Shown here: piece by piece, positions 1 to 64,000 of the stretch
Position numbering within the stretch: position 1 is the first letter of the stretch
How the letters are laid out: each line of letters opens with the position of its first letter
Sequence record: NC_048053.1
Reading direction: 5' to 3' (one strand)
DNA: 64,000 nt
The notes under the pieces: model-generated
Database searches by the model: none
What the model was told of the DNA's origin: nothing
Seen by the model: the letters and a program-made list of their open reading frames with translations, nothing else
Program-made: the position numbers and the translations under genes

Positions 1-1420
1 CGTTAGGATCGAAAAGTCCGGTACGCGCCTGACGGCTTGCAACTTCCAGAATATAACCAACCATACGCTGAATAGGTACTTGCTGGAAAGCGCTGTCAGT
101 ATTCAGGAGCGTAAACGCTTCCCAAATTGCATAACCGCCACCCAACTGTTCCGGAAGTTTGCGCAGGTAGTTAATCTGTTCACGCGCAAGAGCATCGCGA
201 GCAGCCTGATCGTAAAGTTGCTTCGAACCATACACCTGTAAATTTTCAGATGCAGTAATACCAGCAGGAGCAAACCAAGTACCGCGATTGTTGTCCGTAG
301 CGCAATAAGCAGCAGCAACCTGACCAACAAACGGAACCCAAATATAACGCCCGGTATCTTCATCGAACTCTTTGATGTGCGGAGCATACAACGACATATT
401 TTTTGCGTTGATGTTCAGCGTTTGGCGGCGATAACGAATCGCTTTCGCTACAGTTTGTTCTGATTGCGGAATCGAACCGATAACGTGACAGTTGATGTGA
501 TTGTTTGCAGCCAACACCATGCCCCGATGGACGATATGATCATCCAGACCGCCAGACACCAAAAGAGTTACGCGCACTTCTTCCGGATCACCGAAATAAT
601 CCTGATAGGCTTGCGCCATCATATCGGAAGTAATTGCATCGCCATCACTTGCGCCAGCCATAAAAGCAAAATCGCTAGTGAGGAAATCAATATCGTGCGT
701 GAAATATTCGTTGCGAATAAAACGAATGTTTACGCTTTCATCGCGCAGCGCCGTTTCGAAACGATACTGACGACCCATATCATCAGCGTAATCGTTCAGA
801 GTACATTGAATCTGTTCGATAGGCGCACTGCCTTGCTGATAGTTTTGGAAAACTTCCACATAGAAAATTTTCGCGTTGTAGAGTTTGCGGTCACGAACGG
901 CATCCAAACCTTTTGGAACCGCAGGACGAATTTGAACGCTGATTTCATTGTTCCATTCGCCGGGGTTTTCACAAATGATATAACCAATAACGTTATCATT
1001 GAGAACATCATTAGGCAGGAAACCTAGCAGGTTCGGATCGTCAACACCGACAATATTTCCATCAGCATCCACGTAAGGAGTGATACTGATTTTTGGAACT
1101 ACTGCATCAGGATCATCAACAGAAACAACCAGTACCGCATATTTTGCGTTTTTTGTCAGACGCACATAATACAGTTGGTTCGTTTGTTTTGATACTTGAC
1201 GCGCGATGTAAAGACCCAATCCATATTTCGGATCGCGTTTACCGAAAGTATTGCTGAGAACAGAAGGTTCAAGAATCGGAACGCGTTGATTAACGGGGCC
1301 GCGTCTTGCACCACCTACGATCCCAACAATAGACGTTGACAGTGTTACACCTTCACCAGCAGAAAGATCTTTGGTTGCGGTATAAACGCCAGCCGACGTA
1401 TGCGTACTGTTAGTGGGCAT
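1..1420 (-). CDS. Tail sheath protein (runs off the left edge; absent from the ORF track)
   Basis: Hand translation from ATG 1420 (RBS AAGGAG): MPTNSTHTSAGVYTATKDLS...GIVGGARRGPVNQRVPI...FGKRDPKYGLG...WFAPAG...AREQINYL...QVPIQRM. The GxY start, G+VG..RGP and WFAPAG motifs are typical of sheath proteins. No stop codon before position 1. Confidence 0.9.
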   Translation of the reverse strand, partial: MPTNSTHTSAGVYTATKDLSAGEGVTLSTSIVGIVGGARRGPVNQRVPILEPSVLSNTFGKRDPKYGLGLYIARQVSKQTNQLYYVRLTKNAKYAVLVVSVDDPDAVVPKISITPYVDADGNIVGVDDPNLLGFLPNDVLNDNVIGYIICENPGEWNNEISVQIRPAVPKGLDAVRDRKLYNAKIFYVEVFQNYQQGSAPIEQIQCTLNDYADDMGRQYRFETALRDESVNIRFIRNEYFTHDIDFLTSDFAFMAGASDGDAITSDMMAQAYQDYFGDPEEVRVTLLVSGGLDDHIVHRGMVLAANNHINCHVIGSIPQSEQTVAKAIRYRRQTLNINAKNMSLYAPHIKEFDEDTGRYIWVPFVGQVAAAYCATDNNRGTWFAPAGITASENLQVYGSKQLYDQAARDALAREQINYLRKLPEQLGGGYAIWEAFTLLNTDSAFQQVPIQRMVGYILEVASRQARTGLFDPN

Positions 1421-1447
1421 CTTCATTTCTCCTTATTAGGACTAATG

Positions 1448-1456
1448 AAAATTATT
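1448..1456 (-). promoter_or_regulatory. TAATTTT motif, candidate late promoter
   Basis: AATAATTTT on the minus strand, 27 nt upstream of the sheath ATG; similar spacing at 22612, 35764 and 41668. Confidence 0.45.
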
Positions 1457-1471
1457 GAGATCGCAGTAGAA

Positions 1472-1503
1472 ATGAAAAAGGGCAGCATATTTGCCACCCT
1501 TTT
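1472..1503 (-). terminator. Rho-independent terminator, GGGTGGC/GCTGCCC family
   Basis: Minus strand reads GGGTGGC-AAATAT-GCTGCCC-TTTTTCATTT right after the DHH gene stop. Confidence 0.85.
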
Positions 1504-1507
1504 AGGA

Positions 1508-2554
1508 TCATACGTTGATTTGTTTGTAATCCGGATTGATTTCAGGATAAAACGTATCAAAAGTTTTTCGAGACATAACACAACCAGCAGCATTAACGTG
1601 ACCGTCACCGCCAAAGCTGTTTGCCACTGAACGCGCACTGATTGGACTATCTGCATCGCTTCGCACGCTACAGAAAACTTTTTCAGGTTCCGCATTATCT
1701 GGAGCGCAACGAACAATCAACACCAGTTTAACGCCGGGATTGTTATCACGAATCCACTGAGCAGCATCGGAACCAATTGCGCGGGATGTGCTCATAATCG
1801 CGTGACGTTGAGCAATGATATCGTTCGGTTCGTAAATCTTTCCGTTTGCTTTGAAAAGTTTTTCGATGTGCTCATTACGTTCTTTAATGCGCTGTTCGCC
1901 AAGAGAAATAATCTCTTCGACATTTCCATTCATCACAATATTGCGAGCGTTTGCAATAGTGCTAGGAACAGAAGAATGCAGCACGCCAGTTTCTTCTTTG
2001 TCTGCGAACATTTCGCGAGAATATCCGTCATAAAAAGCAAAGGCGCGTTTGTTCTGCAACTGCCACGTATCACGATCACTGACCAACTGAACGATACGCA
2101 TCAGATTACCAATCATCGACATGACACGCGGGGAGCCGTTACTGAACTGAGTAATCACTCCAAAGTAACTGAGCATAGCGCCAGAATGTTGAGAAGAAAA
2201 CACAACGTTAGTGCTAGGCTGAATACCCAACGCTTCACATTCTGTTTTATACTTCTCCATACTGCGCGTATCGTGATGATCAAACACGTACAGATCGTTT
2301 TTGTAAAATGCAGTTAAGTCTGCCAACTGTCTTTCGTTGATAGCGATATCAACAAAATAGATGCGATCATACGAGCGAATTTCCGGCAATAAATGCAGCG
2401 GAACATTATCAGATGTTACAGCATCAGCTTCCTCCGGATGAGCATGATCCAAAGCCAGATAATGAATAACATCCATTGGAAACGCTAACGATACTGTCGC
2501 AGCAGCGAACGATCCGTCAGAGCACGCGTTATGATAAACAATTAAGATTCGCAT
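1508..2554 (-). CDS. DHH/DHHA1 family phosphoesterase
   Basis: Motifs YH..CSDG, FVD, FDHH, SDRDTW, and C-terminal SVRS...FGGDGHVNAAG. Confidence 0.9.
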   Translation of the reverse strand: MRILIVYHNACSDGSFAAATVSLAFPMDVIHYLALDHAHPEEADAVTSDNVPLHLLPEIRSYDRIYFVDIAINERQLADLTAFYKNDLYVFDHHDTRSMEKYKTECEALGIQPSTNVVFSSQHSGAMLSYFGVITQFSNGSPRVMSMIGNLMRIVQLVSDRDTWQLQNKRAFAFYDGYSREMFADKEETGVLHSSVPSTIANARNIVMNGNVEEIISLGEQRIKERNEHIEKLFKANGKIYEPNDIIAQRHAIMSTSRAIGSDAAQWIRDNNPGVKLVLIVRCAPDNAEPEKVFCSVRSDADSPISARSVANSFGGDGHVNAAGCVMSRKTFDTFYPEINPDYKQINV

Positions 2555-3396
2555 TGAGAAAAATCGCCTTTTAATAATGCAAGCAATTGAGAGCGTTTGC
2601 GCCTCAACGCAGCTTCGAACTGTTGAGCCGCTCTTTCACGACCTTCTTCAATTTCAAGAAGATGAAGCACCCAACTTGTCGTCTGTTTAATTTCCAAAAT
2701 CTCTTCTTGCAGTTGACGCTTGCGTAAACGTAATGCCATTACACGCTCAAAAAGATTTTGCTTACCGTATGGTTTTCCGAAAACCTTAATATAGATTTTC
2801 TCCAACCACTCCAAATTAAGACTTTCGACCGCTTGCACTGCCTGACGGAATAAATGAACTCTGCTTGTATTGCCACAACGATCCGGATGAGTGCGAGAGG
2901 CGATTGCGAAATAAATTTTGCGGCATTTTTTGGATACCGACATTTTCTCTTCTGCTTGCTGGCGAAGTTCGTTGTCATGACTATTAAAGCCATCATCGTC
3001 TTCGTCAATATCCGGGCGATCATCGTCGTCGCGAGAAGAGTTGAATTCTAAATCGGCTTTTGCATCAGGATCATCTTCGTCTTCGTTTTCTAAATCAACA
3101 TCATCTTCGTCAACAACTTCGTTTTCCTTTTCGAATTTTTCCTCAACCTGCAAAAGAAGTTCTTCAACTTCATCCACCAGATCTTGAAAACGACTCTCCA
3201 TGTACTTACGGGTAGTTGTTGCGCGAGTTTCTGTCATTTCTTTTTCGAATTCCAGACGCTCGATTTCATGCTCAAGTTCAACGTATTCTGACTGCGCATT
3301 TGCTTCGCGTTCAGCAGTTGTTTCTGAATTGTCTTCTTCGATTTCTTTAATCGGTGCAGGAAGAGAAACAGGAACAAGGCTAAAAGATTTTTGCAT
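2542..3396 (-). CDS. Acidic coiled-coil protein with a J-domain-like (HPD) module
   Basis: CRKIYFAIASRTHPDRCGN...FRQAVQAVE matches J-domain helix II-HPD-helix III; preceded by an Asp/Glu-rich tract. Confidence 0.65.
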   Translation of the reverse strand: MQKSFSLVPVSLPAPIKEIEEDNSETTAEREANAQSEYVELEHEIERLEFEKEMTETRATTTRKYMESRFQDLVDEVEELLLQVEEKFEKENEVVDEDDVDLENEDEDDPDAKADLEFNSSRDDDDRPDIDEDDDGFNSHDNELRQQAEEKMSVSKKCRKIYFAIASRTHPDRCGNTSRVHLFRQAVQAVESLNLEWLEKIYIKVFGKPYGKQNLFERVMALRLRKRQLQEEILEIKQTTSWVLHLLEIEEGRERAAQQFEAALRRKRSQLLALLKGDFSQCES

Positions 3397-3400
3397 GGCA

Positions 3401-3610
3401 TTAACTCGCTTCGGAAGGAGAAGAGATCAACGCCGCCATAGGCATCGCAACAAGTTGTTTGATGCGATCCGGGCAGCTTGGATGACGCTTGAGATTCTTC
3501 TCAAGCCACTGTTTATTCTGACCAGAACGAGAAACGTTGCAGCGGAAAGAAGGCAGATTCAATTCAGAGTTTGCCAACAAAGTATTCAATTCATCCAGCA
3601 GTGTTTTCAA
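3401..3610 (-). CDS. Hypothetical protein (69 aa)
   Basis: Fills the gap in the operon and overlaps the upstream stop codon. Confidence 0.7.
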   Translation of the reverse strand: MKTLLDELNTLLANSELNLPSFRCNVSRSGQNKQWLEKNLKRHPSCPDRIKQLVAMPMAALISSPSEAS

Positions 3611-4251
3611 TTTGCCCCACCTATAATAAGTTCAAGTAAATTTGTCACAACGTTTTCTGGCCCTATGCTTAATGCAGAATCGCATTCCAGAAAAAGTCTA
3701 TTGTTAAACATTTCAGTCGGATCAATCGTGCCGCCAGTTACAACAACACGAGGAATATCACTAAACATTGAAAGCAAATCGCGAAGACGTTCCATCTTGT
3801 ATTGCGTGCTGTCAACTACAACGTTCGTGATAACTAAAAAATTCGGACGATGATTTCTGACACGCTCATAATCAAGTTTGTCGCCATACAATGTAACCCA
3901 ACGAGGCTTACGAGTTACACTGATTGAATCCATGTACGCATTGCGAAATGCGTGAAGCGCAAAGATTTTCGCTCGCGTATCATTCGGAAAACTACTCACA
4001 ACATGAATGCCCTGAGCTTCAAGCGGAGTGTCTAAAAGTTTTGCGGCAAGGTTAAGTTGTTTGCGCTTACTCACCAGTTTGGTTTTGAAATACGGAGAGA
4101 TTGTTTTGAAATCTTGCACCGCTTCCATCAAATCGTATTCACGTTTTTCACCAAACAAAAGCCCGGCATCCACACCGAGCGTTCTCAATTTATTAGATAC
4201 TTCTGTTTTGAAAGAAAAATCCAAAAGTTTTCCAGACATAATCAAATCCAA
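3607..4251 (-). CDS. Hypothetical protein, possibly a degenerate DnaC/IstB-like AAA+ fold
   Basis: NFLVITNV...MERLRDLLSMF.DIPRVVVT resembles the Walker B/sensor region of DnaC-like loaders; no intact GKT. Confidence 0.6.
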   Translation of the reverse strand: MDLIMSGKLLDFSFKTEVSNKLRTLGVDAGLLFGEKREYDLMEAVQDFKTISPYFKTKLVSKRKQLNLAAKLLDTPLEAQGIHVVSSFPNDTRAKIFALHAFRNAYMDSISVTRKPRWVTLYGDKLDYERVRNHRPNFLVITNVVVDSTQYKMERLRDLLSMFSDIPRVVVTGGTIDPTEMFNNRLFLECDSALSIGPENVVTNLLELIIGGAN

Positions 4252-4272
4252 TTTAAAGAGCTTATGCCTATA

Positions 4273-4283
4273 GTTTACAGATT
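4273..4283 (-). promoter_or_regulatory. AATCTGTAAA motif, candidate phage promoter
   Basis: AATCTGTAAAC about 20 nt upstream of ATG 4251. Confidence 0.6.
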
Positions 4284-4556
4284 TGGGAACAAACGCAGTA
4301 CACGCAGAGTAAGTGTGGCGTTTCCAGAAACCTCCATACGCATCATTCCGGGAGCGCTGAATTGGACTGATCCGGTATCGTAGGAAACGTTGATAAGTTG
4401 AAGAACGTTAGGGATTGTAATAATCCCTTCAATTTCTAAAGATGCAGGTTCGTGCTGTTTGTTTGTAACTTGCAACGAAATGTCTTTATAAACTTTTTCG
4501 ACAATTGCGTAAGGAAGTTCGATAACAACATCAGAAGTGCTGATAGTCTGACACAT
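4275..4556 (-). CDS. Hypothetical protein (start 4556 preferred over 4667)
   Basis: ATG 4556 follows the upstream stop at 4573 and avoids a 95-nt overlap. Confidence 0.6.
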   Translation of the reverse strand: MCQTISTSDVVIELPYAIVEKVYKDISLQVTNKQHEPASLEIEGIITIPNVLQLINVSYDTGSVQFSAPGMMRMEVSGNATLTLRVLRLFPNL

Positions 4557-4572
4557 GAAGGGAATCTCTCTG

Positions 4573-4956
4573 TTACCAGTAAGGAAGATCGAATTGGATG
4601 AATGAGTAGCTAAACACCACTCGCCATCCGGAAGTTGAAGTATCAGATGGGAAAATCTGATAGTCATGCAGAATCAATCGGCCTTGCTGCCCGTCCTGTA
4701 ACGCATCGTCGTACTCTGCAAAATAAGAGCCAGCTTTAATCACGTCTGCGATTTCTTGCGGGTTAAGACCTTGAGCACGCGCTTCTTCCGGAATTTCATA
4801 CGTCAGTTTATGGCGTTCTGGAACGTGGGAGAGATATGCGTCAACGTCTTTTGAAATCCAATCGAAATGACTGTAACCCAACGCACGACAAACTGCGTGA
4901 TTGAGATCGGGAAATTCGTTCTTACTGAACAGGTGTAGAACTTGATCCTGCCTCAT
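4573..4956 (-). CDS. Hypothetical protein (MRQDQVLHLF...)
   Basis: GGAGGA RBS upstream of ATG 4956. Confidence 0.7.
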   Translation of the reverse strand: MRQDQVLHLFSKNEFPDLNHAVCRALGYSHFDWISKDVDAYLSHVPERHKLTYEIPEEARAQGLNPQEIADVIKAGSYFAEYDDALQDGQQGRLILHDYQIFPSDTSTSGWRVVFSYSFIQFDLPYW

Positions 4957-5260
4957 CAGTTTCCTCCAAATCTTTGCGAACGGTAATACTGTCCGGATCA
5001 ACGCGGTAATTAAGAAACGCATCGTATGCGTCACTATCATCACGTTTACGAATTTGAATATCACCAAAGATCGTAACCTTATCACCAGCGTCAAACAGTT
5101 CGCTCACAATCGAACGAACTACAGATTGCTTGTGGCAATACTGATTGTAGGTTACGGTCACTTGACGATCCCCATTGAATCCGGGAGTGGATTCAACGGA
5201 AATTCGCATACTTTGATCACGTCCAGTACGAATAATATCTTCGAGGGTAATATCGTACAT
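4922..5260 (-). CDS. Hypothetical protein, possible OB-fold
   Basis: GDKVTIFGDIQIRK resembles the SSB/PriB strand G..V.IEG.L.TRK. Confidence 0.6.
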   Translation of the reverse strand: MYDITLEDIIRTGRDQSMRISVESTPGFNGDRQVTVTYNQYCHKQSVVRSIVSELFDAGDKVTIFGDIQIRKRDDSDAYDAFLNYRVDPDSITVRKDLEETDEAGSSSTPVQ

Positions 5261-5265
5261 GGCAT

Positions 5266-6876
5266 TTATCCAAATAAACTTTTACGCGATTGCTCGTCGT
5301 TCGGAGTAAAATAATCAGGCAAACCATCACCCAACACATCGTTGCGATCAGTTACGCCAAAATACTTCTCCAGTTTCGCCGGAGTACGTTTAGCTTTTTC
5401 ATAACCAAACTTCCAGCACATCTTCAATACAGAGCGTGCGCACTGCATAGATTTTTCCATTCGCGGATCAATAAACATTCGAATGACAGGAGTTTTCTTT
5501 CCTTCCATCGGCGTTAGAATACGACACGATTCCTGTTTCCAGTTCGGTTCGTTATTCATAGGCATAATGTAATAAAGAGTATCCCATTTAGGAATGTTGA
5601 TACCACGCTGCATCAGTTTACGCATACCAACAATGCAACGAATCTTACCTTCACGCGCTGCATCGATTACAGGTTTACGTTTCTTCGCCTCTCGCGCACC
5701 GCCTAAGAACACTGCCGCAACTTCTTCGCAATAATGTTCGTTGATTCGGCGTACAAGTTTATGCGCCTGATCCGTAAAGTTAATCGGAATGGCGAGAGAT
5801 CGGCCTGCATCCAAATCTTTAATAATCCAACGGAAAATCTCTTCATTGCGATCCGGATGCGCTGCGAGGAATTTATTAAAATAAACCCAACCAGCTTTGC
5901 CATTATATTTCTGGCGGTTATAAACTTTGTTCGACGTTTTATGAATAGTGATTTTCGGAACCATTTCTTCAACAAACGCTTCTGCCACAACCGGGCCAAA
6001 TGTAGACGTTACTCGGTAGGAAAGCCCGTCCTTGCGTGCAGGGGTCGCGGTCAGACCATAACGATATTTCATTTTCACGCTTGCAAGAATCTTCGTATAA
6101 GTCGGAGCACCTGCCGCGTGAATTTCATCAACTATGATCGTGCCAAAATGTTTATTGAGAAGTTTGAGTCGCTTCTTCGCAACTTTACTTTTCTCAAGTA
6201 ACGATTGATACGTCACCAAAACAATTTGGAAATTCTCATAGTCTTCGAGTTTCTTTGGAAAACCAAACAGTTTCTTTCCGTGCTTCTCTTCCAGTTCCGG
6301 AAGATTCGTCATGCTTTCGATTGTTTCATAAAAACCATCAAGGAAATCTTTTTGGTCAGCCATGATTACGGTTTTATATCCGTGCGCACACGCAATATAA
6401 GTTCCGCAAACTGTTTTACCTGAACGTGGTGGTGCTTTTAACAGCCCGCACAATTCATCCATTAAATCCGCTACAGGTTTCTTTTGGTACTCGCGCAGAC
6501 TTCCAGTGAATTTCACTTTATAGTCATAAGGCACGCGAGTAGTTTTATTTACGAAGCGCACACGATCTAAAGGCAATCCTGTTAACTTCGGAAAGCGGTG
6601 CATTTCTCCATAAGGAATAGATACAACTTTTTTACCGTCAACCGTATCAAGTTTACCTAATACCGTGACACCAACCAGACCGCCAGTTTCGCAAACATTA
6701 CATTCCGTGCTAGGCCGCTGAGAGCGAAACTCACAATTTTTGCAGATCGAATCTTCAAATTGGTAGCGAGTGAGTTTCTTGATTATCTTCGGCGCATCAA
6801 CAACCTTAACCGGAATATGCAAGCGACTATCGACAACCACATTAATGCGATCATCGTCTTTGATTTTCTTAGCCAC
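5266..6876 (-). CDS. uvsW: SF2 DNA helicase, UvsW/XPB-like, with N-terminal Zn finger
   Basis: APPRSGKT (Walker A), DEIH, GLTATP, RGINIP; CKNC...CNVC near the N-terminus. Confidence 0.85.
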   Translation of the reverse strand: MAKKIKDDDRINVVVDSRLHIPVKVVDAPKIIKKLTRYQFEDSICKNCEFRSQRPSTECNVCETGGLVGVTVLGKLDTVDGKKVVSIPYGEMHRFPKLTGLPLDRVRFVNKTTRVPYDYKVKFTGSLREYQKKPVADLMDELCGLLKAPPRSGKTVCGTYIACAHGYKTVIMADQKDFLDGFYETIESMTNLPELEEKHGKKLFGFPKKLEDYENFQIVLVTYQSLLEKSKVAKKRLKLLNKHFGTIIVDEIHAAGAPTYTKILASVKMKYRYGLTATPARKDGLSYRVTSTFGPVVAEAFVEEMVPKITIHKTSNKVYNRQKYNGKAGWVYFNKFLAAHPDRNEEIFRWIIKDLDAGRSLAIPINFTDQAHKLVRRINEHYCEEVAAVFLGGAREAKKRKPVIDAAREGKIRCIVGMRKLMQRGINIPKWDTLYYIMPMNNEPNWKQESCRILTPMEGKKTPVIRMFIDPRMEKSMQCARSVLKMCWKFGYEKAKRTPAKLEKYFGVTDRNDVLGDGLPDYFTPNDEQSRKSLFG

Positions 6877-6878
6877 GA

Positions 6879-7460
6879 TTATTTCCTATTAGGCAATCCG
6901 TATTCACGTTGATTAATCAGGCCGAGAGTATCGACTAAGGTTTTGAATGCGTAACCTGCTTTATCAATGTCCTTGACGTACAGATCAATCTTCGCAATCA
7001 GTGATCCCAAATTATCGCAATATCGGTAATAGTCAGCCATAATATTCTTTACAGCACGCTCACGCTCTTTGGCTGCACCGATAGCTTTTAAATCGTTGCC
7101 ATATGCCACCGTAACGTAATCCTGAAAGCGACTTAAAAGATCAGTGAGTGTTTTATAACTCTCACTGAGAATAGCTAAAATTTCTGTCATACGACTACGG
7201 TAGCTTTGATCCTGCACAACACTTTCAGCAAGTTTATCAAGCGCCTTCGGTGAGCTTACAGAAAGAGAGCGAACCTTACGCATGGCAAACAGATCATCTA
7301 CCTCCTGCGAATACTGCGCGAGTGGTAGTTGAAAGAGATCTTCTGTTTTAAACAGTGCGCGGATTTTTTTATAACGCTTGTCGTCCTTTACTTTCAAGCG
7401 TATGCGCGAAAGATCATCCATCGGAGTTTTCTTTGGCATGTTAATCCTTATCCGTGACAA
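6879..7460 (-). CDS. Helical protein, candidate UvsY-like recombination mediator
   Basis: Adjacent to the UvsW-like helicase; C-terminal YVKDIDKAGYAFKTLVD resembles the UvsY C-terminal pattern as I recall it. Confidence 0.45.
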   Translation of the reverse strand: MSRIRINMPKKTPMDDLSRIRLKVKDDKRYKKIRALFKTEDLFQLPLAQYSQEVDDLFAMRKVRSLSVSSPKALDKLAESVVQDQSYRSRMTEILAILSESYKTLTDLLSRFQDYVTVAYGNDLKAIGAAKERERAVKNIMADYYRYCDNLGSLIAKIDLYVKDIDKAGYAFKTLVDTLGLINQREYGLPNRK

Positions 7461-7869
7461 GTAGACTGCTTTCCGGAACCTTTGCAGGCATTGCGAAAAA
7501 ACTTCCGCTGTTGTCGTGGAATACTAACAGCCCGCCGGATTGCGCTTCCGTAGGGCAGGTGAATGTATGCAGCACTTCGTTAGGTGGTGTATATGCAACT
7601 GTAAGGCGATTGAACTTACACCATCGCGCAGTGACTTCCAAAAGCGATCCAACAATTGTATCGCTCAATCTTAAATAAGACTGTTTAAAATTATTGCCAT
7701 GCTGCAAAGGAGCGGCGCTATCACAATCAATTGTAGTTCCGTACACAGGCTTTGTGATAATGATAAACCTGCGAATGCCGCGACTGCCTTCAATTTCATA
7801 AAGTATATCGCGGGGAACTTCGGAAATGGAGCCAACAATTTGACCCCGACGAAATGAGATATTACTCAT
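7441..7869 (-). CDS. Hypothetical protein (MSNISFRRG...)
   Basis: ATGA overlap with the clamp gene stop at 7866-7869. Confidence 0.7.
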   Translation of the reverse strand: MSNISFRRGQIVGSISEVPRDILYEIEGSRGIRRFIIITKPVYGTTIDCDSAAPLQHGNNFKQSYLRLSDTIVGSLLEVTARWCKFNRLTVAYTPPNEVLHTFTCPTEAQSGGLLVFHDNSGSFFAMPAKVPESSLLVTDKD

Positions 7870-9041
7870 GCTGGAATGAATCCATAGTAGGTCAACTGGC
7901 AATCTTTCAGTTGATAATACAAACTCATCGCTTTGAATTTTTTAAGCGTCCCGTGGAATCCTAACAGGTGTTCCTTTTCGCGTCCGATATTGCGCAGCAT
8001 TTCTCGTAAGATACGAATATCAAACTGAGATTCAAACGGACGCTCTACCGCAGATTCGAGAAGAAGGCTATCGCGCACGCTGCCGCTATCGTTATCAAAA
8101 CCAATGTGCATCGTTTTCTTTTCGACGCTAACGTTAACACGCGTATTCGCTTTAACGTCAACCAACGTATAGATGTTTTCAAACGGTGCCGACATATCGC
8201 CTTTGATCTTCAAACTCATCAGCGCTTTACCCATCGCGTTTTCCATTACGTCGATGTACTGATAATCCTGATCGGTACTTTGAATCGGAGGTAATGTGAG
8301 AACAAAATCTTCCGACTCTGCCGCGAAGCTGTTCGTGTCTGCGAAGAAACTGATTTTGTTTTTGCCGCAGAACTTCATTACCAGATCGAACATTTCAACC
8401 GACAAACTGAAACGGAAAGAATCAACTTTGTCTTCCAACTTGGTAACGTATTTAGAACTTGCCCAATTCGATACCGAGGCGACACGCATGTTTTTGCCTT
8501 CACACTCGATTCGACAAATGACGCTGGCCTGCGTGATTGTGTCTTTGATTCGGCAAAGACGAACACCTTCAACCATCTTATCGATAACTTCCTGCGACAT
8601 TTCGTTGCCGCCGGATAAGTGGTGACGCAGACCTTCGTTAACCATCGGAATCTGTTCAGGTGAAATAGGACGCACTTTAAATTTACTGGAATAACGCCCT
8701 TTTACTTCCTGCATTTCAACTTCGCGCCCGGTATACATCGCAGTCATAGAACTGCGCTTCGCAATCAGACCGTCAATCTGCGCAGGATCGATGTTGAATA
8801 CTGTATCGCCATCGGCAATCGCATTCGGAACCAGATGAGCAACAAACGTGTCTGGAGTACGACCGATCACAAACACGTTTGACTTGTAACTACAAATCAA
8901 ATGAATATGAGTCAGTTTATCGTTACTCTGAGAAAACTTAGTTACGCTATCGACCTTCTTTAAGATCGCAGAGAGTTCTTTTGCGTCGAACTTAAATCCG
9001 ACGTTGGTAATAGGACGATCCGGTAACTTACACTTTTTCAT
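7866..9041 (-). CDS. dnaN: DNA sliding clamp, DnaN (beta)-like
   Basis: About 390 aa with three-domain clamp periodicity; N-terminal FKFDAKELSAILKKV; located in the replication cluster. Confidence 0.7.
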   Translation of the reverse strand: MKKCKLPDRPITNVGFKFDAKELSAILKKVDSVTKFSQSNDKLTHIHLICSYKSNVFVIGRTPDTFVAHLVPNAIADGDTVFNIDPAQIDGLIAKRSSMTAMYTGREVEMQEVKGRYSSKFKVRPISPEQIPMVNEGLRHHLSGGNEMSQEVIDKMVEGVRLCRIKDTITQASVICRIECEGKNMRVASVSNWASSKYVTKLEDKVDSFRFSLSVEMFDLVMKFCGKNKISFFADTNSFAAESEDFVLTLPPIQSTDQDYQYIDVMENAMGKALMSLKIKGDMSAPFENIYTLVDVKANTRVNVSVEKKTMHIGFDNDSGSVRDSLLLESAVERPFESQFDIRILREMLRNIGREKEHLLGFHGTLKKFKAMSLYYQLKDCQLTYYGFIPA

Positions 9042-9297
9042 TCGACTCCACCACAAATTGAATTTGGTTGTTAACTCGCACCGACGCGATTCTCTTTCCT
9101 GATTTACAGAAAAGACCGTTCAAGATCCCCACAAGATCTGTAACGTGACTACCAGACGTAGCCGCGTAAACTTCAATGTCATCCGGAATGTCATTCGGAT
9201 TTAGGTGCCACAAAGTTCGTAGCACCGCATTGAAAGTTTCTGAACGTTCGACGAGGTTTCTGTTTAAAAACGTGCAAACGTCTTCGATACTAATCAT
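9028..9297 (-). CDS. Hypothetical protein (89 aa)
   Basis: Overlaps both neighbours in operon fashion. Confidence 0.7.
   Translation of the reverse strand: MISIEDVCTFLNRNLVERSETFNAVLRTLWHLNPNDIPDDIEVYAATSGSHVTDLVGILNGLFCKSGKRIASVRVNNQIQFVVESNEKV
9111..9122 (-). promoter_or_regulatory. CTGTAAAT motif upstream of the clamp gene
   Basis: TTTCTGTAAATC about 70 nt upstream of ATG 9041. Confidence 0.4.
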
Positions 9298-12200
9298 TTC
9301 ACCGCAAGCCTCTTCATCGCACGGCCTAACTTTTTAGAACTGATTTTGATTCTCTCTTTGACTGGAACTTCCGCTTTCGCTTGAGCCTTCTTCCACTCTT
9401 CGAGAAGTTTTAGGTTGCTAGGGATTTCTTTTTTCCACTGTTCAATGTTTTTCTTATCCTCATTGGTCAATGGACATTTCTTAGGCTTACTGCGCATTTC
9501 AATATCATTCGCCCAAATTTGTTTCTGCATCCATGTAGACATGAGGTGATATTGATCATTCATGATGCTGTCGAGAGTTTTCTTAACATCAAGATCTTTC
9601 TCGCCGAGTTCATCACGTTTGATTTCCAGACCTTTCTCCAGAATATCAAACAGAGCCTGATAGCTGAAATCCCAACCCTTAACATCTTTTTCAGTTGCAC
9701 CGATTTCAAAATCGATTTCCGGAACAGATGTGAATTCAAAACCTTCATGACGTTTCTGAACTTCTTCAACAACTGCGCTCGTCATCGCACGTTCAATCAT
9801 ATCCAGAGCAAGGAAGATCCAATCGTAATGACAGTCAACGGTTAAGGAGTCATGCACAGAAACGTTGAGCACGAAATCAGGATACACACCATTCGCTTCC
9901 CAATATTCGTATTTCATGCGATCTAGAATTCGAATCGCACTCATCATTAAATCGGAACCAAAACCCTGAACAGGCGAGTTTACTGCGCGACGATCACAAG
10001 AAGCATAAACGTTATCGGCATCGCTATGCTGTTTCGGCAGCATGAATCCCCACAAGTGGCGGCGACGACCGACCGGAGATTCCACGAAAAAGTTTTTATG
10101 CGCGAATCGTTTAATCGAATCAAACCATTTCAGACCGACCGGGAAACGTTTAAGGAACTTACCTTTGATTTCCACAATCTCATCAACTTCGCGCCCGGTA
10201 CTCTTCGCCAGACCTTTATCGCCTTGCTGATAAATCAGACCAAAGATAACAGTCTTAACTGCGTTACGAATTGATTTCGTAACTTCCATGATATCAATAC
10301 CAAAGAAGTATGCAGCGTTGATTTTATGAACGTCACCTTCAACCTCAATTCGGTGCGCAATCCATTTATCAGGAACAGTACGATAGCGACGACGCAAAAT
10401 CGCGCCCTGTTCAAATACATCAGCAACACCCTGATCGCCAGATATAATTGACCAGCCTCGAACTTCGTGTGCAGAGTAGTCCACCTTAATGAGCATACGA
10501 TTTTTACGCGCAATCAAAATACGCTTAATCAGTTTACCCATTTCGGAACGTGACGGAACCTGTTGCAAGTTAGGATCGCGTGCAGAAGTACGACCCGTAA
10601 CAACTCCGAGATAGCCATATGACGGACGAATCGATCTGTCATGTTTAAAGTCATCACTTTCGCCCCACAGTTTCAGCAGACTGTTAACGTAGGCGTTACG
10701 GAGTTTGTATGCTTTATTCAGTTTCGTAAACAGAGCAACCATCGGATTGTCGGCATATGCCGCTTGGAAATCTTTATCCAATTTACCAAATGGTTTTCCG
10801 TTTGGACGGATCTTATCACTCTCCTTCAACGGCTTGAGTTTCATCACGTCAAAGAAAAGAATTTGTTTATGTTCCTGCGAACTCAAATCAAATTTCTGGA
10901 CATGCACTTCACCCATCAAACCAAACTTCGGAATGTTGGAATCCTTCAAGATGATTTTATTTGCTTTCGCTACTTCCGGACTATCTAAGAACTCACGCTC
11001 AACGTTTTTGATTTCTTGGTTAATCGGACTGTTCGGAAGATTCAGTTTAAACAGGTAGTCAATATCAGCACCTGCGCCTGTACTTTCCAGAATACTAAAC
11101 GCATGAATCTGATCGCTAATCTGTTTGCTAACCATCGACTCATATTTGTCGTAGCCGATATCTTTCGCACGTTGAATTTGTTTCTCATGAAGCAAGAACG
11201 GAATGATAACGTCAGCGCCTGCGTATTCCTGAACCTGTTCATCAAGATCCACATCAGCAATTGTCGCACGCTGCGCTTTGCCGAAAGAAAGATCTAAATA
11301 CAACTCACAGCCATACTGCATAGTGAGGTTAGCGAGGTTGTAATAACCTTTGCCTGTTACCAGTTGGAGAGATTTTGCATTCTCATCAAAAGCAAACTCA
11401 CCTGCCTGAACATCCCACACGTCAGATTTAAAACTGCGCACTCCGAAATTGCTTCGAATAACGTTTAAGTCAAACTTCGCGTTAGCGTAAATCTGATATT
11501 TGTTTTCGTTCTTTTCAAAGTAATCACGGAAGTCTCGCGTAATCTTTTTCAATTCCTTTGGACTGAAAGGACTATCACGATGAAACACCGGAACCACATA
11601 CGCTGTCTTGCCGTCCATACAAAACTGAACGGTAAGAACTTTGTTTACGATGCGGTTAAGGTTTTCTGTTTCGGTATCCACTGCAACCTTTTCGGCTACA
11701 GTTAATTCCTGCATCAGCTTTTTGAATTTGCTATACTTCGTGATGTACTTGAGATTCCAGTTACGATCTTTTCCACTCGTAACTTTACGAATCTTGTACG
11801 GCATTTCACAATCGTTGAACCACGGTAACATCCAACGCGCCATGTAGCCTAACGTATAGCTGGTTCCAACAATACTGCGTGGATGAAGAACGCTGTTATA
11901 ACTTACGTTAGGCAGATGTTTAAATTTATGCGAAATGCCATTCACTTTTATTCGTGAAGGAATGATCACGCCGTACCAGTTACTGATATCACCTTTCGCA
12001 TCATACGCACGCTGAATTTTTTCTTTATTCAAACAGTGGAACGGTGCGCTGCCAAAAGTCAAAACGATTTCTGGCTTATACTCAACGATGATTTCTTTGA
12101 TACGTTTACCAAACGCTTCTTCGGCATCAGCTTTATACTGATCGGACTTGTCGTAAGTTTTAAACATGTTGAAACTAACAACAAGGAAATTCCAATCGTC

Positions 12201-12449
12201 AAGTGTAGTTTTTAACGGGAACGTATCTTCCAGATACTGAATCTGATTCAAAAATGTTTGACCAGTTACACCACTAAAGATCTTCCCATTCTCCAGATCT
12301 TCGGACGGCATATGGTCAACAACAATCAGGGCTTTGCGTGAAGACTTTTTATCGGCGACACCTTTAAGGACACGGACGAAATCATACGTCTGTTGATCCT
12401 CAAATTCTTTCGGTGCGTCATAGTCGAGAGTTAAATGTTTTGTTTTCAT
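9294..12449 (-). CDS. polA: Family A DNA polymerase with 3'-5' exonuclease and N-terminal UDG-like domain
   Basis: Exo motifs DTETE, NAKFD, YAGAD; TGRTSARDPNLQQVP; motif A DYSAHEVR, motif B KTVIFGLIY, motif C VHDS; N-terminal DHMPSEDLENGKIFSG and YKPEIVLTFG resemble family-4 UDG. Confidence 0.95.
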   Translation of the reverse strand: MKTKHLTLDYDAPKEFEDQQTYDFVRVLKGVADKKSSRKALIVVDHMPSEDLENGKIFSGVTGQTFLNQIQYLEDTFPLKTTLDDWNFLVVSFNMFKTYDKSDQYKADAEEAFGKRIKEIIVEYKPEIVLTFGSAPFHCLNKEKIQRAYDAKGDISNWYGVIIPSRIKVNGISHKFKHLPNVSYNSVLHPRSIVGTSYTLGYMARWMLPWFNDCEMPYKIRKVTSGKDRNWNLKYITKYSKFKKLMQELTVAEKVAVDTETENLNRIVNKVLTVQFCMDGKTAYVVPVFHRDSPFSPKELKKITRDFRDYFEKNENKYQIYANAKFDLNVIRSNFGVRSFKSDVWDVQAGEFAFDENAKSLQLVTGKGYYNLANLTMQYGCELYLDLSFGKAQRATIADVDLDEQVQEYAGADVIIPFLLHEKQIQRAKDIGYDKYESMVSKQISDQIHAFSILESTGAGADIDYLFKLNLPNSPINQEIKNVEREFLDSPEVAKANKIILKDSNIPKFGLMGEVHVQKFDLSSQEHKQILFFDVMKLKPLKESDKIRPNGKPFGKLDKDFQAAYADNPMVALFTKLNKAYKLRNAYVNSLLKLWGESDDFKHDRSIRPSYGYLGVVTGRTSARDPNLQQVPSRSEMGKLIKRILIARKNRMLIKVDYSAHEVRGWSIISGDQGVADVFEQGAILRRRYRTVPDKWIAHRIEVEGDVHKINAAYFFGIDIMEVTKSIRNAVKTVIFGLIYQQGDKGLAKSTGREVDEIVEIKGKFLKRFPVGLKWFDSIKRFAHKNFFVESPVGRRRHLWGFMLPKQHSDADNVYASCDRRAVNSPVQGFGSDLMMSAIRILDRMKYEYWEANGVYPDFVLNVSVHDSLTVDCHYDWIFLALDMIERAMTSAVVEEVQKRHEGFEFTSVPEIDFEIGATEKDVKGWDFSYQALFDILEKGLEIKRDELGEKDLDVKKTLDSIMNDQYHLMSTWMQKQIWANDIEMRSKPKKCPLTNEDKKNIEQWKKEIPSNLKLLEEWKKAQAKAEVPVKERIKISSKKLGRAMKRLAVK

Positions 12450-12483
12450 ATCGCCCAATGGTCAAATAGACAATCACCCTAGT

Positions 12484-12495
12484 TATTTACAGTTT
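12484..12495 (-). promoter_or_regulatory. CTGTAAATA motif upstream of DNA polymerase
   Basis: AAACTGTAAATA about 35 nt upstream of ATG 12449, just after a terminator. Confidence 0.6.
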
Positions 12496-12510
12496 TCCAG
12501 ACCAACTTAA

Positions 12511-12540
12511 AATGAAAAGGGGCGCAAAATGCACCCCAAT
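12511..12540 (-). terminator. Rho-independent terminator
   Basis: GGGGTGC-ATTTT-GCGCCCC-TTTTCATTT. Confidence 0.8.
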
Positions 12541-12543
12541 TTG

Positions 12544-12861
12544 TTAGGCAAAGCCTTTCGGAATTTTCACTTTTGCGACCACTTCCACAGCCTGCAAAAG
12601 AGTTTTCGCCTTGAGCAAAAGTTTCAGTGTTGCCACATTCTTTTTGCCGCCAGCACTAGCGCCATATTTGGCAGTAGTTTCTTCGCTTTTTAAAACATCC
12701 AGAACGTGCGAAAGTTTCGAGGTATCAAGCTCTTTAGCTTTAACCAAAGTTTCGATACTGGATAGCAGAGACTCACCACGCGCACCAAAAAGAATTTTGG
12801 CATTCGAGGACTGACTCTTTGTTGCCGAAACTGAATCAACCTTTAAGGAAATCGTCGTCAT
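12544..12861 (-). CDS. Small basic protein with ISL...SVSA N-terminus, probable virion protein
   Basis: MTTISLKVDSVSATK; Lys/Ala-rich. Confidence 0.65.
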   Translation of the reverse strand: MTTISLKVDSVSATKSQSSNAKILFGARGESLLSSIETLVKAKELDTSKLSHVLDVLKSEETTAKYGASAGGKKNVATLKLLLKAKTLLQAVEVVAKVKIPKGFA

Positions 12862-12863
12862 AC

Positions 12864-13418
12864 TTATTTCCTCTTCTGTTGAGTCCAGTCACGTTTCTGG
12901 TTTTGATTCTGAACAGGTTTTACTTCTTCAACCGGAGAAGAATTTTCTTCCTCTTCTTCCTGTTCGGTTTCAATTTCCGGTTCAGGTTCCGCAGGTTTCT
13001 CTTCCGGTTTAACGTCAATCGGCGCTTCGATGTGAGAAGAAACCACAGGCGCAGGCGCATCAGCAATTTTAGCCATAGGCTTTGCTTGAACTTCCGGAAC
13101 AGAAAAATGTTCGTCCAGATGTGCGCGAGTAATCAGATTGCCCTTATCAGCCAGAATTTTTTCTTTCTCTTCTGCCGACATTTTCATGCAGGCGATTTCC
13201 AAAGTTTTCCCGCGCATATACGTTAAACCTTTCGGCAAACGATCACGACCAGTAAAGGGCAGACCGTTCGACGGAACAGCAGGTTCGAAACTATCATCGA
13301 ATTCCCACTGGCGTTTTGCCGCAATGCACTTTGGCCCCCACACACCATCACACACGCCGTCATACCAGCCGAGGAATGTCATGATGACTTGAATCTGTTG
13401 ATAGAAATCACTGAGCAT
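12864..13418 (-). CDS. Peptidoglycan-binding-domain-like protein with acidic/Pro-rich tail
   Basis: IQVIMTFLGWYDGVCDGVWGPKCIAAKRQWE fits the PG_binding_1 pattern (L..LGY..G..DG.+GP.T..A++.+Q). Confidence 0.65.
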   Translation of the reverse strand: MLSDFYQQIQVIMTFLGWYDGVCDGVWGPKCIAAKRQWEFDDSFEPAVPSNGLPFTGRDRLPKGLTYMRGKTLEIACMKMSAEEKEKILADKGNLITRAHLDEHFSVPEVQAKPMAKIADAPAPVVSSHIEAPIDVKPEEKPAEPEPEIETEQEEEEENSSPVEEVKPVQNQNQKRDWTQQKRK

Positions 13419-13430
13419 AAATTTCTCCTG

Positions 13431-13457
13431 AAAGAAAAGGAGGCCGAAGCCTCCCTA
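13431..13457 (-). terminator. Rho-independent terminator
   Basis: GGGAGGC-TTCG-GCCTCC-TTTTCTTT. Confidence 0.8.
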
Positions 13458-13461
13458 ACTT

Positions 13462-16400
13462 TTACGCGGATTTAGTTTTGTCTTTCGTCGCCTTGATTTT
13501 ATCAAGAGCAGCAACGCATTTCTTCAAGTTCGTAACAGAGTAACCTGCTTTGATGATCTTGTTGATTTTCGCTTTTGCTTTTGCGACGGACGGTAAGAAT
13601 CCGATCCACATACCATCAGCTTTCTCGAACGTACCAAACTTACGAGTGTTTGGAATTTTCTTGCCAGCAAATTTGGTAGCCATCGGGTTCGTTGCAACGT
13701 CGATCATGATGCGCAGACGATCTTCCATTACCATCGGATAAGCCTTAACGTGTTTCTTATCGGATGCAGCGCGGTGACGTACAAGGAAGAACTGACGAAG
13801 TTCTGATTGCAATTTCACTGCCTGTTTCTGATTGAAACTCATGCGGCCTGTCGAAGCGAATACGTCGAGAACATATTCCAAACGTTTTGCTGTCGCGTTG
13901 TCGAATTCGTATTTCTTCTCGATGTAGTCCAAGAACTTCTCGAAATCTGCGTAGTAATAGAAATCCACGTAGATGTAAGAACCGAATTCCACAAACTCTT
14001 GCTCTTTCAGCATTTTCGTATCCGGATCAGAAACGTCAGCATACAGAGCAATGAATCCGTTGTACACGGTAGGCGTTAAGTTGAAAGCCATATCGGTTTT
14101 CGATTCCTTAACTGCCTCGCGAACAGAAATCGTTGCAGGCTTAACTTTGTTATCCAGCGGTTTCAGCGGTTTCGGTGCAGGACGAACCTTGCCAGCCGCT
14201 TCTTTCACGCCTTCATTGATAGGCTTATCTTCGCGTTTATTTTCCGCACGTTTATTCTGACGAGCAGCTTCACGTTCGATTTTCGGCAGACGCTCACGCG
14301 TAGCTTCTTTATCTTGCGTTTCTTTCTCATCCTGAATCTGATCTTTCGCACGCTTGTTGTTAGACATGCGTTCAACGCGTTTACGATCAGTTTCTGTCGC
14401 CCACGGCTTGTTAGTTTTGAAAAACTCTTCAAGCTGTTTATCCGTTACTTTGGTTGCGACATGAATTTTCGCAGCGGAGATAGTCATCAACTCATCGGTG
14501 CCGTGGATACGAACACGCACGGTACTGATAGGATCGTCAGAACGTAAACGAGTTGTTCCCGGCTCATTACGAACAGAGATACCCACGATCTGACCGTTGC
14601 CGAATTCTGTTACGACTGGCATCAAATACAATGCGCGTTTCAGAATTTCACCGTCGATAAACTCATTCTCTTTCGTCCAATCACGCAGACGAGTTAAACC
14701 GTAGCCGTGACGATCTGGAATCTTCTGGTTGTTCACAATCGGACACTGTTCCATGATACCGAAACCACGGAGCGGTTCAGCCGGAGTAAGCGGAATCATC
14801 TGCGCAACCGTAGTCTTACGCATATCAGCAAACTCTTTTTGTTCGATTGAGTTCAACTCTGCTTTCGCAGCGAAGTAATCTTCGAAATCTTCCATTTCGT
14901 TGTTGGCGATCAGAAGTTCCGCGTTCATACGAATCGGACGCAAATCATATTTGTCCAAAGGCTCGTAAAGTTCGTTGCCTTTTTCGTCGAACTGCGTTTT
15001 CTGCAAAGTCTTCCACATTAAGCGAGCGACTTTACCTACTTCCAAAGTTTTGTTCGTCATGATCCAGTCGATGAACACAACTTCACGCGCCATATCACCC
15101 GGCTTGCCGTTTTCATCCAGAGTTGCAGCACTAACATCCGGACGGAAAATACGTGCAGTGGATTGATCGTAAACACCCGGCGACCACGGAGTATCGCAAC
15201 GAATGATACGGCTACCCATTTGCATGTTGTGGCCTTCGGAGATCGCCTGTTCGTTCGCAATCAGAATCTGAATTGTTGGATCAGTTTTGAATGCGTCGAG
15301 GTTTGCGCCTTTATCCTGACCAAGTTTGCTAACTTCACCGTGATAAAGCACAGCAATCTTTTTGTAGTTAGGAGGCAACGCGTTATAGATTGCGTTTGCG
15401 GAACGTGTGTAACGAGTAAACACGATCAGCTTACCAACTTTCTCTTCTTTCCAGTAATCCGGATCTTGCGGAGGTGGAACCATTGACGGAGGAAGATCCG
15501 CACGCCCATAACCATCGCTATGTTTACGCGCCAGATATTTTTTACCATCGTAAACTGCGATATCCAATTCACGCGGCTCTACGCCCGGTTTCCACTCAAA
15601 GATCTGGTGAGTACGGTTTGCAGGATCACGCTGCGCCTGAACTTCGAAGTGTTGTTTGATGCGATCAATAATCGTCGTTACTTTGACAGACACAAAGTTT
15701 TTCACTCCAGCCTGTTCAAAAGTTTCGCGAGCGATATCATCACCCATCGGATCGGTAAGCATCATTTCCATGCGCTGAAAATATACGTTCAACTCAACGT
15801 TGTTTGCCAGCAAGGAACCTAATACATCACCTTCCTCTTCGTTGTTATCTTCCGGATCGATATCCGGGTTCGAATCGTTTTCGTCAGCGCTACCGCCTTC
15901 GTCATCGTCCGAATTACCGCCTTTCTTCTTCGCGTTTTCCGCAGCTTCGTTCAACATATCGAAAAGTTGCTGATACATTGCATCGTAAACTTGCTTGTGC
16001 AAATCAGAATGCGGAACAGAAGCATCGTCGATGTTTACCGGGAAGAAAGTATCAATCGGCGACGGAAGCATGAAAGCCCAATGCTTACGTTTGTACGCAA
16101 TGAATGCCGTGTGGTTAGACAGACGAGAATGCGCACGACGAATCGCGGCAAGTTCGCCATCACCTTTATCCAGCGTATCGAGATCGCTACCGAAAATTGT
16201 CGGAGACATTAACGCAGCCTGACCAACAACGTCAGTCACGATATCAGTTACCAACGTACCAGTTGCGATACGTGCATAGCGAACAGAAGGAACAGTGAAT
16301 ACTGCTTTCGTATTCAAGTGAACCGCAGAACCGCCAGCCATGTTTTTCGCTTTATGACTTTCATCGAGCAGCACGTAACTAAAGTTGAAACGTTTTACGA

Positions 16401-19296
16401 ATTCAACTGCGCCACGAATACGAACACGCACACCGCCGATATCAACATCCAGCGTACCCGTTGACAGGAAAGAAAGACCAGCAACAAAGATTGTGTTTTT
16501 CGGTGCCTGCATGATTACGTCATAGAGACGTTCTTGCGTCCACACGCCGACTGTATCGGAAGTGATCGGCACTGCGTTCCAACCGTTTGCAATTTTATGC
16601 AGGTCATCACACCAGTTTGCAACGAGGTTTGTCGGACACAGAATCAACGGACGAATTTGTTCTTGTCCGAGATCCTCAAGCTCTTTCATCATACAACCGA
16701 TATCAGTAAGACCGATGATCGTTTTACCGCCGCCCGGTGCAATAAAGATCGTTGCAAAGCGAGGACGACGACGCAGAGTTTGATGTGCGCCCAACTGGTG
16801 AGGCATTAACGCTGTACCCTGTTTCAATCCGGGGAATTGAATATCTTCCGCAGTGATTGAAGTATCAGGTTTTAACTTTTCAACTTCTTCTTCCGCAGCG
16901 CTGAAAATTTCCAGAGCGTTTGGAGCGCAACGAGCATACAGAGTTGCGAACGGCAGCGTCACATGTTGCAGACGGTTACTGTTCGGCGCATCCGGAGATT
17001 CAGCCAGCAACGCATAAAGTTTCTTGCGATCATATTTCAGAATCGCGTCACATGCTTCACGGAAAATTGCGCCGCCGAGATAGTTAACCAGACGACCCAT
17101 ATCCGCAAGTTTCGCTTCGGTTCCGATTTTGAAATAATGCGGATCTTCTTCCATCGCTTCGGCAGCGGCGGCAATCGATCCAGTTTCATTAATCAGAGTT
17201 GCGAGCAAGTTACTTCCGCGCAGACCAGCAGCATCATTCAGAGTACGAATCATAATGCGGAACAACGCACGATCAACCAGAATGTTTTCGTTAACGGAAA
17301 GATCGTTTTCGACAATACCGTTATACAATCCGCGATCATAGTTGGAATCTGCGAGATTGGTTCCTTCGTCATAACCCAAAGAGGCAGCAGCATTTTTAAC
17401 GAGCGCAGACAGTTTCGGCATTTTACCGACGCGTGCCATGTAGCCGTAAGTTGCGCAGATATCCGCAACCAATTTCAAAAGCTGTTCGGTGCCGCTATTG
17501 CTTGCGCCGTTGATAGTGATCGAAGTTGAAGACGAACCGCTAATGATTTTCCCGGATGCAGCTTCGAGAGAACCAGTATCAGAGAACAGAATGTTCGCAG
17601 CGGTATGGCCTTCTGACGCAGACGTTGAAAGCAAACGAACAATTTCCGCAGCGCTACGGAAGTTCGGAGATTCACCCGGTTCAGCAAAATCAAAACCGAG
17701 AATATCAGCAGTATCGAGAGACGTTGGCGCTTTAGCACCGATGATACGTGAACTTGCAATACCAATACTCTGACTTGCAGAGCGAACGATAGTTGCGAAA
17801 TCCGGATCAACGCCTAAACAAATGCCGCGATATTTTGCCAGCGAGTTTGCGCGATCTTGCGTCGTGCGATCAATGTCCAGATCATTTTCTTTTACGGAGA
17901 AAATATCAGAACGTAACGTGTTGTGAGATTCACTGAACGGAATACCTTTTTCATACAGGTCTTCCAGTACGCTGTTAAATTCACTTTCGAATTTTGCAAC
18001 GGTATCCAGATCGATATCATCACGCTTAGGCAGAACAGCAGGCATACCATTCGGCATCATAGTCAGACCGTTTTCGTCCGACTGAGTATCAGTTACCTGA
18101 TAGCCACACTCTTTACGCACGTCCTGCAAACGAGGAATCGAAGTTGCAGAAGTAACGTAGCGAGGAATCTGCGAAATTTTCGTGTAGAGACGAATCGCAC
18201 CAGTTGTACCTTTTTTCTTTTTGGTACGCCCTGCCGTCATGTAGTAACTGGCCCAGCCAGAATACCAACGATAAAGGCAAAGAGTTTTCAGTGCGCTATC
18301 ACCTTGCGAAATGTAATCCACAAATTCTTTACGCAGAGAAAGAATCAAACCGGATTCAACTTCAACGCACAGCGCATGAGCAACCGGGTTAACTTCTACG
18401 TCACCCTGATCCGCACGCATGTTCTGCAACTGACGATAAGTGATCTGACGAGACGGCATAGCACGCAGACCAATCGACATAAAGTTAGAAGCAGCTTTCA
18501 CCAACTTCATATCAACGTCACGGAAAACTTCAACGCCAACTTGTGCCATCAACGGATGAATTGCATCAAAGATCGCATTCAGTTGTGACCATTTAAAATT
18601 CAGCGGAATTGTGTGAAGATCGGTATCGAACATCGCACGACCGACAGGACGTTTCTTTCCGAAAATTGCTTCATGCAATTGTTGTGCAGCGCGCAAAGCA
18701 CCCTGAGCAATTTCAGCAGAATAAATTCGCGTGTTGTTACTCTCAAATGCTTCGTCCTGTTTGCTGTCAATAAGAGCAAGCGGAGGACGGCGCATAAGCA
18801 CAAAATTCCCGCTTTGAGCGAGATCACTGTTACCGGACGGAATACCGGAGTTAACGATATCGCTACCGCCAGCAAAACGCTTCGACGGGCGAATTGTCAG
18901 ACCGGAAGGATACTGTAAGTTTTGCGCCAGTTTTTCCATTGTTGCGGAAGAAGGACTTGCAACAATAGATTCGATTGTTGAAATGCCATCAGCCAACATG
19001 CGGCGAACTTCCGCAACAAACTGATCCGGATCAACATCAATCATATCTTCAAAATCAGCGCCGCGAGCAACCAATACTTGAAGAACGTTGAAAGCCAATT
19101 GCGTGCGAGCACAATATTCCGACGCCAGCAAACCAAGTTGTGCGAAAACTTTTTTGTTTGCAGCGGAAACATATAGCTCTTTATATTTCTCTTCGTCGGA
19201 CGCCGACAATTCGTGAATGCTTAACGTCTTATTGACGGCATCAACGAGTTGCGTAGAGCCTGACGGTTGTGCAGCAGACGTGCTAAAAATTTGCAT
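13462..19296 (-). CDS. 1944-aa SNF2-family helicase/translocase-domain protein
   Basis: MPHQ, APGGGKT, ILCPTNLVANW, LLDESH, ATGT, KLIVFTRY, SEGHNMQ, DTPWSPGVYDQSTARIFRP; about 830 aa unknown N-terminus starting MQIFSTSAA. Confidence 0.85.
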   Translation of the reverse strand: MQIFSTSAAQPSGSTQLVDAVNKTLSIHELSASDEEKYKELYVSAANKKVFAQLGLLASEYCARTQLAFNVLQVLVARGADFEDMIDVDPDQFVAEVRRMLADGISTIESIVASPSSATMEKLAQNLQYPSGLTIRPSKRFAGGSDIVNSGIPSGNSDLAQSGNFVLMRRPPLALIDSKQDEAFESNNTRIYSAEIAQGALRAAQQLHEAIFGKKRPVGRAMFDTDLHTIPLNFKWSQLNAIFDAIHPLMAQVGVEVFRDVDMKLVKAASNFMSIGLRAMPSRQITYRQLQNMRADQGDVEVNPVAHALCVEVESGLILSLRKEFVDYISQGDSALKTLCLYRWYSGWASYYMTAGRTKKKKGTTGAIRLYTKISQIPRYVTSATSIPRLQDVRKECGYQVTDTQSDENGLTMMPNGMPAVLPKRDDIDLDTVAKFESEFNSVLEDLYEKGIPFSESHNTLRSDIFSVKENDLDIDRTTQDRANSLAKYRGICLGVDPDFATIVRSASQSIGIASSRIIGAKAPTSLDTADILGFDFAEPGESPNFRSAAEIVRLLSTSASEGHTAANILFSDTGSLEAASGKIISGSSSTSITINGASNSGTEQLLKLVADICATYGYMARVGKMPKLSALVKNAAASLGYDEGTNLADSNYDRGLYNGIVENDLSVNENILVDRALFRIMIRTLNDAAGLRGSNLLATLINETGSIAAAAEAMEEDPHYFKIGTEAKLADMGRLVNYLGGAIFREACDAILKYDRKKLYALLAESPDAPNSNRLQHVTLPFATLYARCAPNALEIFSAAEEEVEKLKPDTSITAEDIQFPGLKQGTALMPHQLGAHQTLRRRPRFATIFIAPGGGKTIIGLTDIGCMMKELEDLGQEQIRPLILCPTNLVANWCDDLHKIANGWNAVPITSDTVGVWTQERLYDVIMQAPKNTIFVAGLSFLSTGTLDVDIGGVRVRIRGAVEFVKRFNFSYVLLDESHKAKNMAGGSAVHLNTKAVFTVPSVRYARIATGTLVTDIVTDVVGQAALMSPTIFGSDLDTLDKGDGELAAIRRAHSRLSNHTAFIAYKRKHWAFMLPSPIDTFFPVNIDDASVPHSDLHKQVYDAMYQQLFDMLNEAAENAKKKGGNSDDDEGGSADENDSNPDIDPEDNNEEEGDVLGSLLANNVELNVYFQRMEMMLTDPMGDDIARETFEQAGVKNFVSVKVTTIIDRIKQHFEVQAQRDPANRTHQIFEWKPGVEPRELDIAVYDGKKYLARKHSDGYGRADLPPSMVPPPQDPDYWKEEKVGKLIVFTRYTRSANAIYNALPPNYKKIAVLYHGEVSKLGQDKGANLDAFKTDPTIQILIANEQAISEGHNMQMGSRIIRCDTPWSPGVYDQSTARIFRPDVSAATLDENGKPGDMAREVVFIDWIMTNKTLEVGKVARLMWKTLQKTQFDEKGNELYEPLDKYDLRPIRMNAELLIANNEMEDFEDYFAAKAELNSIEQKEFADMRKTTVAQMIPLTPAEPLRGFGIMEQCPIVNNQKIPDRHGYGLTRLRDWTKENEFIDGEILKRALYLMPVVTEFGNGQIVGISVRNEPGTTRLRSDDPISTVRVRIHGTDELMTISAAKIHVATKVTDKQLEEFFKTNKPWATETDRKRVERMSNNKRAKDQIQDEKETQDKEATRERLPKIEREAARQNKRAENKREDKPINEGVKEAAGKVRPAPKPLKPLDNKVKPATISVREAVKESKTDMAFNLTPTVYNGFIALYADVSDPDTKMLKEQEFVEFGSYIYVDFYYYADFEKFLDYIEKKYEFDNATAKRLEYVLDVFASTGRMSFNQKQAVKLQSELRQFFLVRHRAASDKKHVKAYPMVMEDRLRIMIDVATNPMATKFAGKKIPNTRKFGTFEKADGMWIGFLPSVAKAKAKINKIIKAGYSVTNLKKCVAALDKIKATKDKTKSA

Positions 19297-19306
19297 CTTT
19301 TATTCC

Positions 19307-19807
19307 CTACAGTTTCCCGCTATTGTTGAGAATGGTGCGCCAGATATAAGGCTTATTTACAATTTTACGATCCGTTGCCAAATCGTCGAGCACCATCGCT
19401 AAAGCCAAACGTTCTGCATCAGAGCCGCAGGCAACAAACGGATCTTTCAAATCATAGGAAAGCAGATCTGCATTCGTTTTGAGAGAAAGAGTTTCCTGAT
19501 AGTGAGCGATATGATCTGCGAGAGACAAATCAGGATCGCCCTCAACTTCGGAAGCGGATTTAATCGCTACCAAAATTCGCGAAGTGCTGGAGAGAATTGC
19601 CAGCAAATCTTCTTGTGTGAATGCCACCTTGCTATCAATCACACCCATATCCATGAGTTGAATAACAGCATCAGGAAGAACAATCGGAGGAAGATCTGCC
19701 GAAACAGATTCCTGAATGTTCCCGGCAATCCCACTATAACTTCTGTTAGAACGAGCCAACTCGCCTAACAGATTGCGCAGTGTAGATTGAAAGTCTTTAT
19801 GAGACAC
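19307..19807 (-). CDS. Hypothetical protein with internal ESVSA motif
   Basis: ORF in operon; QESVSAD at about residue 32-38. Confidence 0.7.
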   Translation of the reverse strand: MSHKDFQSTLRNLLGELARSNRSYSGIAGNIQESVSADLPPIVLPDAVIQLMDMGVIDSKVAFTQEDLLAILSSTSRILVAIKSASEVEGDPDLSLADHIAHYQETLSLKTNADLLSYDLKDPFVACGSDAERLALAMVLDDLATDRKIVNKPYIWRTILNNSGKL

Positions 19808-19819
19808 AGTGAAATTCTC

Positions 19820-20587
19820 CTAAATGAAGACTTGTTTAATGCTCCGATTTATCAGGCGTTCCATTTCAGACTTTTTATGTTTGCCTAAAAAGAAAATCTG
19901 ACGCTCCAAGCGAATTCTTACGGTGAATGAATTTCCTTTCGTTCGGCAACAATGAATGCCTAGCGATTGGTTCCATTCAGCCATGTATTTGCGTTTGCCA
20001 ATAACTGAAACTAAACTCGGATAAGTATCAGGAACATTTTGCAAAGCCGATTTAGCTAATAACTTTGTTAAATTATCAGTTTTGAATACAGACGGAGGCA
20101 TTTTTCCGGAAAACCACAACTGTTTGTTGAGATTTAGCACTTCTCCTACCTTCTGTTTTGCAGAAATAGGAATAAACGTCATGTAAACTTCGGACTGAAC
20201 AATAATGCAATTGGCAACTTGATTGTAATGCGATTGAATGCGAGTTCGTACATCAGCAACGCGCAGGTATTTCCGGAGAAGCATTCGATTGAAAAATTCG
20301 TTTACTTCTTTATAGCGCGTGCGAAGGAATTTTAAATAGCGATCTCGCGATGAAACAGCAACACCGGGAATACTTCTGATTTGAGGTTTTGCAATAGTCT
20401 TGTTAAGACCGCTTATAAAACCTTGCACCGCGAAAAGCATCCCATCCTTCCCGCTATTGAAAAGATCTTCCGCAGTTTGCGTTTCAACATAAGCAGACCA
20501 TGCTTCAAAATATTCTGGCGCAAGTGCATCAGGAAACGAATTAACGTGTAGCGTATCTCCCGCGCCATAATCACTAGGCTTAATCAT
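19820..20587 (-). CDS. Hypothetical protein (255 aa)
   Basis: Long ORF with TAATG overlap to the upstream gene. Confidence 0.75.
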   Translation of the reverse strand: MIKPSDYGAGDTLHVNSFPDALAPEYFEAWSAYVETQTAEDLFNSGKDGMLFAVQGFISGLNKTIAKPQIRSIPGVAVSSRDRYLKFLRTRYKEVNEFFNRMLLRKYLRVADVRTRIQSHYNQVANCIIVQSEVYMTFIPISAKQKVGEVLNLNKQLWFSGKMPPSVFKTDNLTKLLAKSALQNVPDTYPSLVSVIGKRKYMAEWNQSLGIHCCRTKGNSFTVRIRLERQIFFLGKHKKSEMERLINRSIKQVFI

Positions 20588-20946
20588 TAACGTCTCCCAT
20601 GAAGCAAACGAGAACCGCGACGGTTAGCACTTCCGATTGTATTGTTGTCACAACGTTCGCACAGCAATTTTAAATTGCGCGGATTTATACTACCGCCTTT
20701 TGCATGAGCAATCGTGTGAGCAAGAATTAATGTTGAAGTTTCTTTGCCGCAGTTCTGGCAGAATGATCCGCGTTCTTCAATCAAACGCAGTTTCAACGAA
20801 TACCAATCAGTACGTTCCGGACGGGCATTTGTTCCGGCACGCAGACGATCCAGATTTGAAACGCCTGCAATTCGTTGCGCTGTAGAGCGCTTTCCGAAGC
20901 CACCATTTTGGCGAGCAGCAATACCGCCGCGAGGTTTATATGTCAT
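20587..20946 (-). CDS. HNH-family endonuclease-like protein
   Basis: CQNC...AHTIAHAKGGSINPRNLKLLCERCDN. Confidence 0.8.
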   Translation of the reverse strand: MTYKPRGGIAARQNGGFGKRSTAQRIAGVSNLDRLRAGTNARPERTDWYSLKLRLIEERGSFCQNCGKETSTLILAHTIAHAKGGSINPRNLKLLCERCDNNTIGSANRRGSRLLHGRR

Positions 20947-20952
20947 AAAAGA

Positions 20953-21717
20953 TTACCCGAATACTTCAACAGTTTTATTCAGTGCCGCCTCGTAAGAGAT
21001 TTGGAAATCTTTAGCAGCACGCCGCAAAATTCCATCTATAGCTTCTTTACTGTTTTCGATCAGGGAAAGATCATCACAGTTAGATTTAATCCACGCATTA
21101 ATTTCCTGCGCCATTTTAACCATAGAGTTACCGCCCAACTGAGCAAAAGGAGTAACCACTTCACTGCTAATCACTTCGCCCAATTGACCAACATCACGCA
21201 GCGCACGGAGATCCGCAATCAGTTCTCGCATTTGATTGTAGACCTGCATAAGCGGATACAAATCACGGCCTTGACCGCTTTCAAGATAACGATCCTCTGC
21301 TTTGCGAACAATCAGCCTCAACTGATCGAACATTCGAATGTATTCGTCAATCTGTTCATTTTCCTGACGCACAATATCAGGAATAGCTTCGATAAGAACC
21401 TGCGCCTGATCTTCCATTTCCGCAGTATTGAGAAGCGCCGGAACTTTCTTCTTAGCTTTCTTTTCTTTTTTAGCTTTCTTCTCGTTAGCTTTTTTACCCG
21501 CAGCAGCCGCTTCGGAGTAAAGCACTTCTGGATCAAGCGCTACTTTTAAATCTTCGAGACGATCCTCTTTCTTACCAGTTTTCTTTTTCTTCTTTGTTTT
21601 TACTGCCGAAACAACCTTAGCTTTTTTCGCAGTGGATTTCGCTTTGATTTTTATTCCAGATTTTTTCTTCTTAGCGGTATGCTCCGCGCCGAAATCATCC
21701 AAAGAAATTGCAGGCAT
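20953..21717 (-). CDS. Hypothetical protein, Lys-rich N-terminus and helical C-terminus
   Basis: Poly-Lys tracts in residues 15-90. Confidence 0.75.
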   Translation of the reverse strand: MPAISLDDFGAEHTAKKKKSGIKIKAKSTAKKAKVVSAVKTKKKKKTGKKEDRLEDLKVALDPEVLYSEAAAAGKKANEKKAKKEKKAKKKVPALLNTAEMEDQAQVLIEAIPDIVRQENEQIDEYIRMFDQLRLIVRKAEDRYLESGQGRDLYPLMQVYNQMRELIADLRALRDVGQLGEVISSEVVTPFAQLGGNSMVKMAQEINAWIKSNCDDLSLIENSKEAIDGILRRAAKDFQISYEAALNKTVEVFG

Positions 21718-21731
21718 ATAAATTTACCCCT

Positions 21732-21766
21732 AAATGCAAAAAGGGGAACCATTTGGCTCCCCTATT
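21732..21766 (-). terminator. Rho-independent terminator
   Basis: GGGGAGCC-AAAT-GGTTCCCC-TTTTTGCATTT. Confidence 0.8.
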
Positions 21767-21776
21767 TCGAACAGGC

Positions 21777-22580
21777 TTAGAAGCCGTGATTGCGGATAAT
21801 GTTTTCCAGACGCTGCATATATTCAGGCGAGTAGCTGAATACTTGACGGTAATAGTTCACCAGTTTTTCAACGGTAGCATTACCAGCAGCAGAGACAGAA
21901 TCCATTTCCGGGAAGTGACGATCTTCGATGTTGTCGCCGTCAAACACAGCAACCATAGACATAGAAGAAATAACTTCTGCGTTACCTTCTTTGTCAACCA
22001 CCTGATAGCCGATCTCGTCGTTGTCCTGAATCTGAGCAACAACAAAACCAACGCGCAGATCACCGGATTCAGAAACATAGCTGACCATATCGCCGCCCTG
22101 AGTGCCTGCGATATCCAGATTGAATTTGTCCAGTGCTTTTGCAACATCCGGATTAACGCTACGCAGACCCGCAGCGCTCACGTTAGAAACTGAACGGATC
22201 ATATCCATCAGTTCTTCGGTGTCGTTCATATCGCTAGTGCGAACCAGAATATCCTGACCGCTTTCGCTATGACGAACAGCCCACATGCGTTTGGATTTAT
22301 CCATGTACATGTTTGCAGACAGCGCTTGCATTTCGCGAGCATCTTCCATAGGAAGAATATCTTTCGCACGCTGCATGATAGTGCGAACATAGCTCTGAGT
22401 GCGACCGCCGTGAATTACGACAGAAGATCCCGCAACCGGAATAAATTCACGCTGCGCAGATTCAGAAAGAACAGCACCGTAATTATCAGCAATGTTTTCG
22501 CCGTCTGCATGAACAACATGAGCGAGAACAACACACTGATTCTGATTGATCGAATCAATCTGTTTAATAGAAGTTTGCAT
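21777..22580 (-). CDS. Probable virion/prohead protein with repeated S-x-S-A motifs
   Basis: ATG 22580 (MQTSIKQ) with GGGAGAG RBS; LSESA, ALSAN, SNVSAA, DSVSAA; own TAATTTT motif and terminator. Confidence 0.55.
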   Translation of the reverse strand: MQTSIKQIDSINQNQCVVLAHVVHADGENIADNYGAVLSESAQREFIPVAGSSVVIHGGRTQSYVRTIMQRAKDILPMEDAREMQALSANMYMDKSKRMWAVRHSESGQDILVRTSDMNDTEELMDMIRSVSNVSAAGLRSVNPDVAKALDKFNLDIAGTQGGDMVSYVSESGDLRVGFVVAQIQDNDEIGYQVVDKEGNAEVISSMSMVAVFDGDNIEDRHFPEMDSVSAAGNATVEKLVNYYRQVFSYSPEYMQRLENIIRNHGF

Positions 22581-22611
22581 CTTTAAAACTCTCCCAATTG
22601 GATTCGTATTC

Positions 22612-22620
22612 AAAATTAGT
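22612..22620 (-). promoter_or_regulatory. TAATTTT motif, candidate late promoter
   Basis: ACTAATTTT, 31 nt upstream of ATG 22580. Confidence 0.45.
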
Positions 22621-22632
22621 ATTTGCGTTCGC

Positions 22633-23793
22633 TTAGTTGATACGATAGCGAGTGTTGACCCAAATACTACGGTTCCCAACAGTCGCCCATTTAGTTGTAG
22701 GACTGTTTGTAACACCGAGTTTACCGAGACTGCGAGCACCGTCAATAGCGCTACCGCCTTGAGATCCGTCGCCGTCATTAACACCTGCTTTCGAAAGCAA
22801 ACGTTTTAAGTTTGTAACTGGCCCTTGAATCTGAGTTTCGATTCTTCCCAAAGCAGCTTCAATGCTTGGAGTTCGATCCATATTCAAGTTAACAACTTGA
22901 CCAGTGAAATCGAAAGCCATCTGTCCTTCTGCCTGCAACTGAGCAGATAGCGCATAATAGCACGCGCACGTAACCCAACCATCTAAGATCGTGCCTTGCA
23001 TATTGGTTCCCCAAAAACCTGTAACGCGAGGGCCAATTTGATTGAACAAAGCAAGACCACGAAAAAGATAAGTTAGAATATCTGCCGTTGTGTATTCCAA
23101 TTCAGGAATAACATTCTTTGCGCGAGCTTTATCGATATGATCTTCGACAAGACTTGCAGCAATAAGAATTTGCGGAGTGACAGCCCACAACTTAAACGTA
23201 TACAAACGCTCACGCTTACGTTTATCGTTGTAGTGTTTCGCAATGAACGACATAGGTTCCAGACGATAACTTGCAGCCCACAAAGGAATTCGAAACGCAC
23301 AAGTTTTCGCACGGTTCGCCGTCATCTGAATTCCAGCAGTTTTGTGATTAACGTTATCAACAAGAATTTCGTTATTCACAGAAATCTGAAATTTCAACGT
23401 GTCTTTTTGCACGTTCAAATGAAAAGGCAACGTAACATCAAACATTGTGTCTTCGCCGACAAGACAAATAATATCTGTAGCGCGGTTTTCCTGAGCAGGT
23501 TCAACGATGAGTTCTGATTTAGAGCGTACCGGGCCTTCTTCGGAATCGTATCGCCAGTTGATGATAAGTTTTTTATCATCAACCAATCCGAGATCCGGAA
23601 TCGCCAAATCAGCAGTCCACCCACCGGGCGTTTCGGAAGTAGTAGCAACCACTTCTGCGAGAACGTATCCATCAGACGGATCAACGAGAGTTACAATTGG
23701 CCCCATGCCATCAGCAAGAGGATAAAGCGGTTCGTTGAAATCATCGAGAAAGATTTCATCGACAGAGACAACGTTACCTTCAACTACGCGCAT
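22633..23793 (-). CDS. Probable neck/head-tail adaptor protein
   Basis: C-terminal FDFTGQVVNLNMDRTPSIEAA resembles jumbo-phage neck proteins as I recall them. Confidence 0.45.
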   Translation of the reverse strand: MRVVEGNVVSVDEIFLDDFNEPLYPLADGMGPIVTLVDPSDGYVLAEVVATTSETPGGWTADLAIPDLGLVDDKKLIINWRYDSEEGPVRSKSELIVEPAQENRATDIICLVGEDTMFDVTLPFHLNVQKDTLKFQISVNNEILVDNVNHKTAGIQMTANRAKTCAFRIPLWAASYRLEPMSFIAKHYNDKRKRERLYTFKLWAVTPQILIAASLVEDHIDKARAKNVIPELEYTTADILTYLFRGLALFNQIGPRVTGFWGTNMQGTILDGWVTCACYYALSAQLQAEGQMAFDFTGQVVNLNMDRTPSIEAALGRIETQIQGPVTNLKRLLSKAGVNDGDGSQGGSAIDGARSLGKLGVTNSPTTKWATVGNRSIWVNTRYRIN

Positions 23794-23795
23794 TG

Positions 23796-24893
23796 TTATA
23801 CCTCTGTCAGATTAATATAAGCAATCAAGTTTTTTAATTGCTCGTTGTACGAACCTGTAACGAACGCCTTCGCCATCGCATTATGATTCGAAGAAAGATA
23901 TTGCACGATCTTCGATTGATACTCCGGAAGGTTTTGGAAGTTCTGCATCAGTTTATAAAAGAAACCGCGCGTAAAGTTAACACGGCCTACCTGATTAGAT
24001 TCCATTTCCGAAGCATCTTGCGCTTCACCGACAAGCGCGTACAGCGCGGCATACAGTTCAGCACTATCTTCCGGATATCCAGTTGCGAGAGTTGCGCTCA
24101 TTTTCATGAAGCCTCGCGAAAGGAATTCAACAACTTTCGTTTCCACATATTCAGTTGCAGTCTTGCCAAGATCCGGCATGTACAAACTATTACTCAAATA
24201 CATGAGATAGTAGAGAGGAAAGTTTTTATCCAGAAGATCTGGTGAAAGACAAACAGAGTGGCGTTTCCAAATCTCCAAACTGTATTGCCATTCGTTGTAA
24301 GGAATATTTCGCACAACATGTTGGACAGACTGATCGCGAATCATATCAGCCATCGTGCTAATATCGTGCGCAACGTATGCAGGAGCGAAAGCAGGAGAAG
24401 TAACAGTTTGCACATAGTTGCGTGTCACCATTCCAATTGTGTTATACAACACATTCAGAAATTCAATCCCGTTTCCGTTCAAAGCAAACGCATAAGAACG
24501 AGGAACACAAATAGTTAAATACTCATTTGCGTTTTTCTCGCCCCACAATCTCCAGTACCGAGCCATTCCAATTGACTGTACTGGCGCAGGCAAGATTCTG
24601 TTCTGCCGTGCTTTCAAGCAGAACGTAAACACCAGACCGCTATCAATCATAATGAGTGAAGGATCTGGAATGCCTGAATATCCCATAGACATTTCATTGT
24701 CTGGTGAATAGACGTTCACTAAGCAGAAGTTTTGTTGCAAACGAAAAGGCGCTTTCGCCTCAATCATTTCTTCGATAACTTTTTTCAGAATCGGAGCAAC
24801 AATATAAGGCGACGCGTTTTTCATTTGGTTCGGTCGATACTGACCGATATAAGCACCTTCTTTGAACGTCCGATCTACTTTTTGATAAAGCAT
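23796..24893 (-). CDS. Hypothetical protein (365 aa)
   Basis: Long ORF in operon. Confidence 0.8.
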   Translation of the reverse strand: MLYQKVDRTFKEGAYIGQYRPNQMKNASPYIVAPILKKVIEEMIEAKAPFRLQQNFCLVNVYSPDNEMSMGYSGIPDPSLIMIDSGLVFTFCLKARQNRILPAPVQSIGMARYWRLWGEKNANEYLTICVPRSYAFALNGNGIEFLNVLYNTIGMVTRNYVQTVTSPAFAPAYVAHDISTMADMIRDQSVQHVVRNIPYNEWQYSLEIWKRHSVCLSPDLLDKNFPLYYLMYLSNSLYMPDLGKTATEYVETKVVEFLSRGFMKMSATLATGYPEDSAELYAALYALVGEAQDASEMESNQVGRVNFTRGFFYKLMQNFQNLPEYQSKIVQYLSSNHNAMAKAFVTGSYNEQLKNLIAYINLTEV

Positions 24894-26167
24894 TATTTCA
24901 CGGACTGACGCAGGAGACGTTTCTGATCATTAGAAAGACCGAGAGCTTCTGCGAGTTGATCAATCTTCGCAAGAGTGAGCGTGCCTTTCTGAGCACCACC
25001 GCTTGCGGTCAACGCGATCTCCATAAACTCACGACCGCCACGACCTTTCACAAAGCGATGAATCAAACTGTTTTTACTGGACATTCCAGCACGCAGCGCG
25101 GTACTTGCTTGTGCCAAAATTTCTTCCGCAGCAATCTGACGTTCAGCTTTCGATAATCCCGGAACCAGACGCACATAAAGTTTGTCGTTTTGAACACGAA
25201 TGTTATCGAAGATTTCCATCGGCTTACCTTTCACCATTACAGTGCCGCCGCCTAACATTGTTGTGTTACGCAGAGTTGAGGTGCCTTTGTTAATCGGTTT
25301 ACGTTCGCTGAAATTCAGGAAGCCATCAATCGACAGAAGTGTGTTGATTGCTTTCTTCATTTGCGATGCGGTGTCAACAGAACGGCCTAATGGGAAACTG
25401 CCCGGAACCTTATCATCAACCAGAGTGGTGATGTAGTTAGCAGAAATACCAGAAGCAACTGCAACGCTGGTAGAAAGTACGACCGCGTAATTCTGATAAT
25501 GAATGCCGTCACTGTTAACAAAGTTATCTACAAACACATAGGTTTGAAAGATAATCGGATCAGACGCAGACGCAATAAAAGTACGAATGCGGATATTGCT
25601 GTATTGCTCTTTGCTCAAAATAGTTTTGAGATAGTTAGCAATACTGCCAGCGAGTTTGGTGTGTTCAGGCGGTGCATCTTTCTTAACGTCGATGCTCATC
25701 ACGCGAACGAGATTGGTGCGCAGGTCAGTAGCGTCTTTGACAACCGACAGTAAACTTTTCGCTGCATTGGTTTGATCTTTAAACGCTGAAAATGCTTTGC
25801 TGTTCAGAATAGTGTAAGCAATATTCAGTTCAGCAATTGCCTGAGAAAGCTGATTAACCTGACGATTGTATTTCGCTTTATCTTTAACGTTATTGAGATC
25901 GATTTTAGAAATATCGATAACGTTATTCAGGTCAAGAGTTTTGGTCTGCGCTTTTTTAACACCTGTTTTGATATCCGACAGTTCAATTGCTTTTGCAGAA
26001 AGCGAAAGCAGATTGCGAGGAACTTTAACGGATGAAACAGAATCAACAACATCTTCCAGAATCTTTTTAAACTCCGTTGCAGTACGCGCATTACGGAGTG
26101 CGTTCATATTCTTGGAGTTATAATCTACAGAAGCACTGAGTTGCGCCTCATTGGTAGAAGTTTTCAT
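24893..26167 (-). CDS. Hypothetical, probable virion protein (AQLSAS, LSLSAK)
   Basis: 424 aa; high-expression codon usage; L/S-x-S-A motifs near the N-terminus. Confidence 0.65.
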   Translation of the reverse strand: MKTSTNEAQLSASVDYNSKNMNALRNARTATEFKKILEDVVDSVSSVKVPRNLLSLSAKAIELSDIKTGVKKAQTKTLDLNNVIDISKIDLNNVKDKAKYNRQVNQLSQAIAELNIAYTILNSKAFSAFKDQTNAAKSLLSVVKDATDLRTNLVRVMSIDVKKDAPPEHTKLAGSIANYLKTILSKEQYSNIRIRTFIASASDPIIFQTYVFVDNFVNSDGIHYQNYAVVLSTSVAVASGISANYITTLVDDKVPGSFPLGRSVDTASQMKKAINTLLSIDGFLNFSERKPINKGTSTLRNTTMLGGGTVMVKGKPMEIFDNIRVQNDKLYVRLVPGLSKAERQIAAEEILAQASTALRAGMSSKNSLIHRFVKGRGGREFMEIALTASGGAQKGTLTLAKIDQLAEALGLSNDQKRLLRQSVK

Positions 26168-26226
26168 ATTTTTCCTCTACGAATGGAATACGGTATGTAC
26201 CCAATCAAATTACTGTCCAAATAGAC

Positions 26227-26236
26227 TTTACAGAAA
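26227..26236 (-). promoter_or_regulatory. CTGTAAA motif
   Basis: TTTCTGTAAAG 60 nt upstream of ATG 26167, after a terminator. Confidence 0.4.
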
Positions 26237-26254
26237 ATAAAAAATTCGCAGCAG

Positions 26255-26287
26255 AAATGAAAAAGGGCAGGCCGAAGCCTACCCTTT
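26255..26287 (-). terminator. Rho-independent terminator (variant of the GGGTGGC family)
   Basis: GGGTAGGC-TTCG-GCCTGCCC-TTTTTCATTT. Confidence 0.85.
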
Positions 26288-26307
26288 AGGAGAAGTCACG
26301 TTGAAGA

Positions 26308-26973
26308 TTAAACTTCTACGGTGCCTTTTTTCTTGGTTTTCGCCGCTTTCTTAGAACCGGTTTTCTGAGCAGCGGTGCCTTTCTTGTGCTTCGTTTTGGA
26401 AGTCACAATTTTACCATCTTTCAGATGCGGCAGCGGTTTCAGATTCGGTTTGACCAGTTTAACTTTGGTCGCTTTGGTTTTCGGCGTAACCAGTTTGTTA
26501 CCCTTGATCATCGGCTTACGTGCCAGACGCTGTTCCATACGTGCCTTCTGTTTTGCAGCGAGGTTAGTACGAGCAGCGGCCTGTTTAGCAGCGAGGTTGC
26601 CGCGTGCAACTTTCTGGCGAGCAACCAGCAGTTTGCGAACGGTAGCCTGAGATTTTTTCGCTTTTTTCAGACCAGCAGTATAAACCGACAGACGTTTTTT
26701 CAGACGACTTTCCAGAGAAGAAGTTTTATCTTTCTTCTTCTGATCGCGCAGGTGTTTAGCGCGTTTGTTGTCGAACTCTTTATCCGCTTTGTCTTTTTTA
26801 GGCTTGGCGGTAGTCTTCGGCTTGGTGTTGGTTTTCGGAGCAGAGGCTTTCTTGGTAGAAGTCTTCGGCTTCGTGGTTGCTTTGGTGGTGGCAGTTTTGG
26901 TGCCAGCTTTTTTCTTGCTACCGCCTTTCTTCGGATCTTCCGGAGAAGTCAGTTTACGGTTTACTTTAGCCAT
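26308..26973 (-). CDS. Histone H1-like Lys/Ala/Thr-rich DNA-binding protein
   Basis: Very Lys-rich, almost no aromatic residues; TKPKT and AAKQ repeats. Confidence 0.75.
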   Translation of the reverse strand: MAKVNRKLTSPEDPKKGGSKKKAGTKTATTKATTKPKTSTKKASAPKTNTKPKTTAKPKKDKADKEFDNKRAKHLRDQKKKDKTSSLESRLKKRLSVYTAGLKKAKKSQATVRKLLVARQKVARGNLAAKQAAARTNLAAKQKARMEQRLARKPMIKGNKLVTPKTKATKVKLVKPNLKPLPHLKDGKIVTSKTKHKKGTAAQKTGSKKAAKTKKKGTVEV

Positions 26974-27108
26974 TGTTATATCCTCATTTCAAGTAAAAAC
27001 ATTTTTCTCTATGCACAAAGAAATTATTATTTCAAATTCAAAATTGAAAAATAAATCTCGTACCAATAAATTAGTATTCGAATTAAGATTTCTCTTAGAA
27101 TTTTTTCT

Positions 27109-28239
27109 CTATGCAGTATATCCGATCTCCGACAGTATCGTATCGACTTCATTCATTGCTTCGATACGCAGAGATTTTTTTATCCCCGACGCTTTGAGAA
27201 ACTTCTTCAAACCATCTTTAGGATGTATGTCGGAAAGAACTTTTTCCGAAATATCTACTTCCATTATATTATTGAGATCTGCATTTTTATTTGCAGATAA
27301 TAAAAGAGAAATGTTAGGTACTCGAACACGGATATCAGAGGGAACTTGAACTCCGTCTGCTACAACAACACGATAACGAATCGCAGGATTCACTTCTAAC
27401 TTAGACCAATCTTTTTGATCTTCAATTGCAACAGTCTGTAAACGGAAGCCAGGCTTACTGTCAACGAACTTATGCTTAACAATAAGTTTCTTCCCTTTGT
27501 ATCCTGCTTTGATGTGGACGAATCCTTTCGGTAATGCTTCACCAAAAGTTTTCTGATAAGGAGATCCACAGTACAAGAATCGTTTTGATTCTAAGTCTTG
27601 ATATAAATGAATGTGACCACTGATTGTATAATCGCGTGGATCAACTTTGATATCTTTTTTAGTTTTGAGTGGATGACCATTATCACCCAATGCACCGATT
27701 GCCTCAACGTGGCAGAAATTCAAACAAGGTTTTTTATGTTTGATACTTTCTTCTGCCGGATGTGGAAGGAAGTTAACTACCACGCCGTCGAGGATCATTT
27801 GTTCAGGACGTAAAATGATCTTGAGAGTCTTCAAGAAATTCCATTCACAAAAACTCTTAATCAGATCCATACTGGTCTGAGTCTTATCGCCCCAATCATG
27901 GTTGCCACCACAATAGTACGTCCAGATAATTCCATCGTACTTCATGAAGAATTTCATGAGCAGATATTTTGTATCGTCACTCATGCGATACTTATCCGTA
28001 ATATCGCCCGGAACAATTACAATGCTGATTCCATTTTCAATCGCGTACTGATACACACGATCAAGAGTTTCAAGTTGACGCTCTACGCTATCCGTAGGAA
28101 AGTGTTTATCCAATCCTTCCAGATGCCAGTCAGAACATACAATCGCCTCCAATACTTTCTTATCAGAGTCAACAGGGTTATAAACAGATTCAGTGGAGTA
28201 AGCCGACTCGATAGAATCAGCAATGCGTTTCTTTTTCAT
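27109..28239 (-). CDS. sbcD: Mre11/SbcD/gp47-like nuclease
   Basis: Metallophosphoesterase motifs SDWHL, PGDITD, GGNHD, CHV, SGHIH. Confidence 0.9.
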   Translation of the reverse strand: MKKKRIADSIESAYSTESVYNPVDSDKKVLEAIVCSDWHLEGLDKHFPTDSVERQLETLDRVYQYAIENGISIVIVPGDITDKYRMSDDTKYLLMKFFMKYDGIIWTYYCGGNHDWGDKTQTSMDLIKSFCEWNFLKTLKIILRPEQMILDGVVVNFLPHPAEESIKHKKPCLNFCHVEAIGALGDNGHPLKTKKDIKVDPRDYTISGHIHLYQDLESKRFLYCGSPYQKTFGEALPKGFVHIKAGYKGKKLIVKHKFVDSKPGFRLQTVAIEDQKDWSKLEVNPAIRYRVVVADGVQVPSDIRVRVPNISLLLSANKNADLNNIMEVDISEKVLSDIHPKDGLKKFLKASGIKKSLRIEAMNEVDTILSEIGYTA

Positions 28240-28268
28240 AATGCGTCCGGAAGTTTCTTTTGTTTTTC

Positions 28269-28278
28269 TTTACAGATT
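28269..28278 (-). promoter_or_regulatory. AATCTGTAAA motif
   Basis: 30 nt upstream of ATG 28239. Confidence 0.6.
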
Positions 28279-28320
28279 TACGTGTTCGATTCTTTCGATA
28301 TGTGCAAATTAATTCAGAAA

Positions 28321-28350
28321 TGAAAATGGGCAGCACAAGGCCACCCATTT
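28321..28350 (-). terminator. Terminator, GGGTGGC/GCTGCCC family
   Basis: ATGGGTGGC-CTTGT-GCTGCCCAT-TTTCA. Confidence 0.8.
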
Positions 28351-28352
28351 AT

Positions 28353-28877
28353 TTATTTTCGCTTCTTCGCGAACCTTCCGGTTTCTTTGAATGAAAGCCA
28401 ATCTTGCCACAGATACACAACACTTTTGTTTCGGCTTAAAGCATAATCCACGCAGTTCTGAGTTCCGGACGGCGCACCGCAGGCCAAAGCAAAAAGAGTA
28501 TCAGATTCATCAACTATTTTCTGATTTCGAAAATTAAGTGCGAACGAGACATTATCGATTGTTTCCATCACGTCTTTCGAAATGCACACACGAACTTCGC
28601 TACTACGATTCAAGATGCCATCCAATTCGAAAACACTTTCAACAGGCCAGTTTTTATTGAAACCTAAAAACGGAACCATGCTGATAACCTTGTGTCCTTG
28701 TTCAATCGCAGCGGTCGCTATCGCCTGATCGAATCCAAGAGCGCATCCATGCACTATCGTAACGTCGTCATCTATCCTCAACAAAATCCGGTGCGCAAAA
28801 CGATACAGCTTTTTCTTAGCGCATGGAGAAAACCCTCCAAGTCTGTTTGGTCGGTGTCCAGTAAAACCGAGAATCAT
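28353..28877 (-). CDS. SLOG family protein (YspA/DUF1273-like)
   Basis: GFTGHRP, HGCALGFDQ, FRNQKIVDESD, SGTQNCVDYA. Confidence 0.85.
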   Translation of the reverse strand: MILGFTGHRPNRLGGFSPCAKKKLYRFAHRILLRIDDDVTIVHGCALGFDQAIATAAIEQGHKVISMVPFLGFNKNWPVESVFELDGILNRSSEVRVCISKDVMETIDNVSFALNFRNQKIVDESDTLFALACGAPSGTQNCVDYALSRNKSVVYLWQDWLSFKETGRFAKKRK

Positions 28878-28905
28878 TTTTTAATCCTCTAAATAAGCAC
28901 TAACC

Positions 28906-28916
28906 ATTTACAGATT
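28906..28916 (-). promoter_or_regulatory. AATCTGTAAAT motif
   Basis: About 29 nt upstream of ATG 28877. Confidence 0.6.
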
Positions 28917-28923
28917 TGGAAAA

Positions 28924-30885
28924 TTAAAGCAGGCGCTGCAACGCATTGATTGCGAAATCTACGTCAAACTCGTCGCCAATGAAAGTAGCAATCGGCATAT
29001 TGGTTTTTGGATCTTCTGAAACTACTGCGCGAACATCGTAGTCGCGAGCAAATTCATAAACACTATACCAGTCGCCATTCTCTTCAAATTCAATGTCGTT
29101 ACGTTTAGCATTGAAACGTCCGTTTGGAATTTGAATTACTTTACGTGCATCTTCTGGAGGTTCTGCTTTCTTTTTCAGATACTGAACGAACGAATCCGCA
29201 GAAGTAGTTTTATCAAAGCAAACGTAAACAGGAGTTCTACCGCCAGCCTCAATGGATGAAATCAGAAGCACAGGTTTCGGAGAATACTCATCCAGCCAAT
29301 CGAAAATATCTCCCAACATCGAGCGACGTTCACTATAACCGTCTGCGCCAAGTTCACTGAAAGTAAATTCAGCGATTGTTTTATCCGAAGGCTTAACTAA
29401 GAATTCCCAAATGGAATAGAACATTCGCGGAAGGAATTTCTTCGCCTTTTTAAGAGAAGCCAGAGTTGCGTATTTGCCATGCAGTTTCGAAACTGCATAA
29501 TACGTTTTAAAGTAGTAGACAGTGATTTCATCCTCACTATCAAAAGCATCACTACTTTCTTCTCCACAAACGCGAGCAAGGATCTTCCAGAAAGTTACTT
29601 CTGGATCATCTGAGAAATCAGCCAATCCTGTAGCGATGTTTAAAACCTTCGCTGCATTATTTGCCTTATCCAAAAGTCGATCCATCAGGAAATCTGTCTC
29701 GCCGGATTTCAAAAACTCTTCAACCGGGATCGCTTCGTTCGCTGTCTGGATTGATTTAAAATCCTGACGTGCTGCGAGCGTAGTCATTATATCATGTGCA
29801 AGAGTTTTTTGTTTTGCACTTTTGAATTTGGAAAAAGCATCGCGCAACAGAGATTCTTTTTTCGGATTCTCTTCGATAGCTTTAACCCAAAATTCATACG
29901 CTCTAGGAATGAGTTTCGAGATATTCTTATACGAGATAGCAGCAGGAATCTTTTTAAAGAATTCCATTGCGGATTCATCAGTTGTGTGCATACCTCCCGG
30001 ACGGGAATTGCGTGCCTTAGCCGCTTTCTCTTTTGCCGTATAGAGTTTATCGAGGGCATCATCCAATTTATCCAGACTAAGCGCAACGAGCTTTTCAATT
30101 CCAGTAAGCGTGAAATCGCCGCCACCGTCATTATACAAATCTTTCTTGCGCGAAAGGATTGCAGGGCCAGAAGATTTATCAGTAACAACGTTGATGTTTT
30201 GGTCTACCCATTCCTGAACCTTTTTCACAAACAAAGTATCTTTGGCATCAGGATAGGCAACTTCCGCAATATAACGGAACGATGATCCGTTGGAGTTCAC
30301 AAACTTTTTCAGCAATAAACGCATAATAGGTTTATTGACGTTTTTATCTTCCGGATTGACCATGTAGGCAATCAGAGTATTCGCTTTAACATCACGCTCA
30401 ACGAATTTCTTATTGCTTCCATCAACAAGATTCATACAGCTAGTCCAACCGCGATCAGTGCTCATGCCTGCAATGTCATACGGGTGCATTGACAGACAAA
30501 CAAGTTTATCGCCTTTCGCCGCCGTAACAATCTGACGACGATTCGCATCGTTATCAAAAAGTTTTTTCAGGTCGGGCTGTTTGGATAAAACTTTTCCGAG
30601 ACGTTGTACACGATCATGTCGATCTTTTACTGTACCCGCTGCATAGTCGAGAAGTTCGAAATTGTTTTCACGGAGGAACGCAGCAATAGAAGAAGGCACA
30701 TGCGAATCAGGAATTCGAATGTTACGCTCAACAGCATAATCGAAATAAATACGATAGGCTTTCTTGCCGCGCTTATGGGATTGCTGTTCGAATATTTCCA
30801 GCAATCTCTGATCAGGTTTCCAGCCGCGCATATAGTTTCGGTATTGCGAAGGCTGCAACGCACTAATACTGACTACTGTTTTCAT
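28924..30885 (-). CDS. Probable virion protein, paralog A (MKTVVSISAL...)
   Basis: Shares about 250 N-terminal aa with the neighbour, including SMHPYDIAGMSTDRGWTSCMNL. Confidence 0.75.
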   Translation of the reverse strand: MKTVVSISALQPSQYRNYMRGWKPDQRLLEIFEQQSHKRGKKAYRIYFDYAVERNIRIPDSHVPSSIAAFLRENNFELLDYAAGTVKDRHDRVQRLGKVLSKQPDLKKLFDNDANRRQIVTAAKGDKLVCLSMHPYDIAGMSTDRGWTSCMNLVDGSNKKFVERDVKANTLIAYMVNPEDKNVNKPIMRLLLKKFVNSNGSSFRYIAEVAYPDAKDTLFVKKVQEWVDQNINVVTDKSSGPAILSRKKDLYNDGGGDFTLTGIEKLVALSLDKLDDALDKLYTAKEKAAKARNSRPGGMHTTDESAMEFFKKIPAAISYKNISKLIPRAYEFWVKAIEENPKKESLLRDAFSKFKSAKQKTLAHDIMTTLAARQDFKSIQTANEAIPVEEFLKSGETDFLMDRLLDKANNAAKVLNIATGLADFSDDPEVTFWKILARVCGEESSDAFDSEDEITVYYFKTYYAVSKLHGKYATLASLKKAKKFLPRMFYSIWEFLVKPSDKTIAEFTFSELGADGYSERRSMLGDIFDWLDEYSPKPVLLISSIEAGGRTPVYVCFDKTTSADSFVQYLKKKAEPPEDARKVIQIPNGRFNAKRNDIEFEENGDWYSVYEFARDYDVRAVVSEDPKTNMPIATFIGDEFDVDFAINALQRLL

Positions 30886-32669
30886 TGTTCATCATCCATC
30901 ATAACTAATGCAGCATCGAGAATACTTTCTTCCACTCCGAATCTCAGATCTTTTTCAGACTGAACGGTAGTAGGATAGAAAATCATTTTGCCATGTCCAT
31001 CTTCCGTGTATCCAAAGTTAAATACCTCAGCGCCTTCTTTGAGAAGGGAAGGGAATCGCGGATCATCAGCAACACGACTGCCTGCATTAAATTCATTGTC
31101 TACGCCAAAGTAATCCGCAAGTTTCTTACGAGACGCTTCGGACATTTTGCGCATTATTACAGTGATAACATACGAGCCAATACTAACCTCGTAGTTTGCA
31201 TCGGGCGCTTTAGAATAAAACAGCGCTCTCAGTTGATACTCACTGCGACGGAAACTTACAGCATGATCGATAACGTATGCCATAGGCATAACATCTTCAA
31301 ACTCTTTCATTGCTTCCATGAAAGATTGATCTGTCTTCGCACTGTATCCTTCACCTGCCATATCAGCAATAGCTTCTAAAGCAACTTCGGAATCACGAAC
31401 GAAGTTTTTACGAATAAACAGATCAACAAACATTTTCACAATGCGGTAGCGTTGAGAAAGTTTCTCGCGTGCAAACGGTGCCCATACGCCCAATGAACGA
31501 GACAGGCGGCGAACCATGCTGCCGAAAGATCCATTCATCCCAAATAATTTCGCGCCCGTTTCAGATTGCTGCAAAATAACTTGCTGCAACACGATGGAAG
31601 CAAATACTTCACGCTCACTGCGTATAGCAAATGCTGAAATGCGTGCCATCATCATTTCAAAGTCACGTTCGCTTAAAACAGATTTAAATGCTTCGATGAT
31701 CGTAGCAAGCACTTCTGAATTAAGTTCGTGCGGGCTTTCCAGACGTTCCTGCGTGAATATCATTCCAAACAGTTCGTCTTTGAAACGGCGAGCCAGAACA
31801 GACCACTGCATATCGCTAACAACAGACAGTGGATGCGTTGCGAGAATATTTTTAACCTCTGCCGGATTACTTTCAGCGTAAGTCAACTGAGGGAAAATAC
31901 TTTCGCGAGTATCAGAATAAAGATCTTCATGAATGCGGTAACGGTATTCCAATGATTCACCGCCGAGAAGTTCCTTATTGATTTTTTGATCAACGAAAGT
32001 TTGAACGCTTTCGATGAACGGCATGTTAGGTGCAGGATATACACGCTCAACATGGTAGATGAATTTATCTTTGGATTGTTCTGAATAGAAACGCTTAATC
32101 AGAACGCGACTCAACGGACGTTTAATATCACGGTCAGTTGTATCAACCAGATACGCAATCAGCGTATGCTGTTTAATATCATCACGCACAAATTGTTTGT
32201 TGATGCCGTCATCCAAATTCATGCAGCTTGTCCAGCCGCGCCCGGTACTCATTCCCGCAACATCATATGGGTGCATACTCAAGCAGATAGATTTCTTCCC
32301 GCGAGTAACTTCAACCAGAGCTTTGCGCGACGGATCGGTTTCGAAAATTTTCTTGAGTTCCGGATCTTTTAAAACTTTACCCAAACGCAAAATGCGATTG
32401 TGTTTATCTTTCACGGTGCCTGAGAGATAGTCCTCAAGCACAAAACCCTTCTCAACCAAATAATCTTTGATTTCAGAAGGGCATTCAGGCGCGAAAGTTT
32501 TAATCAATTTGTCAGACTGAAAATCGAAGTACAGTCGCATAGCTTTTCTGCCAGTACGACCGCTGATTTTCTGAAAGAGTTGCAGCATTTTAGGATCAGG
32601 CCGCCACATCTGCATGAACGGTCGATACTGCGAAGGAGTCAATGCACTTAAACTGACTTCGATTTCCAT
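30882..32669 (-). CDS. Probable virion protein, paralog B (MEIEVSLSAL...)
   Basis: SMHPYDVAGMSTGRGWTSCMNL; C-terminal half unlike paralog A. Confidence 0.75.
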   Translation of the reverse strand: MEIEVSLSALTPSQYRPFMQMWRPDPKMLQLFQKISGRTGRKAMRLYFDFQSDKLIKTFAPECPSEIKDYLVEKGFVLEDYLSGTVKDKHNRILRLGKVLKDPELKKIFETDPSRKALVEVTRGKKSICLSMHPYDVAGMSTGRGWTSCMNLDDGINKQFVRDDIKQHTLIAYLVDTTDRDIKRPLSRVLIKRFYSEQSKDKFIYHVERVYPAPNMPFIESVQTFVDQKINKELLGGESLEYRYRIHEDLYSDTRESIFPQLTYAESNPAEVKNILATHPLSVVSDMQWSVLARRFKDELFGMIFTQERLESPHELNSEVLATIIEAFKSVLSERDFEMMMARISAFAIRSEREVFASIVLQQVILQQSETGAKLFGMNGSFGSMVRRLSRSLGVWAPFAREKLSQRYRIVKMFVDLFIRKNFVRDSEVALEAIADMAGEGYSAKTDQSFMEAMKEFEDVMPMAYVIDHAVSFRRSEYQLRALFYSKAPDANYEVSIGSYVITVIMRKMSEASRKKLADYFGVDNEFNAGSRVADDPRFPSLLKEGAEVFNFGYTEDGHGKMIFYPTTVQSEKDLRFGVEESILDAALVMMDDEQ

Positions 32670-32679
32670 GATTAACCTC

Positions 32680-33051
32680 TTACGCTTTCACTTCCAGTTC
32701 GTGATCGCCGCTGTTCCAAATAAGTTCGCGAATATTGCGCGGCATAATAATACAGCCGCTCGATGCAGTGCCGGGATTCTTGACACTATCGCCGTGAATC
32801 TGGAAAGCACTACGACCGAACATTTGATTTTCTTTTGCCGGAGAAAGATCCATCGCATACGGGCCAGTTTTCTGACTTGTGCGCGGAGCGTTAATTGTGT
32901 AACGACCGATAGGAAGTGGCCCTTCACCAACAACAGCAGTATCCGCAACAACATTTTTATGTTTGCCTTTACCGCTGTAGCCAGTTGCAACACGTTTGCC
33001 GTTTTTATCCAGCATTTCACCGGACGTAATATGATAAGTCCACATCAGCAT
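32680..33051 (-). CDS. Tlde1/DUF2778-like L,D-transpeptidase-fold protein
   Basis: GYSG, GPLPIGRY, GRSAFQIHGD, ASSGCII (H...S.GC catalytic pattern). Confidence 0.85.
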   Translation of the reverse strand: MLMWTYHITSGEMLDKNGKRVATGYSGKGKHKNVVADTAVVGEGPLPIGRYTINAPRTSQKTGPYAMDLSPAKENQMFGRSAFQIHGDSVKNPGTASSGCIIMPRNIRELIWNSGDHELEVKA

Positions 33052-33614
33052 TTACCTCTATAGCGTAGATAGTTTTGCAGACAACAAAAGACGATTTCTT
33101 TCATCTTGCCTTCCATCTGCGCATTTTGACGAGCAGGATCATGCAAACAAACCTCAATGGTTTCGCTCGCCCAATCAACGGACACCCAACGCGAATTAAA
33201 CATCCAACTGAATCGCGCTTCCCAATCGCGAAGAATGTCATCCAAATCTGGAGTACGATCAACGCCTAAATCAGAAAGAGGATAAATCAGAGAATAAAGC
33301 GGAGGGGGAGAGGATAGACTGGTGCCTGCGCCGTCGAATTTATCGAAAGCCTTTTGCACATGCCAGAGAGTTTCTTCGGTGGATAGTGGCTCAACTTTTC
33401 GCAGTACATATTTATTTGCAGCCAAACCAGCTTGAGCAAGTGTAGCACGGCAAACAACATTGTCGCCGTCTTCATTCATGTATGCAAAAAGATATTGCGT
33501 GTTGCTGATCTTTCGAGAAGCAACAACACGCACATCCAACTTCCCACGATTCAAAACTTCTTGCAAGGCACGGTTGCTTAATGCAGCCGAGATAGAAACT
33601 AAAATCTCCATCAT
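33045..33614 (-). CDS. Hypothetical protein (MMEILVSISAA...)
   Basis: ORF in operon; carries the shared N-terminal motif. Confidence 0.75.
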   Translation of the reverse strand: MMEILVSISAALSNRALQEVLNRGKLDVRVVASRKISNTQYLFAYMNEDGDNVVCRATLAQAGLAANKYVLRKVEPLSTEETLWHVQKAFDKFDGAGTSLSSPPPLYSLIYPLSDLGVDRTPDLDDILRDWEARFSWMFNSRWVSVDWASETIEVCLHDPARQNAQMEGKMKEIVFCCLQNYLRYRGKC

Positions 33615-33629
33615 TGCCTCGCCGTAGTT

Positions 33630-34691
33630 TTATTTGCCCGCGTTAGGAGAAATACCTTTCGCAGCTTTCAGGTAATTGCCAGTAGAAAGTTTCGAACCCT
33701 TCACGGCTTCGACAGCTTTAACTGCTTTCGCAAGTTTAGCCGCCAGAGCTTTCAGAGTACCGCGAATAGTTCTGCGACCAGCACCAGTGGCGCTATGCGT
33801 CAGTTTATATTCTCCGCCATCGCGTTTGATCGTCGCTTTGAATCCTTTAGATTCAAACTGGATTTTATCGCCCGACGCTTTCAGCGTAGAATTTTTACCA
33901 GTGACGTTTTTGGCAATCGCATTAATTGCTTTCATATGAGATTCCGGAACAGATTTAGAAATCTTCACATTTTTATTTGCAGTAGCAGATTTTTTCGCAC
34001 GGTCTGCGCTCTCTTGAGCACGACCGCGTTTAGACAGTTCTTCTTCAACTTCTTCCAGACTGCCTTTCATGATCCCTTTATCCAGCTTGTTTTTCAGCGT
34101 CTGTTTAGCTGGAGTGTGAGCACCTTTGATTGCTGCGCGTGCTTGCTGGATCGTACCGCCAGTGGAATTTTTAGCTTTGGTTTTGGTCTTGCTTGCAAGC
34201 TGATCGAAAACAGATTGGCTAGGAGCACGTACCAGAGTAACGGGCTTCGCAACGCCTTTAACTTTCAGAGTCGAACCGACAGAAATTTTTGCAAATTTCT
34301 TCGCATCAAAAAGATCCGGAGCGCTGAAACCAAACGTAGCTTTGATGCCGAAAACTTTACGCAGAGCTTTGGATGCAGCAGACATTGCCTGAGTAGCAGC
34401 AGTTTTACAGCGGCGTACTTCTGGCTGCATTGTAGCAATGCGAGTTTTGCGTGCATCGGAAGGTTTCGCTTTCTGAGCTTCACGCAGTTTTTCGAGATTG
34501 GCTTTGGTTTTGTGGTACTTGCTCGCTTCTTTATACGCTGTTTTAGCCAGCTTAAAAGCAGCAGCAATATCAGGGCGCACTTTGGGCAAAAACATAATCT
34601 TTGCGTTAGCGCCTTTGCCGATAACTTGCCATAACGGGGCGGCGGCAGAAGTAGACTGAATTTCAGCAGACAGGTCGAGAGTCACTTTCAT
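33630..34691 (-). CDS. Lys/Ala-rich probable internal virion protein
   Basis: MKVTLDLSAEIQSTSAAA; strongly basic. Confidence 0.7.
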   Translation of the reverse strand: MKVTLDLSAEIQSTSAAAPLWQVIGKGANAKIMFLPKVRPDIAAAFKLAKTAYKEASKYHKTKANLEKLREAQKAKPSDARKTRIATMQPEVRRCKTAATQAMSAASKALRKVFGIKATFGFSAPDLFDAKKFAKISVGSTLKVKGVAKPVTLVRAPSQSVFDQLASKTKTKAKNSTGGTIQQARAAIKGAHTPAKQTLKNKLDKGIMKGSLEEVEEELSKRGRAQESADRAKKSATANKNVKISKSVPESHMKAINAIAKNVTGKNSTLKASGDKIQFESKGFKATIKRDGGEYKLTHSATGAGRRTIRGTLKALAAKLAKAVKAVEAVKGSKLSTGNYLKAAKGISPNAGK

Positions 34692-34694
34692 TTT

Positions 34695-35162
34695 TTATTT
34701 TACCTTAACAGCTTTTGCTGCATCGAATTTTTCCTGAGAGACAAACTTGAACGCAACCAGTTTGCCCAATTTCCCAACGCGTGCCGTAGGTTTACCCGGC
34801 TTATTGAGCACGGTGTAAGTCAGGCCAGCAACTTTACGCGCAGCAGAAACTTCGGATTTCAAATGCGCGAGTTTTTTATTGTCTTCCTGAATTTCAGCTT
34901 TCAGTTTGGCGCGGCGAGCTTTTAAGTTTTTCTTACCGTCAGGAGTTTTCGCAGATTTAATCTGCGCTGCCATGCTCTTATAGCGAGCCTGTTTGGTTTT
35001 CAGCGCATTGAATGCTTTATTGCTTTCGGTGCGAGCTTTCAGGTAAGCGTCAAACATGGTTTTAACGATAGGGCTTACCAGAACGCTTTTGCCGTCGAAT
35101 TTATATTTCGCACTAGCAGAAGTCGATTGCTGTTCAACCGACAGATCAATTTCTACAATCAT
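34695..35162 (-). CDS. Lys/Ala-rich probable internal virion protein
   Basis: MIVEIDLSVEQQSTSASAK; leader related to the neighbour's. Confidence 0.7.
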   Translation of the reverse strand: MIVEIDLSVEQQSTSASAKYKFDGKSVLVSPIVKTMFDAYLKARTESNKAFNALKTKQARYKSMAAQIKSAKTPDGKKNLKARRAKLKAEIQEDNKKLAHLKSEVSAARKVAGLTYTVLNKPGKPTARVGKLGKLVAFKFVSQEKFDAAKAVKVK

Positions 35163-35734
35163 TTTGTTACTCCAACATTAGCAGTGATATTAACAACACG
35201 GTTGAACCAACCATAAACATTAGATTCCTGCGACTCATCTTTAGCAGCGATGTTATACAGGAATGCAAGACGCAATCCGTTATACACACGCGCAAGGATT
35301 TTAACGTCACGCACTTTGCAGTACGCTTCCAGAGCAGCAAGAGTCTTTGGCCCGATATTAGCAGCAGGCGCAAAATCCGGATAGAGTTTCTGACGATCAT
35401 TAAGAACGTTCAGCAAGCCTTGAAGCGGATCAATAGCATTAGCCGGGGATGAGTTTACAGCGAAATCGAAAACCCAAACCGCAAGTTCTTCACTGAATTT
35501 AGCAAGCTGATCGCATTTGCACATATCCCAAAAGTTTTTGCGATAGATTGCCACCGCTGTTTCTTTCGGTAAAGTTTCCATGCTTCCAGTATAGCCAAAA
35601 TCACGCGCTGTTTTCTCGATGATTCCCCAACGAGTTGCTTTGCCGCGATCCGTTGCACGGTTCGTAAACTTACTACCACCTTCACGTTCAATAACTTCTT
35701 CGATTGCCTTTTCAGCAAGATTTGCAGTAGCCAT
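35159..35734 (-). CDS. Glycoside hydrolase family 108 lysozyme with PG_binding_3 domain (endolysin candidate)
   Basis: IEREGG...DRGKATRWGI; FDFAVNS; C-terminal YGWFNRV. Confidence 0.9.
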   Translation of the reverse strand: MATANLAEKAIEEVIEREGGSKFTNRATDRGKATRWGIIEKTARDFGYTGSMETLPKETAVAIYRKNFWDMCKCDQLAKFSEELAVWVFDFAVNSSPANAIDPLQGLLNVLNDRQKLYPDFAPAANIGPKTLAALEAYCKVRDVKILARVYNGLRLAFLYNIAAKDESQESNVYGWFNRVVNITANVGVTK

Positions 35735-35763
35735 AATATTTTTCTCTCCTTGCAGGATAGAAG

Positions 35764-35772
35764 AAAATTAGC
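35764..35772 (-). promoter_or_regulatory. TAATTTT motif, candidate late promoter
   Basis: GCTAATTTT, 29 nt upstream of ATG 35734. Confidence 0.45.
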
Positions 35773-35781
35773 ATTAGAATA

Positions 35782-35810
35782 GAAAAAGGGCAGCATCAAG
35801 CCACCCTTTT
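35782..35810 (-). terminator. Terminator, GGGTGGC/GCTGCCC family
   Basis: GGGTGGC-TTGAT-GCTGCCC-TTTTTC. Confidence 0.85.
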
Positions 35811-35813
35811 AAA

Positions 35814-36137
35814 CTAAACAAACTTATAGATTGCCAATGCCGTAGCGCCCTGAAATAAACCAATATCCAGCACATAAAACTTTTTATAGTGCGAGGGCAT
35901 ATCGTCACACAGATACGCATACATATAGAACAGCAAAATATTCAACAGCACTGACACAAAGTAAAAAGTCATTTGCTGAGTTTCGGTAGTGTATGCCGGA
36001 ACATAGCACAGCGTCAGCAGAAAACTAGTTACAAGTGCCGTAGAGATTTTTGGAGTGGTTCGAAAGTCTGTTAGCTCACAACCGATAACAGAAACAATAA
36101 CCGCCATCCAAATAAAATACTCTGTTTCGAGAGTCAT
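35814..36137 (-). CDS. Small membrane protein (3-4 TM), possible holin
   Basis: Several hydrophobic 18-20 aa segments; next to the endolysin but separated from it by a terminator. Confidence 0.5.
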   Translation of the reverse strand: MTLETEYFIWMAVIVSVIGCELTDFRTTPKISTALVTSFLLTLCYVPAYTTETQQMTFYFVSVLLNILLFYMYAYLCDDMPSHYKKFYVLDIGLFQGATALAIYKFV

Positions 36138-36850
36138 TAGATTCCCTGATTGGCGACCAACTCATCAGTGACGTTAGCAATCTTTTCAACGTTACCTTTG
36201 ATATATCCGAGTTCGAAGATCTGAACACGATGTTTGATAACCGCCTGCCCCATCGTCGAACACGTACCGTTATTCAAATCAATAAAAGCATCGCGCAGAC
36301 GATAGGTAACAGGTTTCTCAAGAATTGAAATTAGCTTTGCCATTGTGCTATTGCTTATTCTCAATTCAAGAGCTTCAATTTCTTCTCGAATGTCAGTAGT
36401 GCAGCCGCTATAGATCCATTTGCAAATCACATTAGTGATAGGCTTTTGGTGCGTTTTGCTTGGCATGGTATAGATGAAAGTCATCAGGCTGTAGAACAAA
36501 CTTCCTTCTATTGCGCGATGTTTTAGATCTTTCAGATACGATCCAACCGGAACAACTTTAGGTCGAGTAGGCTCAATTTCCTGAACAGGCTTATCGACTT
36601 CCAGACCATATTTTTCCAACAGAATGCTATGACCAAACACAAAGAAAATGTGCTGAGGCATTTGACGAATACTCACAGCATTACGGTCAAACTCTTTTGT
36701 GCCAATAACAAAAATATGTTTGCGATATTGCTTATCCGGATCGAGAGCAATTCCTTGAGGGCAATATGTCACACGAACTTTCGGATCTTGTGAACGCAAC
36801 CACGCAAACACCTGTTCGGGACTTTGCTGCGTTACGGCAATCACTGGCAT
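36137..36850 (-). CDS. Hypothetical protein (237 aa)
   Basis: TAATG overlap with the downstream gene. Confidence 0.75.
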   Translation of the reverse strand: MPVIAVTQQSPEQVFAWLRSQDPKVRVTYCPQGIALDPDKQYRKHIFVIGTKEFDRNAVSIRQMPQHIFFVFGHSILLEKYGLEVDKPVQEIEPTRPKVVPVGSYLKDLKHRAIEGSLFYSLMTFIYTMPSKTHQKPITNVICKWIYSGCTTDIREEIEALELRISNSTMAKLISILEKPVTYRLRDAFIDLNNGTCSTMGQAVIKHRVQIFELGYIKGNVEKIANVTDELVANQGI

Positions 36851-37104
36851 TTTTCTTTCTCCAACGCATCCTTGATTTTAATAACCATTTCAGGATGAGC
36901 GATAATAACGTCATGTACCAAGTAAACGCTGTTTGAAGGAACACCAACAACGGTAGAAGTTTTCATCCGGAAAATTTTAGCAACAATTCGCATGAACCAA
37001 TTTTGTTGAATCGGAACAACTTTGCTTTCAGTGAGCAAAGGATCAGAGACAATTCGATAACCACGAAACAGAAGAGGATTATCAATAATGTTTTGAACGC
37101 TCAT
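36841..37104 (-). CDS. Hypothetical protein (87 aa)
   Basis: TGATG overlap with the sbcC stop. Confidence 0.7.
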   Translation of the reverse strand: MSVQNIIDNPLLFRGYRIVSDPLLTESKVVPIQQNWFMRIVAKIFRMKTSTVVGVPSNSVYLVHDVIIAHPEMVIKIKDALEKEKCQ

Positions 37105-39404
37105 CAGACTTCCTTCTTAGTAAGCACTGAAATGCCTTTTGTCTTTTTAACTGTCCACTGCTTATCTGAGAATTCTTCGACAGGCTGCGGAGTAAGCCAA
37201 TAGATATTAGGCACAACACGTTTCAAAATTGGTAAGAAGTTTTCAATCAGGTGATCGCGAACAGCAGGACTACAGTTTGATTCCGGTTCATCCAGCACAA
37301 TAAAATCGGGGCGGCGATTTTCCGGAACGAACGGAAGAATACTTATCGCCCACAGCAAACGGAAACAGTTTGTTTCTGCGCCGCTCATGATACTGAAATC
37401 AGTTGTTGTTCCATTACTCAAACGAGTTACTTCCGCGCCGATCCCTTGAGGGCAAGTGAACAAGCGCCACTGCATAGGCTCCGGATAAACAAGATGGCTG
37501 TTCTCGTTTAGCTTATCGCTAATCAACTGGAGACGACCTTCCATCGCATCAAGTTTCAATGCGGTGCCGCTATATGCTTTGTATAACGTTTCATACAGCA
37601 CACGCTTATCAATCAACGGTTGAAGTTTTGAAAGTTTGGTGCGCAAGTCAACAAGAGTATCTTCATAGTGATCATACTCCTGAACTTTTGAAATAACTTT
37701 CTGCGCACTGCGCTCAAGATCTGCAATCTGAGAAGTGAGTTCCTTGATCTGAGAATCAACGCTTTCATATTCCTTATCGATTTCTTTCGCGCTCTTAGAT
37801 GGCTTCTTAAATGCTTTAAGAGACTGGCTGAGATCGCGGAATTCTTCGAGGCGCTCGATACGCTTCTCAATATTCTTACACGGTCTTTTCGGTTCGTGAA
37901 CCTGTTCCGGTTTTTCCAGAGACTCAAGTTTAACAATAATGGCGTCACGTTTCTTGATAGTCTCAAACTCTTCGGCGATAGCATCAATCTTCGCACTGAC
38001 TTTCTTCAAACGTTTTTTCAATTCATCCTTGTCATGTTCCGGTTTAGAAACTTTATTCTTTTCCAGATCACGCAATTCAGATTTGATTTCGTAATACTCT
38101 TGCTGAGAGCGGATATCCTTGATAAGTTTTTCCGCTTTTTCGGCGGCGCGTTTCATTGCACGAAGATCAACATCTTGTCCACATGTAGGGCAAGTTTTAC
38201 CGTCAACCTTATGGGAAAGTTTTTCGTAAGCACGGACGATACTCTGCGCCTCTGCCAGTTCTTCATCCAGTTCTTCGGATTTTTTCTTTGGCTTTTTCAG
38301 TTTGGAAAGTGATTTGGTAAGACGCTTAACATCATCCTTCCATTCCTGATATGCTTCGAGTTCTTCCTCAATAGTGCCAAGAAGTTCTTCAATTTCTTCT
38401 TCTTCGTCAACCAACTTCGAATGCTTTTTAGAAAGCGCTTTAGGGTCGGCTTCTGATTCAGGAAGTTCTTTCAGTTCCTCTGTCAGCGCTGCATGGCGTT
38501 TGCGATATTTTTTGAGTTCAGATTGATAGTCTTCGAACTTCTCAATCTTACGCAAGATGCCTTCCAGATTTTTCAATTCCTTTTTCGGATTAGCTGATTC
38601 AACACCGAGCTTAGAAATCTCCGAAAGAATTTCATAATAACGACGAGCATCTTTTCGTTCGGCTGTAAGTTCTGCGAAACGTTCGTACAGTTCATTTCGC
38701 TTCTCTTTCAGTTCATCACTTTTCTTCACAAACTTTTTCGCTTTCTTGCGAGTGTCGTCTGTTACTTTCAATGCTTCCTGTTTTCGCGCAGTAACATCAT
38801 AGATATCTGCTACGCCTTTACTTTCTTTTTCTGCATCTTTAGCTGCATCAAGTTTCAGCTTAACGGCAGCACGAATGCGGTCATAAACATCAAGACCAAA
38901 CAACTCTGTCAGATATTTAAGACGTTCGGCAGGCTTCGCACGCTGGAAAGGATGAGGAACTTGAGTTTGAATATAGCAGTAGCTATAGAATTCATCAGGG
39001 GAAAGAGGAAAGTGTTTTTTAATCCACGTCTTCGCCACGTCCTGACGATCAACTTTCTGATCTTCTCCGTTCAGGTATACTTTATATTTGCTCGCCGTCT
39101 GTTCAACACGCACCAAACCACCAAGCGGAGATTGCCACTCAAGCGTAATTGAACTTCCTTTTTTGAGCATGTTTGTTTTGCTACGCTTCGTGAGAGCGAG
39201 CGGATCAGCTTCGTACAATAAATTTGGAAGCGTACCAAACATCAAACTTTTACCGACGCCGTTTTTATTATCTTTTACGTTAGGGCTATCGTTGTTGATT
39301 CCTGAAACAGTTACGAAACCTTGTTGATCCAGATTTTTTAATTCCAGTTCCTGATACACAACAACGTTTTTTAACTCAATGCTCTTTAGCGAGATACCGG
39401 GCAT
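37104..39404 (-). CDS. sbcC: Rad50/SbcC/gp46-like SMC ATPase
   Basis: Walker A NGVGKS, Q-loop, coiled coils, Zn hook CPTCGQ, signature MSGAE, Walker B VLDEPE. Confidence 0.92.
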   Translation of the reverse strand: MPGISLKSIELKNVVVYQELELKNLDQQGFVTVSGINNDSPNVKDNKNGVGKSLMFGTLPNLLYEADPLALTKRSKTNMLKKGSSITLEWQSPLGGLVRVEQTASKYKVYLNGEDQKVDRQDVAKTWIKKHFPLSPDEFYSYCYIQTQVPHPFQRAKPAERLKYLTELFGLDVYDRIRAAVKLKLDAAKDAEKESKGVADIYDVTARKQEALKVTDDTRKKAKKFVKKSDELKEKRNELYERFAELTAERKDARRYYEILSEISKLGVESANPKKELKNLEGILRKIEKFEDYQSELKKYRKRHAALTEELKELPESEADPKALSKKHSKLVDEEEEIEELLGTIEEELEAYQEWKDDVKRLTKSLSKLKKPKKKSEELDEELAEAQSIVRAYEKLSHKVDGKTCPTCGQDVDLRAMKRAAEKAEKLIKDIRSQQEYYEIKSELRDLEKNKVSKPEHDKDELKKRLKKVSAKIDAIAEEFETIKKRDAIIVKLESLEKPEQVHEPKRPCKNIEKRIERLEEFRDLSQSLKAFKKPSKSAKEIDKEYESVDSQIKELTSQIADLERSAQKVISKVQEYDHYEDTLVDLRTKLSKLQPLIDKRVLYETLYKAYSGTALKLDAMEGRLQLISDKLNENSHLVYPEPMQWRLFTCPQGIGAEVTRLSNGTTTDFSIMSGAETNCFRLLWAISILPFVPENRRPDFIVLDEPESNCSPAVRDHLIENFLPILKRVVPNIYWLTPQPVEEFSDKQWTVKKTKGISVLTKKEV

Positions 39405-39406
39405 AA

Positions 39407-39607
39407 TTACATCCAGATGTGAGCAGGTTCGTACCACAGATTATCGTTAGGATAATCTTTCGCAAGTTTTTCCAATTCCTTTTCAGGATCAGCAAACACC
39501 TGACTTACGATTTCTTTTTCGTGTTCAGGTTCGTGCGTGTAAGGATTAATATCAAGCGCATGGCGGCAGATATGAAAACAAGGAATTTGTCGTGCAAGAG
39601 AATACAT
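39407..39607 (-). CDS. Hypothetical protein (66 aa)
   Basis: Preceded by the CTGTAAA motif; abuts sbcC. Confidence 0.65.
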   Translation of the reverse strand: MYSLARQIPCFHICRHALDINPYTHEPEHEKEIVSQVFADPEKELEKLAKDYPNDNLWYEPAHIWM

Positions 39608-39644
39608 AATGAATACCAGAGTTAATTAGACCTATATCCATATT

Positions 39645-39654
39645 TTTACAGTTT
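39645..39654 (-). promoter_or_regulatory. CTGTAAA motif heading the sbcC operon
   Basis: AAACTGTAAAAA directly after a terminator. Confidence 0.5.
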
Positions 39655-39660
39655 TAAACG

Positions 39661-39690
39661 TGAAAAAGGGCAGCAAGTGCCACCCTTTTA
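39661..39690 (-). terminator. Terminator, GGGTGGC/GCTGCCC family
   Basis: GGGTGGC-ACTT-GCTGCCC-TTTTTCA. Confidence 0.85.
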
Positions 39691-39691
39691 G

Positions 39692-39925
39692 TTACGGAAG
39701 TTCCGTGAAGAATTGATCTTTGTCGTAATAACCATCGAAGAGAAATGGCCCCGTCACTGCTTCAAGTCGGAGTTTTTCTTTCAGAAGTTTCATATAGCGC
39801 TCACCGTAAGCGCCCAAATCGGCAGGCCACTTACGCGCTGTTTCATCAACATAGCAAAGGAAAGTATATTCCCAACTTTGTTGCGCTAAATTCGGCGCAT
39901 TGGAAAGAGAAACAAAAATTTGCAT
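39692..39925 (-). CDS. Small protein with MQIFVSLS leader
   Basis: 77 aa; shared N-terminal motif; TAATG overlap. Confidence 0.7.
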   Translation of the reverse strand: MQIFVSLSNAPNLAQQSWEYTFLCYVDETARKWPADLGAYGERYMKLLKEKLRLEAVTGPFLFDGYYDKDQFFTELP

Positions 39926-40359
39926 TAGCGCCTCCGCTTTTTGCGTTTAACTGTAGATTTAGGCAATTTGATTTTCTTCATTGCCTCGCGAGCTTCGGAG
40001 ATTTGTTTACGCAAACTAGCTCGACGTTCTTCGTTAGCCTTTTTGTTTGCGTCTGTATCTTCTGTTTTCTCCAACCGCTCCAATTCATTGATCAAGCGAT
40101 CAACTACTCCAGCACGTCCAACCTTTTGCTGTTGGATGCGAGCTACATCTACAGCACGACGACGAATCTTTCCGCGCTCTGCCAGTTCTTTTCTGGCACC
40201 TTGCACATTGCGCTGATTTTCAGTGGCTTCCTGTAAACTATCACGCGCCAACTTCTCACTGCGCTGCGCCTTCTTCACGTTGTCTTTTGCATTTTCTAAA
40301 ACCACTTTCTGTTCTTCGAGAGGGCTTTTCATTTTGCTGAGACTAATGAGAACTTGCAT
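39925..40359 (-). CDS. Basic coiled-coil protein with MQVLISLSK leader
   Basis: 144 aa, rich in R/K/E/A. Confidence 0.75.
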   Translation of the reverse strand: MQVLISLSKMKSPLEEQKVVLENAKDNVKKAQRSEKLARDSLQEATENQRNVQGARKELAERGKIRRRAVDVARIQQQKVGRAGVVDRLINELERLEKTEDTDANKKANEERRASLRKQISEAREAMKKIKLPKSTVKRKKRRR

Positions 40360-40361
40360 AG

Positions 40362-41039
40362 TTACTCCAGAATATTTTCGGTGCGCGGTTTAAACGTTCC
40401 TTTGTTTCCGATTGCCGATTTGATTTGCGTAGGACTGAACACAACATAGAAAAAATGTTCGCCACGTTTCGCAATGATTCCATCCCTTCCGGTTGCGGCT
40501 GCAAACACTTCCGGAAAGCGCCACGATTCCGGCTCACCTGCGTAGATATCCTGAAACAGATTGTTGCCAGCAGTGATAACATCCATGCCAACAAAGTTAT
40601 CCAGATATTCTTTCTTCGCACTTGCCAGACCTTGATATTCAATATCATAGTTTTGTGCGAGAAACTCATTAAAATGAGGGCGCGTTAAACCGTTAGCAAT
40701 TTTAGTTGCTTGCGTAAGAGTCATACGCGGAGGCTTTTCAAAAATGATAGGCTTAGTGATTTTCAAATAGACGGGCATAGTGCTGCCACTATCTTTTGTG
40801 TAGTAGCGAGCGAATTCGGCAGAATCAGTGAAATAAAATCCAATACCGTATTCGTCGTTACCTCCACCCAAACGTTTTTTATCAAACGAATCAAAACTTC
40901 CCGGAGTTCCGTGGTAAACAACGAGAGGATTGCCTTGCGGATCTTTGACAACTGATTTTCCAAACCACTTGTCGAAGGCTGCTTGATCTTTTGAAGTGAA
41001 AGCCGAAATAGGCTTCGACAAACTTATTAGAAGTTCCAT
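40362..41039 (-). CDS. ADP-ribosyltransferase-fold protein (ART-PolyVal-like) with MELLISLSK leader
   Basis: FDKWFGKSVVKD..G.PLVVYHGT, GIGFYFT...A..Y, MPVYL....P, G.DGII, YVVFSPTQIKSA..N.G.F. Confidence 0.75.
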   Translation of the reverse strand: MELLISLSKPISAFTSKDQAAFDKWFGKSVVKDPQGNPLVVYHGTPGSFDSFDKKRLGGGNDEYGIGFYFTDSAEFARYYTKDSGSTMPVYLKITKPIIFEKPPRMTLTQATKIANGLTRPHFNEFLAQNYDIEYQGLASAKKEYLDNFVGMDVITAGNNLFQDIYAGEPESWRFPEVFAAATGRDGIIAKRGEHFFYVVFSPTQIKSAIGNKGTFKPRTENILE

Positions 41040-41057
41040 CGCTAAATCCTTAAAGAG

Positions 41058-41080
41058 AAAAGCGGGATTGCTCCCGCTTT
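41058..41080 (-). terminator. Terminator-like hairpin
   Basis: AAAGCGGGAG-CAA-TCCCGCTTTTCT. Confidence 0.65.
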
Positions 41081-41158
41081 GGAATAAAGTTTCGGTAGCT
41101 CGTACCTACTGCCTAAGTTTTACTTCTTGGCAGTAAAGAAGAGATAAGGATCACCTCC

Positions 41159-41638
41159 TTACTGACCGTAGATCCTACGGCTTGGATACGACTTCATGCG
41201 CTCAACGCCGGGCGTAACAGCCAGCGTTTCATAATAATCTTCCAACGCATCGACGTTAGGAAAGAACACCAGTTGATCTTTCATTTTGCTCCAAACAAGA
41301 TACGAAAGTTTCCGGTTATCTCCTTCAATCGCCAGATAGAAATCACCTGCGCCAAAAGGCGTCTTAACAGGCATAGGCTTCATGAAGTTTACGAAATCAC
41401 TCGCTTGTTTAAGCACACGATCATTGTAGATACAGATTACCCCATCTTCACCAGACGGAACAAAATGCAACTCACCAGTGCGCGATTTCAGCATTCCAAT
41501 TGGAGATTTTGACGTGTCAACATCTGCACCGAAAATCTTCTTACACATATGCTTGATTTCAAGCGGATTCAGGTGCTCAGAATAACGCGTCCACAATAAG
41601 TCTTCCGAGACTTTTGAAAGGGAAAAGACGATTTGCAT
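41159..41638 (-). CDS. Hypothetical protein with MQIVFSLSK leader
   Basis: 159 aa; first gene of the leader-bearing cassette. Confidence 0.75.
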   Translation of the reverse strand: MQIVFSLSKVSEDLLWTRYSEHLNPLEIKHMCKKIFGADVDTSKSPIGMLKSRTGELHFVPSGEDGVICIYNDRVLKQASDFVNFMKPMPVKTPFGAGDFYLAIEGDNRKLSYLVWSKMKDQLVFFPNVDALEDYYETLAVTPGVERMKSYPSRRIYGQ

Positions 41639-41667
41639 TGCAGATTTCCTATGATTGTCTGTAGTAC

Positions 41668-41676
41668 AAAATTAGC
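41668..41676 (-). promoter_or_regulatory. TAATTTT motif, candidate late promoter
   Basis: GCTAATTTT, 29 nt upstream of ATG 41638. Confidence 0.45.
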
Positions 41677-41681
41677 GTCAA

Positions 41682-41713
41682 AATGAAAAATGGGCAGCAC
41701 AAGGCCACCCATT
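41682..41713 (-). terminator. Terminator, GGGTGGC/GCTGCCC family
   Basis: ATGGGTGGC-CTTGT-GCTGCCCAT-TTTTCATTT; same stem and loop as the 28321 copy. Confidence 0.85.
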
Positions 41714-41717
41714 AAAA

Positions 41718-42938
41718 TTACTTCAACTTGATTGAAAGTTTCCCGGAATAAATGTCAGACATTAATCCAGTGATTGTACTTTCGAACATCACCTCAACCG
41801 GAATACTGGTTGAGTTGATCGCCAGTTCTATATCACACAATGCTTTCTGCAAATAGATAATCGCGATAGGTTCGATATTGAATTTTGCTTTCTTTCGGTT
41901 GTCGTTGAACTTACGCAGTTCCGCAGTTTGGAACTTATTAGTCTTTGCGATATCGCCGAGAATATAATGCAGAAGCCAACGAGATTTATGCAGCAAACCG
42001 CGAATATCAGCGGAACCGCGAACGGTGCGAATGATTTCGATCAGATCCATTTTGAGATAACCAGTAACAAAGTTTACTGCCATATCTCCCAAATTGATTT
42101 CAGGATCGCTTGCCGCCATATCCAGAACAAGATCGGTATTAAACTCTTCACCGCCTTTAACTGACGAATAGACAGTTTGGAATAAACCGATTGCACCACG
42201 CAACTGACCGCCTGAATATTCAGCGATAGTGCGAATCGCAGCGCGAGCTTCTTTCAGTTCTTTTTTATCCTTCGGCAAAATCTTTTCTGCTTTGGCGATA
42301 ACCTCAAGACGTTCTGCAATCACTTCCGGATCAATCGGATTGATTGGCAGCTTAACGCAACGAGAAAGAATCGTGCTCTTAATCTTTTGCGGATCAGTTG
42401 AGATTAAAACCCAAATAGTATGCGGTGCCGGATTCTCAAGCGGGATAAGGAATTTACTTTCCGCTTGAGTTGTCATCAGGTGCGCTTCATCGAGAATATA
42501 AACGCGACGGCGATACATAGGACTTAACGTACTACTTTCGATGATGCGTTGTGCGCCTTCAACTTTACCGCTATCGTTACCCATATCGTAGGTAAGAATA
42601 TCCGGATGGAAACCGCTATCGAATGCTTTACACGATGGACATTCACCGCACGCATTCAACGTATCGCAGTTGACCGTTTTACCGATGATGTTACCGAACG
42701 TTGTTTTGCCGGAACCTAAGTGACCGCTAATCAACATAACGGAAGGGAAAGTTTTTGTTTTCAACCAACCGCGATATTGCTTATGAATGTGTTCCTGTCC
42801 GATAAAGTCTTCAATACCTTTCGGGCGATATTTGTTTGCGAAGTTAATAGTGCTCAATTCAAACGAGTCACTTGTTTTCTTCTTTTTCTTTTTCTTTGTG
42901 TCTTTTTCTTCAATGATACGGCGCTTTGCTTTGGTCAT
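41718..42938 (-). CDS. dnaX: Clamp loader ATPase, DnaX (gamma/tau)-like
   Basis: KYRP..IEDFIGQEH, SGHLGSGKTT, Zn module C...NACGECPSC, ILDEAH, SRC motif. Confidence 0.92.
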   Translation of the reverse strand: MTKAKRRIIEEKDTKKKKKKKTSDSFELSTINFANKYRPKGIEDFIGQEHIHKQYRGWLKTKTFPSVMLISGHLGSGKTTFGNIIGKTVNCDTLNACGECPSCKAFDSGFHPDILTYDMGNDSGKVEGAQRIIESSTLSPMYRRRVYILDEAHLMTTQAESKFLIPLENPAPHTIWVLISTDPQKIKSTILSRCVKLPINPIDPEVIAERLEVIAKAEKILPKDKKELKEARAAIRTIAEYSGGQLRGAIGLFQTVYSSVKGGEEFNTDLVLDMAASDPEINLGDMAVNFVTGYLKMDLIEIIRTVRGSADIRGLLHKSRWLLHYILGDIAKTNKFQTAELRKFNDNRKKAKFNIEPIAIIYLQKALCDIELAINSTSIPVEVMFESTITGLMSDIYSGKLSIKLK

Positions 42939-42973
42939 TTCTGAATTCCAGTTTTAGGGATCGTATACAAGGA

Positions 42974-42984
42974 ATTTACAGATT
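42974..42984 (-). promoter_or_regulatory. AATCTGTAAAT motif
   Basis: About 36 nt upstream of ATG 42938, just after a terminator. Confidence 0.6.
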
Positions 42985-42989
42985 TGATC

Positions 42990-43025
42990 AAAAAAAAAGG
43001 GAACCGCGTCGTCTTCGGTTCCCTC
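42990..43025 (-). terminator. Rho-independent terminator closing the structured element
   Basis: AGGGAACCG-AAGACGACG-CGGTTCCCT followed by a run of about 10 T. Confidence 0.85.
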
Positions 43026-43029
43026 ACAG

Positions 43030-43280
43030 GGTAATAATGAATCGCTCTTTTTAGTTATGGGTAAACTCCAAAGAAACCTTTTCGAGTCGCTTTGGAGTTT
43101 ACCCGCCGGGCTGTCGGAACCCATTAGATAAACTCCCCCGCAGATTAAAGTGCGAAAGCGGGATACGCACCGGGCGAGTCTTACTGTCATTGGCCTGCCC
43201 GTGTCAGTCACTAGGCCAATGCACGCTCGCCGCTCCACAACGAACCTTCCTGCGAAAAGTTCTTGCAGCGTGAGTTTATA
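43030..43280 (-). ncRNA. Candidate structured non-coding RNA (unclassified)
   Basis: GC-rich intergenic stretch with perfect stems: ATAAACTC/GAGTTTAT, GGCGAG/CTCGCC, CATTGGCCT/AGGCCAATG, GTGCG/CGCAC, 15-bp GGGTAAACTCCAAAG/CTTTGGAGTTTACCC; ends in a terminator. Confidence 0.55.
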
Positions 43281-43851
43281 AATTAGAAAAAATTTCCAGT
43301 TTCTTATCCAAAGTCTGAATAAAGTTTTCGTCGAAAGCAAACACACGCTCAAAAGGAAGATTCTTGTTCCACGGTTGATCAAACAGAATAATGTGTTCTG
43401 CATCTTCTTCGCTGCTTTGACAGGTAAAATGAGGACGGTCATCAAAGATGATGAAATCTTCGTTATCAAAAACTTCTTGCAGAAACTCAATCTTGTTAGG
43501 AGAAGAGAAAGGATCAAGGAAGTAGTGATCAGAGAAAAGATTCCACTCTTCTTCGGTGAAGAGTTTGCGAGTAAGGATTGCTCCGAGTTTGTGATAGCCT
43601 CGATGCGAGCACGAATAAATTTCGTGGCCTTCCGCAATCAGACGACGAACCGTAGAAATAAAACCTTTACGAATTTCTACTTTATCCATGAAATACGCAG
43701 ACTCCATCAAACCGAGGAATCCAGAGCCGCCATTATCTTTTGTGAAATACTCATTCAACGGAATATCGTCACCGTGATTTTCTTTCAGATATTTGACGTA
43801 AAAAGGATGAGTGCATAAAGCAGTATCATCCCAATCAAAAACAATCTTCAT
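43276..43851 (-). CDS. HAD-superfamily 5'(3')-deoxyribonucleotidase-like
   Basis: MKIVFDWDDT, IIFDDRP, LFDQPWN. Confidence 0.8.
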   Translation of the reverse strand: MKIVFDWDDTALCTHPFYVKYLKENHGDDIPLNEYFTKDNGGSGFLGLMESAYFMDKVEIRKGFISTVRRLIAEGHEIYSCSHRGYHKLGAILTRKLFTEEEWNLFSDHYFLDPFSSPNKIEFLQEVFDNEDFIIFDDRPHFTCQSSEEDAEHIILFDQPWNKNLPFERVFAFDENFIQTLDKKLEIFSNL

Positions 43852-44183
43852 TAGTGAATCCTTGTTGGAAATGCCAGTGGTACGCCTGAAATAATTCCAG
43901 CATTAAAACCAGCAGAAGGGGCAAATGTTCTCACTTCATCAGAATTTGACAGCTTTCGAATTTCATCGTTAGCTGAAACTTTGAAAGAGATATTCACTGG
44001 AGTATATGAATGATTTTCGAAGCTATACAAATGAGGATCTAAGATCCAAATTCCGTCTCCGTAATCAACCGCAGTACCAATGAACAATAATCCTTCTTGA
44101 AGAAATGAAACGAGAGGCGCTTCTAAAGAAATGGGGAAGAGTAATTCCTCATCCCCTTTCCGATTCAGTTCGTCAATCAACAT
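43851..44183 (-). CDS. Hypothetical protein (MLIDELNRK...)
   Basis: ATG 44183 preceded by GGGG, overlapping the upstream stop. Confidence 0.65.
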   Translation of the reverse strand: MLIDELNRKGDEELLFPISLEAPLVSFLQEGLLFIGTAVDYGDGIWILDPHLYSFENHSYTPVNISFKVSANDEIRKLSNSDEVRTFAPSAGFNAGIISGVPLAFPTRIH

Positions 44184-45150
44184 CCCCGCGAAACTCCTTG
44201 ACTGTAAGGCGCACCGCTTTGTTGAGAGTTTTACCCAAATCAATTCCCTGAGCGAATCGACTGAAACTATACGCGAATAAAGCACGCGCACTTTTCATCG
44301 CCGACTTATCAATATCCGGACGTGCATCACTTACTTCAAGTTCAGCAGGCCAGAATTTTGCAATTGCTTCGCTATCGTTCTGCGCAAGCAATTCCAGTTC
44401 CTTCACGCTCATTACTCGCTGGCGTGCAATGCTTCGCAAAATAATATCGGTGAAAGGAAGAAGATCTTCCGACACCAAATTTTTTACGTCTTTCGCATCG
44501 CCTGCTTTCAGGAAGTCATCGAGAAAACCGATAAGCGTTTCTTGATCCAGTTTCTGAACGTTACGCAGTTTGTTCAGAAGCAGAATCCATTTGATTTTGC
44601 GCTTAGTGGGAACCAAATGTTGATAAATACTTTCACCCAACGCCAGCAACATATTGTTGGTAACGTCTTGCGACAAGCTATCTTTATTCACGCAAATGTT
44701 GAATGAATCATGCCATTCTTCTTTTGCGAATTTGGTTTTGAAGTCGTGGGTTTTGCTACCGCCAGAAACCTGATTGAAATTGATTTCTTTGCAGCGACGC
44801 AGAGCTTCACCGACTCCGTACTTTTCAACGTAAGAAGGAAACTTTTTGCAGGCAATACGAATAGCCTTTCCTACTTGTTCTTCACGTCCGTAAAGATTTA
44901 AAGCAGGCATACCAGAAATTTGTTTCAGACCGACGTAAGGAGTAATACCTACGCCGAAAACTTTTTGCCCCGGTTCCGGATCTTTGCCGAGAATCGCGAG
45001 TATGTCATATTTGGCGCTGAATTTAATTGTTGTCGGTTCCTCAGATGAAAGAGTATTCACCAGATAGCCAACAGTTTTTCCAGTCGCCAGAACAAGAACA
45101 TTTTTGTTGCCACTACGAACAACAAGATATTCACCTGCACGATGTTTCAT
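44173..45150 (-). CDS. Hypothetical protein (325 aa)
   Basis: Long ORF in operon. Confidence 0.8.
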   Translation of the reverse strand: MKHRAGEYLVVRSGNKNVLVLATGKTVGYLVNTLSSEEPTTIKFSAKYDILAILGKDPEPGQKVFGVGITPYVGLKQISGMPALNLYGREEQVGKAIRIACKKFPSYVEKYGVGEALRRCKEINFNQVSGGSKTHDFKTKFAKEEWHDSFNICVNKDSLSQDVTNNMLLALGESIYQHLVPTKRKIKWILLLNKLRNVQKLDQETLIGFLDDFLKAGDAKDVKNLVSEDLLPFTDIILRSIARQRVMSVKELELLAQNDSEAIAKFWPAELEVSDARPDIDKSAMKSARALFAYSFSRFAQGIDLGKTLNKAVRLTVKEFRGDVD

Positions 45151-45194
45151 AACTCAGTCCATTAGAATGCGCGAGTTTCCCCCCGCGCAGAATT

Positions 45195-45671
45195 TTAATC
45201 ACAACCGCCACTGCCGCTATCAGAGCCGTAGTCAGAAGACGGCGAATCGCAACTTGATGGCGCATGATGCGTTACGTGATCATGATGAATGGTATGCGAA
45301 ACATCACCAGCGTAAACTTGCTGATAAGTTTCGTTGCGTGTTTCACTACGCGGAGGCGCAGAGCGATTTAAATTTTGATGGCTAGTGCGTCCGGTTGTTG
45401 CGCCTGCATATTGGAAACGTTTTTGGCGTCGTTGTTTGAAATCGATAACTACCATTTCCAAACATCGAATGGAATCCGGAGACGGAACAACGTAACGAAT
45501 TTTATTTAAAAAGGCGCTGTCTTCTTGAGGCATCAGGTGAACTTTCATTTCCTGAAACAAAGATTCAACTTTGTAACTCACGACATTAAAGCGACTTTTA
45601 CGTTCATCGAAAGACGTTGCTTCAAACACACGATCCAGATCTTCCAAAATCTCTTCGATAGTTGCGCTCAT
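45195..45671 (-). CDS. Hypothetical protein with Ser/Gly/Asp tail ending in CD
   Basis: ...HHAPSSCDSPSSDYGSDSGSGGCD. Confidence 0.75.
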   Translation of the reverse strand: MSATIEEILEDLDRVFEATSFDERKSRFNVVSYKVESLFQEMKVHLMPQEDSAFLNKIRYVVPSPDSIRCLEMVVIDFKQRRQKRFQYAGATTGRTSHQNLNRSAPPRSETRNETYQQVYAGDVSHTIHHDHVTHHAPSSCDSPSSDYGSDSGSGGCD

Positions 45672-45678
45672 GATTTCC

Positions 45679-46173
45679 TCACGTTGACAGGTTGATCAAA
45701 TACTGATCGTCTACGCCAATACGGAACATATCTTCCGAGAGTTTTTCAAAGCGGTTGTCTTGACCGCAAATCCATTCAGACTGATCGACAATAACGAAAG
45801 AATATTTCTTATCGCTTTCGCGAATGCGTTGACGAGCGCGACCGTAATCGGCAGGAGTTTCAACGCGAATAAAATCAATACGCGGTTCGATGGAATCACC
45901 GTAAACGCGTTCTTCTCGACCCAAGCGAATAATGTTCGCTTCCGGGAATTTTTCTAACAGGTACTCTGCCAGAAATTGTGACAGCACGCTAACGCCGCTA
46001 CGTTGAGGAACAGTAACAGCAATGCGGCAGTAGTCACGAATCACACGCCACTCAGTAAAACCTTTTGGCGCAGTGATTTCACGAATTGATTTCGAGTAGC
46101 TCATACTCGTTTCGACAACATTCAGAATAGAACGTTGAACGGGATTTAACTGCTCAATGGTAAGATCAGACAT
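45679..46173 (-). CDS. Small degenerate P-loop-like protein
   Basis: IAVTVPQRSGVSVL at the Walker A position; FVIVDQ at the Walker B position. Confidence 0.6.
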   Translation of the reverse strand: MSDLTIEQLNPVQRSILNVVETSMSYSKSIREITAPKGFTEWRVIRDYCRIAVTVPQRSGVSVLSQFLAEYLLEKFPEANIIRLGREERVYGDSIEPRIDFIRVETPADYGRARQRIRESDKKYSFVIVDQSEWICGQDNRFEKLSEDMFRIGVDDQYLINLST

Positions 46174-46184
46174 TGAATGTCTCC

Positions 46185-46647
46185 TTAGTTTAAAAGCACA
46201 AAGCGAAGCGACTGCAAATACGACTCACCCAAAACGTCACGATACTTAATGAGTCTGTATTGGAGAGATTCAATCCGTCCTCCAAACTGATAAGCATCGT
46301 CAATGACGAACAGGTTAGGACTATTTGCATCTTCGAACTTGTGGTATAACTCACGCAGACGATTATGAGTGAAACAAAATTCACCATCAACCGACTCGTG
46401 ATCCATAGTTAAAAGAAAGGCATTGTGTTTTGCTGCCAATTCTTTTGCGAACGTTGTGTGACCGGTTCCCGTTCCCACGCGTACAGCGAGAGTGCGCTGA
46501 TCATACAACCAGTCAGCATTAACGAAGAAAGGATCATTAAGAATAACGAAGGACTTTTCGAAGGCATTAAATAAATCCCAAAAAAGTTTTATTCATAAGC
46601 GCATAGCGCTCTTGTTGCAACGCTGCCAGACGTTCGTTGCTATTCAT
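46185..46647 (-). pseudogene. Degenerate P-loop protein gene split by an apparent +1 frameshift near 46580-46589
   Basis: 5' ORF 46647-46567 (MNSNERLAALQQERYALMNK...) has an RBS; the next frame is open from WDLFNAFEK...WLYDQRTLAVRVGTGTGHTT with no canonical start before TTG 46508; junction AAAACTTTTTTGGG. Confidence 0.5.
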
Positions 46648-46670
46648 AATTATCTTTCCCGAAAAGTGAA

Positions 46671-46697
46671 GAGAAGAAAAAGCCTCCGAAGAGGCTT
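46671..46697 (-). terminator. Rho-independent terminator
   Basis: AAGCCTC-TTCG-GAGGCTT-TTTCTT directly after the stop at 46696. Confidence 0.85.
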
Positions 46698-47853
46698 AAT
46701 CCGTGCCGAATTTCACATCAAGAAATTCCATCTTGTCGTATTGAACAGTAACACCGTAAACCAACGGAGATATACGAACAAACGAAATTCCTCGAATAGT
46801 CAGATCGTGACGCACACCGCCAATTACTTTCCTTATGGCGATATCTTTGGCTTTACCGACAGTCAATGAATTCTCATGCAGTTTAAAAGAGTCCTTCACA
46901 TAGAACCGACCGAGATCTCTTTTAAAACTTAGATCATTATCGAACTTTAGTTTTTGCGTGTAACCATTCAACGCACTAACAATCAGACTGCGCGGAACAT
47001 CAGAAAAATTCTGGTCTGCGCGAATCTGCGTAGCAAGTTTGCTACTGATCTTATCTATGCGTTTTGGCGCACGATTGCCGAGGGATTTAAGATAGTCGCG
47101 ACATGCGAGTAAGGTTCCGTGAAATGCTGCGCAATATCTTTCCAAGATAATAGCTTGTTCCGCGTTACACTCTATCTCAACGCAAAAATCGCCTTCCTGC
47201 ACGGTTGCAGCATGGCGAGATTTTTCGTTACCCTGTTTTCTGCGTCTTTCGATCATGATCTTGACATACGCCGACCATGCGTAGCAAAGCGTGAGCATGA
47301 CAGGATCATCTTCTTCGATTTTGAAATGTTCAATGAACAGGGGAATACTCATGCCAATGAAAATTTCTTTCTCGATGACTGCGTTTCGAAATTCACGCAA
47401 ATCGTCATATCCATATTTGACGATTTTGTACTTCTTCCTTTCATCCTCAGAAACAGAATCTTTCTTAGGATCGTTATGATACATATCTGCCACTTGAGGC
47501 CACGAATTAATTTCGTCAGCTTTAACCTGCTTAACGATTTCGCGAGCTTCGGCAATTGTGATATCAGGCCAAGTGCGATAACTACTGGTCACGGTGTCGC
47601 GATGAAAAAATTCATACAGCGCCGCAAGTTCATAGATCTCAAGTGGCTTCTCAACTTTATCGGACTTAGGTTGTTTAGCTTTCGGCTTCGGTTTTGGCTT
47701 CTTCGCTTCAAGAACAGGAGAAACTTTATCCGGCTTTGTTTTGACTTTTTTGCTGCGAGTCGAAACGGGCAGGACTTCCAGCAACTCCCTTTCAAGATCC
47801 TCCAACGCTTTCGTCCGTGCTGTTTTCTTCGGCACGATTAAAATCTCCAACAC
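46696..47853 (-). CDS. Protein with C-terminal TnpB N-half-like (WED/REC) domain, no RuvC
   Basis: By-eye match of residues about 220-380 to the IS605 TnpB N-half: IECNAEQAIILER, FSDVPRSLIVSAL, LSFKR, FKLHENSLTVGK, IRGISFVR...YGVTVQY; ends before any RuvC-I GID motif. Confidence 0.55.
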   Translation of the reverse strand: MLEILIVPKKTARTKALEDLERELLEVLPVSTRSKKVKTKPDKVSPVLEAKKPKPKPKAKQPKSDKVEKPLEIYELAALYEFFHRDTVTSSYRTWPDITIAEAREIVKQVKADEINSWPQVADMYHNDPKKDSVSEDERKKYKIVKYGYDDLREFRNAVIEKEIFIGMSIPLFIEHFKIEEDDPVMLTLCYAWSAYVKIMIERRRKQGNEKSRHAATVQEGDFCVEIECNAEQAIILERYCAAFHGTLLACRDYLKSLGNRAPKRIDKISSKLATQIRADQNFSDVPRSLIVSALNGYTQKLKFDNDLSFKRDLGRFYVKDSFKLHENSLTVGKAKDIAIRKVIGGVRHDLTIRGISFVRISPLVYGVTVQYDKMEFLDVKFGTD

Positions 47854-47870
47854 TCTGGTTTACTCTGAAT

Positions 47871-47881
47871 ATTTACAGATT
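47871..47881 (-). promoter_or_regulatory. AATCTGTAAAT motif
   Basis: About 18 nt upstream of TTG 47853. Confidence 0.6.
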
Positions 47882-49510
47882 TGTCACCAATTGTTTGGCA
47901 GAAGAGTCGAAAGGTTTTTTCACAAACTTAATCCTATCGCTCCGCAATCTTGCGCTAGAAAGCAATGCGCCGTCATGCTCGAAGGAATAAACGTGCTTAA
48001 CACGATTTTCTTCGATGGCAGAGAACAGAAGATCAGTTTCGATTCCAGTGATCATGTGGCTTAAAATTCGCTTCCTTATTTCAGAAGTTATTTCGCCAGA
48101 CCAACTATATCGTGCGCCCACTGCGTTTGTGAGAACAAAACCGTCACCACTTTTTCTTGCGCTTTTAATATACGCTTCACACAACGCCTCAAGACTGACA
48201 ACGATTGAATGTGTTTCGCGCTCCCAACGTTCACGAATTCTTTCACACTCCGAGGAAATAAGTTTTTCGGTTAAGCGATCCAGATCTTCGAAACGAACCT
48301 TACCTTCACGACTCAATCGTTTTAACGCTCGCGAACGACACTCCTTTCGAACGCTTGCGCGAATAGATTTCATCGCTTGAGAATCAGCAATAGCAGAACG
48401 ACGCATGGTTCCACCGATACTGAACATCATCCCATAAAAACAAATCTTTGTGATCTCTTTGGGAAGATTAAACTGATTGGCGAAATCTGAAATCGAATTT
48501 GTTTCATTAAGCATTCGGCAGTGAATCTTATGGCGCTGCAACTCCATTTTTAAAATGTTGAGTTGGCTGCTTTGCATATCGACGTTATGACCTACGCAAT
48601 ACGCACGTTGTTTCAAAGCGCGAGGCAAGTTTTGAAACCCGCCTGACTCTTCAAATAAACGACCACCTAAACCACTTGCTCGATATGTTGGATAGTATTT
48701 GATGATCAGACGAGAACGTTCAACCAAAATAAAATCCTGAGACAAAAACGATAGCAAATTGCTTTGCAGTAAAATAACCCGCGCTCGAATTGATTTCCGT
48801 GTATAGTGACTGTACTTTGCAATTTCGTCAACGACTGGTCGCAAAGAAATAGTGTTTGGACTAAGTTTTGAAAGCACATCCCGATATCGCTTTATTGCGT
48901 TACGCGAGGTATTGCGATCAAATGATCTTAAATCGTGCTGAGGTGGAACCAAATTTTCTTTTCCACGTTGAACACAAATTTTCTCAATCGTTTTTCCAAA
49001 CAAATCGCCCTTTGTGAAGTGCGGCGTACAATAACGAATTTTAGTAAGAATATCCTGCGCAGATTTAGGCCGCACTGGATACATCTGTTCAAATATTTCT
49101 TCCTTGAGTTTAAAGCGTCTACACTGACCATCGCTACCGAAAAAATAAGGCGAAGCCGTGAAAACATTCTCAATTAACCAATCCAATGCGCGAGAAAAAC
49201 CTTTCCCTTTTTTAGCATACGTTCCTTTTGCGCTATAATCCCCGCTGGCACCGAAAACATAAGGTAATTCCTTTCTACCTAACGCAGTTGGAACCGGAAT
49301 AAAGGGCATTTCATTGTTATCACGAAACGTAGCGCTATACAACGAACAATGAACGATGTGCCAAAAGAATATTGATATCTGCTTTCGAAACTCTAACTCC
49401 TTATGTTCTGGCCCGTCATACGGACAAGCTAAAATGACATGTTGATTGACCCAAAATACAGTGTCATATTCCTGTAGCATGGGATTTTTGACTAGAAATG
49501 CGGTTTGCAT
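47873..49510 (-). CDS. Minimal family A polymerase-like protein (TV-Pol-like), no exonuclease
   Basis: GGRLF..SGGFQNLP, motif A DMQSSQLNIL, motif B TKICFYGMMF, SHMITGIE, motif C EHDG; ATG 49510 with GGAGAAG RBS. Confidence 0.7.
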   Translation of the reverse strand: MQTAFLVKNPMLQEYDTVFWVNQHVILACPYDGPEHKELEFRKQISIFFWHIVHCSLYSATFRDNNEMPFIPVPTALGRKELPYVFGASGDYSAKGTYAKKGKGFSRALDWLIENVFTASPYFFGSDGQCRRFKLKEEIFEQMYPVRPKSAQDILTKIRYCTPHFTKGDLFGKTIEKICVQRGKENLVPPQHDLRSFDRNTSRNAIKRYRDVLSKLSPNTISLRPVVDEIAKYSHYTRKSIRARVILLQSNLLSFLSQDFILVERSRLIIKYYPTYRASGLGGRLFEESGGFQNLPRALKQRAYCVGHNVDMQSSQLNILKMELQRHKIHCRMLNETNSISDFANQFNLPKEITKICFYGMMFSIGGTMRRSAIADSQAMKSIRASVRKECRSRALKRLSREGKVRFEDLDRLTEKLISSECERIRERWERETHSIVVSLEALCEAYIKSARKSGDGFVLTNAVGARYSWSGEITSEIRKRILSHMITGIETDLLFSAIEENRVKHVYSFEHDGALLSSARLRSDRIKFVKKPFDSSAKQLVTNL

Positions 49511-49545
49511 CCGACTTCTCCAGAAATTCCATCCTCGCCCTTCCA

Positions 49546-49556
49546 ATTTACAGATC
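49546..49556 (-). promoter_or_regulatory. ATCTGTAAAT motif
   Basis: About 36 nt upstream of ATG 49510. Confidence 0.55.
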
Positions 49557-49866
49557 TTTTTCCCCGAACCCCGTCGATCCCCAAATTTTTTCTTCACCTT
49601 GAAACTTACACAACAAACACATACACCCATACAGCATACAGAGCTACCCTAGCGCTAACAACGCAATAGGATATTCAATATAGATAACCGGGGCCCGGAT
49701 ATACATGGTAGGAGCGTTAAGTGATCACTATTATAATATGCAGAAATTCATATACCCCACTCTAGGCACTATCTACTGCCTTAGAATGCGATTCTACTCG
49801 ATCCTGCAAAAAAGTTTCGAAAGTTTCGGAATCGGGAAAGTGTGTAAAATTTTAGGTAGGTGTTCG

Positions 49867-49879
49867 TAAGTCATTGATA
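49867..49879 (-). promoter_or_regulatory. IHF consensus match in the largest intergenic gap
   Basis: TATCAATGACTTA fits WATCAANNNNTTR, with an A/T tract 5' of it on the same strand. Confidence 0.35.
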
Positions 49880-49969
49880 TGTAACAGGAATATTTTTTGC
49901 ATTGAAAAACAGAATGAGTAGATCACCATCAAAACAGCGTATAGATAGCGATCTACTCAGTAAAATGCG

Positions 49970-50521
49970 TCATTTTCTGTTTTTCATGTTTAGGCGTTTC
50001 TGCAATTTCTTGCCGATCTGCGTCATAATGGCTGCTACGGCGTCTCCATCGTTCTTTCCGACCGCTTCTGCCAATTTGTCGCCCTGTTCTCGACTCAGTT
50101 CCGGCATAATCATTTTCAACATTTTACTGCGAGCATTTGCGCTTTTTGATCTTGAAACGCTAACACCGCCATTCAAATTGAATTTGCGATCAACACTTTG
50201 CTGTGTGATAGCTTGAAGATCCCGCGCAAGTCCCGCGAACAATCTCTGAATAGGAGAAATTTCGCTGCCTTCCGGAATCTTATAGAGCGAACGCAGTTCC
50301 TGATCTTCTTTTTCACACGCAACTGCACGCACGCTTGTTTCGCGCACATCAACGGCGTCTGCCTGTTTAACATGCGGAGTTTCGCGCAATACAATTGTTG
50401 AAGATCCTTCATTCGAATCATCTGCAATTGGTGCCTCGTTAGTTGTTTCTTTACGAGCTTCCCAACCGAGCGGAATATCTTGTGAAGGATCTGCGCTTCC
50501 GAAAATGATTTCAGTTTGCAT
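49970..50521 (-). CDS. Hypothetical protein (MQTEIIFGSAD...)
   Basis: GAGG RBS; adjacent to the neck-like gene. Confidence 0.75.
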   Translation of the reverse strand: MQTEIIFGSADPSQDIPLGWEARKETTNEAPIADDSNEGSSTIVLRETPHVKQADAVDVRETSVRAVACEKEDQELRSLYKIPEGSEISPIQRLFAGLARDLQAITQQSVDRKFNLNGGVSVSRSKSANARSKMLKMIMPELSREQGDKLAEAVGKNDGDAVAAIMTQIGKKLQKRLNMKNRK

Positions 50522-50523
50522 GA

Positions 50524-51642
50524 TTACCTCAGTTCATACCCTTTGTTAATATTGTACTGCAATTCCTTTCGCTGTACCGGACGTGTTGTGACAACCCATT
50601 CCCACGACTGATTTTTTGCCGTGCGTTTTTTCGGTGCCTCTGTTACTTTCAAAACATACCGCTTGAACGGAAGAACAAGAATATCTTCCGGCTCAATCAT
50701 TCCACTTCGCGCCGGAAGAACTACAGTGATATTACCAACTGTCAGTTCCTGATCGTAGTTCAAAATGTTTTGTTCTTCGCTGATATTGCCGTTAATGTCA
50801 TCCACGCCCAAATCAAAAATCAAAAGTGCGTGAGTGAACGCGTCAATATTTTTTACGCGAACCGTTATGTGCTGGCCTTTGTATTTGGACAACAAAGCCA
50901 GATTCAATTCTGTTTCCGTTCCGTTGATAACAGCAAAGAGTTTATTTCGCGGTTCTAACACTCGATCATTTACGCGAATGCTATACTTCGCCGTTTTGAA
51001 ATATTTGGGAATAAGCGTATCGAAATCCACATATCCCTTTTTTCTTTCCAGACGGAAAGTTGTCGGCGCAGTTGATTGATCTTTCGTGTACCCTGAAAGT
51101 TTTTGAACGTGGTGATGCGTCATTACGTTGTAGATATAACCCGTTGCTTGAAAGCCCGGTTGAAAACCTTGACGATAACAAATACCACAATTCACTACGT
51201 TGCCTGCATTCCAGCGATCATCCGTATCGCCACCATCGCTCAACATATCCGCTGCATCAATAACAGCGTGGGCATTTCCAACATCAAACATATCATCTAA
51301 TGCGATTGCGCCTTTTCCTTTGCCGCCAAACATTGTGTTCCCGGTAGGCTTGATATCAATTCCATTTCCGCGTGCCTCTCCATCGCTTTCACCCATCACG
51401 CTTTTTAAACCGCCTTCAAGAAAATCATCGGCGTCATTTTCCACTTTGTTGCAACTGCACACCAAACCAAACTTAGCCTTTTTGAAAATGATCACTTTGG
51501 TGCTGTCTACAGACAACGCCTGCTCAACTTTCGATTGGACAATTTCGATTACACTATCCAATCTTTTTTGAACGCGCTCATGCTCATAAGTTTTATGTCG
51601 TTTGTATGTGTTTCGAGTTTTACCTCCGGTCAACCAACTCAT
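50524..51642 (-). CDS. Probable virion neck/head-closure protein with Cys cluster
   Basis: VCSC...CGICY..GF..G and a C-terminal beta-rich segment resemble jumbo-phage head-completion proteins (recall). Confidence 0.4.
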   Translation of the reverse strand: MSWLTGGKTRNTYKRHKTYEHERVQKRLDSVIEIVQSKVEQALSVDSTKVIIFKKAKFGLVCSCNKVENDADDFLEGGLKSVMGESDGEARGNGIDIKPTGNTMFGGKGKGAIALDDMFDVGNAHAVIDAADMLSDGGDTDDRWNAGNVVNCGICYRQGFQPGFQATGYIYNVMTHHHVQKLSGYTKDQSTAPTTFRLERKKGYVDFDTLIPKYFKTAKYSIRVNDRVLEPRNKLFAVINGTETELNLALLSKYKGQHITVRVKNIDAFTHALLIFDLGVDDINGNISEEQNILNYDQELTVGNITVVLPARSGMIEPEDILVLPFKRYVLKVTEAPKKRTAKNQSWEWVVTTRPVQRKELQYNINKGYELR

Positions 51643-51706
51643 AAAATTTCTCCGGTTAGTTTTACTCTAATAGCACGCTATAGACACACTCTATCTCTAA
51701 CATGGC

Positions 51707-51715
51707 AAAATTACT
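51707..51715 (-). promoter_or_regulatory. TAATTTT motif in the divergent promoter region
   Basis: AGTAATTTT about 65 nt upstream of ATG 51642. Confidence 0.3.
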
Positions 51716-51785
51716 GATAATACTTTTATTCTACCTTTAGCAATACGAATGATTATTTATATAGACAAAATAAAAGGAGTTTCAT

Positions 51786-52334
51786 ATGCGCATTTTATCG
51801 GGCGATCCCGGTAAAGTGAACTTTGCGCTTACTGTTCTCGATGTGAAAGGCAAGAGACTTGATATCATGGGAACCAGAATGTTTGGTAGCCCGATTCAGA
51901 ATCTTACTGGTGATCTTGGAAGCGTGACGAAAAAGTTCATTGATGAGATCGCAAAAATTGATAAGCAATATGGCCCGTTCGACGCTATGTGTTTTGAACG
52001 GTTCCAGTCGCGAGGCTTGGGCGGCAACACCATTGAAGCAATCAGTATTATGATTGGTGTCATGGCGTTTTACTGCCACAAGAAAAAAATTCCCTTCTTT
52101 GCAATCACTGCATCGCAATGGAAAAATGCGTTTAACCGCCACGCCGATCTCAAAGGATTGTACAAGGAATTTAATCTTACTTCTAAAAAGAGTAAGAAAG
52201 CGATTCACGAATTCGATTCAATGTTGATTGGCATTTATACGTTCTATAAACTTAATGAACTCACACCCTTTGCCGGAATTCAGAAGATGATCTATCCAAT
52301 AATTGATCGCTTCCTCAATTCCCCCAAACTATAA
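51786..52334 (+). CDS. ruvC: RuvC-like Holliday junction resolvase
   Basis: MRILSGDPG (first Asp), FERFQ (Glu), ASQWK, HEFDS; AAGGAG RBS. Confidence 0.85.
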   Translation: MRILSGDPGKVNFALTVLDVKGKRLDIMGTRMFGSPIQNLTGDLGSVTKKFIDEIAKIDKQYGPFDAMCFERFQSRGLGGNTIEAISIMIGVMAFYCHKKKIPFFAITASQWKNAFNRHADLKGLYKEFNLTSKKSKKAIHEFDSMLIGIYTFYKLNELTPFAGIQKMIYPIIDRFLNSPKL

Positions 52335-52346
52335 GCGAGAGAAAAA

Positions 52347-52988
52347 ATGACCAACGTTCCAGAAATCCAGACTCAAACTGCCATCATTGCATTTCTTGAA
52401 GCAGTCTTTAAAGCGGAGATTAGTTATACTCCGCAAGGACATATTCCGACTAACGCTAAAGGCGAAGTTCTGAGGGAGTTTGAATTTAAATCCGACTGGA
52501 TTACTTTCAATAAACTGCTTAAAGATCTGCACGAACAAATTGGCGCAAAAGTTTACCACAATACTGATCCGAATGGATGCCGTATTTGTATCCGTCCTTT
52601 CGACACGCAAAACTTAGGTGATAGGAATTATACTTCGTTTATTTTTGCAGTTGATCCTCTCGGATATGTACCGTCTGATTGTGACGCAACTCCGATTCGC
52701 AAACACCGTCTTCCAATTTTTTCGGAACACGAAATTTTTGAATCACTTGCGGAATTTCATGGCATCCATGTAAAACGCGGAGCGCTTGAAAAAGAATTGC
52801 TTGTTTCGGAATTCACTGTTCGCTGGTACGGCCTGACAGAATTTTTAACGCAATGCCGTTTGTTTTTGGATGGAACGTTGGTTGGAAAACAAGGCACGAT
52901 CTATTTGATTGAGCATAACACTGTGCTTCATGATCAGCCTGCACGAAACGAAACTTGTTTCAAAATCGCACACGAACTTTCGTACTAA
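52347..52988 (+). CDS. Hypothetical protein (213 aa)
   Basis: GAGAG RBS; follows ruvC. Confidence 0.75.
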   Translation: MTNVPEIQTQTAIIAFLEAVFKAEISYTPQGHIPTNAKGEVLREFEFKSDWITFNKLLKDLHEQIGAKVYHNTDPNGCRICIRPFDTQNLGDRNYTSFIFAVDPLGYVPSDCDATPIRKHRLPIFSEHEIFESLAEFHGIHVKRGALEKELLVSEFTVRWYGLTEFLTQCRLFLDGTLVGKQGTIYLIEHNTVLHDQPARNETCFKIAHELSY

Positions 52989-53000
52989 TTCTCTTTCAAC

Positions 53001-53011
53001 ACTGTAAATAG
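53001..53011 (+). promoter_or_regulatory. CTGTAAATA motif
   Basis: ACTGTAAATAG about 36 nt upstream of ATG 53047. Confidence 0.55.
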
Positions 53012-53046
53012 TTAGAAATGAAATCTGTATGCAGGGTAAGAGAAAA

Positions 53047-53685
53047 ATGGCGAAAGGTACAAGTGCGCAGGTAAAAATGCCTGCAAAGAAACGCAAAAAA
53101 GATCTGCAAATCCAAATCGATACGCGACCAATTAATTTGTGTCCTGAACTTGAAGAGTCTGCTACGCCATTCCGTTTTCGTGGTATGTGTCCAATGACTC
53201 GCTGCCAATATTGCACGACTGCAACTGAAACAGGTTGCCTTGCATTGGACAGAAAGGAAAGTTCGGATCGCCCAATCAGTAGCAAAGAGATTGCTTATTA
53301 TAAGCGCGGTTTATTTCCGGAACTCGGCGAGTTTGATCAGAAGCAACTTGAAGCAACGGTTCGCAGATCAATCACGCGTGTTCGTCTCACGATTTGTTTG
53401 AGCACCTACATTAACGCTTTGGATATTTCCTGCAAAGAAAGAGATTTCTCTTACAACGTTGGGACTGTTCCATCTGTTGATTTCGTCCATGCTTTCTTGG
53501 AACAAACATTTCCTGAGTATCAGATCTGGATGCTCCAACACATGAGCGACGAACAGCGTTTCGCGGAGTTAAGTTCTTCGCTGGCACAAACAGAGTATTC
53601 GCTTGGCGCTGCGTTGGGCTTAACGCCGAAGAAATTTAAAATTTTCTGTTTCGCCTTAAACTCTCTTCTGGAGAAAAATAAATGA
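53047..53685 (+). CDS. Hypothetical protein with Cys cluster
   Basis: CPEL...MCPMTRCQYC...GC; the start could instead be 53029. Confidence 0.75.
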   Translation: MAKGTSAQVKMPAKKRKKDLQIQIDTRPINLCPELEESATPFRFRGMCPMTRCQYCTTATETGCLALDRKESSDRPISSKEIAYYKRGLFPELGEFDQKQLEATVRRSITRVRLTICLSTYINALDISCKERDFSYNVGTVPSVDFVHAFLEQTFPEYQIWMLQHMSDEQRFAELSSSLAQTEYSLGAALGLTPKKFKIFCFALNSLLEKNK

Positions 53686-55667
53686 GTACACTGACACTCG
53701 AACAGTTTGAACAGTTGCTTGCAACCAATGTTCTTACTGATCCGCCGATGTATGTGCGTAACACGTCTTTCCCAAAAGGGCAGGTTTCGTTTAACGTACT
53801 CGGAAGTGATTTTCGTATGCGTAACGTGATTATTCCGGTAAGCGGAAGTGCAATCGATCTTACGCAATACGCGCCGCTGCAAAACCTTCTGGCAAGTGCT
53901 GAACTGCGTGAAGTGTTCGCGTCGCGTCATTTAGTTCTGGTGAATCCGGATGATATGCCGGAACCAAACAATCAAAAATTCCCGGCGTATACCAATGTGA
54001 CAACTCCGGTTACGGAAGGCGATGCAAACATTGCTGGCCTTGCTCCGGCAGGCACTCAAGTGCAAGCCGTTCACTCTGGAAACATTGCCGCCGTGTTTGC
54101 GGAAAGCAATAACACCTTCGAACTGCCTGTGCCTAATATGGTTGCTGGCGATCAGATCGAAGTTTCTTTTATCAAAGATAAATTCGAAACGAAAAAAGTT
54201 TCTGTTGTCGTTGCTGAAAAACCTGCGCAGCCTTACCCGCAGCCTACTCTCAATGACTACACGAATTTCGATTCTGAAATTTCCGGAACCACTATTCAAG
54301 GCGCAACTGTTGTTTTGAAAAATGACGGTGCTGTTGTTGATAGCAAAACTGTTGGTTCCGATGGAACGTTTTCTCTGACCGTTCCTCAACCGCACGGTGT
54401 TTTGGAAGTGACGTTTAGTGCTGATGGTTACACTCCTACGACTGTAACTATTGCGCCGAAAGATCGCGAAGTAAACGTTACTCTGAATACTCCGAAATAT
54501 TTGGATGAAGAGATCACGCTGAACGTTAATCCTGCGCAGCCTGTTCCTGTCCACGTTGAAATTGAAATCGACGGACAGGCACTGATCACTGACACTATTC
54601 CGGAAAACGTTCAATCGTTTGATGTGATTTGTGGCCCGATTAAAGGTGATGTTAAAGTTACCGTTAAATCTACTGGCTACAAAGAAACTACTTTCACTCG
54701 CACGCCAACCAAAAATACTTTTGGTGATGTAACGGTGAATGCTGTTCACGCAGAAGAAACGGTTGTGGCTGGTAACGTTGTGATGCGCAGCGCTGACGAT
54801 GTTAAAGTTGAACTCGTTACGCTGGAGAAAACCTACAACGCTAACGTAAATGCTGATGGCACGTTTAGCGTGAACACTGATGCGTTGAATGCGGGTGATG
54901 CGTCTGTTCACTTTACCAGTAACTACTTCGATCCGAAAACTCAGGATTTCGATATTCTGGCGAAAGAAATTTCTACAGCAACTGTCGATGAAGTTTACGC
55001 TGGCGATACCGTTATTACTGGTACAACTCTCGCAGGCGTTAAAGTTGTTTCTGGTTCGCACCAAACAACTGCTGGCACTGATGGCAAATTCAGTCTTACT
55101 GTTGATGCTCTGGAAGCTGGCAATTCCACTTTGGAATTTAGCAAAACGAACTACACAACCAAAACTGTTCCGTTTACGATTATGCCTCTGCGTATGCAGG
55201 CTACTCCAACGGCGCAAACTGTTTACGTTGGTGAAACCGATATTCACGGTACTGCTGAACCGGGTGCGCAGATCTTTATCGACGGCAACAAAGTTGGCGA
55301 TGTTGAAACAGACGGAAACTTTATTCTGTCTGGCCCTGCGATGAGCGCGGCTGAAACTCTGACGTTTAAGAAACTGCATTACAGCGATGAAACTCTTGTA
55401 GTTACTCCGCAAGCACTTTCTAACTTCACGAAACCTGCGCTGACTGTTACCGAAGGTGACACAACAATTTCTGGAACAACCACGGCTGGAACTCTGGTTA
55501 CTTCCACAAGCGCAACTGCTTCTGTAACTGCTGATGGTTCTGGCGCGTTTACTCTGACGCTGAAATCTGCTGCTGTTGCGAATGCTACAATCGAAATTGG
55601 TCTGGCAAAACGCGGTTATGCTAATGCAAGTTTCGAATACACTGTTGCGGCAAATCCGGCTCCTTAA
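53682..55667 (+). CDS. Virion surface protein with tandem bacterial Ig-like domains
   Basis: Repeats ISGTTIQGATV, ITGTTLAGVKV, IHGTAEPGAQI, ISGTTTAGTLV; Thr/Val-rich; N-terminal 90 aa related to the next gene. Confidence 0.8.
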   Translation: MSTLTLEQFEQLLATNVLTDPPMYVRNTSFPKGQVSFNVLGSDFRMRNVIIPVSGSAIDLTQYAPLQNLLASAELREVFASRHLVLVNPDDMPEPNNQKFPAYTNVTTPVTEGDANIAGLAPAGTQVQAVHSGNIAAVFAESNNTFELPVPNMVAGDQIEVSFIKDKFETKKVSVVVAEKPAQPYPQPTLNDYTNFDSEISGTTIQGATVVLKNDGAVVDSKTVGSDGTFSLTVPQPHGVLEVTFSADGYTPTTVTIAPKDREVNVTLNTPKYLDEEITLNVNPAQPVPVHVEIEIDGQALITDTIPENVQSFDVICGPIKGDVKVTVKSTGYKETTFTRTPTKNTFGDVTVNAVHAEETVVAGNVVMRSADDVKVELVTLEKTYNANVNADGTFSVNTDALNAGDASVHFTSNYFDPKTQDFDILAKEISTATVDEVYAGDTVITGTTLAGVKVVSGSHQTTAGTDGKFSLTVDALEAGNSTLEFSKTNYTTKTVPFTIMPLRMQATPTAQTVYVGETDIHGTAEPGAQIFIDGNKVGDVETDGNFILSGPAMSAAETLTFKKLHYSDETLVVTPQALSNFTKPALTVTEGDTTISGTTTAGTLVTSTSATASVTADGSGAFTLTLKSAAVANATIEIGLAKRGYANASFEYTVAANPAP

Positions 55668-55788
55668 TCCGATCTAATATTTTTTTCAGATCACGTTCTG
55701 AATATACTAATGTTAGCTTGTGTTTAAAACCCTCGGCACACGGACGTGCGCCACTGAAAAATCCTTTGCCTATATTGGAGTAACCCAA

Positions 55789-56469
55789 ATGAAAATCCGT
55801 CCCATCACTTTGACGCAGTTTAATCAGGAATACGGAAAAGATCCCGTTGCTTCCCTGTATGTGTTGAACCGTTCTAATCCTAATGGTCAGATCGCTTTCA
55901 ACTGCATAAACGAACTCAACGTCACTATCCCGGTACTGGTCCCCTCGACATTTATTCCTGTGGATCTTACTACGATGGCACCGCTGGAAAACCTGCTGAA
56001 AAGTTCGGTCTTCCGTCAGATCCTCGCAAAAGGCCAACTGGTTATTGTTCGCAAAGAAGAAGCGGAAAAATATCTGGAATCGCCGCGTGCGAAATCTGAA
56101 TACCAACGTATCAACAAAATCGTTGGCACTGTTGTTGAAAACGAACGCTCCGAAGAGATCGAACTGGATACAGGTAACGGCGGCGTGGAAACTCGTTCTA
56201 CTAAGAACAAGAAAAAAGCTCCGGGTACTTCACTGTCTTCCGCGCATGACGATTTCGTTAGCGCAATGATTGATCGTGCTAACGACAACGAAGAGACTGA
56301 TGATGTTTTGCAGCGTGAATTCCTGACGCACCAAAATAATCTGTCTCTGGCGGATCTGGAACGTATGCGCAAAGAAGTTAAGCGTGCGGCTCTGATTGAT
56401 CTGATTCTCGATGAACTCGAAGAACGTCGTGGGGAAGAAGAGGAAGATGAAGAGGAAGAAGACGAATAA
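55789..56469 (+). CDS. Protein sharing its N-terminal domain with the Ig protein; acidic tail
   Basis: MKIRPITLTQF...YVLNRSNPNGQIAFN...VDLTTMAPLENLLKS; GGAG RBS. Confidence 0.8.
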   Translation: MKIRPITLTQFNQEYGKDPVASLYVLNRSNPNGQIAFNCINELNVTIPVLVPSTFIPVDLTTMAPLENLLKSSVFRQILAKGQLVIVRKEEAEKYLESPRAKSEYQRINKIVGTVVENERSEEIELDTGNGGVETRSTKNKKKAPGTSLSSAHDDFVSAMIDRANDNEETDDVLQREFLTHQNNLSLADLERMRKEVKRAALIDLILDELEERRGEEEEDEEEEDE

Positions 56470-56484
56470 TCTTCCGAAATGATA

Positions 56485-56511
56485 AAGGGGGCTTTCGCCC
56501 CCTTATTTTTT
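56485..56511. terminator. Bidirectional terminator between convergent genes
   Basis: AAGGGGGC-TTTC-GCCCCCTT flanked by A/T runs. Confidence 0.85.
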
Positions 56512-57567
56512 GCCTTTAACTTTTTTCGGTTTTGCTATCTCTCGTTTCCATCCCAACTTCTTAGCTGGAATAAAACATTTATCTCCGTGAGTTTCTTTCA
56601 AAAATCCCTTCACTTCTTTGATTATCTTTAACGGTGCGTTATCCGGATCAAGTTTAATCAACTTCCCTTTCTCATCTTTCTCACGCGGCAATTTAAAATG
56701 CTTGATGCGAATTAAAGATGACTTTCCAAACTCCGCCGCAATTTTTTCTCGCAACAACTTCCCGCCGCCGTCATTGTCCGTCATTGTGTATACGGTACTG
56801 ACTCCCATCATTTCAACGATGCGACGTTTCTCTTTCCCAAATTGTTCTGCACCTAAAACCGCTAACGCAGGAATTCCGTAACTCAGTAGCGCAAGTGCGT
56901 CGCGTGGCCCTTCCACCAATACAACATATTTCAATTTATATTTCTTCAACATGTCCCGCACAAGTTGAATCGGAAATAAACCTTTTGCCTTAGCCCAATC
57001 GCCTTGTGAGTTGACGTAACTTGTTCCGTTGATCTGTTTCGTTAGATATGCAGCAACACCGCCAATATATTTTGTTCCAACTTTACACGGAAAGAAACAA
57101 ACGTTTGTTCCTGTTCGCTGTGCATTCAACAATCCTCCTGCTGCACGCACAAGCGATCCCGGATATGTGCGCCACTCAACATCTTCGGGCCACTCCATAT
57201 AACTATCTCGGCGCAATGCTTTCATTAACATAGCAACCGTTGAATACGTTCCAACTTTATTTGCCATTTTATCGTAAGTCTGACGTAACGCACTTAGAGA
57301 ATTTTCTCCCGCGTCTTTCATACGCCATTCTTTTATTTCCTGTAATCCTGCTTTTCTCGCAAGATCATTCCACGATCCTTTTTCGCCGCATCCGAAACAA
57401 TGGAAATATCCCAAAGGAATCTCCATGCCAACCGAAGTATAAATTCCGCAGCTTGGGGATTTATCATCGTGAAATGGGCAGCATACAATGATAGATTCTG
57501 CCGCAAACTTTTTATCGCCGGGAAGTTTTGCGATTTCTTCCATTACTGTTTGGTGTACGTCTGACAT
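56503..57567 (-). CDS. DnaG-type DNA primase (CHC2 Zn finger + TOPRIM)
   Basis: CCPFHDDKSPSC...FHCFGC; VVLVEGPRDA; TDNDGGG. Confidence 0.92.
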   Translation of the reverse strand: MSDVHQTVMEEIAKLPGDKKFAAESIIVCCPFHDDKSPSCGIYTSVGMEIPLGYFHCFGCGEKGSWNDLARKAGLQEIKEWRMKDAGENSLSALRQTYDKMANKVGTYSTVAMLMKALRRDSYMEWPEDVEWRTYPGSLVRAAGGLLNAQRTGTNVCFFPCKVGTKYIGGVAAYLTKQINGTSYVNSQGDWAKAKGLFPIQLVRDMLKKYKLKYVVLVEGPRDALALLSYGIPALAVLGAEQFGKEKRRIVEMMGVSTVYTMTDNDGGGKLLREKIAAEFGKSSLIRIKHFKLPREKDEKGKLIKLDPDNAPLKIIKEVKGFLKETHGDKCFIPAKKLGWKREIAKPKKVKGKK

Positions 57568-57615
57568 ACAATAACCCTTGTTTGAAATACTAATTTTCAC
57601 TATCGAATAACCTGA

Positions 57616-57626
57616 ATTTACAGATT
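57616..57626 (-). promoter_or_regulatory. AATCTGTAAAT motif
   Basis: About 50 nt upstream of primase ATG 57567. Confidence 0.6.
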
Positions 57627-57632
57627 ACGCTT

Positions 57633-57968
57633 ATGAACACAACGAACTATGCTTCTAATATTGTGCATCGAATTTATCCGGCTTTTTGGGTTCGATTCTG
57701 TAAATTGCTGGATATAGACGTGCGCGATTATGCTGTCTTCAAAGACGGATTATTTATCGGCCTGTCCATCCCAATTCCGGAAGAGAAAACAAAAGAATTC
57801 CATGAGGAATTTGAGAAGAAGTTTTTCAATCTGGAACGCATTAGTATTGAAACAGAACCAGTGCGGCACTATGTTGTTAAACAAGGATCATTCTTTTTCG
57901 ATGTATATTTCTTCGAGAAGAACATTTCAATTGAGGTGAACAGTGCGACAAATCCGAAACTTGTATGA
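57633..57968 (+). CDS. Hypothetical protein (111 aa)
   Basis: ORF divergent from the primase. Confidence 0.7.
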   Translation: MNTTNYASNIVHRIYPAFWVRFCKLLDIDVRDYAVFKDGLFIGLSIPIPEEKTKEFHEEFEKKFFNLERISIETEPVRHYVVKQGSFFFDVYFFEKNISIEVNSATNPKLV

Positions 57969-58005
57969 CTCTCGCCAGCTTTCGCGTGTCGGGCGATTAA
58001 TTGAT

Positions 58006-59022
58006 ATGGCGCTTGATGTTACTGTTCCGGAAAAACGTTACCCGAAGAAACGCGTTAGTCCTAGTATGTTTCCAATTTGCAGTATTCAGGAATATGCTGC
58101 ACGACTCTACGAAAAACATAACAAACATCTTTCGGGTGAGTCTGGAACCATGCTAAACATTTTTGCCAAAGCGGGAACGGGAATGCACGAAAGCATTCAA
58201 AACGCTTTAGGCAATACCGGGCAAATGGTTGGTCATTGGAAATGCAGTAATCCTGATTGCCCGGAACACGCAAAAACAAAAAGCGTGTATGAAAATGGCA
58301 AGCGTATTAAAAAAGGAAAACATACGCGCACACACTCTTGCGACAATATTTGTCCGAAGTGCAAAAAACCAATGGCGTATAGTGAACTAAAAGTTCTCTA
58401 CAAAAGTTTGAAAGGATATGTAGATGGACTGATCGACAACCTTGATGGAACTTACAGTCTTATTGACTTGAAAAGTACCACTGTCACGAAAGCGGCAGAC
58501 GGAACTTTCTTTGTTAAATATCATCGTTATCAGATCGCAACTTACGCATACATTCTCAAAAAACGCTACGGCTACAACATCGTTGATTATACGCTTGTGT
58601 ACGTTCCTCGCGACAACCCGAAAAAATTCGTTGAGAAAAGTTTTAAATTCGACGAAGCAGAATCTAAAATCGCATATAAATTTATGATGAAACAGATTCG
58701 CGCTTGGGATGCCGTGATGAAATCCGTTCGTAAAAAAGATCCTTCATACGCAATCGAAAAGAAACCGTGCAAATCTCCTGAATACTATTGGGATGAGTTT
58801 CATAAATACGACACTTGCCCTTTTGTAGATCACTGTTTCATTACTTCTCGTATGGTTGCGTTTTTGGAGGAAATGGAAAAACGAATTATGGCAAATCCTT
58901 CTCTGTCTTTCGCCGAAGTGGTGAAAACAAATCCATCTGCTGTTAAGAAAATGGAAGGTGGCCTTTTGCCTAAAAAGCAAAAGAAAACAGAGAAGCGCAT
59001 CGTAAAACAATTTGAACTTTGA
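58006..59022 (+). CDS. Cas4-like/RecB-family PD-(D/E)XK exonuclease
   Basis: SPSMFPIC, GTGMHE, GYVDGL, LIDLKS, QIATY, C-terminal C.....W......CPF...C; Zn-finger-like insert WKC..PDC...CDNICPKC. Start uncertain. Confidence 0.85.
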   Translation: MALDVTVPEKRYPKKRVSPSMFPICSIQEYAARLYEKHNKHLSGESGTMLNIFAKAGTGMHESIQNALGNTGQMVGHWKCSNPDCPEHAKTKSVYENGKRIKKGKHTRTHSCDNICPKCKKPMAYSELKVLYKSLKGYVDGLIDNLDGTYSLIDLKSTTVTKAADGTFFVKYHRYQIATYAYILKKRYGYNIVDYTLVYVPRDNPKKFVEKSFKFDEAESKIAYKFMMKQIRAWDAVMKSVRKKDPSYAIEKKPCKSPEYYWDEFHKYDTCPFVDHCFITSRMVAFLEEMEKRIMANPSLSFAEVVKTNPSAVKKMEGGLLPKKQKKTEKRIVKQFEL

Positions 59023-59029
59023 GGTAACT

Positions 59030-59431
59030 ATGCACGTACTTATTTCGTTGAGTGCTAACACTCAAGACAAAGGGCGCACTGCTCTGGACTCTCCTGAATC
59101 CACCACAACCCACGCGGATCTTTCTGAATATTCTTCTCTGGAAAAACGTTTACGCCAGCACGAAGAAGAAAAACAGAAAACCAAAGTTGCAGAAAAAGCC
59201 GCACCTAAGAAAACTGTAAAAAGTAAGAAAGGTGACGGCGAAGAATCTAAAGAAGATGATTCTGAGGGCTTCGGCGATGATACAAATGATTTTGGATCTG
59301 ACGATGGAGACGAAAGCGATGATTCAGGTGGAGGCAAAGGAAAGTCGAAAGATTCAGAAGATGAGGAATCCGGAGATTCGGATGACGAGTCTGGAGATTC
59401 TGACGAAGACTTTGCAGACGACGAAGAGTGA
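59030..59431 (+). CDS. Acidic protein with MHVLISLSA leader
   Basis: GAGG RBS; Asp/Glu/Ser/Gly-rich C-terminus. Confidence 0.8.
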   Translation: MHVLISLSANTQDKGRTALDSPESTTTHADLSEYSSLEKRLRQHEEEKQKTKVAEKAAPKKTVKSKKGDGEESKEDDSEGFGDDTNDFGSDDGDESDDSGGGKGKSKDSEDEESGDSDDESGDSDEDFADDEE

Positions 59432-59453
59432 TCTCAATCCCTTTCATTTAGGA

Positions 59454-59969
59454 ATGGGCGATTACGAAAGTTTAAAATCGTGTTTGGTTGCGATTGATAC
59501 AATCATGAAAAGCTCGCAGGTTTATCCTCGTATTGATTACGGCATGGTACGCAAGAATAACTTTCTTGTTATCAATCGTATTTGGATTCAGGGTAAGCCT
59601 GATGCGCAACATCGCTTGCGTGCGGAAACAGGCGCAGAAATAAATCTCGCTTGGTTACTTCGCGCAGTTGAGGCAGTAGCAATTGAACATGATCTCATTC
59701 CTATTATTGTGGATAGCGGAAACAACTCTGAGTTAATTTCACGCGCCACGAAACGAAACTTAATGCAGGGTACTGGAATATTTGATTACGTTCGTGTACG
59801 GCACCCTGATTCTTTTGATGCGCTGAAATTTCTTTCCGATAAACCTCGAATGAAAATCATTGCGCCGAAGGAGATTATCTTCGAATGGCTAAATATAAAT
59901 CATCAATTGCAAAGGCAGCCAAAAAGAGTCCTGCTGCTAAACAGGCCGAACAGCGTCAGAAAGCATTGA
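59454..59969 (+). CDS. Hypothetical protein (MGDYESLK...)
   Basis: AGGA RBS before ATG 59454; the longer ORF start overlaps the previous gene. Confidence 0.7.
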   Translation: MGDYESLKSCLVAIDTIMKSSQVYPRIDYGMVRKNNFLVINRIWIQGKPDAQHRLRAETGAEINLAWLLRAVEAVAIEHDLIPIIVDSGNNSELISRATKRNLMQGTGIFDYVRVRHPDSFDALKFLSDKPRMKIIAPKEIIFEWLNINHQLQRQPKRVLLLNRPNSVRKH

Positions 59970-60547
59970 AGCAAATTCGCAACGGCAACTACAGCAAAGG
60001 AGTTAAAACTCTTAGCGCTGCAAAAGATAAATCTCGCCGTATGACGAGTGGAGAAAAACGAATTGCCACTGCAACTCCGTTTACTCCGAAAATTGTTCCG
60101 CAACCTCCGCGCACCGCAAAGATGGACAAAGGTGTAAATCTAACAACGTTACTTCGAAACACTCCGCGTTTAATGCGCGAGAACGCCGAAGAATGTTTGG
60201 TTCGCGGCTATAAGAAAACTAAAACCGGGAAAGCACTTCCTGTTGTAATGGCTAAAGTGCGTCACAAAGATCCTTTGCGTCCTTCGAAAGAAGTTCGCGA
60301 TTACGAAGTTATGTTTGTGGGTCTGGATGATCCTAATAAACCGATTTCAAAACAAAAGCGCGTCATGGTTAGCTGTCCTTGTGCGAACTACGTTTTCATG
60401 TGGGAGTATGCTAACGCTGAACACGGCGCTGGTCGAATTATTTACGGTAACGGCGAACCACCTGACTACACAAACCCGGCACACATTCCGGCTCTGTGTA
60501 AGCACGCTGCGGCGCTGGCTACGCGTATCAAAAACAACGGTGATTAA
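59885..60547 (+). CDS. SWIM zinc-finger protein with basic N-terminus
   Basis: VSCPC..Y...W...........NP......LCKH. Confidence 0.75.
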   Translation: MAKYKSSIAKAAKKSPAAKQAEQRQKALKQIRNGNYSKGVKTLSAAKDKSRRMTSGEKRIATATPFTPKIVPQPPRTAKMDKGVNLTTLLRNTPRLMRENAEECLVRGYKKTKTGKALPVVMAKVRHKDPLRPSKEVRDYEVMFVGLDDPNKPISKQKRVMVSCPCANYVFMWEYANAEHGAGRIIYGNGEPPDYTNPAHIPALCKHAAALATRIKNNGD

Positions 60548-60549
60548 AA

Positions 60550-60714
60550 ATGCGTTTTGCTGTCTCTCCAGCATTTGATTTGAACAGGGAAGAAGAGAAG
60601 CAACTTAAAGAAGTTGTGAGTGAAGTTTTTCTCAATAAACCGCGTGGGCGCAGTCGTGGTCAAACACGCAGTCGCGCAACCAAACGGCAAAAGGCAATTA
60701 CCACTTTGTTTTAA
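60550..60714 (+). CDS. Small basic protein (54 aa; absent from the ORF track)
   Basis: MRFAVSPAFDLNREEEKQLKEVVSEVFLNKPRGRSRGQTRSRATKRQKAITTLF*; TAATG overlap with the next gene. Confidence 0.6.
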   Translation: MRFAVSPAFDLNREEEKQLKEVVSEVFLNKPRGRSRGQTRSRATKRQKAITTLF

Positions 60715-60998
60715 TGGGTGAAGCTATGTCCGAAACTCAATTGCATTCCGCTGCTAAACTTCTCGAAATTTGGCAATTTCTGGAACATAAAAATAAATGT
60801 TTTCATTCTGATATTCGCGTTGATGCAGAGGCCGTCGAATTGTTGACTCCGTTCTGCGATAAAATCGGCCAATACAAAGGAATGTATATTTCTGGTTTCA
60901 ATCTCAACGTAACATCTTCTGAGAAGGCTGATGTTACCTTCACTATTAGCTCAATGTCGCGTACTCTAACTCATACGCTAAGGGAAAGTTTATCATGA
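60714..60998 (+). CDS. Hypothetical protein
   Basis: ORF in operon. Confidence 0.7.
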   Translation: MGEAMSETQLHSAAKLLEIWQFLEHKNKCFHSDIRVDAEAVELLTPFCDKIGQYKGMYISGFNLNVTSSEKADVTFTISSMSRTLTHTLRESLS

Positions 60999-61318
60999 AT
61001 TGTTCTCACATTCCGATTCCTCTTTCTGTTTCTCCGTTGGATTCTTTTATGCGTAAGTGCATTATCGACCGCATCACTGAACATCTTGAGGAACTTAAAG
61101 ATCAATCAGTCAATGTTTGGGACGACGTTGCTTCCACTTCTATTCCTATTAAATTCGCTGAGAATGTTTTGATTGATGACGATTTTATTTCCATGATTCC
61201 GTCTGCTGCAATCAAACAACTGACAGCCGAACAGATCGAAAACATTCGCGGTCGCATCGCGAAACGAATTACTGTTTCTCAAAAAGGAAAAGAATTCGAG
61301 ATCTCTATGGAGTTCTAA
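60995..61318 (+). CDS. Hypothetical protein
   Basis: ATGA overlap. Confidence 0.7.
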   Translation: MNCSHIPIPLSVSPLDSFMRKCIIDRITEHLEELKDQSVNVWDDVASTSIPIKFAENVLIDDDFISMIPSAAIKQLTAEQIENIRGRIAKRITVSQKGKEFEISMEF

Positions 61319-61319
61319 A

Positions 61320-61538
61320 ATGGCATGTGCAACGTGCGGGAATCGGCGACGCAGATTGACGATGGGTAAAACAGTCGCATTGCCCGATCCGACTCCTATT
61401 TCAAATACAATGAGCGCTGCCCGACTTACCCCTCATGGTTGGGTTCGCACTTGTACCAAATGCGGAAAAGTTTCTGAACCTTCCGCTTTCGCTGACACTG
61501 TTGTTCAACCGTGTGAATGCGAAAATAATCCGGAATAA
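61320..61538 (+). CDS. Small Cys-rich Zn-ribbon protein
   Basis: MACATCG...CTKCG...PCEC. Confidence 0.7.
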   Translation: MACATCGNRRRRLTMGKTVALPDPTPISNTMSAARLTPHGWVRTCTKCGKVSEPSAFADTVVQPCECENNPE

Positions 61539-61540
61539 AT

Positions 61541-62059
61541 ATGGACACTAATAAACTACACTCACTCGGCATGTATGACTTTGTGGAAAAGTACGCAAGT
61601 AAGCACGGTCGATGGTGGAACTTTGATGAGCGTTCCTCAATTGTGGTGCCATTTGAATTGATGGATGATCAAAAAGTTATCCATTATAAGTGGATGCAAA
61701 ATGTTCCTGAAATTTTCATTAAGCCTGTTGTGGATGTTATTTTTACTTCATTACCAGAACAGAATGCTGAAAATTTTGGAAAAGAAGCCTCTGCTCTTTT
61801 CGAATGGCTCCGCCTCAATATCAAAGATCATGGTTTTCATTTCCGCTCGTTTGTCTTCAATAAAAATGACAAACGTGTTGGCGTTGTTTATCGTATCTTT
61901 GCTAATGAGGATTTTCCTTGTTACATCCATCCCGAATACATCACGCACGCAGAAGGCCGCGCACCGTGTCCGGCTTGTTATACTGCGGTGACTTTCGGAG
62001 AATTTCATCCTCTGGAAATCAAACCTGTTGATTCCCGTCTTATGGAGAAAACAAAGTGA
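61541..62059 (+). CDS. Hypothetical protein
   Basis: 172 aa; CPAC near the C-terminus. Confidence 0.75.
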   Translation: MDTNKLHSLGMYDFVEKYASKHGRWWNFDERSSIVVPFELMDDQKVIHYKWMQNVPEIFIKPVVDVIFTSLPEQNAENFGKEASALFEWLRLNIKDHGFHFRSFVFNKNDKRVGVVYRIFANEDFPCYIHPEYITHAEGRAPCPACYTAVTFGEFHPLEIKPVDSRLMEKTK

Positions 62060-62505
62060 CTCCCGGCTACTGGAAAGTTGTTCCTAACGAACGTTCCACA
62101 ACAATCATTCAGGCAATTTGCAGTGCAATTGTTTCTCCGGAAGATCTGGATGACCTGCACGTAACTCTGGCCTACGATAAAAACAATCCGGATAACGATA
62201 TTCCGTTAAGCAACGCTGATTTCAAAGCAACGATTTCTGGTGTTGAACTGTTTGGCGCGAACAGTGATATTCTGGTTCTTACTTTGGACTCGGAAGATCT
62301 GCAACGCGAACACGCACGCATTCACGAAAATCCTAACGTGAATTTCGATTTCATTCCGTATCGACCGCATATTACTATTGCGAAAAATGCTACGGAAGCA
62401 GAACTTGAATGCCTGCACAATATCATTATGTCTCCGAACATTCCTGTGCTATCGATTGTTCTCGGTGACGAATCGCGAGAAGATATTGATGAAAGTAGAG
62501 ATTGA
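62056..62505 (+). CDS. acb1: 2H phosphoesterase, Acb1 (T4 gp57B)-like
   Basis: Two HxT motifs (LHVTLAY, YRPHITIA); ILVLTLDSEDLQREH...FDF..Y.PHIT matches the Acb1 pattern as I recall it. Confidence 0.8.
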   Translation: MTPGYWKVVPNERSTTIIQAICSAIVSPEDLDDLHVTLAYDKNNPDNDIPLSNADFKATISGVELFGANSDILVLTLDSEDLQREHARIHENPNVNFDFIPYRPHITIAKNATEAELECLHNIIMSPNIPVLSIVLGDESREDIDESRD

Positions 62506-62770
62506 TCTCGACAAAGAAGACCAGTTAACTCCAAATGCGCAGCGTGCCGAAGATCGTGCGAAAGTACGCCGTCGCATCAAAGAGTATGGTGACACTCCTG
62601 ATGATGAAATAGATCAGAAGGAGAAAGAGAAGGAAGATCAGGCGGAAGAAAAACGCAAAACTGATAATCCTCCGCCTCCTGAAAATCTCGGTAAATTCAA
62701 ACCGGAAACTTACGAAAGTCTGGATCAACAACTTTCCCATATGGACAGACAAACTTCAAAAAATCTGTAA
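62489..62770 (+). CDS. Charged small protein (MKVEIDLD...)
   Basis: ATG 62489; leader resembles MIVEIDLS. Confidence 0.65.
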   Translation: MKVEIDLDKEDQLTPNAQRAEDRAKVRRRIKEYGDTPDDEIDQKEKEKEDQAEEKRKTDNPPPPENLGKFKPETYESLDQQLSHMDRQTSKNL

Positions 62771-62774
62771 ATAG
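62762..62774 (+). promoter_or_regulatory. AATCTGTAAATA motif upstream of the sigma gene
   Basis: About 32 nt upstream of ATG 62806. Confidence 0.6.
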
Positions 62775-62805
62775 TGGGTAGGTTCATTTTTCTTTGGGTG
62801 CGATA

Positions 62806-63843
62806 ATGTCGGACAAGTCCAATCTTACGGGCGGTCAGACTGAGGAAGTTTTAGATACTCTGCTTTATGATTCATTACGCGAGATTGTAGAAAATACAGA
62901 CTTGTTTGATGTTCAGCTTGTCTATCTCCTTAGTTTGATCACTTCGAATAAAAAACGTAAGCCGTACAATGCTGAAACTCGCGAGCGTGCTATTAGTCTT
63001 GTGATTAAAACTCTGACTACTCCACGCGAAATGCGAATGCAGTATCTGGTTGAAGTGAAGATGGAGCGCAACTTCATCTACATCTTTTTGGAAAATGTTC
63101 TGAACAAGTATTATCGCACCTATGTTGATTTGTATCGCATGTTCATTTCAACAACGGATAGCGATAAGCGTCAGATATATGCAAAACGTTTGGATGTGAT
63201 TGTTCGTGCTACTGGTGCAAGTTCGCGTTCAAAACTTTTTGTAGCGCTTGTTCGTTTGAATGATATGTTGCCTTTGTTCAAAGACTATTTTCATTCTGTC
63301 GTTGCTGATTTCTATCGCTTGTGTCAAAAACACGCGAAGTTTTATATCGACACGAACAAAGGAAAACAATTTGATAGCAAGGATGTGAATCAAAATTTCC
63401 TCCGCAATGTGTTAATTGCAATAAATAAATACGATAGTGCTAAAGGCGCAATCGTTAGTTATGTTAAGTGGTGGATTCTCAACGCACAAACGTGTAGTAG
63501 TAGCGATCACGAATATGGTATCGCCTACACAATTCCGCAAACGCAGAAGAAACGTTTGGCAACGAAAGAAGACACTACTTCCGTGAATTTTTCTGTCAGT
63601 CTTGATACTCCGACGAATGAAACTTCTGATGAGGGGATGGACGCATCCCTTCACAATAAAATGGGCAGCGAAAACCTTGAAGATTCAGTTAACGGAACGA
63701 GACAGGCAGAGAAACTTGGCCTGTTGGTGAAACGTGTTGATCCATTCGGAATCGCTCGCCTGACTATGGATATTCGGGAAGCATTCGAAAAGGAAGAATT
63801 GGATTTCATGCAAGCCTACATGCGCCGACAAGACTTGTCGTAA
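62806..63843 (+). CDS. Sigma70-family RNA polymerase sigma factor
   Basis: Region 2 NVLIAINKYDSAKGAIVSYVKWWILNA; region 3.2 VSLDTP; no evident region-4 HTH. Confidence 0.8.
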   Translation: MSDKSNLTGGQTEEVLDTLLYDSLREIVENTDLFDVQLVYLLSLITSNKKRKPYNAETRERAISLVIKTLTTPREMRMQYLVEVKMERNFIYIFLENVLNKYYRTYVDLYRMFISTTDSDKRQIYAKRLDVIVRATGASSRSKLFVALVRLNDMLPLFKDYFHSVVADFYRLCQKHAKFYIDTNKGKQFDSKDVNQNFLRNVLIAINKYDSAKGAIVSYVKWWILNAQTCSSSDHEYGIAYTIPQTQKKRLATKEDTTSVNFSVSLDTPTNETSDEGMDASLHNKMGSENLEDSVNGTRQAEKLGLLVKRVDPFGIARLTMDIREAFEKEELDFMQAYMRRQDLS

Positions 63844-63853
63844 AACTAACACG

Positions 63854-63865
63854 AATCTGTAAACG
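63854..63865 (+). promoter_or_regulatory. AATCTGTAAAC motif
   Basis: About 39 nt upstream of ATG 63904. Confidence 0.6.
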
Positions 63866-63903
63866 TTAAGTATACCGATTCAACTCAATATTGAGGATTA
63901 AAC

Positions 63904-64000
63904 ATGGCCCGTGGTTTTGATGCCGTTTCTGATAACTCCAGTCGCGATAACCTGCGTGAAAGCGATCTGTGGGAAATCTACCCGCTCGCGAAGAAAGCGG
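63904..64000 (+). CDS. Partial CDS (MARGFDAVSDNSSRDNLRES...), runs off the right edge
   Basis: GAGG RBS; open to the window end. Confidence 0.7.
   Translation, partial: MARGFDAVSDNSSRDNLRESDLWEIYPLAKKA

Follow-up and report, generated by a model that had tools for sequence, protein, structure and literature searches.

A shared N-terminal leader ending in Ser-x-Ser, probably a capsid-targeting propeptide, on mostly unrelated proteins of Dickeya phage JA29

In bacteriophage T4, the capsid-targeting sequence (CTS) is an N-terminal propeptide of 10-20 residues found on the internal proteins, Alt and gp24, and the prohead protease gp21 removes it on maturation; proteases of this type cut C-terminal to Glu (PMC5694885). 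The head and ejection propeptides of phiKZ, 201phi2-1 and SPN3US are cut at (S/A/G)-x-E by gp175/gp245, and conserved N-termini have been noted on diverged paralogues in phiKZ-type phages (PMC5694885). These phages resemble the one described here in being jumbo phages and, if the proposal below holds, in processing many head-internal and ejected proteins at one short motif; they differ in cutting after Glu and in having propeptides mostly longer than 100 residues, whereas the leaders of Dickeya phage JA29 have 8-17 residues and a small-x-small end. Polyvalent proteins, for which delivery together with the DNA has been suggested (Iyer et al. 2017, as cited in PMC7824862), share with JA29 the ART-PolyVal, SNF2 helicase and KMPT-N domains (the last in gp133). 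In that account, a single giant polypeptide unites the domains, whereas JA29 mostly distributes them over individual genes that each encode a leader.

The window analysed here is a stretch of 64,000 nucleotides, positions 124001-188000 of NC_048053.1 (Dickeya phage vB_DsoM_JA29; identity 100%). About 15 mostly unrelated JA29 proteins carry a common 8-residue N-terminal tag that ends in Ser-x-Ser. Twelve clear bearers lie in the window (Table 1) and three elsewhere in the genome (gp074, MKTVVALAA; gp124, MLFFVSVSA; gp230, MSTISLS); their leaders range from 8 to 17 residues and their sequences fall into approximately 14 BLAST-unrelated families. All 13 N-termini quoted in a preliminary description of this DNA coincide with annotated CDS starts and agree in position, with an additional ATG for gp181 one codon upstream (33614). 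That description regarded the bearers as unrelated, which is true of most of them once 20 residues are trimmed and fails for gp178/gp179 (46% identity over 236 aa) and gp164/gp230 (the latter reading ..IASLS↓ASVAQ); pure paralogy was thus rejected as a source of the tag, only these two related pairs being left after trimming. Listed there as a weaker member, gp221 shows the strand-like start, lacks Ser-x-Ser and is a doubtful case. The suggested effector payload finds support in Pfam, which assigns gp192 to the ART-PolyVal ADP-ribosyltransferases (PF18760, E = 2.3e-27, residues 33-216) and identifies the 1944-residue gp166 as an SNF2 protein (SNF2-rel_dom and Helicase_C). The 'histone-like' label of that description was assessed at the level of composition.

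Table 1. Leader-bearing genes and promoter-like motifs in the window (arrow, putative cleavage position)
Feature	Position	Strand	Length (aa)	N-terminus or motif	Remarks
gp164	12544..12861	-	105	MTTISLKVDSVS↓A	two-part leader: strand-like start, then S-V-S
gp166	13462..19296	-	1944	MQIFSTS↓AA	SNF2-family helicase-like
gp178	28924..30885	-	653	MKTVVSIS↓ALQPSQYR	
gp179	30882..32669	-	595	MEIEVSLS↓ALTPSQYR	gp178 paralogue
gp181	33045..33611	-	188	MEILVSIS↓AA	
gp182	33630..34691	-	353	MKVTLDLSAEIQSTS↓AA	two-part leader; very basic (K+R 21%)
gp183	34695..35162	-	155	MIVEIDLSVEQQSTS↓AS	two-part leader; very basic (K+R 23%)
promoter-like motif	35764..35771	-		CTAATTTT	30 nt upstream of gp184
gp190	39692..39925	-	77	MQIFVSLS↓NA	
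gp191	39925..40359	-	144	MQVLISLS↓K	very basic (K+R 28%)
gp192	40362..41039	-	225	MELLISLS↓K	ART-PolyVal ADP-ribosyltransferase
gp193	41159..41638	-	159	MQIVFSLS↓K	
promoter-like motif	41668..41675	-		CTAATTTT	30 nt upstream of leader gene gp193
gp203	49970..50521	-	183	..NGGVSVS↓RSKSANARSKMLKMIMP	probable long propeptide; absent from the preliminary description
gp213	59030..59431	+	133	MHVLISLS↓AN	acidic (D+E 32%)
gp221	62489..62770	+	93	MKVEIDLDKE	strand-like start only; doubtful member

The core leader, expressed as M.[IVLT].[IVFL][SD][LIT][SD], was searched in six frames of the entire 253,323-bp JA29 genome and gave 13 matches, 11 of which are annotated gene starts, all 11 inside the window. 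A broader pattern allowing [SA], applied to a crude, incomplete JA29 gene set, matched 6 N-termini, compared with 0.13 expected from the internal match rate and 0.19 from shuffling residues 2-40 (no more than 3 in any of 2000 shuffles). Chance is therefore excluded, since 11 gene starts among 13 six-frame matches stand against an expectation of roughly 0.1-0.2; the preliminary description had staked its leader on such a comparison with shuffled controls. The start of the DNA ligase gp139, MTEFKSISAS, is probably a chance likeness, the Lu11 ligase having no counterpart.

Equivalent leaders occur on gene clusters in related phages, ending in S-x-S in Erwinia phage Alexandra and in A-x-A in Pseudomonas phages Lu11 and HRDY3, where leaders of the kind MKIQLAVA / MELMLALA stand on at least 13 clustered genes. 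Alexandra has orthologues of gp164 (gp176, ..VVSIS↓AATKA), gp181 (gp199, starting MEIFVSLA↓KG), gp190 (gp210, starting MELTVDLS↓K), gp191 (gp211, starting MKILISLS↓V) and gp193 (gp212, starting MEIFVSLS↓K), and no gp192 orthologue was found among the Alexandra leader proteins. For gp166, the orthologous N-termini are MNQMISTS↓AT in Alexandra, MGSLFTLNSLS↓AA in PaBG gp202 and ..TPLAAA↓V in Lu11 gp100. The two-part layout, as in gp182, is present in Alexandra as well (MALIKISLGDSVLSES↓A, MALIKINLAGAVESVS↓A and MCLIKLNLDEAVKSTS↓A). Between JA29 and Alexandra the leader is retained while the cargo turns over, and the peptide pattern is maintained between phages whose cargo identity is only 26-55%.

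A natural exchange of leaders is seen in the gp178 family, in which 112 of 120 homologues agree on the residue where the conserved domain begins. Ahead of this boundary, 58 of the 120 carry a leader of 5-12 aa ending in S-x-S and 53 carry one of 8-18 aa ending in hydrophobic-x-E, and both types directly precede the conserved AL.PS.YR..KGW. The two phages with hydrophobic-x-E leaders that were checked, Atu_ph07 and RsoM2USA, encode a homologue of the T4 gp21-type protease, and their leaders match the T4-type cut C-terminal to Glu (PMC5694885). A fixed domain start behind either leader suggests that the leader probably serves as an address label, in agreement with the earlier proposal. In an AlphaFold model of gp178 (mean pLDDT 88.9), values under 50 are confined to residues 1-8 and 444-452, so that the leader appears unstructured in the free protein with no sign of a beta-strand. 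This disorder and the fixed domain boundary are indirect evidence that the leader may be removed on maturation. Foldseek of this model against the PDB gave no significant match.

Homologues of two bearers are present in purified virions. RsoM2USA ORF132, a gp178 homologue, is among approximately 10 major virion bands (PMC8504454), and Atu_ph07 gp394, another, was identified by 18 peptides with 41% coverage (PMC6102473 supplement); gp178 is a member of a widespread virion-protein family. The gp166 homologue PaBG gp202 (221 kDa) forms band 1 of the PaBG virion proteome (PMC7412058 Table 1). Taken together, these three phages support the head-cargo part of the preliminary description at the level of homologues. 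The PaBG capsid protein has lost about 20% of its mass, a loss consistent with the small-x-small sites found at residues 71 and 78.

The tripeptide recurs in the head proteins. The acidic, scaffold-like JA29 gp132 contains 27 S.S, compared with 11.3 in shuffles (reached in 0/5000), and the scaffold-like Lu11 gp067 contains 31 A.A, compared with 16.2 (reached in 0/5000), and only 2 S.S; sites preceded by a hydrophobic residue number 10 in Lu11 gp067 (0.68 expected) and 4 in JA29 gp132 (0.58 expected). JA29 gp132 is annotated as 'ATPase' and looks like a scaffold instead. In JA29, Ser-x-Ser further stands where maturation cleavage would be expected, about 18% into the major capsid protein and close to the N-terminal ends of portal and protease. 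Lu11, from a sister lineage, has A-x-A at all these places and in its leaders, the homologous pairs (JA29 first) being EVSES↓H versus QVATA↓S in the capsid, RSTS↓S versus LATA↓A in the portal, SKS↓F versus ALG↓F in the protease, CPSCS↓A versus CPACA↓S in the scaffold and VSVS↓R versus IALA↓R in gp203. The Lu11 orthologue of gp203, there numbered gp132, starts MKELQIASNMIALA↓RNRSGKNKRSAMLRMIMP, and the conserved part of this protein begins directly behind V-S-V-S (JA29) or I-A-L-A (Lu11). A strict column test for JA29 S.S against Lu11 A.A gave 2/124 in global alignments of 52 reciprocal-best-hit pairs; the head-protein pairs rest on local inspection because propeptide regions align poorly in global alignments, and the case for covariation is built on composition-controlled enrichment and local boundaries. 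On these grounds S-x-S is probably the cut site of the head protease, as the preliminary description had supposed in placing a protease site behind it. Ser-x-Ser is also frequent in Ser-rich segments generally, which was counted against the main reading.

By annotation and fold only, gp134 is predicted to be the prohead protease of this lineage, with an HK97-like fold. Its gene, outside the window, adjoins the scaffold-like and capsid genes. A family model (pLDDT 85.8), computed for P0241 (87% identity to gp134), gave 68 Foldseek matches in BFVD at E <= 1e-3; the neighbours beyond close relatives are models of 'prohead serine protease' or 'COG3740 head maturation protease' (E 1e-7 to 1e-4), with TM-scores of only 0.35-0.5. 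Across 60 gp134 homologues, H141, S198 and acidic positions never vary; their catalytic role is putative. The gp134 sequence has no Pfam match at E <= 0.01, its search against the PDB returned only spurious zinc-finger matches, and Foldseek of the model against the PDB found nothing significant. The HK97-type prohead serine proteases (COG3740, MEROPS S78) are thus similar in the fold of the model and in the position of the gene, and differ in that gp134 combines these low TM-scores and the missing Pfam match with an inserted Cys-Cys-Cys-His cluster; to our knowledge, no shared cargo leader has been described for that group. Small residues are likewise preferred at P3/P1 or P1 by signal peptidase I (the A-x-A rule) and by herpesvirus assemblin ((V/L/I)-x-A↓S), which has its fold class in common with phage prohead proteases. 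The JA29 leaders differ in having no h-region, and the likeness is one of resemblance with no demonstrated relationship. A second peptidase, gp197 within the window, was counted against the main reading; as a candidate processing enzyme it was set aside, with no obvious HExxH and no reason to prefer it.

Considering this evidence, the shared N-terminus is probably a short propeptide equivalent in function to the T4 CTS, with a different protease as its partner. It would comprise two elements, a start with alternating hydrophobic residues (M-x-[IVL]-x-[IVLF]) and the Ser-x-Ser tripeptide as the recognition site of gp134, which abut in most bearers to give the 8-residue leader and are separated by a spacer of 4-6 residues in gp164, gp182 and gp183. 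Late in infection, the leader would draw its protein into the scaffold core of a prohead under construction. Once activated, the protease would cut behind the second Ser, just as it would process scaffold, capsid and portal and trim itself at the N-terminus. The matured cargo would stay inside the head alongside the DNA and could be ejected when the next cell is infected; it would include the ART-PolyVal enzyme, the 215-kDa SNF2 protein, members of the gp178/179 family and a number of small, very basic proteins. Both systems place a short N-terminal peptide on unrelated proteins, ending at a motif found in scaffold and capsid (in JA29 also in the portal, the cut being putative), both have an ADP-ribosyltransferase among their cargo, and gp178-family members in gp21-encoding phages bear leaders of exactly the T4 kind. 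The JA29 leaders differ in their lack of sequence similarity, in Ser (Ala in Lu11) rather than Glu at the putative P1 and in their shorter length of 8 residues; the JA29 protease is not a detectable homologue of T4 gp21. Since the leaders end in S-x-S and the neighbours of gp134 are of the HK97/COG3740 type, with no Pfam or PDB match for gp134, JA29 does not belong to the T4 CTS/gp21 system by homology and is only analogous to it.

The site evidence bears on cleavage rather than on targeting, and it would also suit a tripeptide that is a prohead-protease site behind a leader that is no address label, the proteins entering by other surfaces and the cut activating or releasing them in the manner of a zymogen. 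A toxic cargo such as gp192 would benefit from a masking pro-peptide, and long propeptides of the gp203 type indicate that an N-terminal position is not obligatory. Eight residues outside the fold are, however, too few for masking an enzyme, the alternating hydrophobic start is conserved besides the tripeptide, even across a spacer, and a separate docking surface for each of about 14 unrelated folds is hard to expect; in T4, moreover, such a peptide suffices, according to PMC5694885 citing Mullaney and Black 1996. This zymogen-like alternative is considered unlikely. Less probable still, at a slight chance, is a signal unconnected with the capsid, whether for export or secretion, for recognition by a chaperone or Clp-type unfoldase, or as a degron that times protein lifetime. 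The A-x-A of Lu11 does resemble the signal peptidase I motif and the bearer genes are located among non-structural genes, but the leader of 8 residues has neither a hydrophobic core nor a positively charged n-region, and a Sec-type signal peptide was rejected for want of an h-region, which would span about 10 or more residues. A signal of this non-capsid kind would also leave unexplained why the tripeptide is enriched across scaffold, capsid, portal and protease and undergoes the same Ser/Ala switch there, why some homologues have T4-type leaders and why homologues occur in virions.

The clustering of the bearers and the two paralogous pairs could reflect similarity that is merely historical or lies in the nucleic acid, as a 5' gene segment that has spread or a translation-initiation element that encodes the peptide by chance. 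Codons vary freely, however, with AGY as well as TCN at both conserved Ser positions, so the signal lies at the protein level and a nucleic-acid signal was rejected; the upstream regions are not alike, further bearers are far off in the genome, and the pattern is kept between diverged cargoes with a coherent change to A-x-A in Lu11 and HRDY3. The probability left to this account as a whole is minimal.

A wider reading of the propeptide, which has an even chance of being right, is an undescribed capsid-targeting system across a jumbo-phage clade comprising Salmondvirus, Alexandravirus, Yoloswagvirus, Lu11, PaBG and many uncultured relatives. Its HK97-fold protease would have a zinc-ribbon-like insert and small-x-small specificity, and its Ser/Ala preference would have switched between sister lineages with all substrates following, from scaffold, capsid, portal and protease to upwards of 15 cargo leaders. 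The 8-residue leader would be sufficient for loading any protein, and sequence would directly reveal the packaged and possibly ejected proteome, with ADP-ribosyltransferases, SNF2 proteins, a topoisomerase IB of eukaryotic type (Lu11) and a GNAT (HRDY3). The open literature searched yielded nothing on the leader peptides or a targeting sequence of this clade, in line with the novelty presumed earlier; a mention in the papers on Y3 (Buttimer 2018) or RSL1 (Yamada 2010) is possible. If the propeptide reading is true, the packaged and perhaps host-delivered proteins of a poorly studied clade could be listed from sequence, among them candidate anti-defence and host-takeover enzymes that are almost all annotated 'hypothetical'. 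The leader would represent a second, sequence-unrelated answer to the problem solved by the T4 CTS, with a protease cutting after small residues instead of Glu, and the Ser/Ala switch together with the gp178 leader swap would constitute a natural experiment on the co-evolution of a protease and its substrate set. The 8-residue tag might also be usable for loading foreign proteins into large capsids, and annotations would be corrected, for example from 'ATPase' to scaffold-like for gp132.

As regards timing, the leader genes sit among replication and recombination genes, and gp193-gp190 are also downstream of a CTGTAAAT promoter, from which the clamp loader is expressed; both were counted against late expression. 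The gene gp184 heads the tightly packed run gp184-gp178. Counted in favour of the main reading, the leader operons and tail genes have in common the rare upstream motif CTAATTTT; only 6 copies exist genome-wide, all lying 27-37 nt ahead of a start codon, among them those of the tail sheath gene gp126 and of gp100.

The leader, a short N-terminal peptide with a strand-like start (M-x-[IVL]-x-[IVLF]) followed by Ser-x-Ser (S-x-S), was analyzed using the complete annotated record of Dickeya phage vB_DsoM_JA29 (NC_048053.1, 253,323 bp; genus Salmondvirus, 'hairy' jumbo myoviruses), in which the window occupies positions 124001-188000 of the same strand with 100% identity. The N-termini quoted in the preliminary description were all present at their coordinates and all corresponded to annotated CDS starts. 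A six-frame search of the complete genome with the core pattern M.[IVLT].[IVFL][SD][LIT][SD] gave 13 matches, 11 of which were annotated gene starts, all 11 inside the window. A broader [SA] pattern, applied to a crude gene set that misses several bearers, yielded 6 N-terminal matches compared with 0.13 predicted from the internal match rate, and the enrichment also stood against shuffling of residues 2-40 (mean 0.19, maximum 3 in 2000 shuffles). Since the codons of the two conserved Ser positions are mixed (AGT, AGC, TCT, TCC, TCG, and TCA) and the regions upstream of the leader genes differ from one another, selection acts on the leader peptide itself.

The bearers had been considered unrelated, which holds for about 14 families but not for gp178/gp179 (46% identity) and gp164/gp230, the only similar pairs in BLAST with the first 20 residues removed. 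Additional bearers outside the window are gp074 (MKTVVALAA), gp124 (MLFFVSVSA), and gp230 (MSTISLS..IASLSA). The proposed weaker bearer gp221 retains the strand-like start without S-x-S, and its membership is doubtful. The NAD-dependent DNA ligase gp139 starts with MTEFKSISAS and fits the tripeptide, probably by chance, since the Lu11 ligase has no counterpart.

Leaders were also found in related phages. The syntenic genes of the Erwinia phage Alexandra begin MEIFVSLSK, MKILISLSV, MELTVDLSK, MEIFVSLAKG, LQVFVSLSAP, MELMVSLSAL, and MNQMISTSAT, and two-part leaders with a spacer before S-x-S, such as MALIKISLGDSVLSESA, occur as well. No BLAST match to gp192, gp182, or gp183 was found among the Alexandra leader proteins, some of which are in turn unmatched in JA29, and the leader persists while the cargo turns over between the two phages. 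In the Pseudomonas phage Lu11, at least 13 clustered genes begin MKIQLAVA, MKIQLATA, MKIMLAVA, MRIQLAVA, and similar, and in HRDY3, a Lu11-like phage, the starts MEMMLALA and MELQLALA occur, the architecture being that of JA29 with Ala-x-Ala (A-x-A) in place of S-x-S. The Lu11 leader was found on a eukaryotic-type topoisomerase IB (gp203, MNVHIAVAA; PF01028, E = 1.7e-12) and on a protein with a weak ART-PolyVal match, and that of HRDY3 on its topoisomerase IB (MMEMSIAAA) and a protein annotated as a GNAT acetyltransferase. Since topoisomerase IB carries the lineage leader, its packaging into the head is predicted. Ralstonia phage RSL1 (record 55000-104999) encodes a protease of the gp134 family, and several of its small proteins ORF109, 111, 120, 123, 124, 127, and 133 have a common N-terminus (MTYNISAATKRLQGSLEV, MAYDITAAVSRLAGTKCAV, MISISAALLRLASTEVQAG, MYEIKAAVDRLKATEVVAG), longer and different from the JA29 leader, that may be that lineage's own leader.

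The 662-aa gp132, annotated 'ATPase' like its Lu11 homologue gp067, looks like a scaffolding protein because of its long Asp/Glu-rich middle and the location of its gene between the capsid and protease genes. Among 5000 composition-preserving shuffles per protein, none reached the 27 S-x-S sites of gp132 (mean 11.3) or the 31 A-x-A sites of gp067 (mean 16.2), and 4372 reached the 2 S-x-S sites of gp067 (mean 3.4). When a hydrophobic residue was required before the tripeptide, the genome-wide rate predicted 0.68 sites in gp067 and 0.58 in gp132, where 10 (P about 3e-9) and 4 (P = 0.003), respectively, were counted. These counts suggest that the leader tripeptide behaves like a prohead-protease site.

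The S-x-S/A-x-A switch appears to occur jointly at homologous places in JA29 and Lu11, as seen by local inspection (JA29 first; slash, predicted cut) of the capsid protein (IQEVSES/H at residue 66; QQVATA/SS), portal (FRSTS/S; ILATA/A), protease N-terminus (SKS/F; ALG/F), scaffold-like protein (HCPSCS/A; KCPACA/S), and JA29 gp203 with Lu11 gp132 (GVSVS/RSKS..MLKMIMP; IALA/RNRS..MLRMIMP). A strict column test on global alignments of 52 orthologue pairs gave only 2/124, because propeptide regions align poorly. Among 120 capsid-protein homologues, S-x-S at the residue-66 site is kept in the enterobacterial clade and distant members have A-x-A there (SAL-A/SS type), and S-x-S-F lies close to the N-terminus in 39 of 60 protease homologues. 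The predicted cut after S66 would take 17.8% off the JA29 capsid protein. Small-x-small sites at 71 and 78 of the PaBG capsid protein, corresponding to 18.8-20.6% loss, match the loss of about 20% that is reported to accompany its maturation (PMC7412058). The conserved C-terminal part of JA29 gp203 begins directly after GVSVS/RS at residue 123, versus a 14-residue leader ending IALA/RN in the Lu11 orthologue, so a long propeptide seems likely for gp203, a protein that also has a leader-like start of its own (MQTEIIFGSA).

The predicted protease gp134 matches PHROG 18299 'head maturation protease', with no Pfam match and no PDB sequence match. A homologue 87% identical was modelled confidently from a 60-sequence alignment (pLDDT 85.8, pTM 0.80). 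The model had no neighbour in the PDB; in a viral structure library, proteins of PaBG, RSL1, and phage G ranked first, followed by models labelled as prohead serine protease or COG3740 (E 1e-7 to 1e-4). H141, S198, acidic residues, and a Cys-Cys-Cys-His cluster (C208, C211, C223, and H225 in the modelled homologue) are invariant in the family, and the cluster resembles an inserted zinc ribbon within the protease fold.

The conserved domain of the gp178 family, beginning AL.PS.YR..KGW, is preceded by different leaders: MKTVVSIS/ALQPSQYR in gp178, MEIEVSLS/ALTPSQYR in gp179, MELMVSLS/ALPPSMYR in Alexandra gp189, MRIQLAVA/AVPLSIAR in Lu11 gp213, MKTFKQFLNTLME/ALPLSTAR in RsoM2USA ORF132, MQYTDLIE/ALKPSEYR in Atu_ph07 gp394, and MKAIVKLHE/ ahead of the homologous domain in a 636-kb uncultured phage. 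Among 120 database homologues of gp178, 58 have a leader of 5-12 residues ending S-x-S and 53 one of 8-18 residues ending hydrophobic-x-E. T4-type prohead proteases cleave C-terminal to Glu, and T4 head-internal proteins carry targeting propeptides of 10-20 residues ending at the Glu cut site (PMC5694885). Atu_ph07 encodes a gp21 homologue (33% identity, E = 8e-15). The cargo domain thus appears to be fitted with a leader suiting the resident protease, the junction being the predicted cut. The AlphaFold model of gp178 (mean pLDDT 88.9, below 50 only at residues 1-8 and 444-452) agrees with this predicted junction.

Members of this family are abundant in the virions of two other jumbo phages. 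For RsoM2USA, LC-MS/MS assigned one of some ten major virion bands to ORF132 (76.6 kDa; PMC8504454), its identity being confirmed by locus tag, and for Atu_ph07, 18 unique peptides covering 41% of gp394 were detected in virions (PMC6102473 supplement). In addition, PaBG gp202, identified by its locus tag as the homologue of gp166 (94% coverage), begins MGSLFTLNSLS/AA; it is the 221-kDa virion band (PMC7412058, Table 1).

The leader is best explained as a propeptide that directs proteins to the capsid, an analogue of the capsid-targeting sequence of T4. It would be centred on a small-x-small motif recognized by an HK97-fold protease, the small residue being Ser or Ala by lineage. It is not a member of the T4 system by homology, because motif and protease both differ, but shows the features of the T4-type functional class testable in silico. 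Cleavage, sufficiency for packaging, a docking partner, and ejection are predicted. No description of the leader was found in the open-access literature that was searched.

Locations of the features discussed (window coordinates unless stated)
Feature	Location	Strand	Description
gp132	record 99337-101325, outside window	-	annotated 'ATPase'
gp133	record 101409-102512, outside window		adjoins protease gene
gp134	record 102512-103330, outside window	-	predicted protease
gp139	record 106684-108654, outside window	-	DNA ligase
gp170	20953-21717	-	Lys-rich, low-complexity, without leader
gp175	26308-26973	-	Lys-rich, low-complexity, without leader
gp178	28924-30885	-	conserved-block family
gp179	30882-32669	-	conserved-block family
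gp180	32680-33045	-	Tlde1/YkuD-like domain
gp203	49970-50521	-	putative long propeptide
Lu11 gp203	L009 (fetched Lu11 stretch):13481-15166	+	topoisomerase IB catalytic core, leader-bearing
HRDY3 topoisomerase IB	L016 (fetched HRDY3 stretch):8316-10004		catalytic core, leader-bearing
CTGTAAAT	9102, 12485, 28906, 42974, 47871, 49546, 57616	-	promoter-like motif
CTGTAAAT	236, 53002, 57698, 62765	+	promoter-like motif
CTAATTTT	22612-22619, 35764-35771, 41668-41675	-	candidate late-promoter element
CTAATTTT	57590-57597	+	candidate late-promoter element

The cargo proteins include an ART-PolyVal ADP-ribosyltransferase (gp192; PF18760, E = 2e-27), a 1944-aa SNF2 protein (gp166), the very basic gp182, gp183, and gp191 (K+R 21-28%), and the acidic gp213. 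The gp178/gp179 family has an invariant block, S-x-H-P-Y-D..G-x-S-T-x-R-x-W-x-S-C, and a 250-residue N-terminal domain present in many jumbo phages; it had no Pfam match at E <= 0.01, and no PDB neighbour was found for the confident AlphaFold model. The leader operon also contains leader-less genes, gp180 (L,D-transpeptidase domain) and the endolysin gp184. Gene-order position alone suggests gp175 as a possible counterpart of PaBG gp191, which is present in several gel bands of the virion. gp133 has a KMPT-N domain and a weak SpvD-like cysteine-protease match.

The motif CTGTAAAT, which the Lu11 annotation lists as a middle/late promoter, occurs in 11 copies in the window versus 2.2 expected, and the downstream genes include those of DNA polymerase I, clamp loader, primase, and sigma factors. 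CTAATTTT has only 6 copies in the whole 253-kb genome, rarer than in mononucleotide shuffles (roughly 15), and in all 6 cases a start codon follows 27-37 nt downstream; the genes concerned are gp171, gp184 (heading the run gp184-gp178), gp193, gp211, and, outside the window, gp100 and the tail sheath gene gp126. CTAATTTT is a candidate late-promoter element, and its sharing weakly hints that leader genes are co-expressed with structural genes.

Follow-up and report, generated by a model that had tools for sequence, protein, structure and literature searches.

Conserved, covarying, GC-rich RNA folds that lie between phage genes and are not tied to one regulated gene include ROOL, GOLLD and the 8,495 unnamed structured RNA candidates from IMG/VR (Fremin et al., 2023; PMC10690425), orphan motifs of phages and prophages that came to light through comparative genomics. 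A different type of element is represented by the leaders of T4 gene 32 and of Escherichia coli rpsO (S15) and the alpha operon (S4), which bind the product of their own gene and are short, 5′-located and placed directly before the regulated start codon, and in which an H-type pseudoknot is closely followed by a purine run resembling a Shine–Dalgarno (SD) sequence. The SD-sequestering riboswitches SAM-II, SAM-V and preQ1-II also contain an H-type pseudoknot, with a 3′ strand that abuts a GGAG capable of alternative pairing. Other RNAs of 100–300 nt, such as phi29 pRNA and bacterial Y RNA, are structured, stand alone and act as protein scaffolds, with genes among or near those of phages and repair systems, and the 3′-UTR-derived sRNAs of enterobacteria end at a terminator. 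Jumbo phages are under intense study and almost nothing is known of their non-coding RNAs.

The locus described here was found in a window of 64,000 nt (the whole stretch of DNA analysed) from Dickeya phage vB_DsoM_JA29 (NC_048053.1), between the genes for a HAD-type phosphatase and a clamp loader (Table 1). An earlier note had described a GC-rich structured element of about 250 nt at this site. Its GC content is indeed raised (0.59 against 0.35–0.45 in the flanks) and every sequence feature of the listed helices and hairpins was located on the minus strand at 43279-43059, with the terminator after them; as to size, the folded part comprises about 220 nt, or about 290 nt counting the terminator. 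Although the JA29 RNA resembles ROOL, GOLLD and the unnamed candidates in the general properties given above, it is much smaller than ROOL and GOLLD, matches nothing in Rfam 15 and is found at one syntenic site in one clade of jumbo phages; a fragment of it may be among the unnamed candidates, and the paper reporting them names neither Erwinia nor Dickeya and mentions no jumbo phages or clamp loaders (PMC10690425). It shares with the leaders that bind their own gene product both the pseudoknot with its SD-like purine run and a setting among phage replication genes, but in most lineages it has no start codon at SD distance, its downstream gene varies, and it is kept in phages that lack the 66-aa gene found after it in others. 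Compared with SAM-II, SAM-V and preQ1-II, whose pseudoknot and GGAG arrangement it shares, it is a far larger fold with extra conserved hairpins, unconserved pseudoknot loops, no Rfam match and no ORF to regulate. Like the enterobacterial 3′-UTR-derived sRNAs, the JA29-type RNA would extend from a stop codon to an intrinsic terminator; unlike them it is much longer, more structured and pseudoknotted, no seed-like complementarity was found, and in the long-form relatives a terminator divides the RNA from the upstream gene. By analogy with phi29 pRNA and Y RNA, we propose that it may bind a protein machine through its helices and loops, although it has no sequence or model similarity to either and no packaging or Ro/Rtc genes in its context.

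Table 1. Features of the RNA locus of phage vB_DsoM_JA29 (positions in the 64-kb window)
Feature	Position	Strand	Description
Upstream gene	43276..43851	-	ORF; 191-aa HAD-type (DxDxT) phosphatase; translation begins MKIVFDWDDT
Structured RNA, short form, P1 through P6	43059..43279	-	Fold, covariance-model match, covariation
P1 5′ strand	43272..43279	-	AUAAACUC; pairs with 43128-43135; weak comparative support
P2 hairpin	43235..43268	-	CUGCAAGAAC (43268-43259) with GUUCGUUGUGG (43245-43235)
P3	43173..43231	-	GGCGAG (43231-43226) with CUCGCC (43178-43173); encloses P3a and internal loop
P3a hairpin	43186..43224	-	Inside P3; perfect 9-bp inverted repeat CATTGGCCT/AGGCCAATG
P3 3′ internal loop	43179..43185	-	AGUAAGA; conserved
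H-type pseudoknot	43137..43171	-	S1: GGUGCG (43171-43166) with CGCACU (43154-43149)
Pseudoknot S2	43137..43162	-	CCCGC (43162-43158) with GCGGG (43141-43137)
GGGGAG	43133..43138	-	Near-invariant, directly 3′ of pseudoknot; invariant columns G49-G51 and G53
P5 small hairpin	43107..43123	-	UGGG/CCCG; conserved loop UUCCGACAG
P6 long hairpin	43059..43104	-	Perfect 15-bp stem (43104-43090 with 43073-43059) and 4 further pairs
Predicted intrinsic terminator	42990..43023	-	GGGAACCG/CGGTTCCC; 8–9-bp GC-rich perfect stem, 9-nt loop, T9
Phage promoter-like motif	42974..42982	-	TCTGTAAAT; between terminator and clamp-loader start
Downstream gene	41718..42938	-	Clamp loader (DNA pol III gamma/tau-like)

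That this region is more than a chance fold follows from its GC spike, its folding energy (z-score -3.8 to -4.8, with none of 100 shuffles equally stable) and, above all, the compensatory changes in its relatives. A covariance model matches JA29 at 43058-43185 with 81 bits, the sole copy in the window. Within the short forms 95.8% of helix cells are paired and nine pairs carry double changes, as against 3.2 in shuffles (0 of 500 equalling the real number) and at most three in slid controls; the long-form consensus contains 22 compensatory pairs, and P5 and P6 taken together over all lineages are 96% paired with 12 covarying pairs (0/500 shuffles). The comparison of homologous intergenic regions that the earlier note had suggested as a check yields compensatory changes in support of both pseudoknot stems, P3, a new helix P2, P5 and P6. 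Conservation of the RNA equals that of the flanking coding DNA. Taken together, these sequence comparisons make it very probable that the element is a genuine structured RNA, maintained by selection, and that it represents a new family.

Because G-U pairs, which make up 105 of 526 helix cells, render the helices strand-specific, the RNA is read from the gene strand, which is 96% paired as against 77% for the complement. The same figures tell against the suggestion that the element functions as DNA, whether as a cruciform, a replication origin or protein-binding iterons beside the replication genes. A perfect 15-bp inverted repeat within a replication gene cluster invites such a reading, as do 7–8-bp words repeated in both orientations (TAAACTC and GAGTTTA do each occur twice, as had been noticed), yet the helix sequences vary freely while pairing is kept, a covarying pseudoknot would be meaningless in a cruciform, and the repeated words differ by lineage (AAACUC, GACUC, GCAUAC) in step with RNA pairing. 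We therefore consider a DNA-level element very improbable. Less credible still is a small protein-coding gene or its decayed remnant. A stop-free frame does cross the gap (227 codons, 42954-43637), frames of 71–75 codons are open in JA29 and in contigs L015 and L016, and an ATG at 43190 would yield a 79-aa product; however, phage JA11 has CTG in place of this ATG, in L015 the matching frame is closed after 11 codons, lineages differ in frame through indels of 1, 2 and 7 nt, and the frame runs on through the terminator. Nor do the long forms have any ORF in common, since the small ORFs with which Yoloswag and SNUABM_5 are annotated at this site are on opposite strands, and helix substitutions are compensatory.

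In the pseudoknot, as predicted from GTGCG/CGCAC with its loop CCCGC, the loop of stem 1 pairs downstream with GCGGG, and both stems are maintained in evolution: in the short forms each is 100% paired and shows double changes. The same topology recurs with at least nine different stem sequences in 22 sequences, and its score was reached by 0–4 of 500 shuffles per sequence. Since the MAFFT and covariance-model alignments set the pseudoknots of different lineages 1 nt out of register, pseudoknots were parsed per sequence by script. No conservation was found in the pseudoknot loops, which vary between sequences. Comparative sequence evidence thus supports the view that this structured phage RNA, which is unclassified, contains a genuine H-type pseudoknot.

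Support for the remaining helices is graded. P6, which contains the perfect hairpin recognized earlier, is 98.6% paired across 23 sequences, and its seven never-varying pairs ACUCCAA/UUGGAGU are flanked by six pairs with double changes. P5 is 95.7% paired over all lineages with three covarying pairs; in the short forms it shows a GC to AU double change. P3, also listed earlier, shows two GC-to-AU double changes in L016; the nested P3a repeat is perfect as claimed, and is conserved in position and variable in sequence between lineages. UAAGAC of the P3 internal loop is nearly invariant across 23 sequences. The CTGC/GCAG helix proposed within the outer helix did not survive comparison: it exists in JA29, is broken in JA11 and is absent from L015 and L016. 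The conserved helix is instead P2, which is 100% paired in four lineages with six one-sided changes (for example GAAC/GUUC in JA29 to GAAA/UUUC in L015). The outer helix itself, ATAAACTC/GAGTTTAT (43279-43272 with 43135-43128; P1), is present, but its conservation is weak: it is 92.9% paired, with four invariant pairs, two one-sided changes, one broken pair and no double changes.

Mutually exclusive pairings had also been proposed, and a model of the 3′ domain agrees with this in 10 of 10 lineages tested. An invariant triad GGAG/CUCC/GGAG, of which the first GGAG lies in GGGGAG, is predicted to form two competing helices: in the nascent RNA the CUCC of the long hairpin would pair with the GGAG that follows the pseudoknot, and in the full RNA it would pair instead with the GGAG of P6 itself, both in 10/10 lineages. 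In JA29, GGGGAG runs on into GAGUUUAU (43135-43128), which can pair either with the 5′ strand of P1 or, in an alternative 8-bp pairing, with the 5′ arm of P6. The alternative pairing involves neither the JA29 terminator nor any start-codon-linked SD sequence that we found.

Homologues at the same site were found in at least 57 GenBank phage records and in uncultivated contigs, which together give 23 distinct sequences; there is a single copy per genome and no annotation in public records. They are confined to a clade of Erwinia/Dickeya/Yersinia jumbo myophages, namely six genera (Salmondvirus, Alexandravirus, Yoloswagvirus, Rivsvirus, Sasquatchvirus and Snuvirus) and the unclassified fHe-Yen9-02. 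A pattern scan of viral contigs with the signature GGGGRG...ACUCCAA...UUGGAGU gave 45 matches, the genuine ones all from this clade; of the rest, the top-scoring match (L095, 16 bits) falls within a 348-aa ORF on the other strand, and three others (L064, L072 and L078) are iteron-like TTTGGAGTAAA repeats. The 82 matches in bacterial genome contigs came from unrelated taxa, none from Enterobacterales, and scored at most 33 bits, whereas true members score 58 bits or more. The RNA is absent from this site in Lu11-type clamp-loader relatives, Alcaligenes phage Afa-NA1 and contig L052. Its length rises from about 220 nt in JA29 to 250–360 nt in relatives, and the 5′ domain is lineage-specific.

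In all members the RNA lies after the phosphatase gene and before the clamp-loader gene; in JA29 the stop codon of the former (43278-43276) falls within the first helix strand. The earlier note called the upstream product a nucleotidase; that name has as its basis the DxDxT motif and weak matches to PHROG 16292, 420 and 415 (E 1e-15 to 1e-7), searches of Pfam, NCBIfam and PDB sequences gave no match, and the copies in relatives are annotated as HAD-like, PNK or deoxyribonucleotidase. On the other side, a strong terminator had been claimed after the 15-bp hairpin, and a GC-rich hairpin that leads straight into a U run, on the transcribed strand, does predict one there; our consensus scan, with a loop limit of 8, missed it because its loop has 9 nt. 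The stem is retained despite altered sequence in JA11 and L016. The promoter-like motif occurs in eight exact copies in the window as against 0.71 expected (11-fold enrichment; 0/100 shuffles), all in gaps 30–60 nt ahead of start codons, and relatives have it ahead of the 66-aa gene and ahead of the clamp loader. No sigma-70-type promoter passed the promoter scan. The SSB gene lies about 20 kb from the RNA.

The immediate downstream neighbour differs by lineage, being the 66-aa gene, a 107–119-aa membrane-type gene or a terminator, and it is here that a function in cis has to be weighed, in which the RNA would regulate from within a 5′ or 3′ untranslated region, either as an autoregulatory, protein-binding leader of the T4 gene 32 or S15 type or as a riboswitch, its toggle controlling the expression, processing or stability of the carrier transcript (that of the 66-aa gene in most relatives or, in JA29, of the flanking operons). 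Alexandravirus, Y3, SNU7 and Yen9 have the RNA 60–90 nt ahead of the 66-aa gene without an intervening terminator, and the phyletic ranges of RNA and gene are almost the same, which hints at a functional pair in cis or autoregulatory use. The long-form relatives have a strong terminator directly upstream of the RNA and none between it and the next gene, so that the RNA there could equally be a 5′ leader. The SD-like GGGGAG directly after the pseudoknot points the same way, as do the mutually exclusive helices predicted in all lineages tested, since a competing triad of this kind is met more typically in cis switches than in RNAs that act in trans. However, JA29, JA11, L015 and L016 lack the 66-aa gene and keep the fold, with compensatory changes among JA29, L015 and L016; in Yoloswag-type phages a further gene separates the RNA from the 66-aa gene; the promoter-like motif follows the RNA everywhere; most lineages have no start codon at SD distance from either GGAG; a pairing that competes with the JA29 terminator was looked for and not found; and the loops of the pseudoknot, the expected walls of any ligand pocket, are variable. 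Because the neighbour varies and has its own promoter-like motif, a dedicated cis-regulator of the clamp-loader operon is unlikely, and on the same grounds the RNA lacks the consistent 5′ UTR position ahead of functionally coherent genes that a riboswitch would have. Overall, we regard action in cis as possible but on the unlikely side. The 66-aa protein gives no functional lead: its AlphaFold model is confident (pLDDT 90.7) and has no significant PDB fold match, no Pfam family above threshold and no recognizable RNA-binding fold.

Searches for a known identity agree with the earlier view that the RNA is unclassified. Rfam 15 (4227 models) gave no match in the whole window at gathering thresholds, three chance-level miRNA/lncRNA matches (10–16 bits) in the region at E up to 10, and none to the RNA of six relatives. 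ARAGORN found no tRNA or tmRNA genes in the window, consistent with the lack of their hallmarks noted before. No description of this RNA was found in the literature. Small ribozymes are abundant in phages, and a new self-cleaving or otherwise catalytic RNA could process the polycistronic transcript at this gene boundary, an idea with which the compact pseudoknotted core, its few invariant unpaired nucleotides (UAAGAC, GGGGAG) and the position at an operon boundary are consistent. We think it improbable, because those invariant nucleotides are few, the sequence has no sign of a cleavage site and, even at E up to 10, no Rfam model of hammerhead, twister, twister-sister, pistol, hatchet, HDV-like or glmS ribozymes matched. 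A type III antitoxin RNA (ToxI-like) was rejected in view of the absence of tandem repeats in 42900-43350 and the nature of the neighbours, and a CsrA sponge gained no support, as GGA motifs, by a rough count, are not enriched above expectation. Within the window, complementary 10–12-mers occur at chance frequency with no seed-like complementarity, and the lack of blastn matches in all complete E. coli genomes and PLSDB plasmids indicates that, in sequence, the RNA does not obviously mimic a host RNA.

Our current working hypothesis, held with about even confidence, is that the element is a stand-alone, previously undescribed phage non-coding RNA that acts as a platform or decoy in trans and folds its 3′ domain in two steps; the choice of trans over cis is itself finely balanced. 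In JA29 the RNA may form the 3′ end of the transcript of the upstream operon, or may be transcribed from a weak promoter that overlaps the stop codon, and would end at the intrinsic terminator as a discrete stable species, its ends being placed from the sequence; in JA29, JA11, L015 and L016 its position would fit a 3′-UTR-derived sRNA. During synthesis the first GGAG would pair with CUCC, and the 3′ arm of P6 would then displace it, freeing GGGGAG. Instead of controlling a gene beside it, the completed RNA might specifically bind a protein or ribonucleoprotein, as a platform or as a decoy, with recognition depending on the invariant duplex of P6, on the GGGGAG exposed beside the pseudoknot and on the conserved hairpin loops. 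A covarying pseudoknot, an invariant 7-bp duplex and a competing-helix triad are features that usually mark specific molecular recognition.

Phages of this clade are candidates for the biocontrol of fire blight and potato blackleg, and a structured RNA conserved over six named genera and fHe-Yen9-02, unannotated publicly and mis-called as small ORFs in two records, should at least be included in the annotation of their genomes. For RNA biologists it is a new family that is compact and open to testing; for phage biologists it is a candidate regulator within the replication module. It is tempting, if doubtful, to go further and see in it the first representative of a functional class that is new, either a two-state pseudoknot-anchored RNA that captures a host factor or a phage replication protein, or a new class of ribozyme; if true, none of the RNA families described so far would be its counterpart. 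In the capture reading the RNA would present the SD-like GGGGAG and the invariant duplex and so reprogramme the infected cell, and candidate host factors would be the 30S subunit, protein S1, CsrA/RsmA or a GGAG-specific nuclease.

Over the 346-nt gap and the sequence flanking it, the window shows 100% identity to Dickeya phage vB_DsoM_JA29 (NC_048053, Salmondvirus, 253 kb; record coordinate = window coordinate + 124000, the plus strands of the two corresponding), and the public JA29 record holds no annotation within the gap. The minus strand is the direction of all genes at this locus. The upstream gene, a 191-aa ORF, had been called a nucleotidase in an earlier note. Its N-terminus (MKIVFDWDDT) contains a DxDxT motif, it matches PHROG families only (one labelled polynucleotide kinase), searches of Pfam, NCBIfam and PDB sequences returned nothing, and its relatives in other phages carry HAD-like or deoxyribonucleotidase annotation; the assignment is thus plausible but weakly shown, and we refer to the ORF as the HAD gene.

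Every helix named in that note is present in the window where it had been placed. An independent repeat finder reports the 15-bp perfect hairpin (P6), the terminator stem, a 9-bp CATTGGCCT/AGGCCAATG hairpin, the 8-bp outer helix (P1) and two alternative helices, the last because TAAACTC and GAGTTTA are each present twice. GC content rises to 0.59 at the RNA region, against 0.35–0.45, and the folding energy of 42985–43285 corresponds to z = -4.8 (-3.8 without terminator-proximal trimming; 0 of 100 shuffles as stable), with z = -2.9 for the opposite strand and z = -8.4 for the 376-nt Yoloswag version. ARAGORN found no tRNA or tmRNA genes, and Rfam 15 yielded nothing, whether with gathering thresholds or with E values relaxed to 10.

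Coordinates of features at the JA29 locus and in related phages
Feature	Sequence	Position	Strand	Remark
Upstream 191-aa ORF (HAD gene)	window	43851-43276	minus	borders gap
Clamp-loader gene	window	42938-41718	minus	borders gap on other side
15-bp perfect hairpin (P6)	window	43059-43073 / 43090-43104	minus	independent repeat finder
Covariance-model match	window	43058-43185	minus	81 bits
Stop-free 227-codon frame	window	42954-43637	minus	
TCTGTAAAT copies	window	9102-9110, 28906-28914, 42974-42982, 47871-47879, 49546-49554, 57616-57624	minus	
TCTGTAAAT copies	window	57697-57705, 62764-62772	plus	
Phage sigma factor gene	window	62806-63843		annotated
225-aa ART-PolyVal protein	window	40362-41039	minus	
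gp212	window	58006-59022	plus	
gp220	window	62056-62505	plus	
Small hairpin + strong terminator	L005 (AD1)	2140-2227		long form
Small hairpin + strong terminator	L004 (Yoloswag)	1600-1680		long form
Small hairpin + strong terminator	L009	2140-2222		long form
Small hairpin + strong terminator	L011	2140-2224		long form
Small hairpin + strong terminator	L006	2130-2210		long form
66-aa gene	L005 (AD1)	2568-2765		
66-aa-type ORF	L004 (Yoloswag)	2542-2745		unannotated
gp204, small 'hypothetical protein' ORF over RNA	L004 (Yoloswag)	1743-1907	opposite to gp214	
gp214, small 'hypothetical protein' ORF over RNA	L008 (pEa_SNUABM_5)	1734-1859	opposite to gp204	
Direct repeats	L010 (Afa-NA1)	2460-2830		
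Repeat array	L064	4480-4700		also L072, L078

With 95% identity across the RNA region, phages JA11, JA13 and JA33 are too close to JA29 to be informative; their terminator stem is altered in a compensated manner, and the CTGC/GCAG helix proposed earlier is broken in them (CTAC), as is one pair of the nested hairpin. Clamp-loader searches led to Yoloswag, pEa_SNUABM_5, AD1 and many Alexandravirus isolates, Y3, pEa_SNUABM_7 and Yersinia phage fHe-Yen9-02 (Yen9), whose clamp loaders are 48–53% identical to that of JA29. Uncultivated genomes were added from IMG/VR and metagenome scans, among them two intermediate relatives of JA29, L015 and L016 (clamp-loader identity 82% and 78%). All these relatives carry the same unannotated signature after the HAD gene, namely UAAGAC, the pseudoknot, GGGGAG, a small hairpin (P5) and a long hairpin with ACUCCAA/UUGGAGU (P6); 23 distinct RNA sequences result. 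With the AD1 version as query, blastn matched 46 GenBank records, in all of which the RNA is single-copy and unannotated; with six JA records and five of Yoloswag, SNUABM_5 and Yen9, at least 57 records carry the RNA. The signature is missing from Lu11-like phages, contig L052 and the Alcaligenes phage Afa-NA1 (PV550095, a 78-kb record). In Afa-NA1, seven to eight direct copies of a ~15-nt motif (AACTGATACATGAG and variants), which may be iterons or repeated promoters, replace the RNA upstream of a clamp-loader gene 52% identical to that of JA29.

Covariation in homologues had been proposed earlier as a check. Among the short forms (JA29, JA11, L015 and L016), 95.8% of cells are paired in the full structure, both pseudoknot stems included, and nine pairs carry double substitutions, where column shuffles give 3.2 (none of 500 reaches nine) and sliding the partners by 1–3 columns gives at most three. 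GG..CC becomes AA..UU in helix P3 of L016, G-C becomes C-G in pseudoknot stem S1, C-G and G-C both become A-U in stem S2, and the base of P6 is U-A, C-G and G-C in the three lineages. The 5' hairpin conserved among these forms is P2 (CUGCAAGAAC / GUUCGUUGUGG), not CTGC/GCAG. P1 is only weakly supported, since none of its pairs is doubly substituted and one is broken. P5 and P6 are 96% paired over all 23 sequences, and 12 of their pairs covary (a count reached in 0 of 500 shuffles); within P6, seven consecutive pairs are invariant and those on either side covary freely. A consensus of ten long forms, as we term the more distant relatives, contains 22 compensated pairs; their 5' domain is lineage-specific, with conserved loops GUAACACCGCGU and GCUACCUG.

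Since the pseudoknots of different lineages were offset by 1 nt in the MAFFT and covariance-model alignments, each sequence was parsed separately for this element. The H-type pseudoknot of the earlier note proved to have the same layout in 22 of 22 parsed sequences (S1 4–8 bp, loop L1 1–6 nt, S2 5–8 bp, L2 0–3 nt, A-rich L3 6–9 nt), ending just before GG(A/G)G. Its stems occur in at least nine different sequence versions, and segment shuffles reach the observed score in 0–4 of 500 trials; the Yen9 pseudoknot fits by eye (AGCGC/GCGCU and CCUCU/AGAGG). The mutually exclusive pairings likewise emerge as a conserved design feature. Three short motifs are nearly invariant: GGGGAG behind the pseudoknot, CUCC on the 5' arm of P6 and GGAG on its 3' arm. 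If the latter arm is left out of the fold, each of ten lineages pairs CUCC with the first GGAG at minimum energy, and in full-RNA folds of the same ten CUCC lies within P6. The two competing 10-mers are identical in Yen9 (GGAGUAUGCC), and among the short forms the base that varies next to GAGUUU tracks its alternative-helix partner (A-U in JA29, G-C in L015, G-U in L016). Conservation of the exclusive pairing means that the triad bases cannot drift.

The helices are 96% paired on the gene strand versus 77% on the complement, because G-U is frequent (105 of 526 helix cells) and A-C rare (six). Such strand-specific pairing contradicts the DNA cruciform suggested earlier and indicates that the functional molecule is an RNA read in the gene direction. 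A coding reading fares no better. The stop-free 227-codon frame, which runs out of frame over the HAD gene and crosses the whole RNA and the terminator, has a single ATG that is CTG in JA11, stops after 11 codons in L015 and is shifted by indels of 1, 2 and 7 nt; no ORF is common to the long forms. The frame is an artefact of the GC-rich RNA, and the annotated gp204 of Yoloswag and gp214 of pEa_SNUABM_5 are probably spurious mis-annotations of non-coding RNA. A DNA element, a coding sequence and chance can all be practically excluded as explanations.

In the window, a covariance model built on the core matches once, and true members of the family score at least 58 bits. The 82 matches in 185,579 bacterial and archaeal genomes are chance matches of at most 33 bits, none from Enterobacterales, and nothing similar was found in E. 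coli genomes and plasmids. When 2.9 million viral contigs were scanned for the signature, only chance matches appeared beyond this clade; the highest-scoring of them falls within a coding ORF of the opposite strand, and iteron repeats make up another group. Three small IMG/VR contigs (L064, L072 and L078) carry dense TTTGGAGTAAA / TTTACTCCAAA repeats in both orientations beside a poly-G/poly-C hairpin; this array, which has no relation to the RNA, resembles an origin or operator region. Literature searches turned up no description of this RNA; a broad survey of candidate structured RNAs from viruses (PMC10690425) does not mention these phages, although one of its unnamed models might correspond to a fragment.

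The RNA of the short forms is predicted to start at the HAD stop codon, and a strong predicted terminator with a covarying stem lies ~35 nt after P6, followed by TCTGTAAAT and the clamp loader. This 9-mer has eight exact copies in the window against 0.71 expected, usually preceded by AAA and always a short way (30–60 nt) ahead of start codons. It is almost certainly a phage promoter element, probably of a middle or late class specific to this phage, which encodes a sigma factor of its own. In the long forms the order is HAD gene, small hairpin, strong terminator, RNA, promoter motif, 66-aa gene, terminator, promoter motif and clamp loader, with a 107–119-aa gene preceding the 66-aa gene in Yoloswag and SNUABM_5. 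The hairpin after the HAD gene has a covarying stem and a ANGGAGUU loop (always ANGGAGU(U)); with its terminator, a module missing from JA29-type phages, it looks like a separate ~100-nt sRNA or an attenuator. A sigma-70-like TTGTCT-N17-TCTAAT lies upstream of the RNA in AD1 and Y3, its TCTAAT part kept down to JA29; it fails a promoter scan, having C at the key second position. Every long-form phage (51 records) has the 66-aa gene (65–70 aa) behind the RNA, and no homologue is detectable in JA11, JA13, JA29 or JA33, nor is the gene present in the window. The AlphaFold model of its product is confident (pLDDT 90.7; beta-beta-alpha-alpha-beta), with no significant match to solved PDB folds.

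The unclassified phage non-coding RNA with pseudoknot and alternative pairings postulated from the sequence is supported by the lack of an Rfam match, the covarying stems and the conserved competing helices. As an RNA family it is new and well supported; the find is solid and can be put to the test, but it does not yet amount to a new kind of mechanism. A stand-alone RNA gene would fit the facts best, because selection keeps the fold even in the lineage without the 66-aa gene, because what lies downstream differs between lineages and has a promoter motif of its own, and because the loops and the invariant duplex resemble sites of recognition. The loop motif ACCGUCAU, found in P5 of Alexandravirus, Y3 and SNU7 and in a separate 5' hairpin of the Yoloswag type, suggests a modular binding site. 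Our working hypothesis, to which we give about half of our confidence, is that the RNA would act in trans as a binding platform or decoy. That it is instead a cis-acting leader or switch ranks next and seems rather unlikely, though the helix toggle and the RNA's adjacency to and co-distribution with the 66-aa gene speak for it. No U tract follows P6, no conserved start codon lies behind either GGAG, and no competition of the triad helices with the JA29 terminator was found. A new ribozyme ranks after the cis-acting reading, and we consider it very improbable.

Three genes downstream of the clamp loader, a 225-aa protein contains an ART-PolyVal ADP-ribosyltransferase domain (Pfam E 2e-27), and its syntenic counterpart in pEa_SNUABM_7 is annotated RNA polymerase ADP-ribosylase. 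The JA29 GenBank record also labels gp212 'CRISPR/Cas system associated' and gp220 'RNA ligase', neither of them adjacent to the RNA.

Follow-up and report, generated by a model that had tools for sequence, protein, structure and literature searches.

Can the recognition lobe of TnpB persist in a phage genome apart from its nuclease? TnpB is a transposon nuclease and the ancestor of Cas12, and its WED+REC lobe recognizes the TAM in double-stranded DNA and holds the guide:target duplex at its TAM-proximal part. The question is raised by JA29_201, a gene annotated as a hypothetical protein in the 253 kb genome of Dickeya phage vB_DsoM_JA29, whose host in the laboratory is D. solani MK10. We analyzed a 64,000-nucleotide stretch of this genome (NC_048053.1), which we refer to as the window. 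A first-pass annotation had noticed, by eye, a likeness between the C-terminal part of the product and the N-terminal half of TnpB, and had suggested a domesticated derivative that lacks RuvC. We show here, on the basis of profile comparison and predicted fold, that the C-terminal ∼165 residues of JA29_201 are homologous to the TnpB/Cas12 WED+REC lobe.

Layout of JA29_201

The open reading frame first noticed is present at 46696..47853 on the minus strand and contains the annotated coding sequence (Table 1). We place the start of JA29_201 at the GTG at 47835, in agreement with the annotation, because all homologues begin MPxKKAR and a GGAG ribosome-binding site lies just upstream. The 385-aa numbering of the first-pass annotation, used in Table 1 for the C-terminal features, begins at 47853, which is 18 nt upstream of this start.

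Table 1. Coordinates of JA29_201, its parts, and adjacent features in the window
Feature	Position	Strand	Details and basis
CDS JA29_201	46696..47835	-	379 aa plus stop; annotation
Shine-Dalgarno GGAG	47845..47848	-	9 nt 5' of GTG 47835; read from sequence
Lys/Pro-rich N-terminal segment	47650..47835	-	residues 1-62 of 379; predicted disordered
Middle all-helical domain	47212..47649	-	residues 63-208 of 379; secondary structure
WED strand beta1	47170..47196	-	~residues 220-228 (385-aa numbering); AF2 model E8-14
REC-like helical insert	46909..47169	-	~residues 229-315 (385-aa numbering); model H17-47, H57-66, H74-88
WED strands beta2-beta7	46735..46908	-	~residues 316-373 (385-aa numbering); model E102-158
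Short C-terminal helix and tail	46699..46734	-	model H160-168
Promoter-like motif AATCTGTAAAT	47871..47881	-	36-46 nt before JA29_201 start codon
Intrinsic-terminator-like hairpin and T-run	46680..46697	-	7 bp, 4 GC; overlaps JA29_201 stop codon
JA29_202	47873..49510	-	545 aa, phrog_30690, function unknown; PHROG match

The N-terminal segment (pI 10.1, pLDDT <50) varies in length across the family, and in the alignments the distant members have a short one or none. The helical domain that follows (pI 5.9) is conserved inside the family, with E81, P96, L172, and W193 invariant in the family alignment, and gave no match above threshold in Pfam, PHROG, NCBIfam, PADLOC, or the PDB. The TnpB-like part had been described as fused behind a novel domain; consistent with this, relatives of the N-terminal 210 residues were not detected outside the family. 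The C-terminal domain is basic (pI 9.0). Its beta1 strand is aligned by hhalign with TnpB residues 6-12, its REC-like insert comprises three to four helices, and beta2-beta7 complete a predicted seven-stranded barrel. The insert contains the invariant P287-R288-S289 (385-aa numbering), which in the hhalign register opens the helix aligned to the TAM-reading helix of ISDra2 TnpB, where the TAM residues are K76, F77, and Q80 (PMC10097598); R288 is paired with K76. Only Salmondvirus-like members have the C-terminal helix and tail, distant members ending earlier; this is the position where TnpB would run on into RuvC.

Homology with the TnpB recognition lobe

Conventional searches return little for this protein. 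Scans of JA29_201 and its 15 close homologues against Pfam, PHROGs, NCBIfam, and PADLOC gave zero matches above threshold, and phmmer/hmmsearch against PDB sequences yielded low-complexity or noise matches only (Noc, NLRP3). An exhaustive HMM search of 1.84 billion representatives recovered six family clusters, with TnpB absent and no longer, RuvC-bearing intermediate; at the HMMER level there is no family-TnpB link either in this set or in Pfam. Comparison of the family profile with a 19-sequence TnpB profile by hhalign, a single prespecified comparison between two shallow profiles (Neff ∼3-4), gave Prob 89.9, E 1.7e-6, and a score of 49.4 over 149 columns. The alignment is collinear, pairing family residues 222-374 with InsQ residues 6-168, and takes in the REC bundle, so that the profile similarity extends over the N-terminal ∼170 residues of TnpB. 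Reversed profiles score 17, and column or block shuffles have means of 13-15 and a maximum of 25.5; the family-TnpB score lies ∼13 sd above the shuffled controls. We note that the diverse TnpBs for this profile were drawn from phage records, the InsQ relatives found being all at least 59% identical, and that an earlier comparison with a profile of low diversity, drawn from the InsQ clade, fell short of significance (E 0.6) although its register was identical. All five correspondences first drawn by eye (the beta1/first-helix segment, the DVPRSL helix, FKR, FKL..N.L, and the last two strands) are recovered by hhalign with order and register unchanged.

The predicted structure corroborates the profile comparison. 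An AlphaFold (AF2) model of the last 171 residues (m6dd0daba70f9), built without templates and with family sequences as the sole input, has a pLDDT of 89.4 and a pTM of 0.85. It runs from beta1 through helices to six further strands; the seven strands together make up a barrel, and the helices are inserted between the first strand and the second. In ISDra2 TnpB the WED is a seven-stranded OB barrel and REC sits between beta1 and beta2 (PMC10097598); the predicted topology of the JA29_201 C-domain, an OB-fold WED split by REC after beta1, matches this arrangement. With this model as the query, Foldseek ranks 1-14 in the PDB are exclusively TnpB, Cas12f, Cas12k, Cas12n, TranC, or dCas12f, including Cas12k (8axb/8axa) and dCas12f (9n9c), and unrelated proteins enter from E ∼0.2. 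The best matches, 8ex9_A and 8exa_A (E 1.2e-4, probability 1.00, TMq 0.58-0.60; for 8ex9_A, TMq 0.58 and TMt 0.60), are modest in strength, with E 1e-4, TM ∼0.6 over the whole domain, RMSD ∼5 Å, and identity of 13-17%. The top match is an ISDra2 TnpB structure in which WED/REC is the sole resolved part. A poorer model of full-length JA29_201 still ranked three ISDra2 TnpB entries on top, and in a BFVD structural search the family members were followed by viral TnpB/Fanzor "transposases". Structure and profile searches thus return a specific TnpB/Cas12 WED-REC match, as the proposal of the first-pass annotation required.

The absent nuclease lobe and the genomic setting

The family-TnpB alignment ends ∼15 residues short of the first aspartate of RuvC, as had been surmised when the protein was said to stop where RuvC-I would begin. 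This aspartate is D183 in InsQ, a position that JA29_201 does not reach, and RuvC of ISDra2 TnpB begins at residue 185 (PMC10097598); the distant family members terminate right after the last WED strand. Even with E allowed to reach 10, the Pfam OrfB models (PF12323, PF01385) and the TNB model (PF07282) find no match in any of the 15 family members, while InsQ relatives match all three. No RuvC or zinc-finger part was found in JA29_201 or its neighbors. A split gene with the RuvC half in a neighbor was considered and rejected, because neither JA29_202 nor eight neighbors match the TnpB profile; a tblastn search of the window with 19 TnpBs gave noise only. With RuvC and its D-E-D catalytic triad as well as TNB wholly absent, JA29_201 cannot cut DNA in the manner of TnpB. 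No omega-RNA locus is evident at the gene's 3' end or beyond it, where the downstream gap is ∼50-190 nt, and an Rfam scan of the window gave zero matches, though such an RNA might be encoded elsewhere. The transposon context of TnpB is likewise absent: downstream, no TnpA, IS ends, or RuvC remnant was found, and no transposase is annotated nearby.

The family comprises 15 close homologues and 5 distant ones; each is intact and 309-390 aa long. In 22 phage records the gene is single copy and occupies the identical genomic slot, and its synteny holds across at least three genera of jumbo phages, between which identity is ∼27%. Its range amounts to six clusters at 50% identity, confined to one phage lineage. 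Between JA29 and JA13, dN/dS is 0.12 for the whole gene and 0.08 for the C-domain, values from which we judge that JA29_201 is under purifying selection. A check for frameshifted or missing orthologues thus found intact, syntenic ones. Genes nearby include those for a clamp loader and a Holliday-junction resolvase.

JA29_202 always lies directly upstream of the family gene, in JA13, JA33, Yoloswag, pEa_SNUABM_5, and metagenomic contigs. Homologues of JA29_202 in Alexandravirus, Sasquatchvirus, and fHe-Yen9-02 are instead followed by a different protein of 155-174 aa, for which neither the family nor TnpB gave a significant match. The link between JA29_201 and JA29_202 is positional only. The idea that JA29_202 is a divergent family-A polymerase is no more than a weak lead: its sole support is motif-B-like matches to Pol gamma at E 0.5-2, and hhalign against the window's own PolA was no better than shuffles. 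The 460-nt intergenic region 5' of JA29_202 is mildly structured (z -2.6); its position is kept across genera and its sequence is not, except for a TGTAAA motif. The proposal that JA29_201 serves specifically to read the TGTAAAT motif loses force, since phages without the family have this motif in front of their JA29_202 homologues as well.

The gene also carries its own apparent expression signals, as the first-pass annotation had claimed. The AATCTGTAAAT motif is real: with at most one mismatch, the window contains 11 sites against 2.07 expected, a number that 0 of 100 shuffles reach, and every site lies upstream of a gene start and is oriented with that gene. The JA29_201 site overlaps the stop codon of upstream JA29_202, and the other sites precede genes that include those for a DNA polymerase, an SbcD-like nuclease, the clamp loader, a primase, and a sigma factor. 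The terminator said to follow the stop was found as a hairpin with a T-run (Table 1). Elsewhere in JA29, 3.4 kb from JA29_201, a 290-nt noncoding element (42985-43275), the candidate RNA to which the first-pass annotation had pointed, is strongly structured and highly conserved; it is not detectable in the Yoloswag or Rivsvirus loci that encode the family protein.

Relation to known systems and possible roles

JA29_201 shares with TnpB (ISDra2, PDB 8EX9/8EXA/8H1J; E. coli InsQ) a WED+REC lobe collinear with TnpB residues 6 to ∼168. It differs in its 210 extra N-terminal residues, in the loss of the nuclease lobe, and in being fixed at one copy per genome without an omega-RNA locus, IS ends, or TnpA. 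Like the TldRs, including the prophage-encoded fliC-associated ones, it would be an immobile, domesticated, noncutting TnpB derivative, phage-encoded and with a conserved neighbor gene. TldR and dCas12f are nuclease-dead TnpB/Cas12f derivatives that keep RNA-guided binding, some of them C-terminally truncated (10.1101/2023.11.30.569447; PMC10691335). Save for mutated residues and some C-terminal trimming, however, the RuvC fold of TldRs is largely intact, as is their RNA interface, and a guide-RNA gene lies alongside (10.1101/2023.11.30.569447), whereas JA29_201 has neither a RuvC scaffold with a degraded site nor any guide locus that we could see. JA29_201 resides in the replication module of a lytic-type jumbo phage rather than in a prophage cargo locus. 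Cas12k (type V-K CAST), Cas12m, and sigma-factor-associated dCas12f also reuse the recognition machinery without cleavage, but all still have a guide RNA and retain the RuvC lobe in inactive form, and none is cut down to WED+REC (PMC10691335). The Fanzor/TnpB "transposases" of giant viruses and phages belong to the same superfamily and are virus-encoded, but they are full length, RuvC-containing, and usually mobile, whereas the TnpB-like part of JA29_201 is half-sized and genome-fixed. Our literature search turned up no RuvC-less TnpB derivative.

To our minds, there is a somewhat better than even chance that JA29_201 is a TnpB-derived, noncatalytic protein that binds nucleic acids and serves in phage DNA replication, in recombination, or in the control of middle genes. 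Homology and charge suggest nucleic-acid binding, and the genomic context favors a housekeeping role of this kind within the replication gene set. An ancestor of the Salmondvirus/Yoloswagvirus/Rivsvirus lineage would have captured TnpB, or its 5' half, and retained the recognition lobe alone, joined to the phage-specific helical domain (∼145 residues). The protein would most probably bind duplex DNA, RNA:DNA, or a primer-template junction directly, without a dedicated guide RNA, and the helical domain may contact a partner, for which the co-located JA29_202 is the obvious candidate. Since the RuvC lobe is needed for much of the omega-RNA and heteroduplex binding in TnpB (PMC10097598), the binding range of the isolated lobe is uncertain. 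We think it improbable, though worth stating, that the WED+REC lobe, perhaps with the helical domain, suffices both for holding phage RNA or an RNA:DNA hybrid and for recognizing a short duplex motif, with a possible part in the start or regulation of replication and possibly together with JA29_202.

A minimal RNA-guided DNA binder, in which WED/REC holds a phage-encoded guide and targets TAM-adjacent DNA to repress or mark it, would have precedents in TldR and dCas12f, which remain RNA-guided after nuclease loss (10.1101/2023.11.30.569447; PMC10691335), and would suit both the contacts of the TnpB WED with omega-RNA stem 4 and the pseudoknot (PMC10097598) and the presence of the structured, conserved 290-nt element. 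It is nevertheless unlikely. The 3' end leaves no room for a guide locus, with the terminator on the stop codon and the next gene within ∼50 nt in JA13 and JA33, Rfam finds nothing in the window, and the 290-nt element does not accompany the family into the Yoloswag and Rivsvirus loci. In TnpB, moreover, the RuvC lobe makes the majority of contacts with the scaffold and forms one half of the heteroduplex channel (PMC10097598), and most of that fold, with the RNA interface, is what the known TldRs still have (10.1101/2023.11.30.569447). Host-defense mimics are common in phages, and the C-domain corresponds to the half of type V effectors that binds RNA and the PAM, so JA29_201 might be an antidefense decoy that soaks up guide RNAs or occupies PAM/TAM sites. 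We hold this to be very unlikely. An antidefense gene would be expected to be accessory, patchy in distribution, and fast-evolving and to match known families, whereas this gene has a core profile: a fixed slot amid replication and recombination genes in no fewer than three genera, purifying selection, and a AATCTGTAAAT motif in common with replication genes. PADLOC gave one subthreshold match and Pfam Gad1 a match in 1 of 15 members (E 0.004), neither of them meaningful. In addition, the Dickeya and Erwinia hosts are known for type I rather than type V CRISPR systems.

With a tnpB-like gene represented by its 5' half alone, JA29_201 could also be read as a decaying IS200/IS605 remnant, a truncated tnpB pseudogene. 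This is scarcely credible for a single-copy, syntenic gene that is intact in every relative and in frame with a conserved 210-residue N-terminal part, that has a dN/dS of 0.08-0.12 and is served by a promoter-like motif, a ribosome-binding site, and a terminator of its own, and that is without IS context; the first-pass annotation had dismissed decay on similar grounds. A resemblance arising otherwise than by TnpB descent, either as a convergent split OB barrel or through kinship with an older nucleic-acid-binding module from which TnpB arose, draws on the low identity (11-17%), the missing HMMER link, the failure to find a RuvC-bearing intermediate, and the commonness of OB folds. We consider it improbable. 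Convergence is unlikely given 149 collinear columns that score far above shuffles and structural matches confined to TnpB/Cas12/Fanzor in two libraries (PDB and BFVD). The evolutionary direction could be either loss of RuvC or kinship with a pre-TnpB module; because TnpB is ubiquitous and the family is limited to its six clusters in one phage lineage, derivation from TnpB appears the more economical course, judged from the distribution of sequences.

JA29_201, in the reading we prefer, looks like a previously undescribed way of reusing the RNA-guided nuclease TnpB. The TnpB exaptations described so far (Cas12 effectors, Cas12k, Cas12m, TldR, and sigma-associated dCas12f) all keep the RuvC scaffold, and a recognition-lobe-only protein would make WED+REC an autonomous, transferable module. 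Should the lobe indeed hold RNA or a hybrid, the protein would be the smallest natural TnpB descendant that is RNA-assisted or reads R-loops or primer junctions. JA29_201 is a natural start for asking what the recognition lobe binds alone, which bears on the origin of TnpB and Cas12 and on very small DNA-binding tools. TnpB domestication in phages would extend past prophage cargo to the replication genes of lytic-type jumbo phages, and the homology provides a first functional handle on the uncharacterized core pair JA29_202/JA29_201 of the PaBG/Lu11-like "Lupandier" jumbo phages.

Gene model and conservation of JA29_201

JA29_201, the Dickeya phage vB_DsoM_JA29 protein under study, is annotated as a hypothetical protein. 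By megablast, the window is 100% identical to positions 124001–188000 of this phage (MH460461, 253 kb, genus Salmondvirus). The homologues of JA29_201 all start at MPxKKAR, and the GTG at 47835 has a GGAG 9 nt upstream, so we take the product to be 379 aa rather than the 385 aa of the mechanical ORF. By tblastn, 22 phage records carry one copy of the gene each, always at ∼170–184 kb in genomes of ∼253–267 kb; they belong to Dickeya Salmondvirus, Erwinia Yoloswagvirus, Rivsvirus, and further pEa_SNUABM phages. The homologues, 15 close (48–70% identity) and five distant (23–38%), are all full length (309–390 aa). Gene order is kept across phages, running from a divergently transcribed Holliday-junction resolvase through two unknown genes, a gap of ∼450–500 nt, the ∼550-aa JA29_202, and JA29_201 to small genes, a peptidase, and the clamp loader; metagenomic contigs have the identical order around JA29_201. 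By the Nei-Gojobori method, dN/dS against JA13 comes to 0.12 for the whole gene and 0.08 for its TnpB-like domain; against JA33, where dS is near saturation, it is ∼0.25. The full-length homologues, one-copy synteny, and low dN/dS rule out a decaying IS; to the first-pass annotation, too, the gene did not look like one.

Neither JA29_201 nor its 15 close homologues gave an above-threshold match in Pfam, PHROGs, NCBIfam, or PADLOC, and sequence searches of the PDB returned noise. Searched exhaustively with an HMM, 1.84 billion cluster representatives yielded six clusters of the family itself, which is small, and no TnpB. Routine annotation could therefore neither make nor break the proposed TnpB relationship, and its blindness to this protein made fold and profile–profile tests necessary.

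A domain resembling the TnpB recognition lobe

Against a shallow, InsQ-like TnpB profile, hhalign placed the family in the expected register, which was not significant (E 0.6). A diverse profile of 19 TnpB sequences, twelve phage-borne (25–37% identical to InsQ) and seven of the InsQ clade, matched the C-terminal domain of the family with Prob 89.9, E 1.7e-6, and a score of 49.4 over 149 collinear columns (family 222–374, InsQ 6–168). Reversed profiles scored 17; shuffling the columns of either profile sixty times gave a mean of 13–14 (maximum 25.5), and block shuffles averaged 15 (maximum 22). All five TnpB segment pairs originally matched by eye are recovered in this alignment, which ends ∼15 residues short of RuvC-I in InsQ (the GxDxG motif, D183). 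In distant family members the protein ends right after the last WED strand. The invariant P287-R288-S289 forms the N-terminus of a helix aligned with the ISDra2 helix bearing the TAM-reading residues K76, F77, and Q80, whose mutation abolishes or lowers cleavage (PMC10097598). R288 aligns to ISDra2 position 76, a tentative residue-level mapping.

The AlphaFold model of full-length JA29_201 is mediocre (pLDDT 61), with a C-terminal half of strand, helices, and strands; its three best PDB matches, at E 1.4e-3 to 4e-2, are all entries for ISDra2 TnpB, and noise sets in at E 0.6. Residues 215–385 (ORF numbering), modeled alone from 18 aligned sequences, five of them distant family members, gave a confident prediction (pLDDT 89.4, pTM 0.85; five models 88.9–89.4) of a single strand followed by three to four helices, another six strands, and a terminal helix. 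This predicted topology agrees with that of ISDra2 TnpB, in which WED is a seven-stranded OB-fold barrel (residues 1–12 and 117–176) with a flanking helix, the four REC helices (13–116) are inserted between β1 and β2, and RuvC starts at residue 185 (Nakagawa et al., PMC10097598). Among 350,542 PDB chains, Foldseek ranks 1–14 are all TnpB (ISDra2, ISFba1), Cas12f, Cas12k, Cas12n, TranC, or dCas12f, with probabilities of 0.84–1.00 and TMq of 0.40–0.60. Rank 1, 8ex9_A, is an ISDra2 complex resolved only in its WED/REC part (166 residues); the TM of 0.58/0.60 under the two normalizations indicates that the phage domain matches the recognition lobe in full, with nothing beyond it. In BFVD, the family members JA11 and Yoloswag are followed by viral TnpB/Fanzor-type “transposases”. 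Homology of the domain to the TnpB WED/REC lobe is thus very probable; the first-pass observation is confirmed, and its reading of the protein's identity holds at the level of profiles and predicted fold.

The N-terminal part is of another kind. Residues 1–62 are Lys/Pro-rich, basic (pI 10.1), predicted to be disordered, and variable in length, being short or missing in distant members. Residues 63–208 make up a helical domain (pI 5.9) that is conserved, E81, P96, L172, and W193 being invariant; Pfam, PHROGs, NCBIfam, PADLOC, PDB-sequence, and HMM searches detected no relatives of it, in keeping with the suggestion that the TnpB-like half is fused behind a novel domain.

JA29_201 has no RuvC, TNB domain, or Pfam OrfB match. 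JA29_202 and eight neighboring proteins compare with the TnpB profile at noise level (hhalign), and 19 TnpBs found no tblastn match in the whole window, which upholds the claim that the nuclease half is missing. The terminator noted in the first pass is seen as a terminator-like hairpin directly 3′ of the gene, and in JA13 and JA33 the gap to the next gene is ∼50 nt, which together leave no space for a 3′ omega-RNA. An Rfam scan of the window gave no match, and neither a transposase nor a second copy was found in the annotations of the JA29/JA13/JA33 region or by tblastn in phage records. Because these defining features are absent, JA29_201 is not a TnpB, TldR, or Cas12; of the two lobes of those proteins, one has a homologue in it. 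The many exaptations in a TnpB/Cas12 census all keep RuvC, whether active, rearranged, or inactivated (PMC10691335), whereas JA29_201 lacks it. In TldRs the C-terminal ZnF/RuvC segment may be lost, yet overall fold, RNA interface, and adjacent guide are retained (10.1101/2023.11.30.569447); JA29_201 has no RuvC, and no guide locus is seen next to it. Full-text searches on TnpB in jumbo phages and on RuvC-less WED/REC proteins found no JA29_201-like protein described. TnpB is unmentioned in the jumbo-phage survey of Iyer et al. (PMC7824862), and the PaBG/Lu11 “Lupandier” (PMC7412058) and JA phage (PMC6143709) papers treat the region only as hypothetical genes.

Upstream motif and neighborhood

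The upstream motif ascribed to JA29_201, AATCTGTAAAT, is over-represented in the window (11 sites, 2.07 expected), and each site, on the strand of the gene concerned, precedes its start codon by a few tens of nt. Behind these sites lie two DNA-polymerase-family genes, an SbcD-like nuclease, a GTP-binding-domain protein, the clamp loader, the primase, a phage sigma factor, JA29_202, and JA29_201 itself. We read the motif as a putative promoter element for the replication (“middle”) genes, among them JA29_201. In Yoloswag, pEa_SNUABM_5, Alexandra, Y3, and AD1, the JA29_202 homologue likewise has a TGTAAA(T/A) core upstream; since Alexandra, Y3, and AD1 lack the family, JA29_201 is unlikely to be the dedicated reader of the motif.

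Features at and around JA29_201 (L179–L185: loci of related phages with a JA29_202 homologue and without the JA29_201 family)
Feature	Position	Strand	Details
JA29_201, mechanical ORF	46696..47853	-	
JA29_202	47873-49510	-	conserved, 545 aa, phrog_30690; in 41 phage records of the jumbo-phage group
Non-coding gap upstream of JA29_202	49511-49969	-	∼460 nt
JA29_200, AAA-ATPase-like	46185-46647	-	frameshift split near 46582-46589
Intergenic element	42985-43275	-	290 nt, between JA29_195 and the clamp-loader promoter
Cas4/RecB-like gene	57943-59019	+	phrog_1706, “CRISPR/Cas system associated”; adjoins primase
AATCTGTAAAT sites	4273, 12485, 28268, 28906, 42974, 47871, 49546, 57616	-	
AATCTGTAAAT sites	57695, 62762, 63854	+	
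Slot proteins	L179:5075-5572, L180:5060-5584, L181-L185		Alexandra, fHe-Yen9-02, AD1, Y3, pEa_SNUABM_17/32/34

The JA13 and JA33 annotations under-call JA29_202, which tblastn finds there at full length. JA29_202 has ordered motifs resembling motifs A, B, and C of family-A polymerases; the only database matches in support are to Pol-gamma motif B at E 0.5–2, and comparison with the window's PolA is at noise level (hhalign). At loci lacking the TnpB-like family, the slot protein that comes directly after the JA29_202 homologue is 155–174 aa long and looks unrelated; it comes in three sequence types and may be a non-homologous replacement. The gap upstream of JA29_202 is kept in position across genera (390–500 nt), not in sequence; a long hairpin resembling a terminator lies at its start, its structure is mild (z −2.6), and it could be a regulatory region or origin. 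The split in JA29_200, judged against the intact 154-aa JA13_198 and JA33_198, is either a real disruption or a JA29 sequencing error. For the Cas4/RecB-like gene, an equivalent feature is reported in phage PaBG (PMC7412058); we noticed no CRISPR array in the window.

Possible function and origin

In TnpB, the protein-only contacts to the TAM duplex come from the WED/REC lobe, which also supports the first guide:target base pairs; RuvC contributes half of the hybrid channel and the majority of omega-RNA scaffold contacts (PMC10097598). The activity most likely to outlast the loss of RuvC would therefore be one that reads duplex DNA, or a duplex/hybrid junction, directly. The helical domain and basic tail would supply partner contacts and non-specific affinity, and JA29_201 would act as a non-catalytic nucleic-acid-binding factor in the phage DNA-metabolism program.

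RNA-guided binding in the manner of TldR seems unlikely, with guide locus and RuvC interface both missing. A potential RNA partner is offered by the 290-nt intergenic element, which folds far better than shuffles (z −4.1), has a 3′ hairpin and U-run, and is ∼95% identical in JA33, JA11, and JA13, nearby proteins being far more diverged. However, nhmmer did not find this element in the Yoloswag and Rivsvirus loci that bear the protein, or in Alexandra; it has no Rfam match and looks like a Salmondvirus-specific structured RNA. The least likely of the functions first suggested, a decoy against Cas12/TnpB systems, is very improbable for a core, slow-evolving protein whose upstream motif is common to replication genes. 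Identity of just 11–17% would suit convergence on, or descent from a module predating, TnpB; together these are improbable, and convergence is countered by the profile–profile score and exclusive match lists.

We consider it fairly probable that JA29_201 originated as a captured TnpB that lost RuvC, and the full proposal, that this recognition-lobe derivative serves as a non-catalytic nucleic-acid-binding factor of phage DNA metabolism, seems to us slightly better than even. On its predicted fold, JA29_201 would represent a TnpB domestication pared to the recognition lobe and joined to a phage-specific domain.
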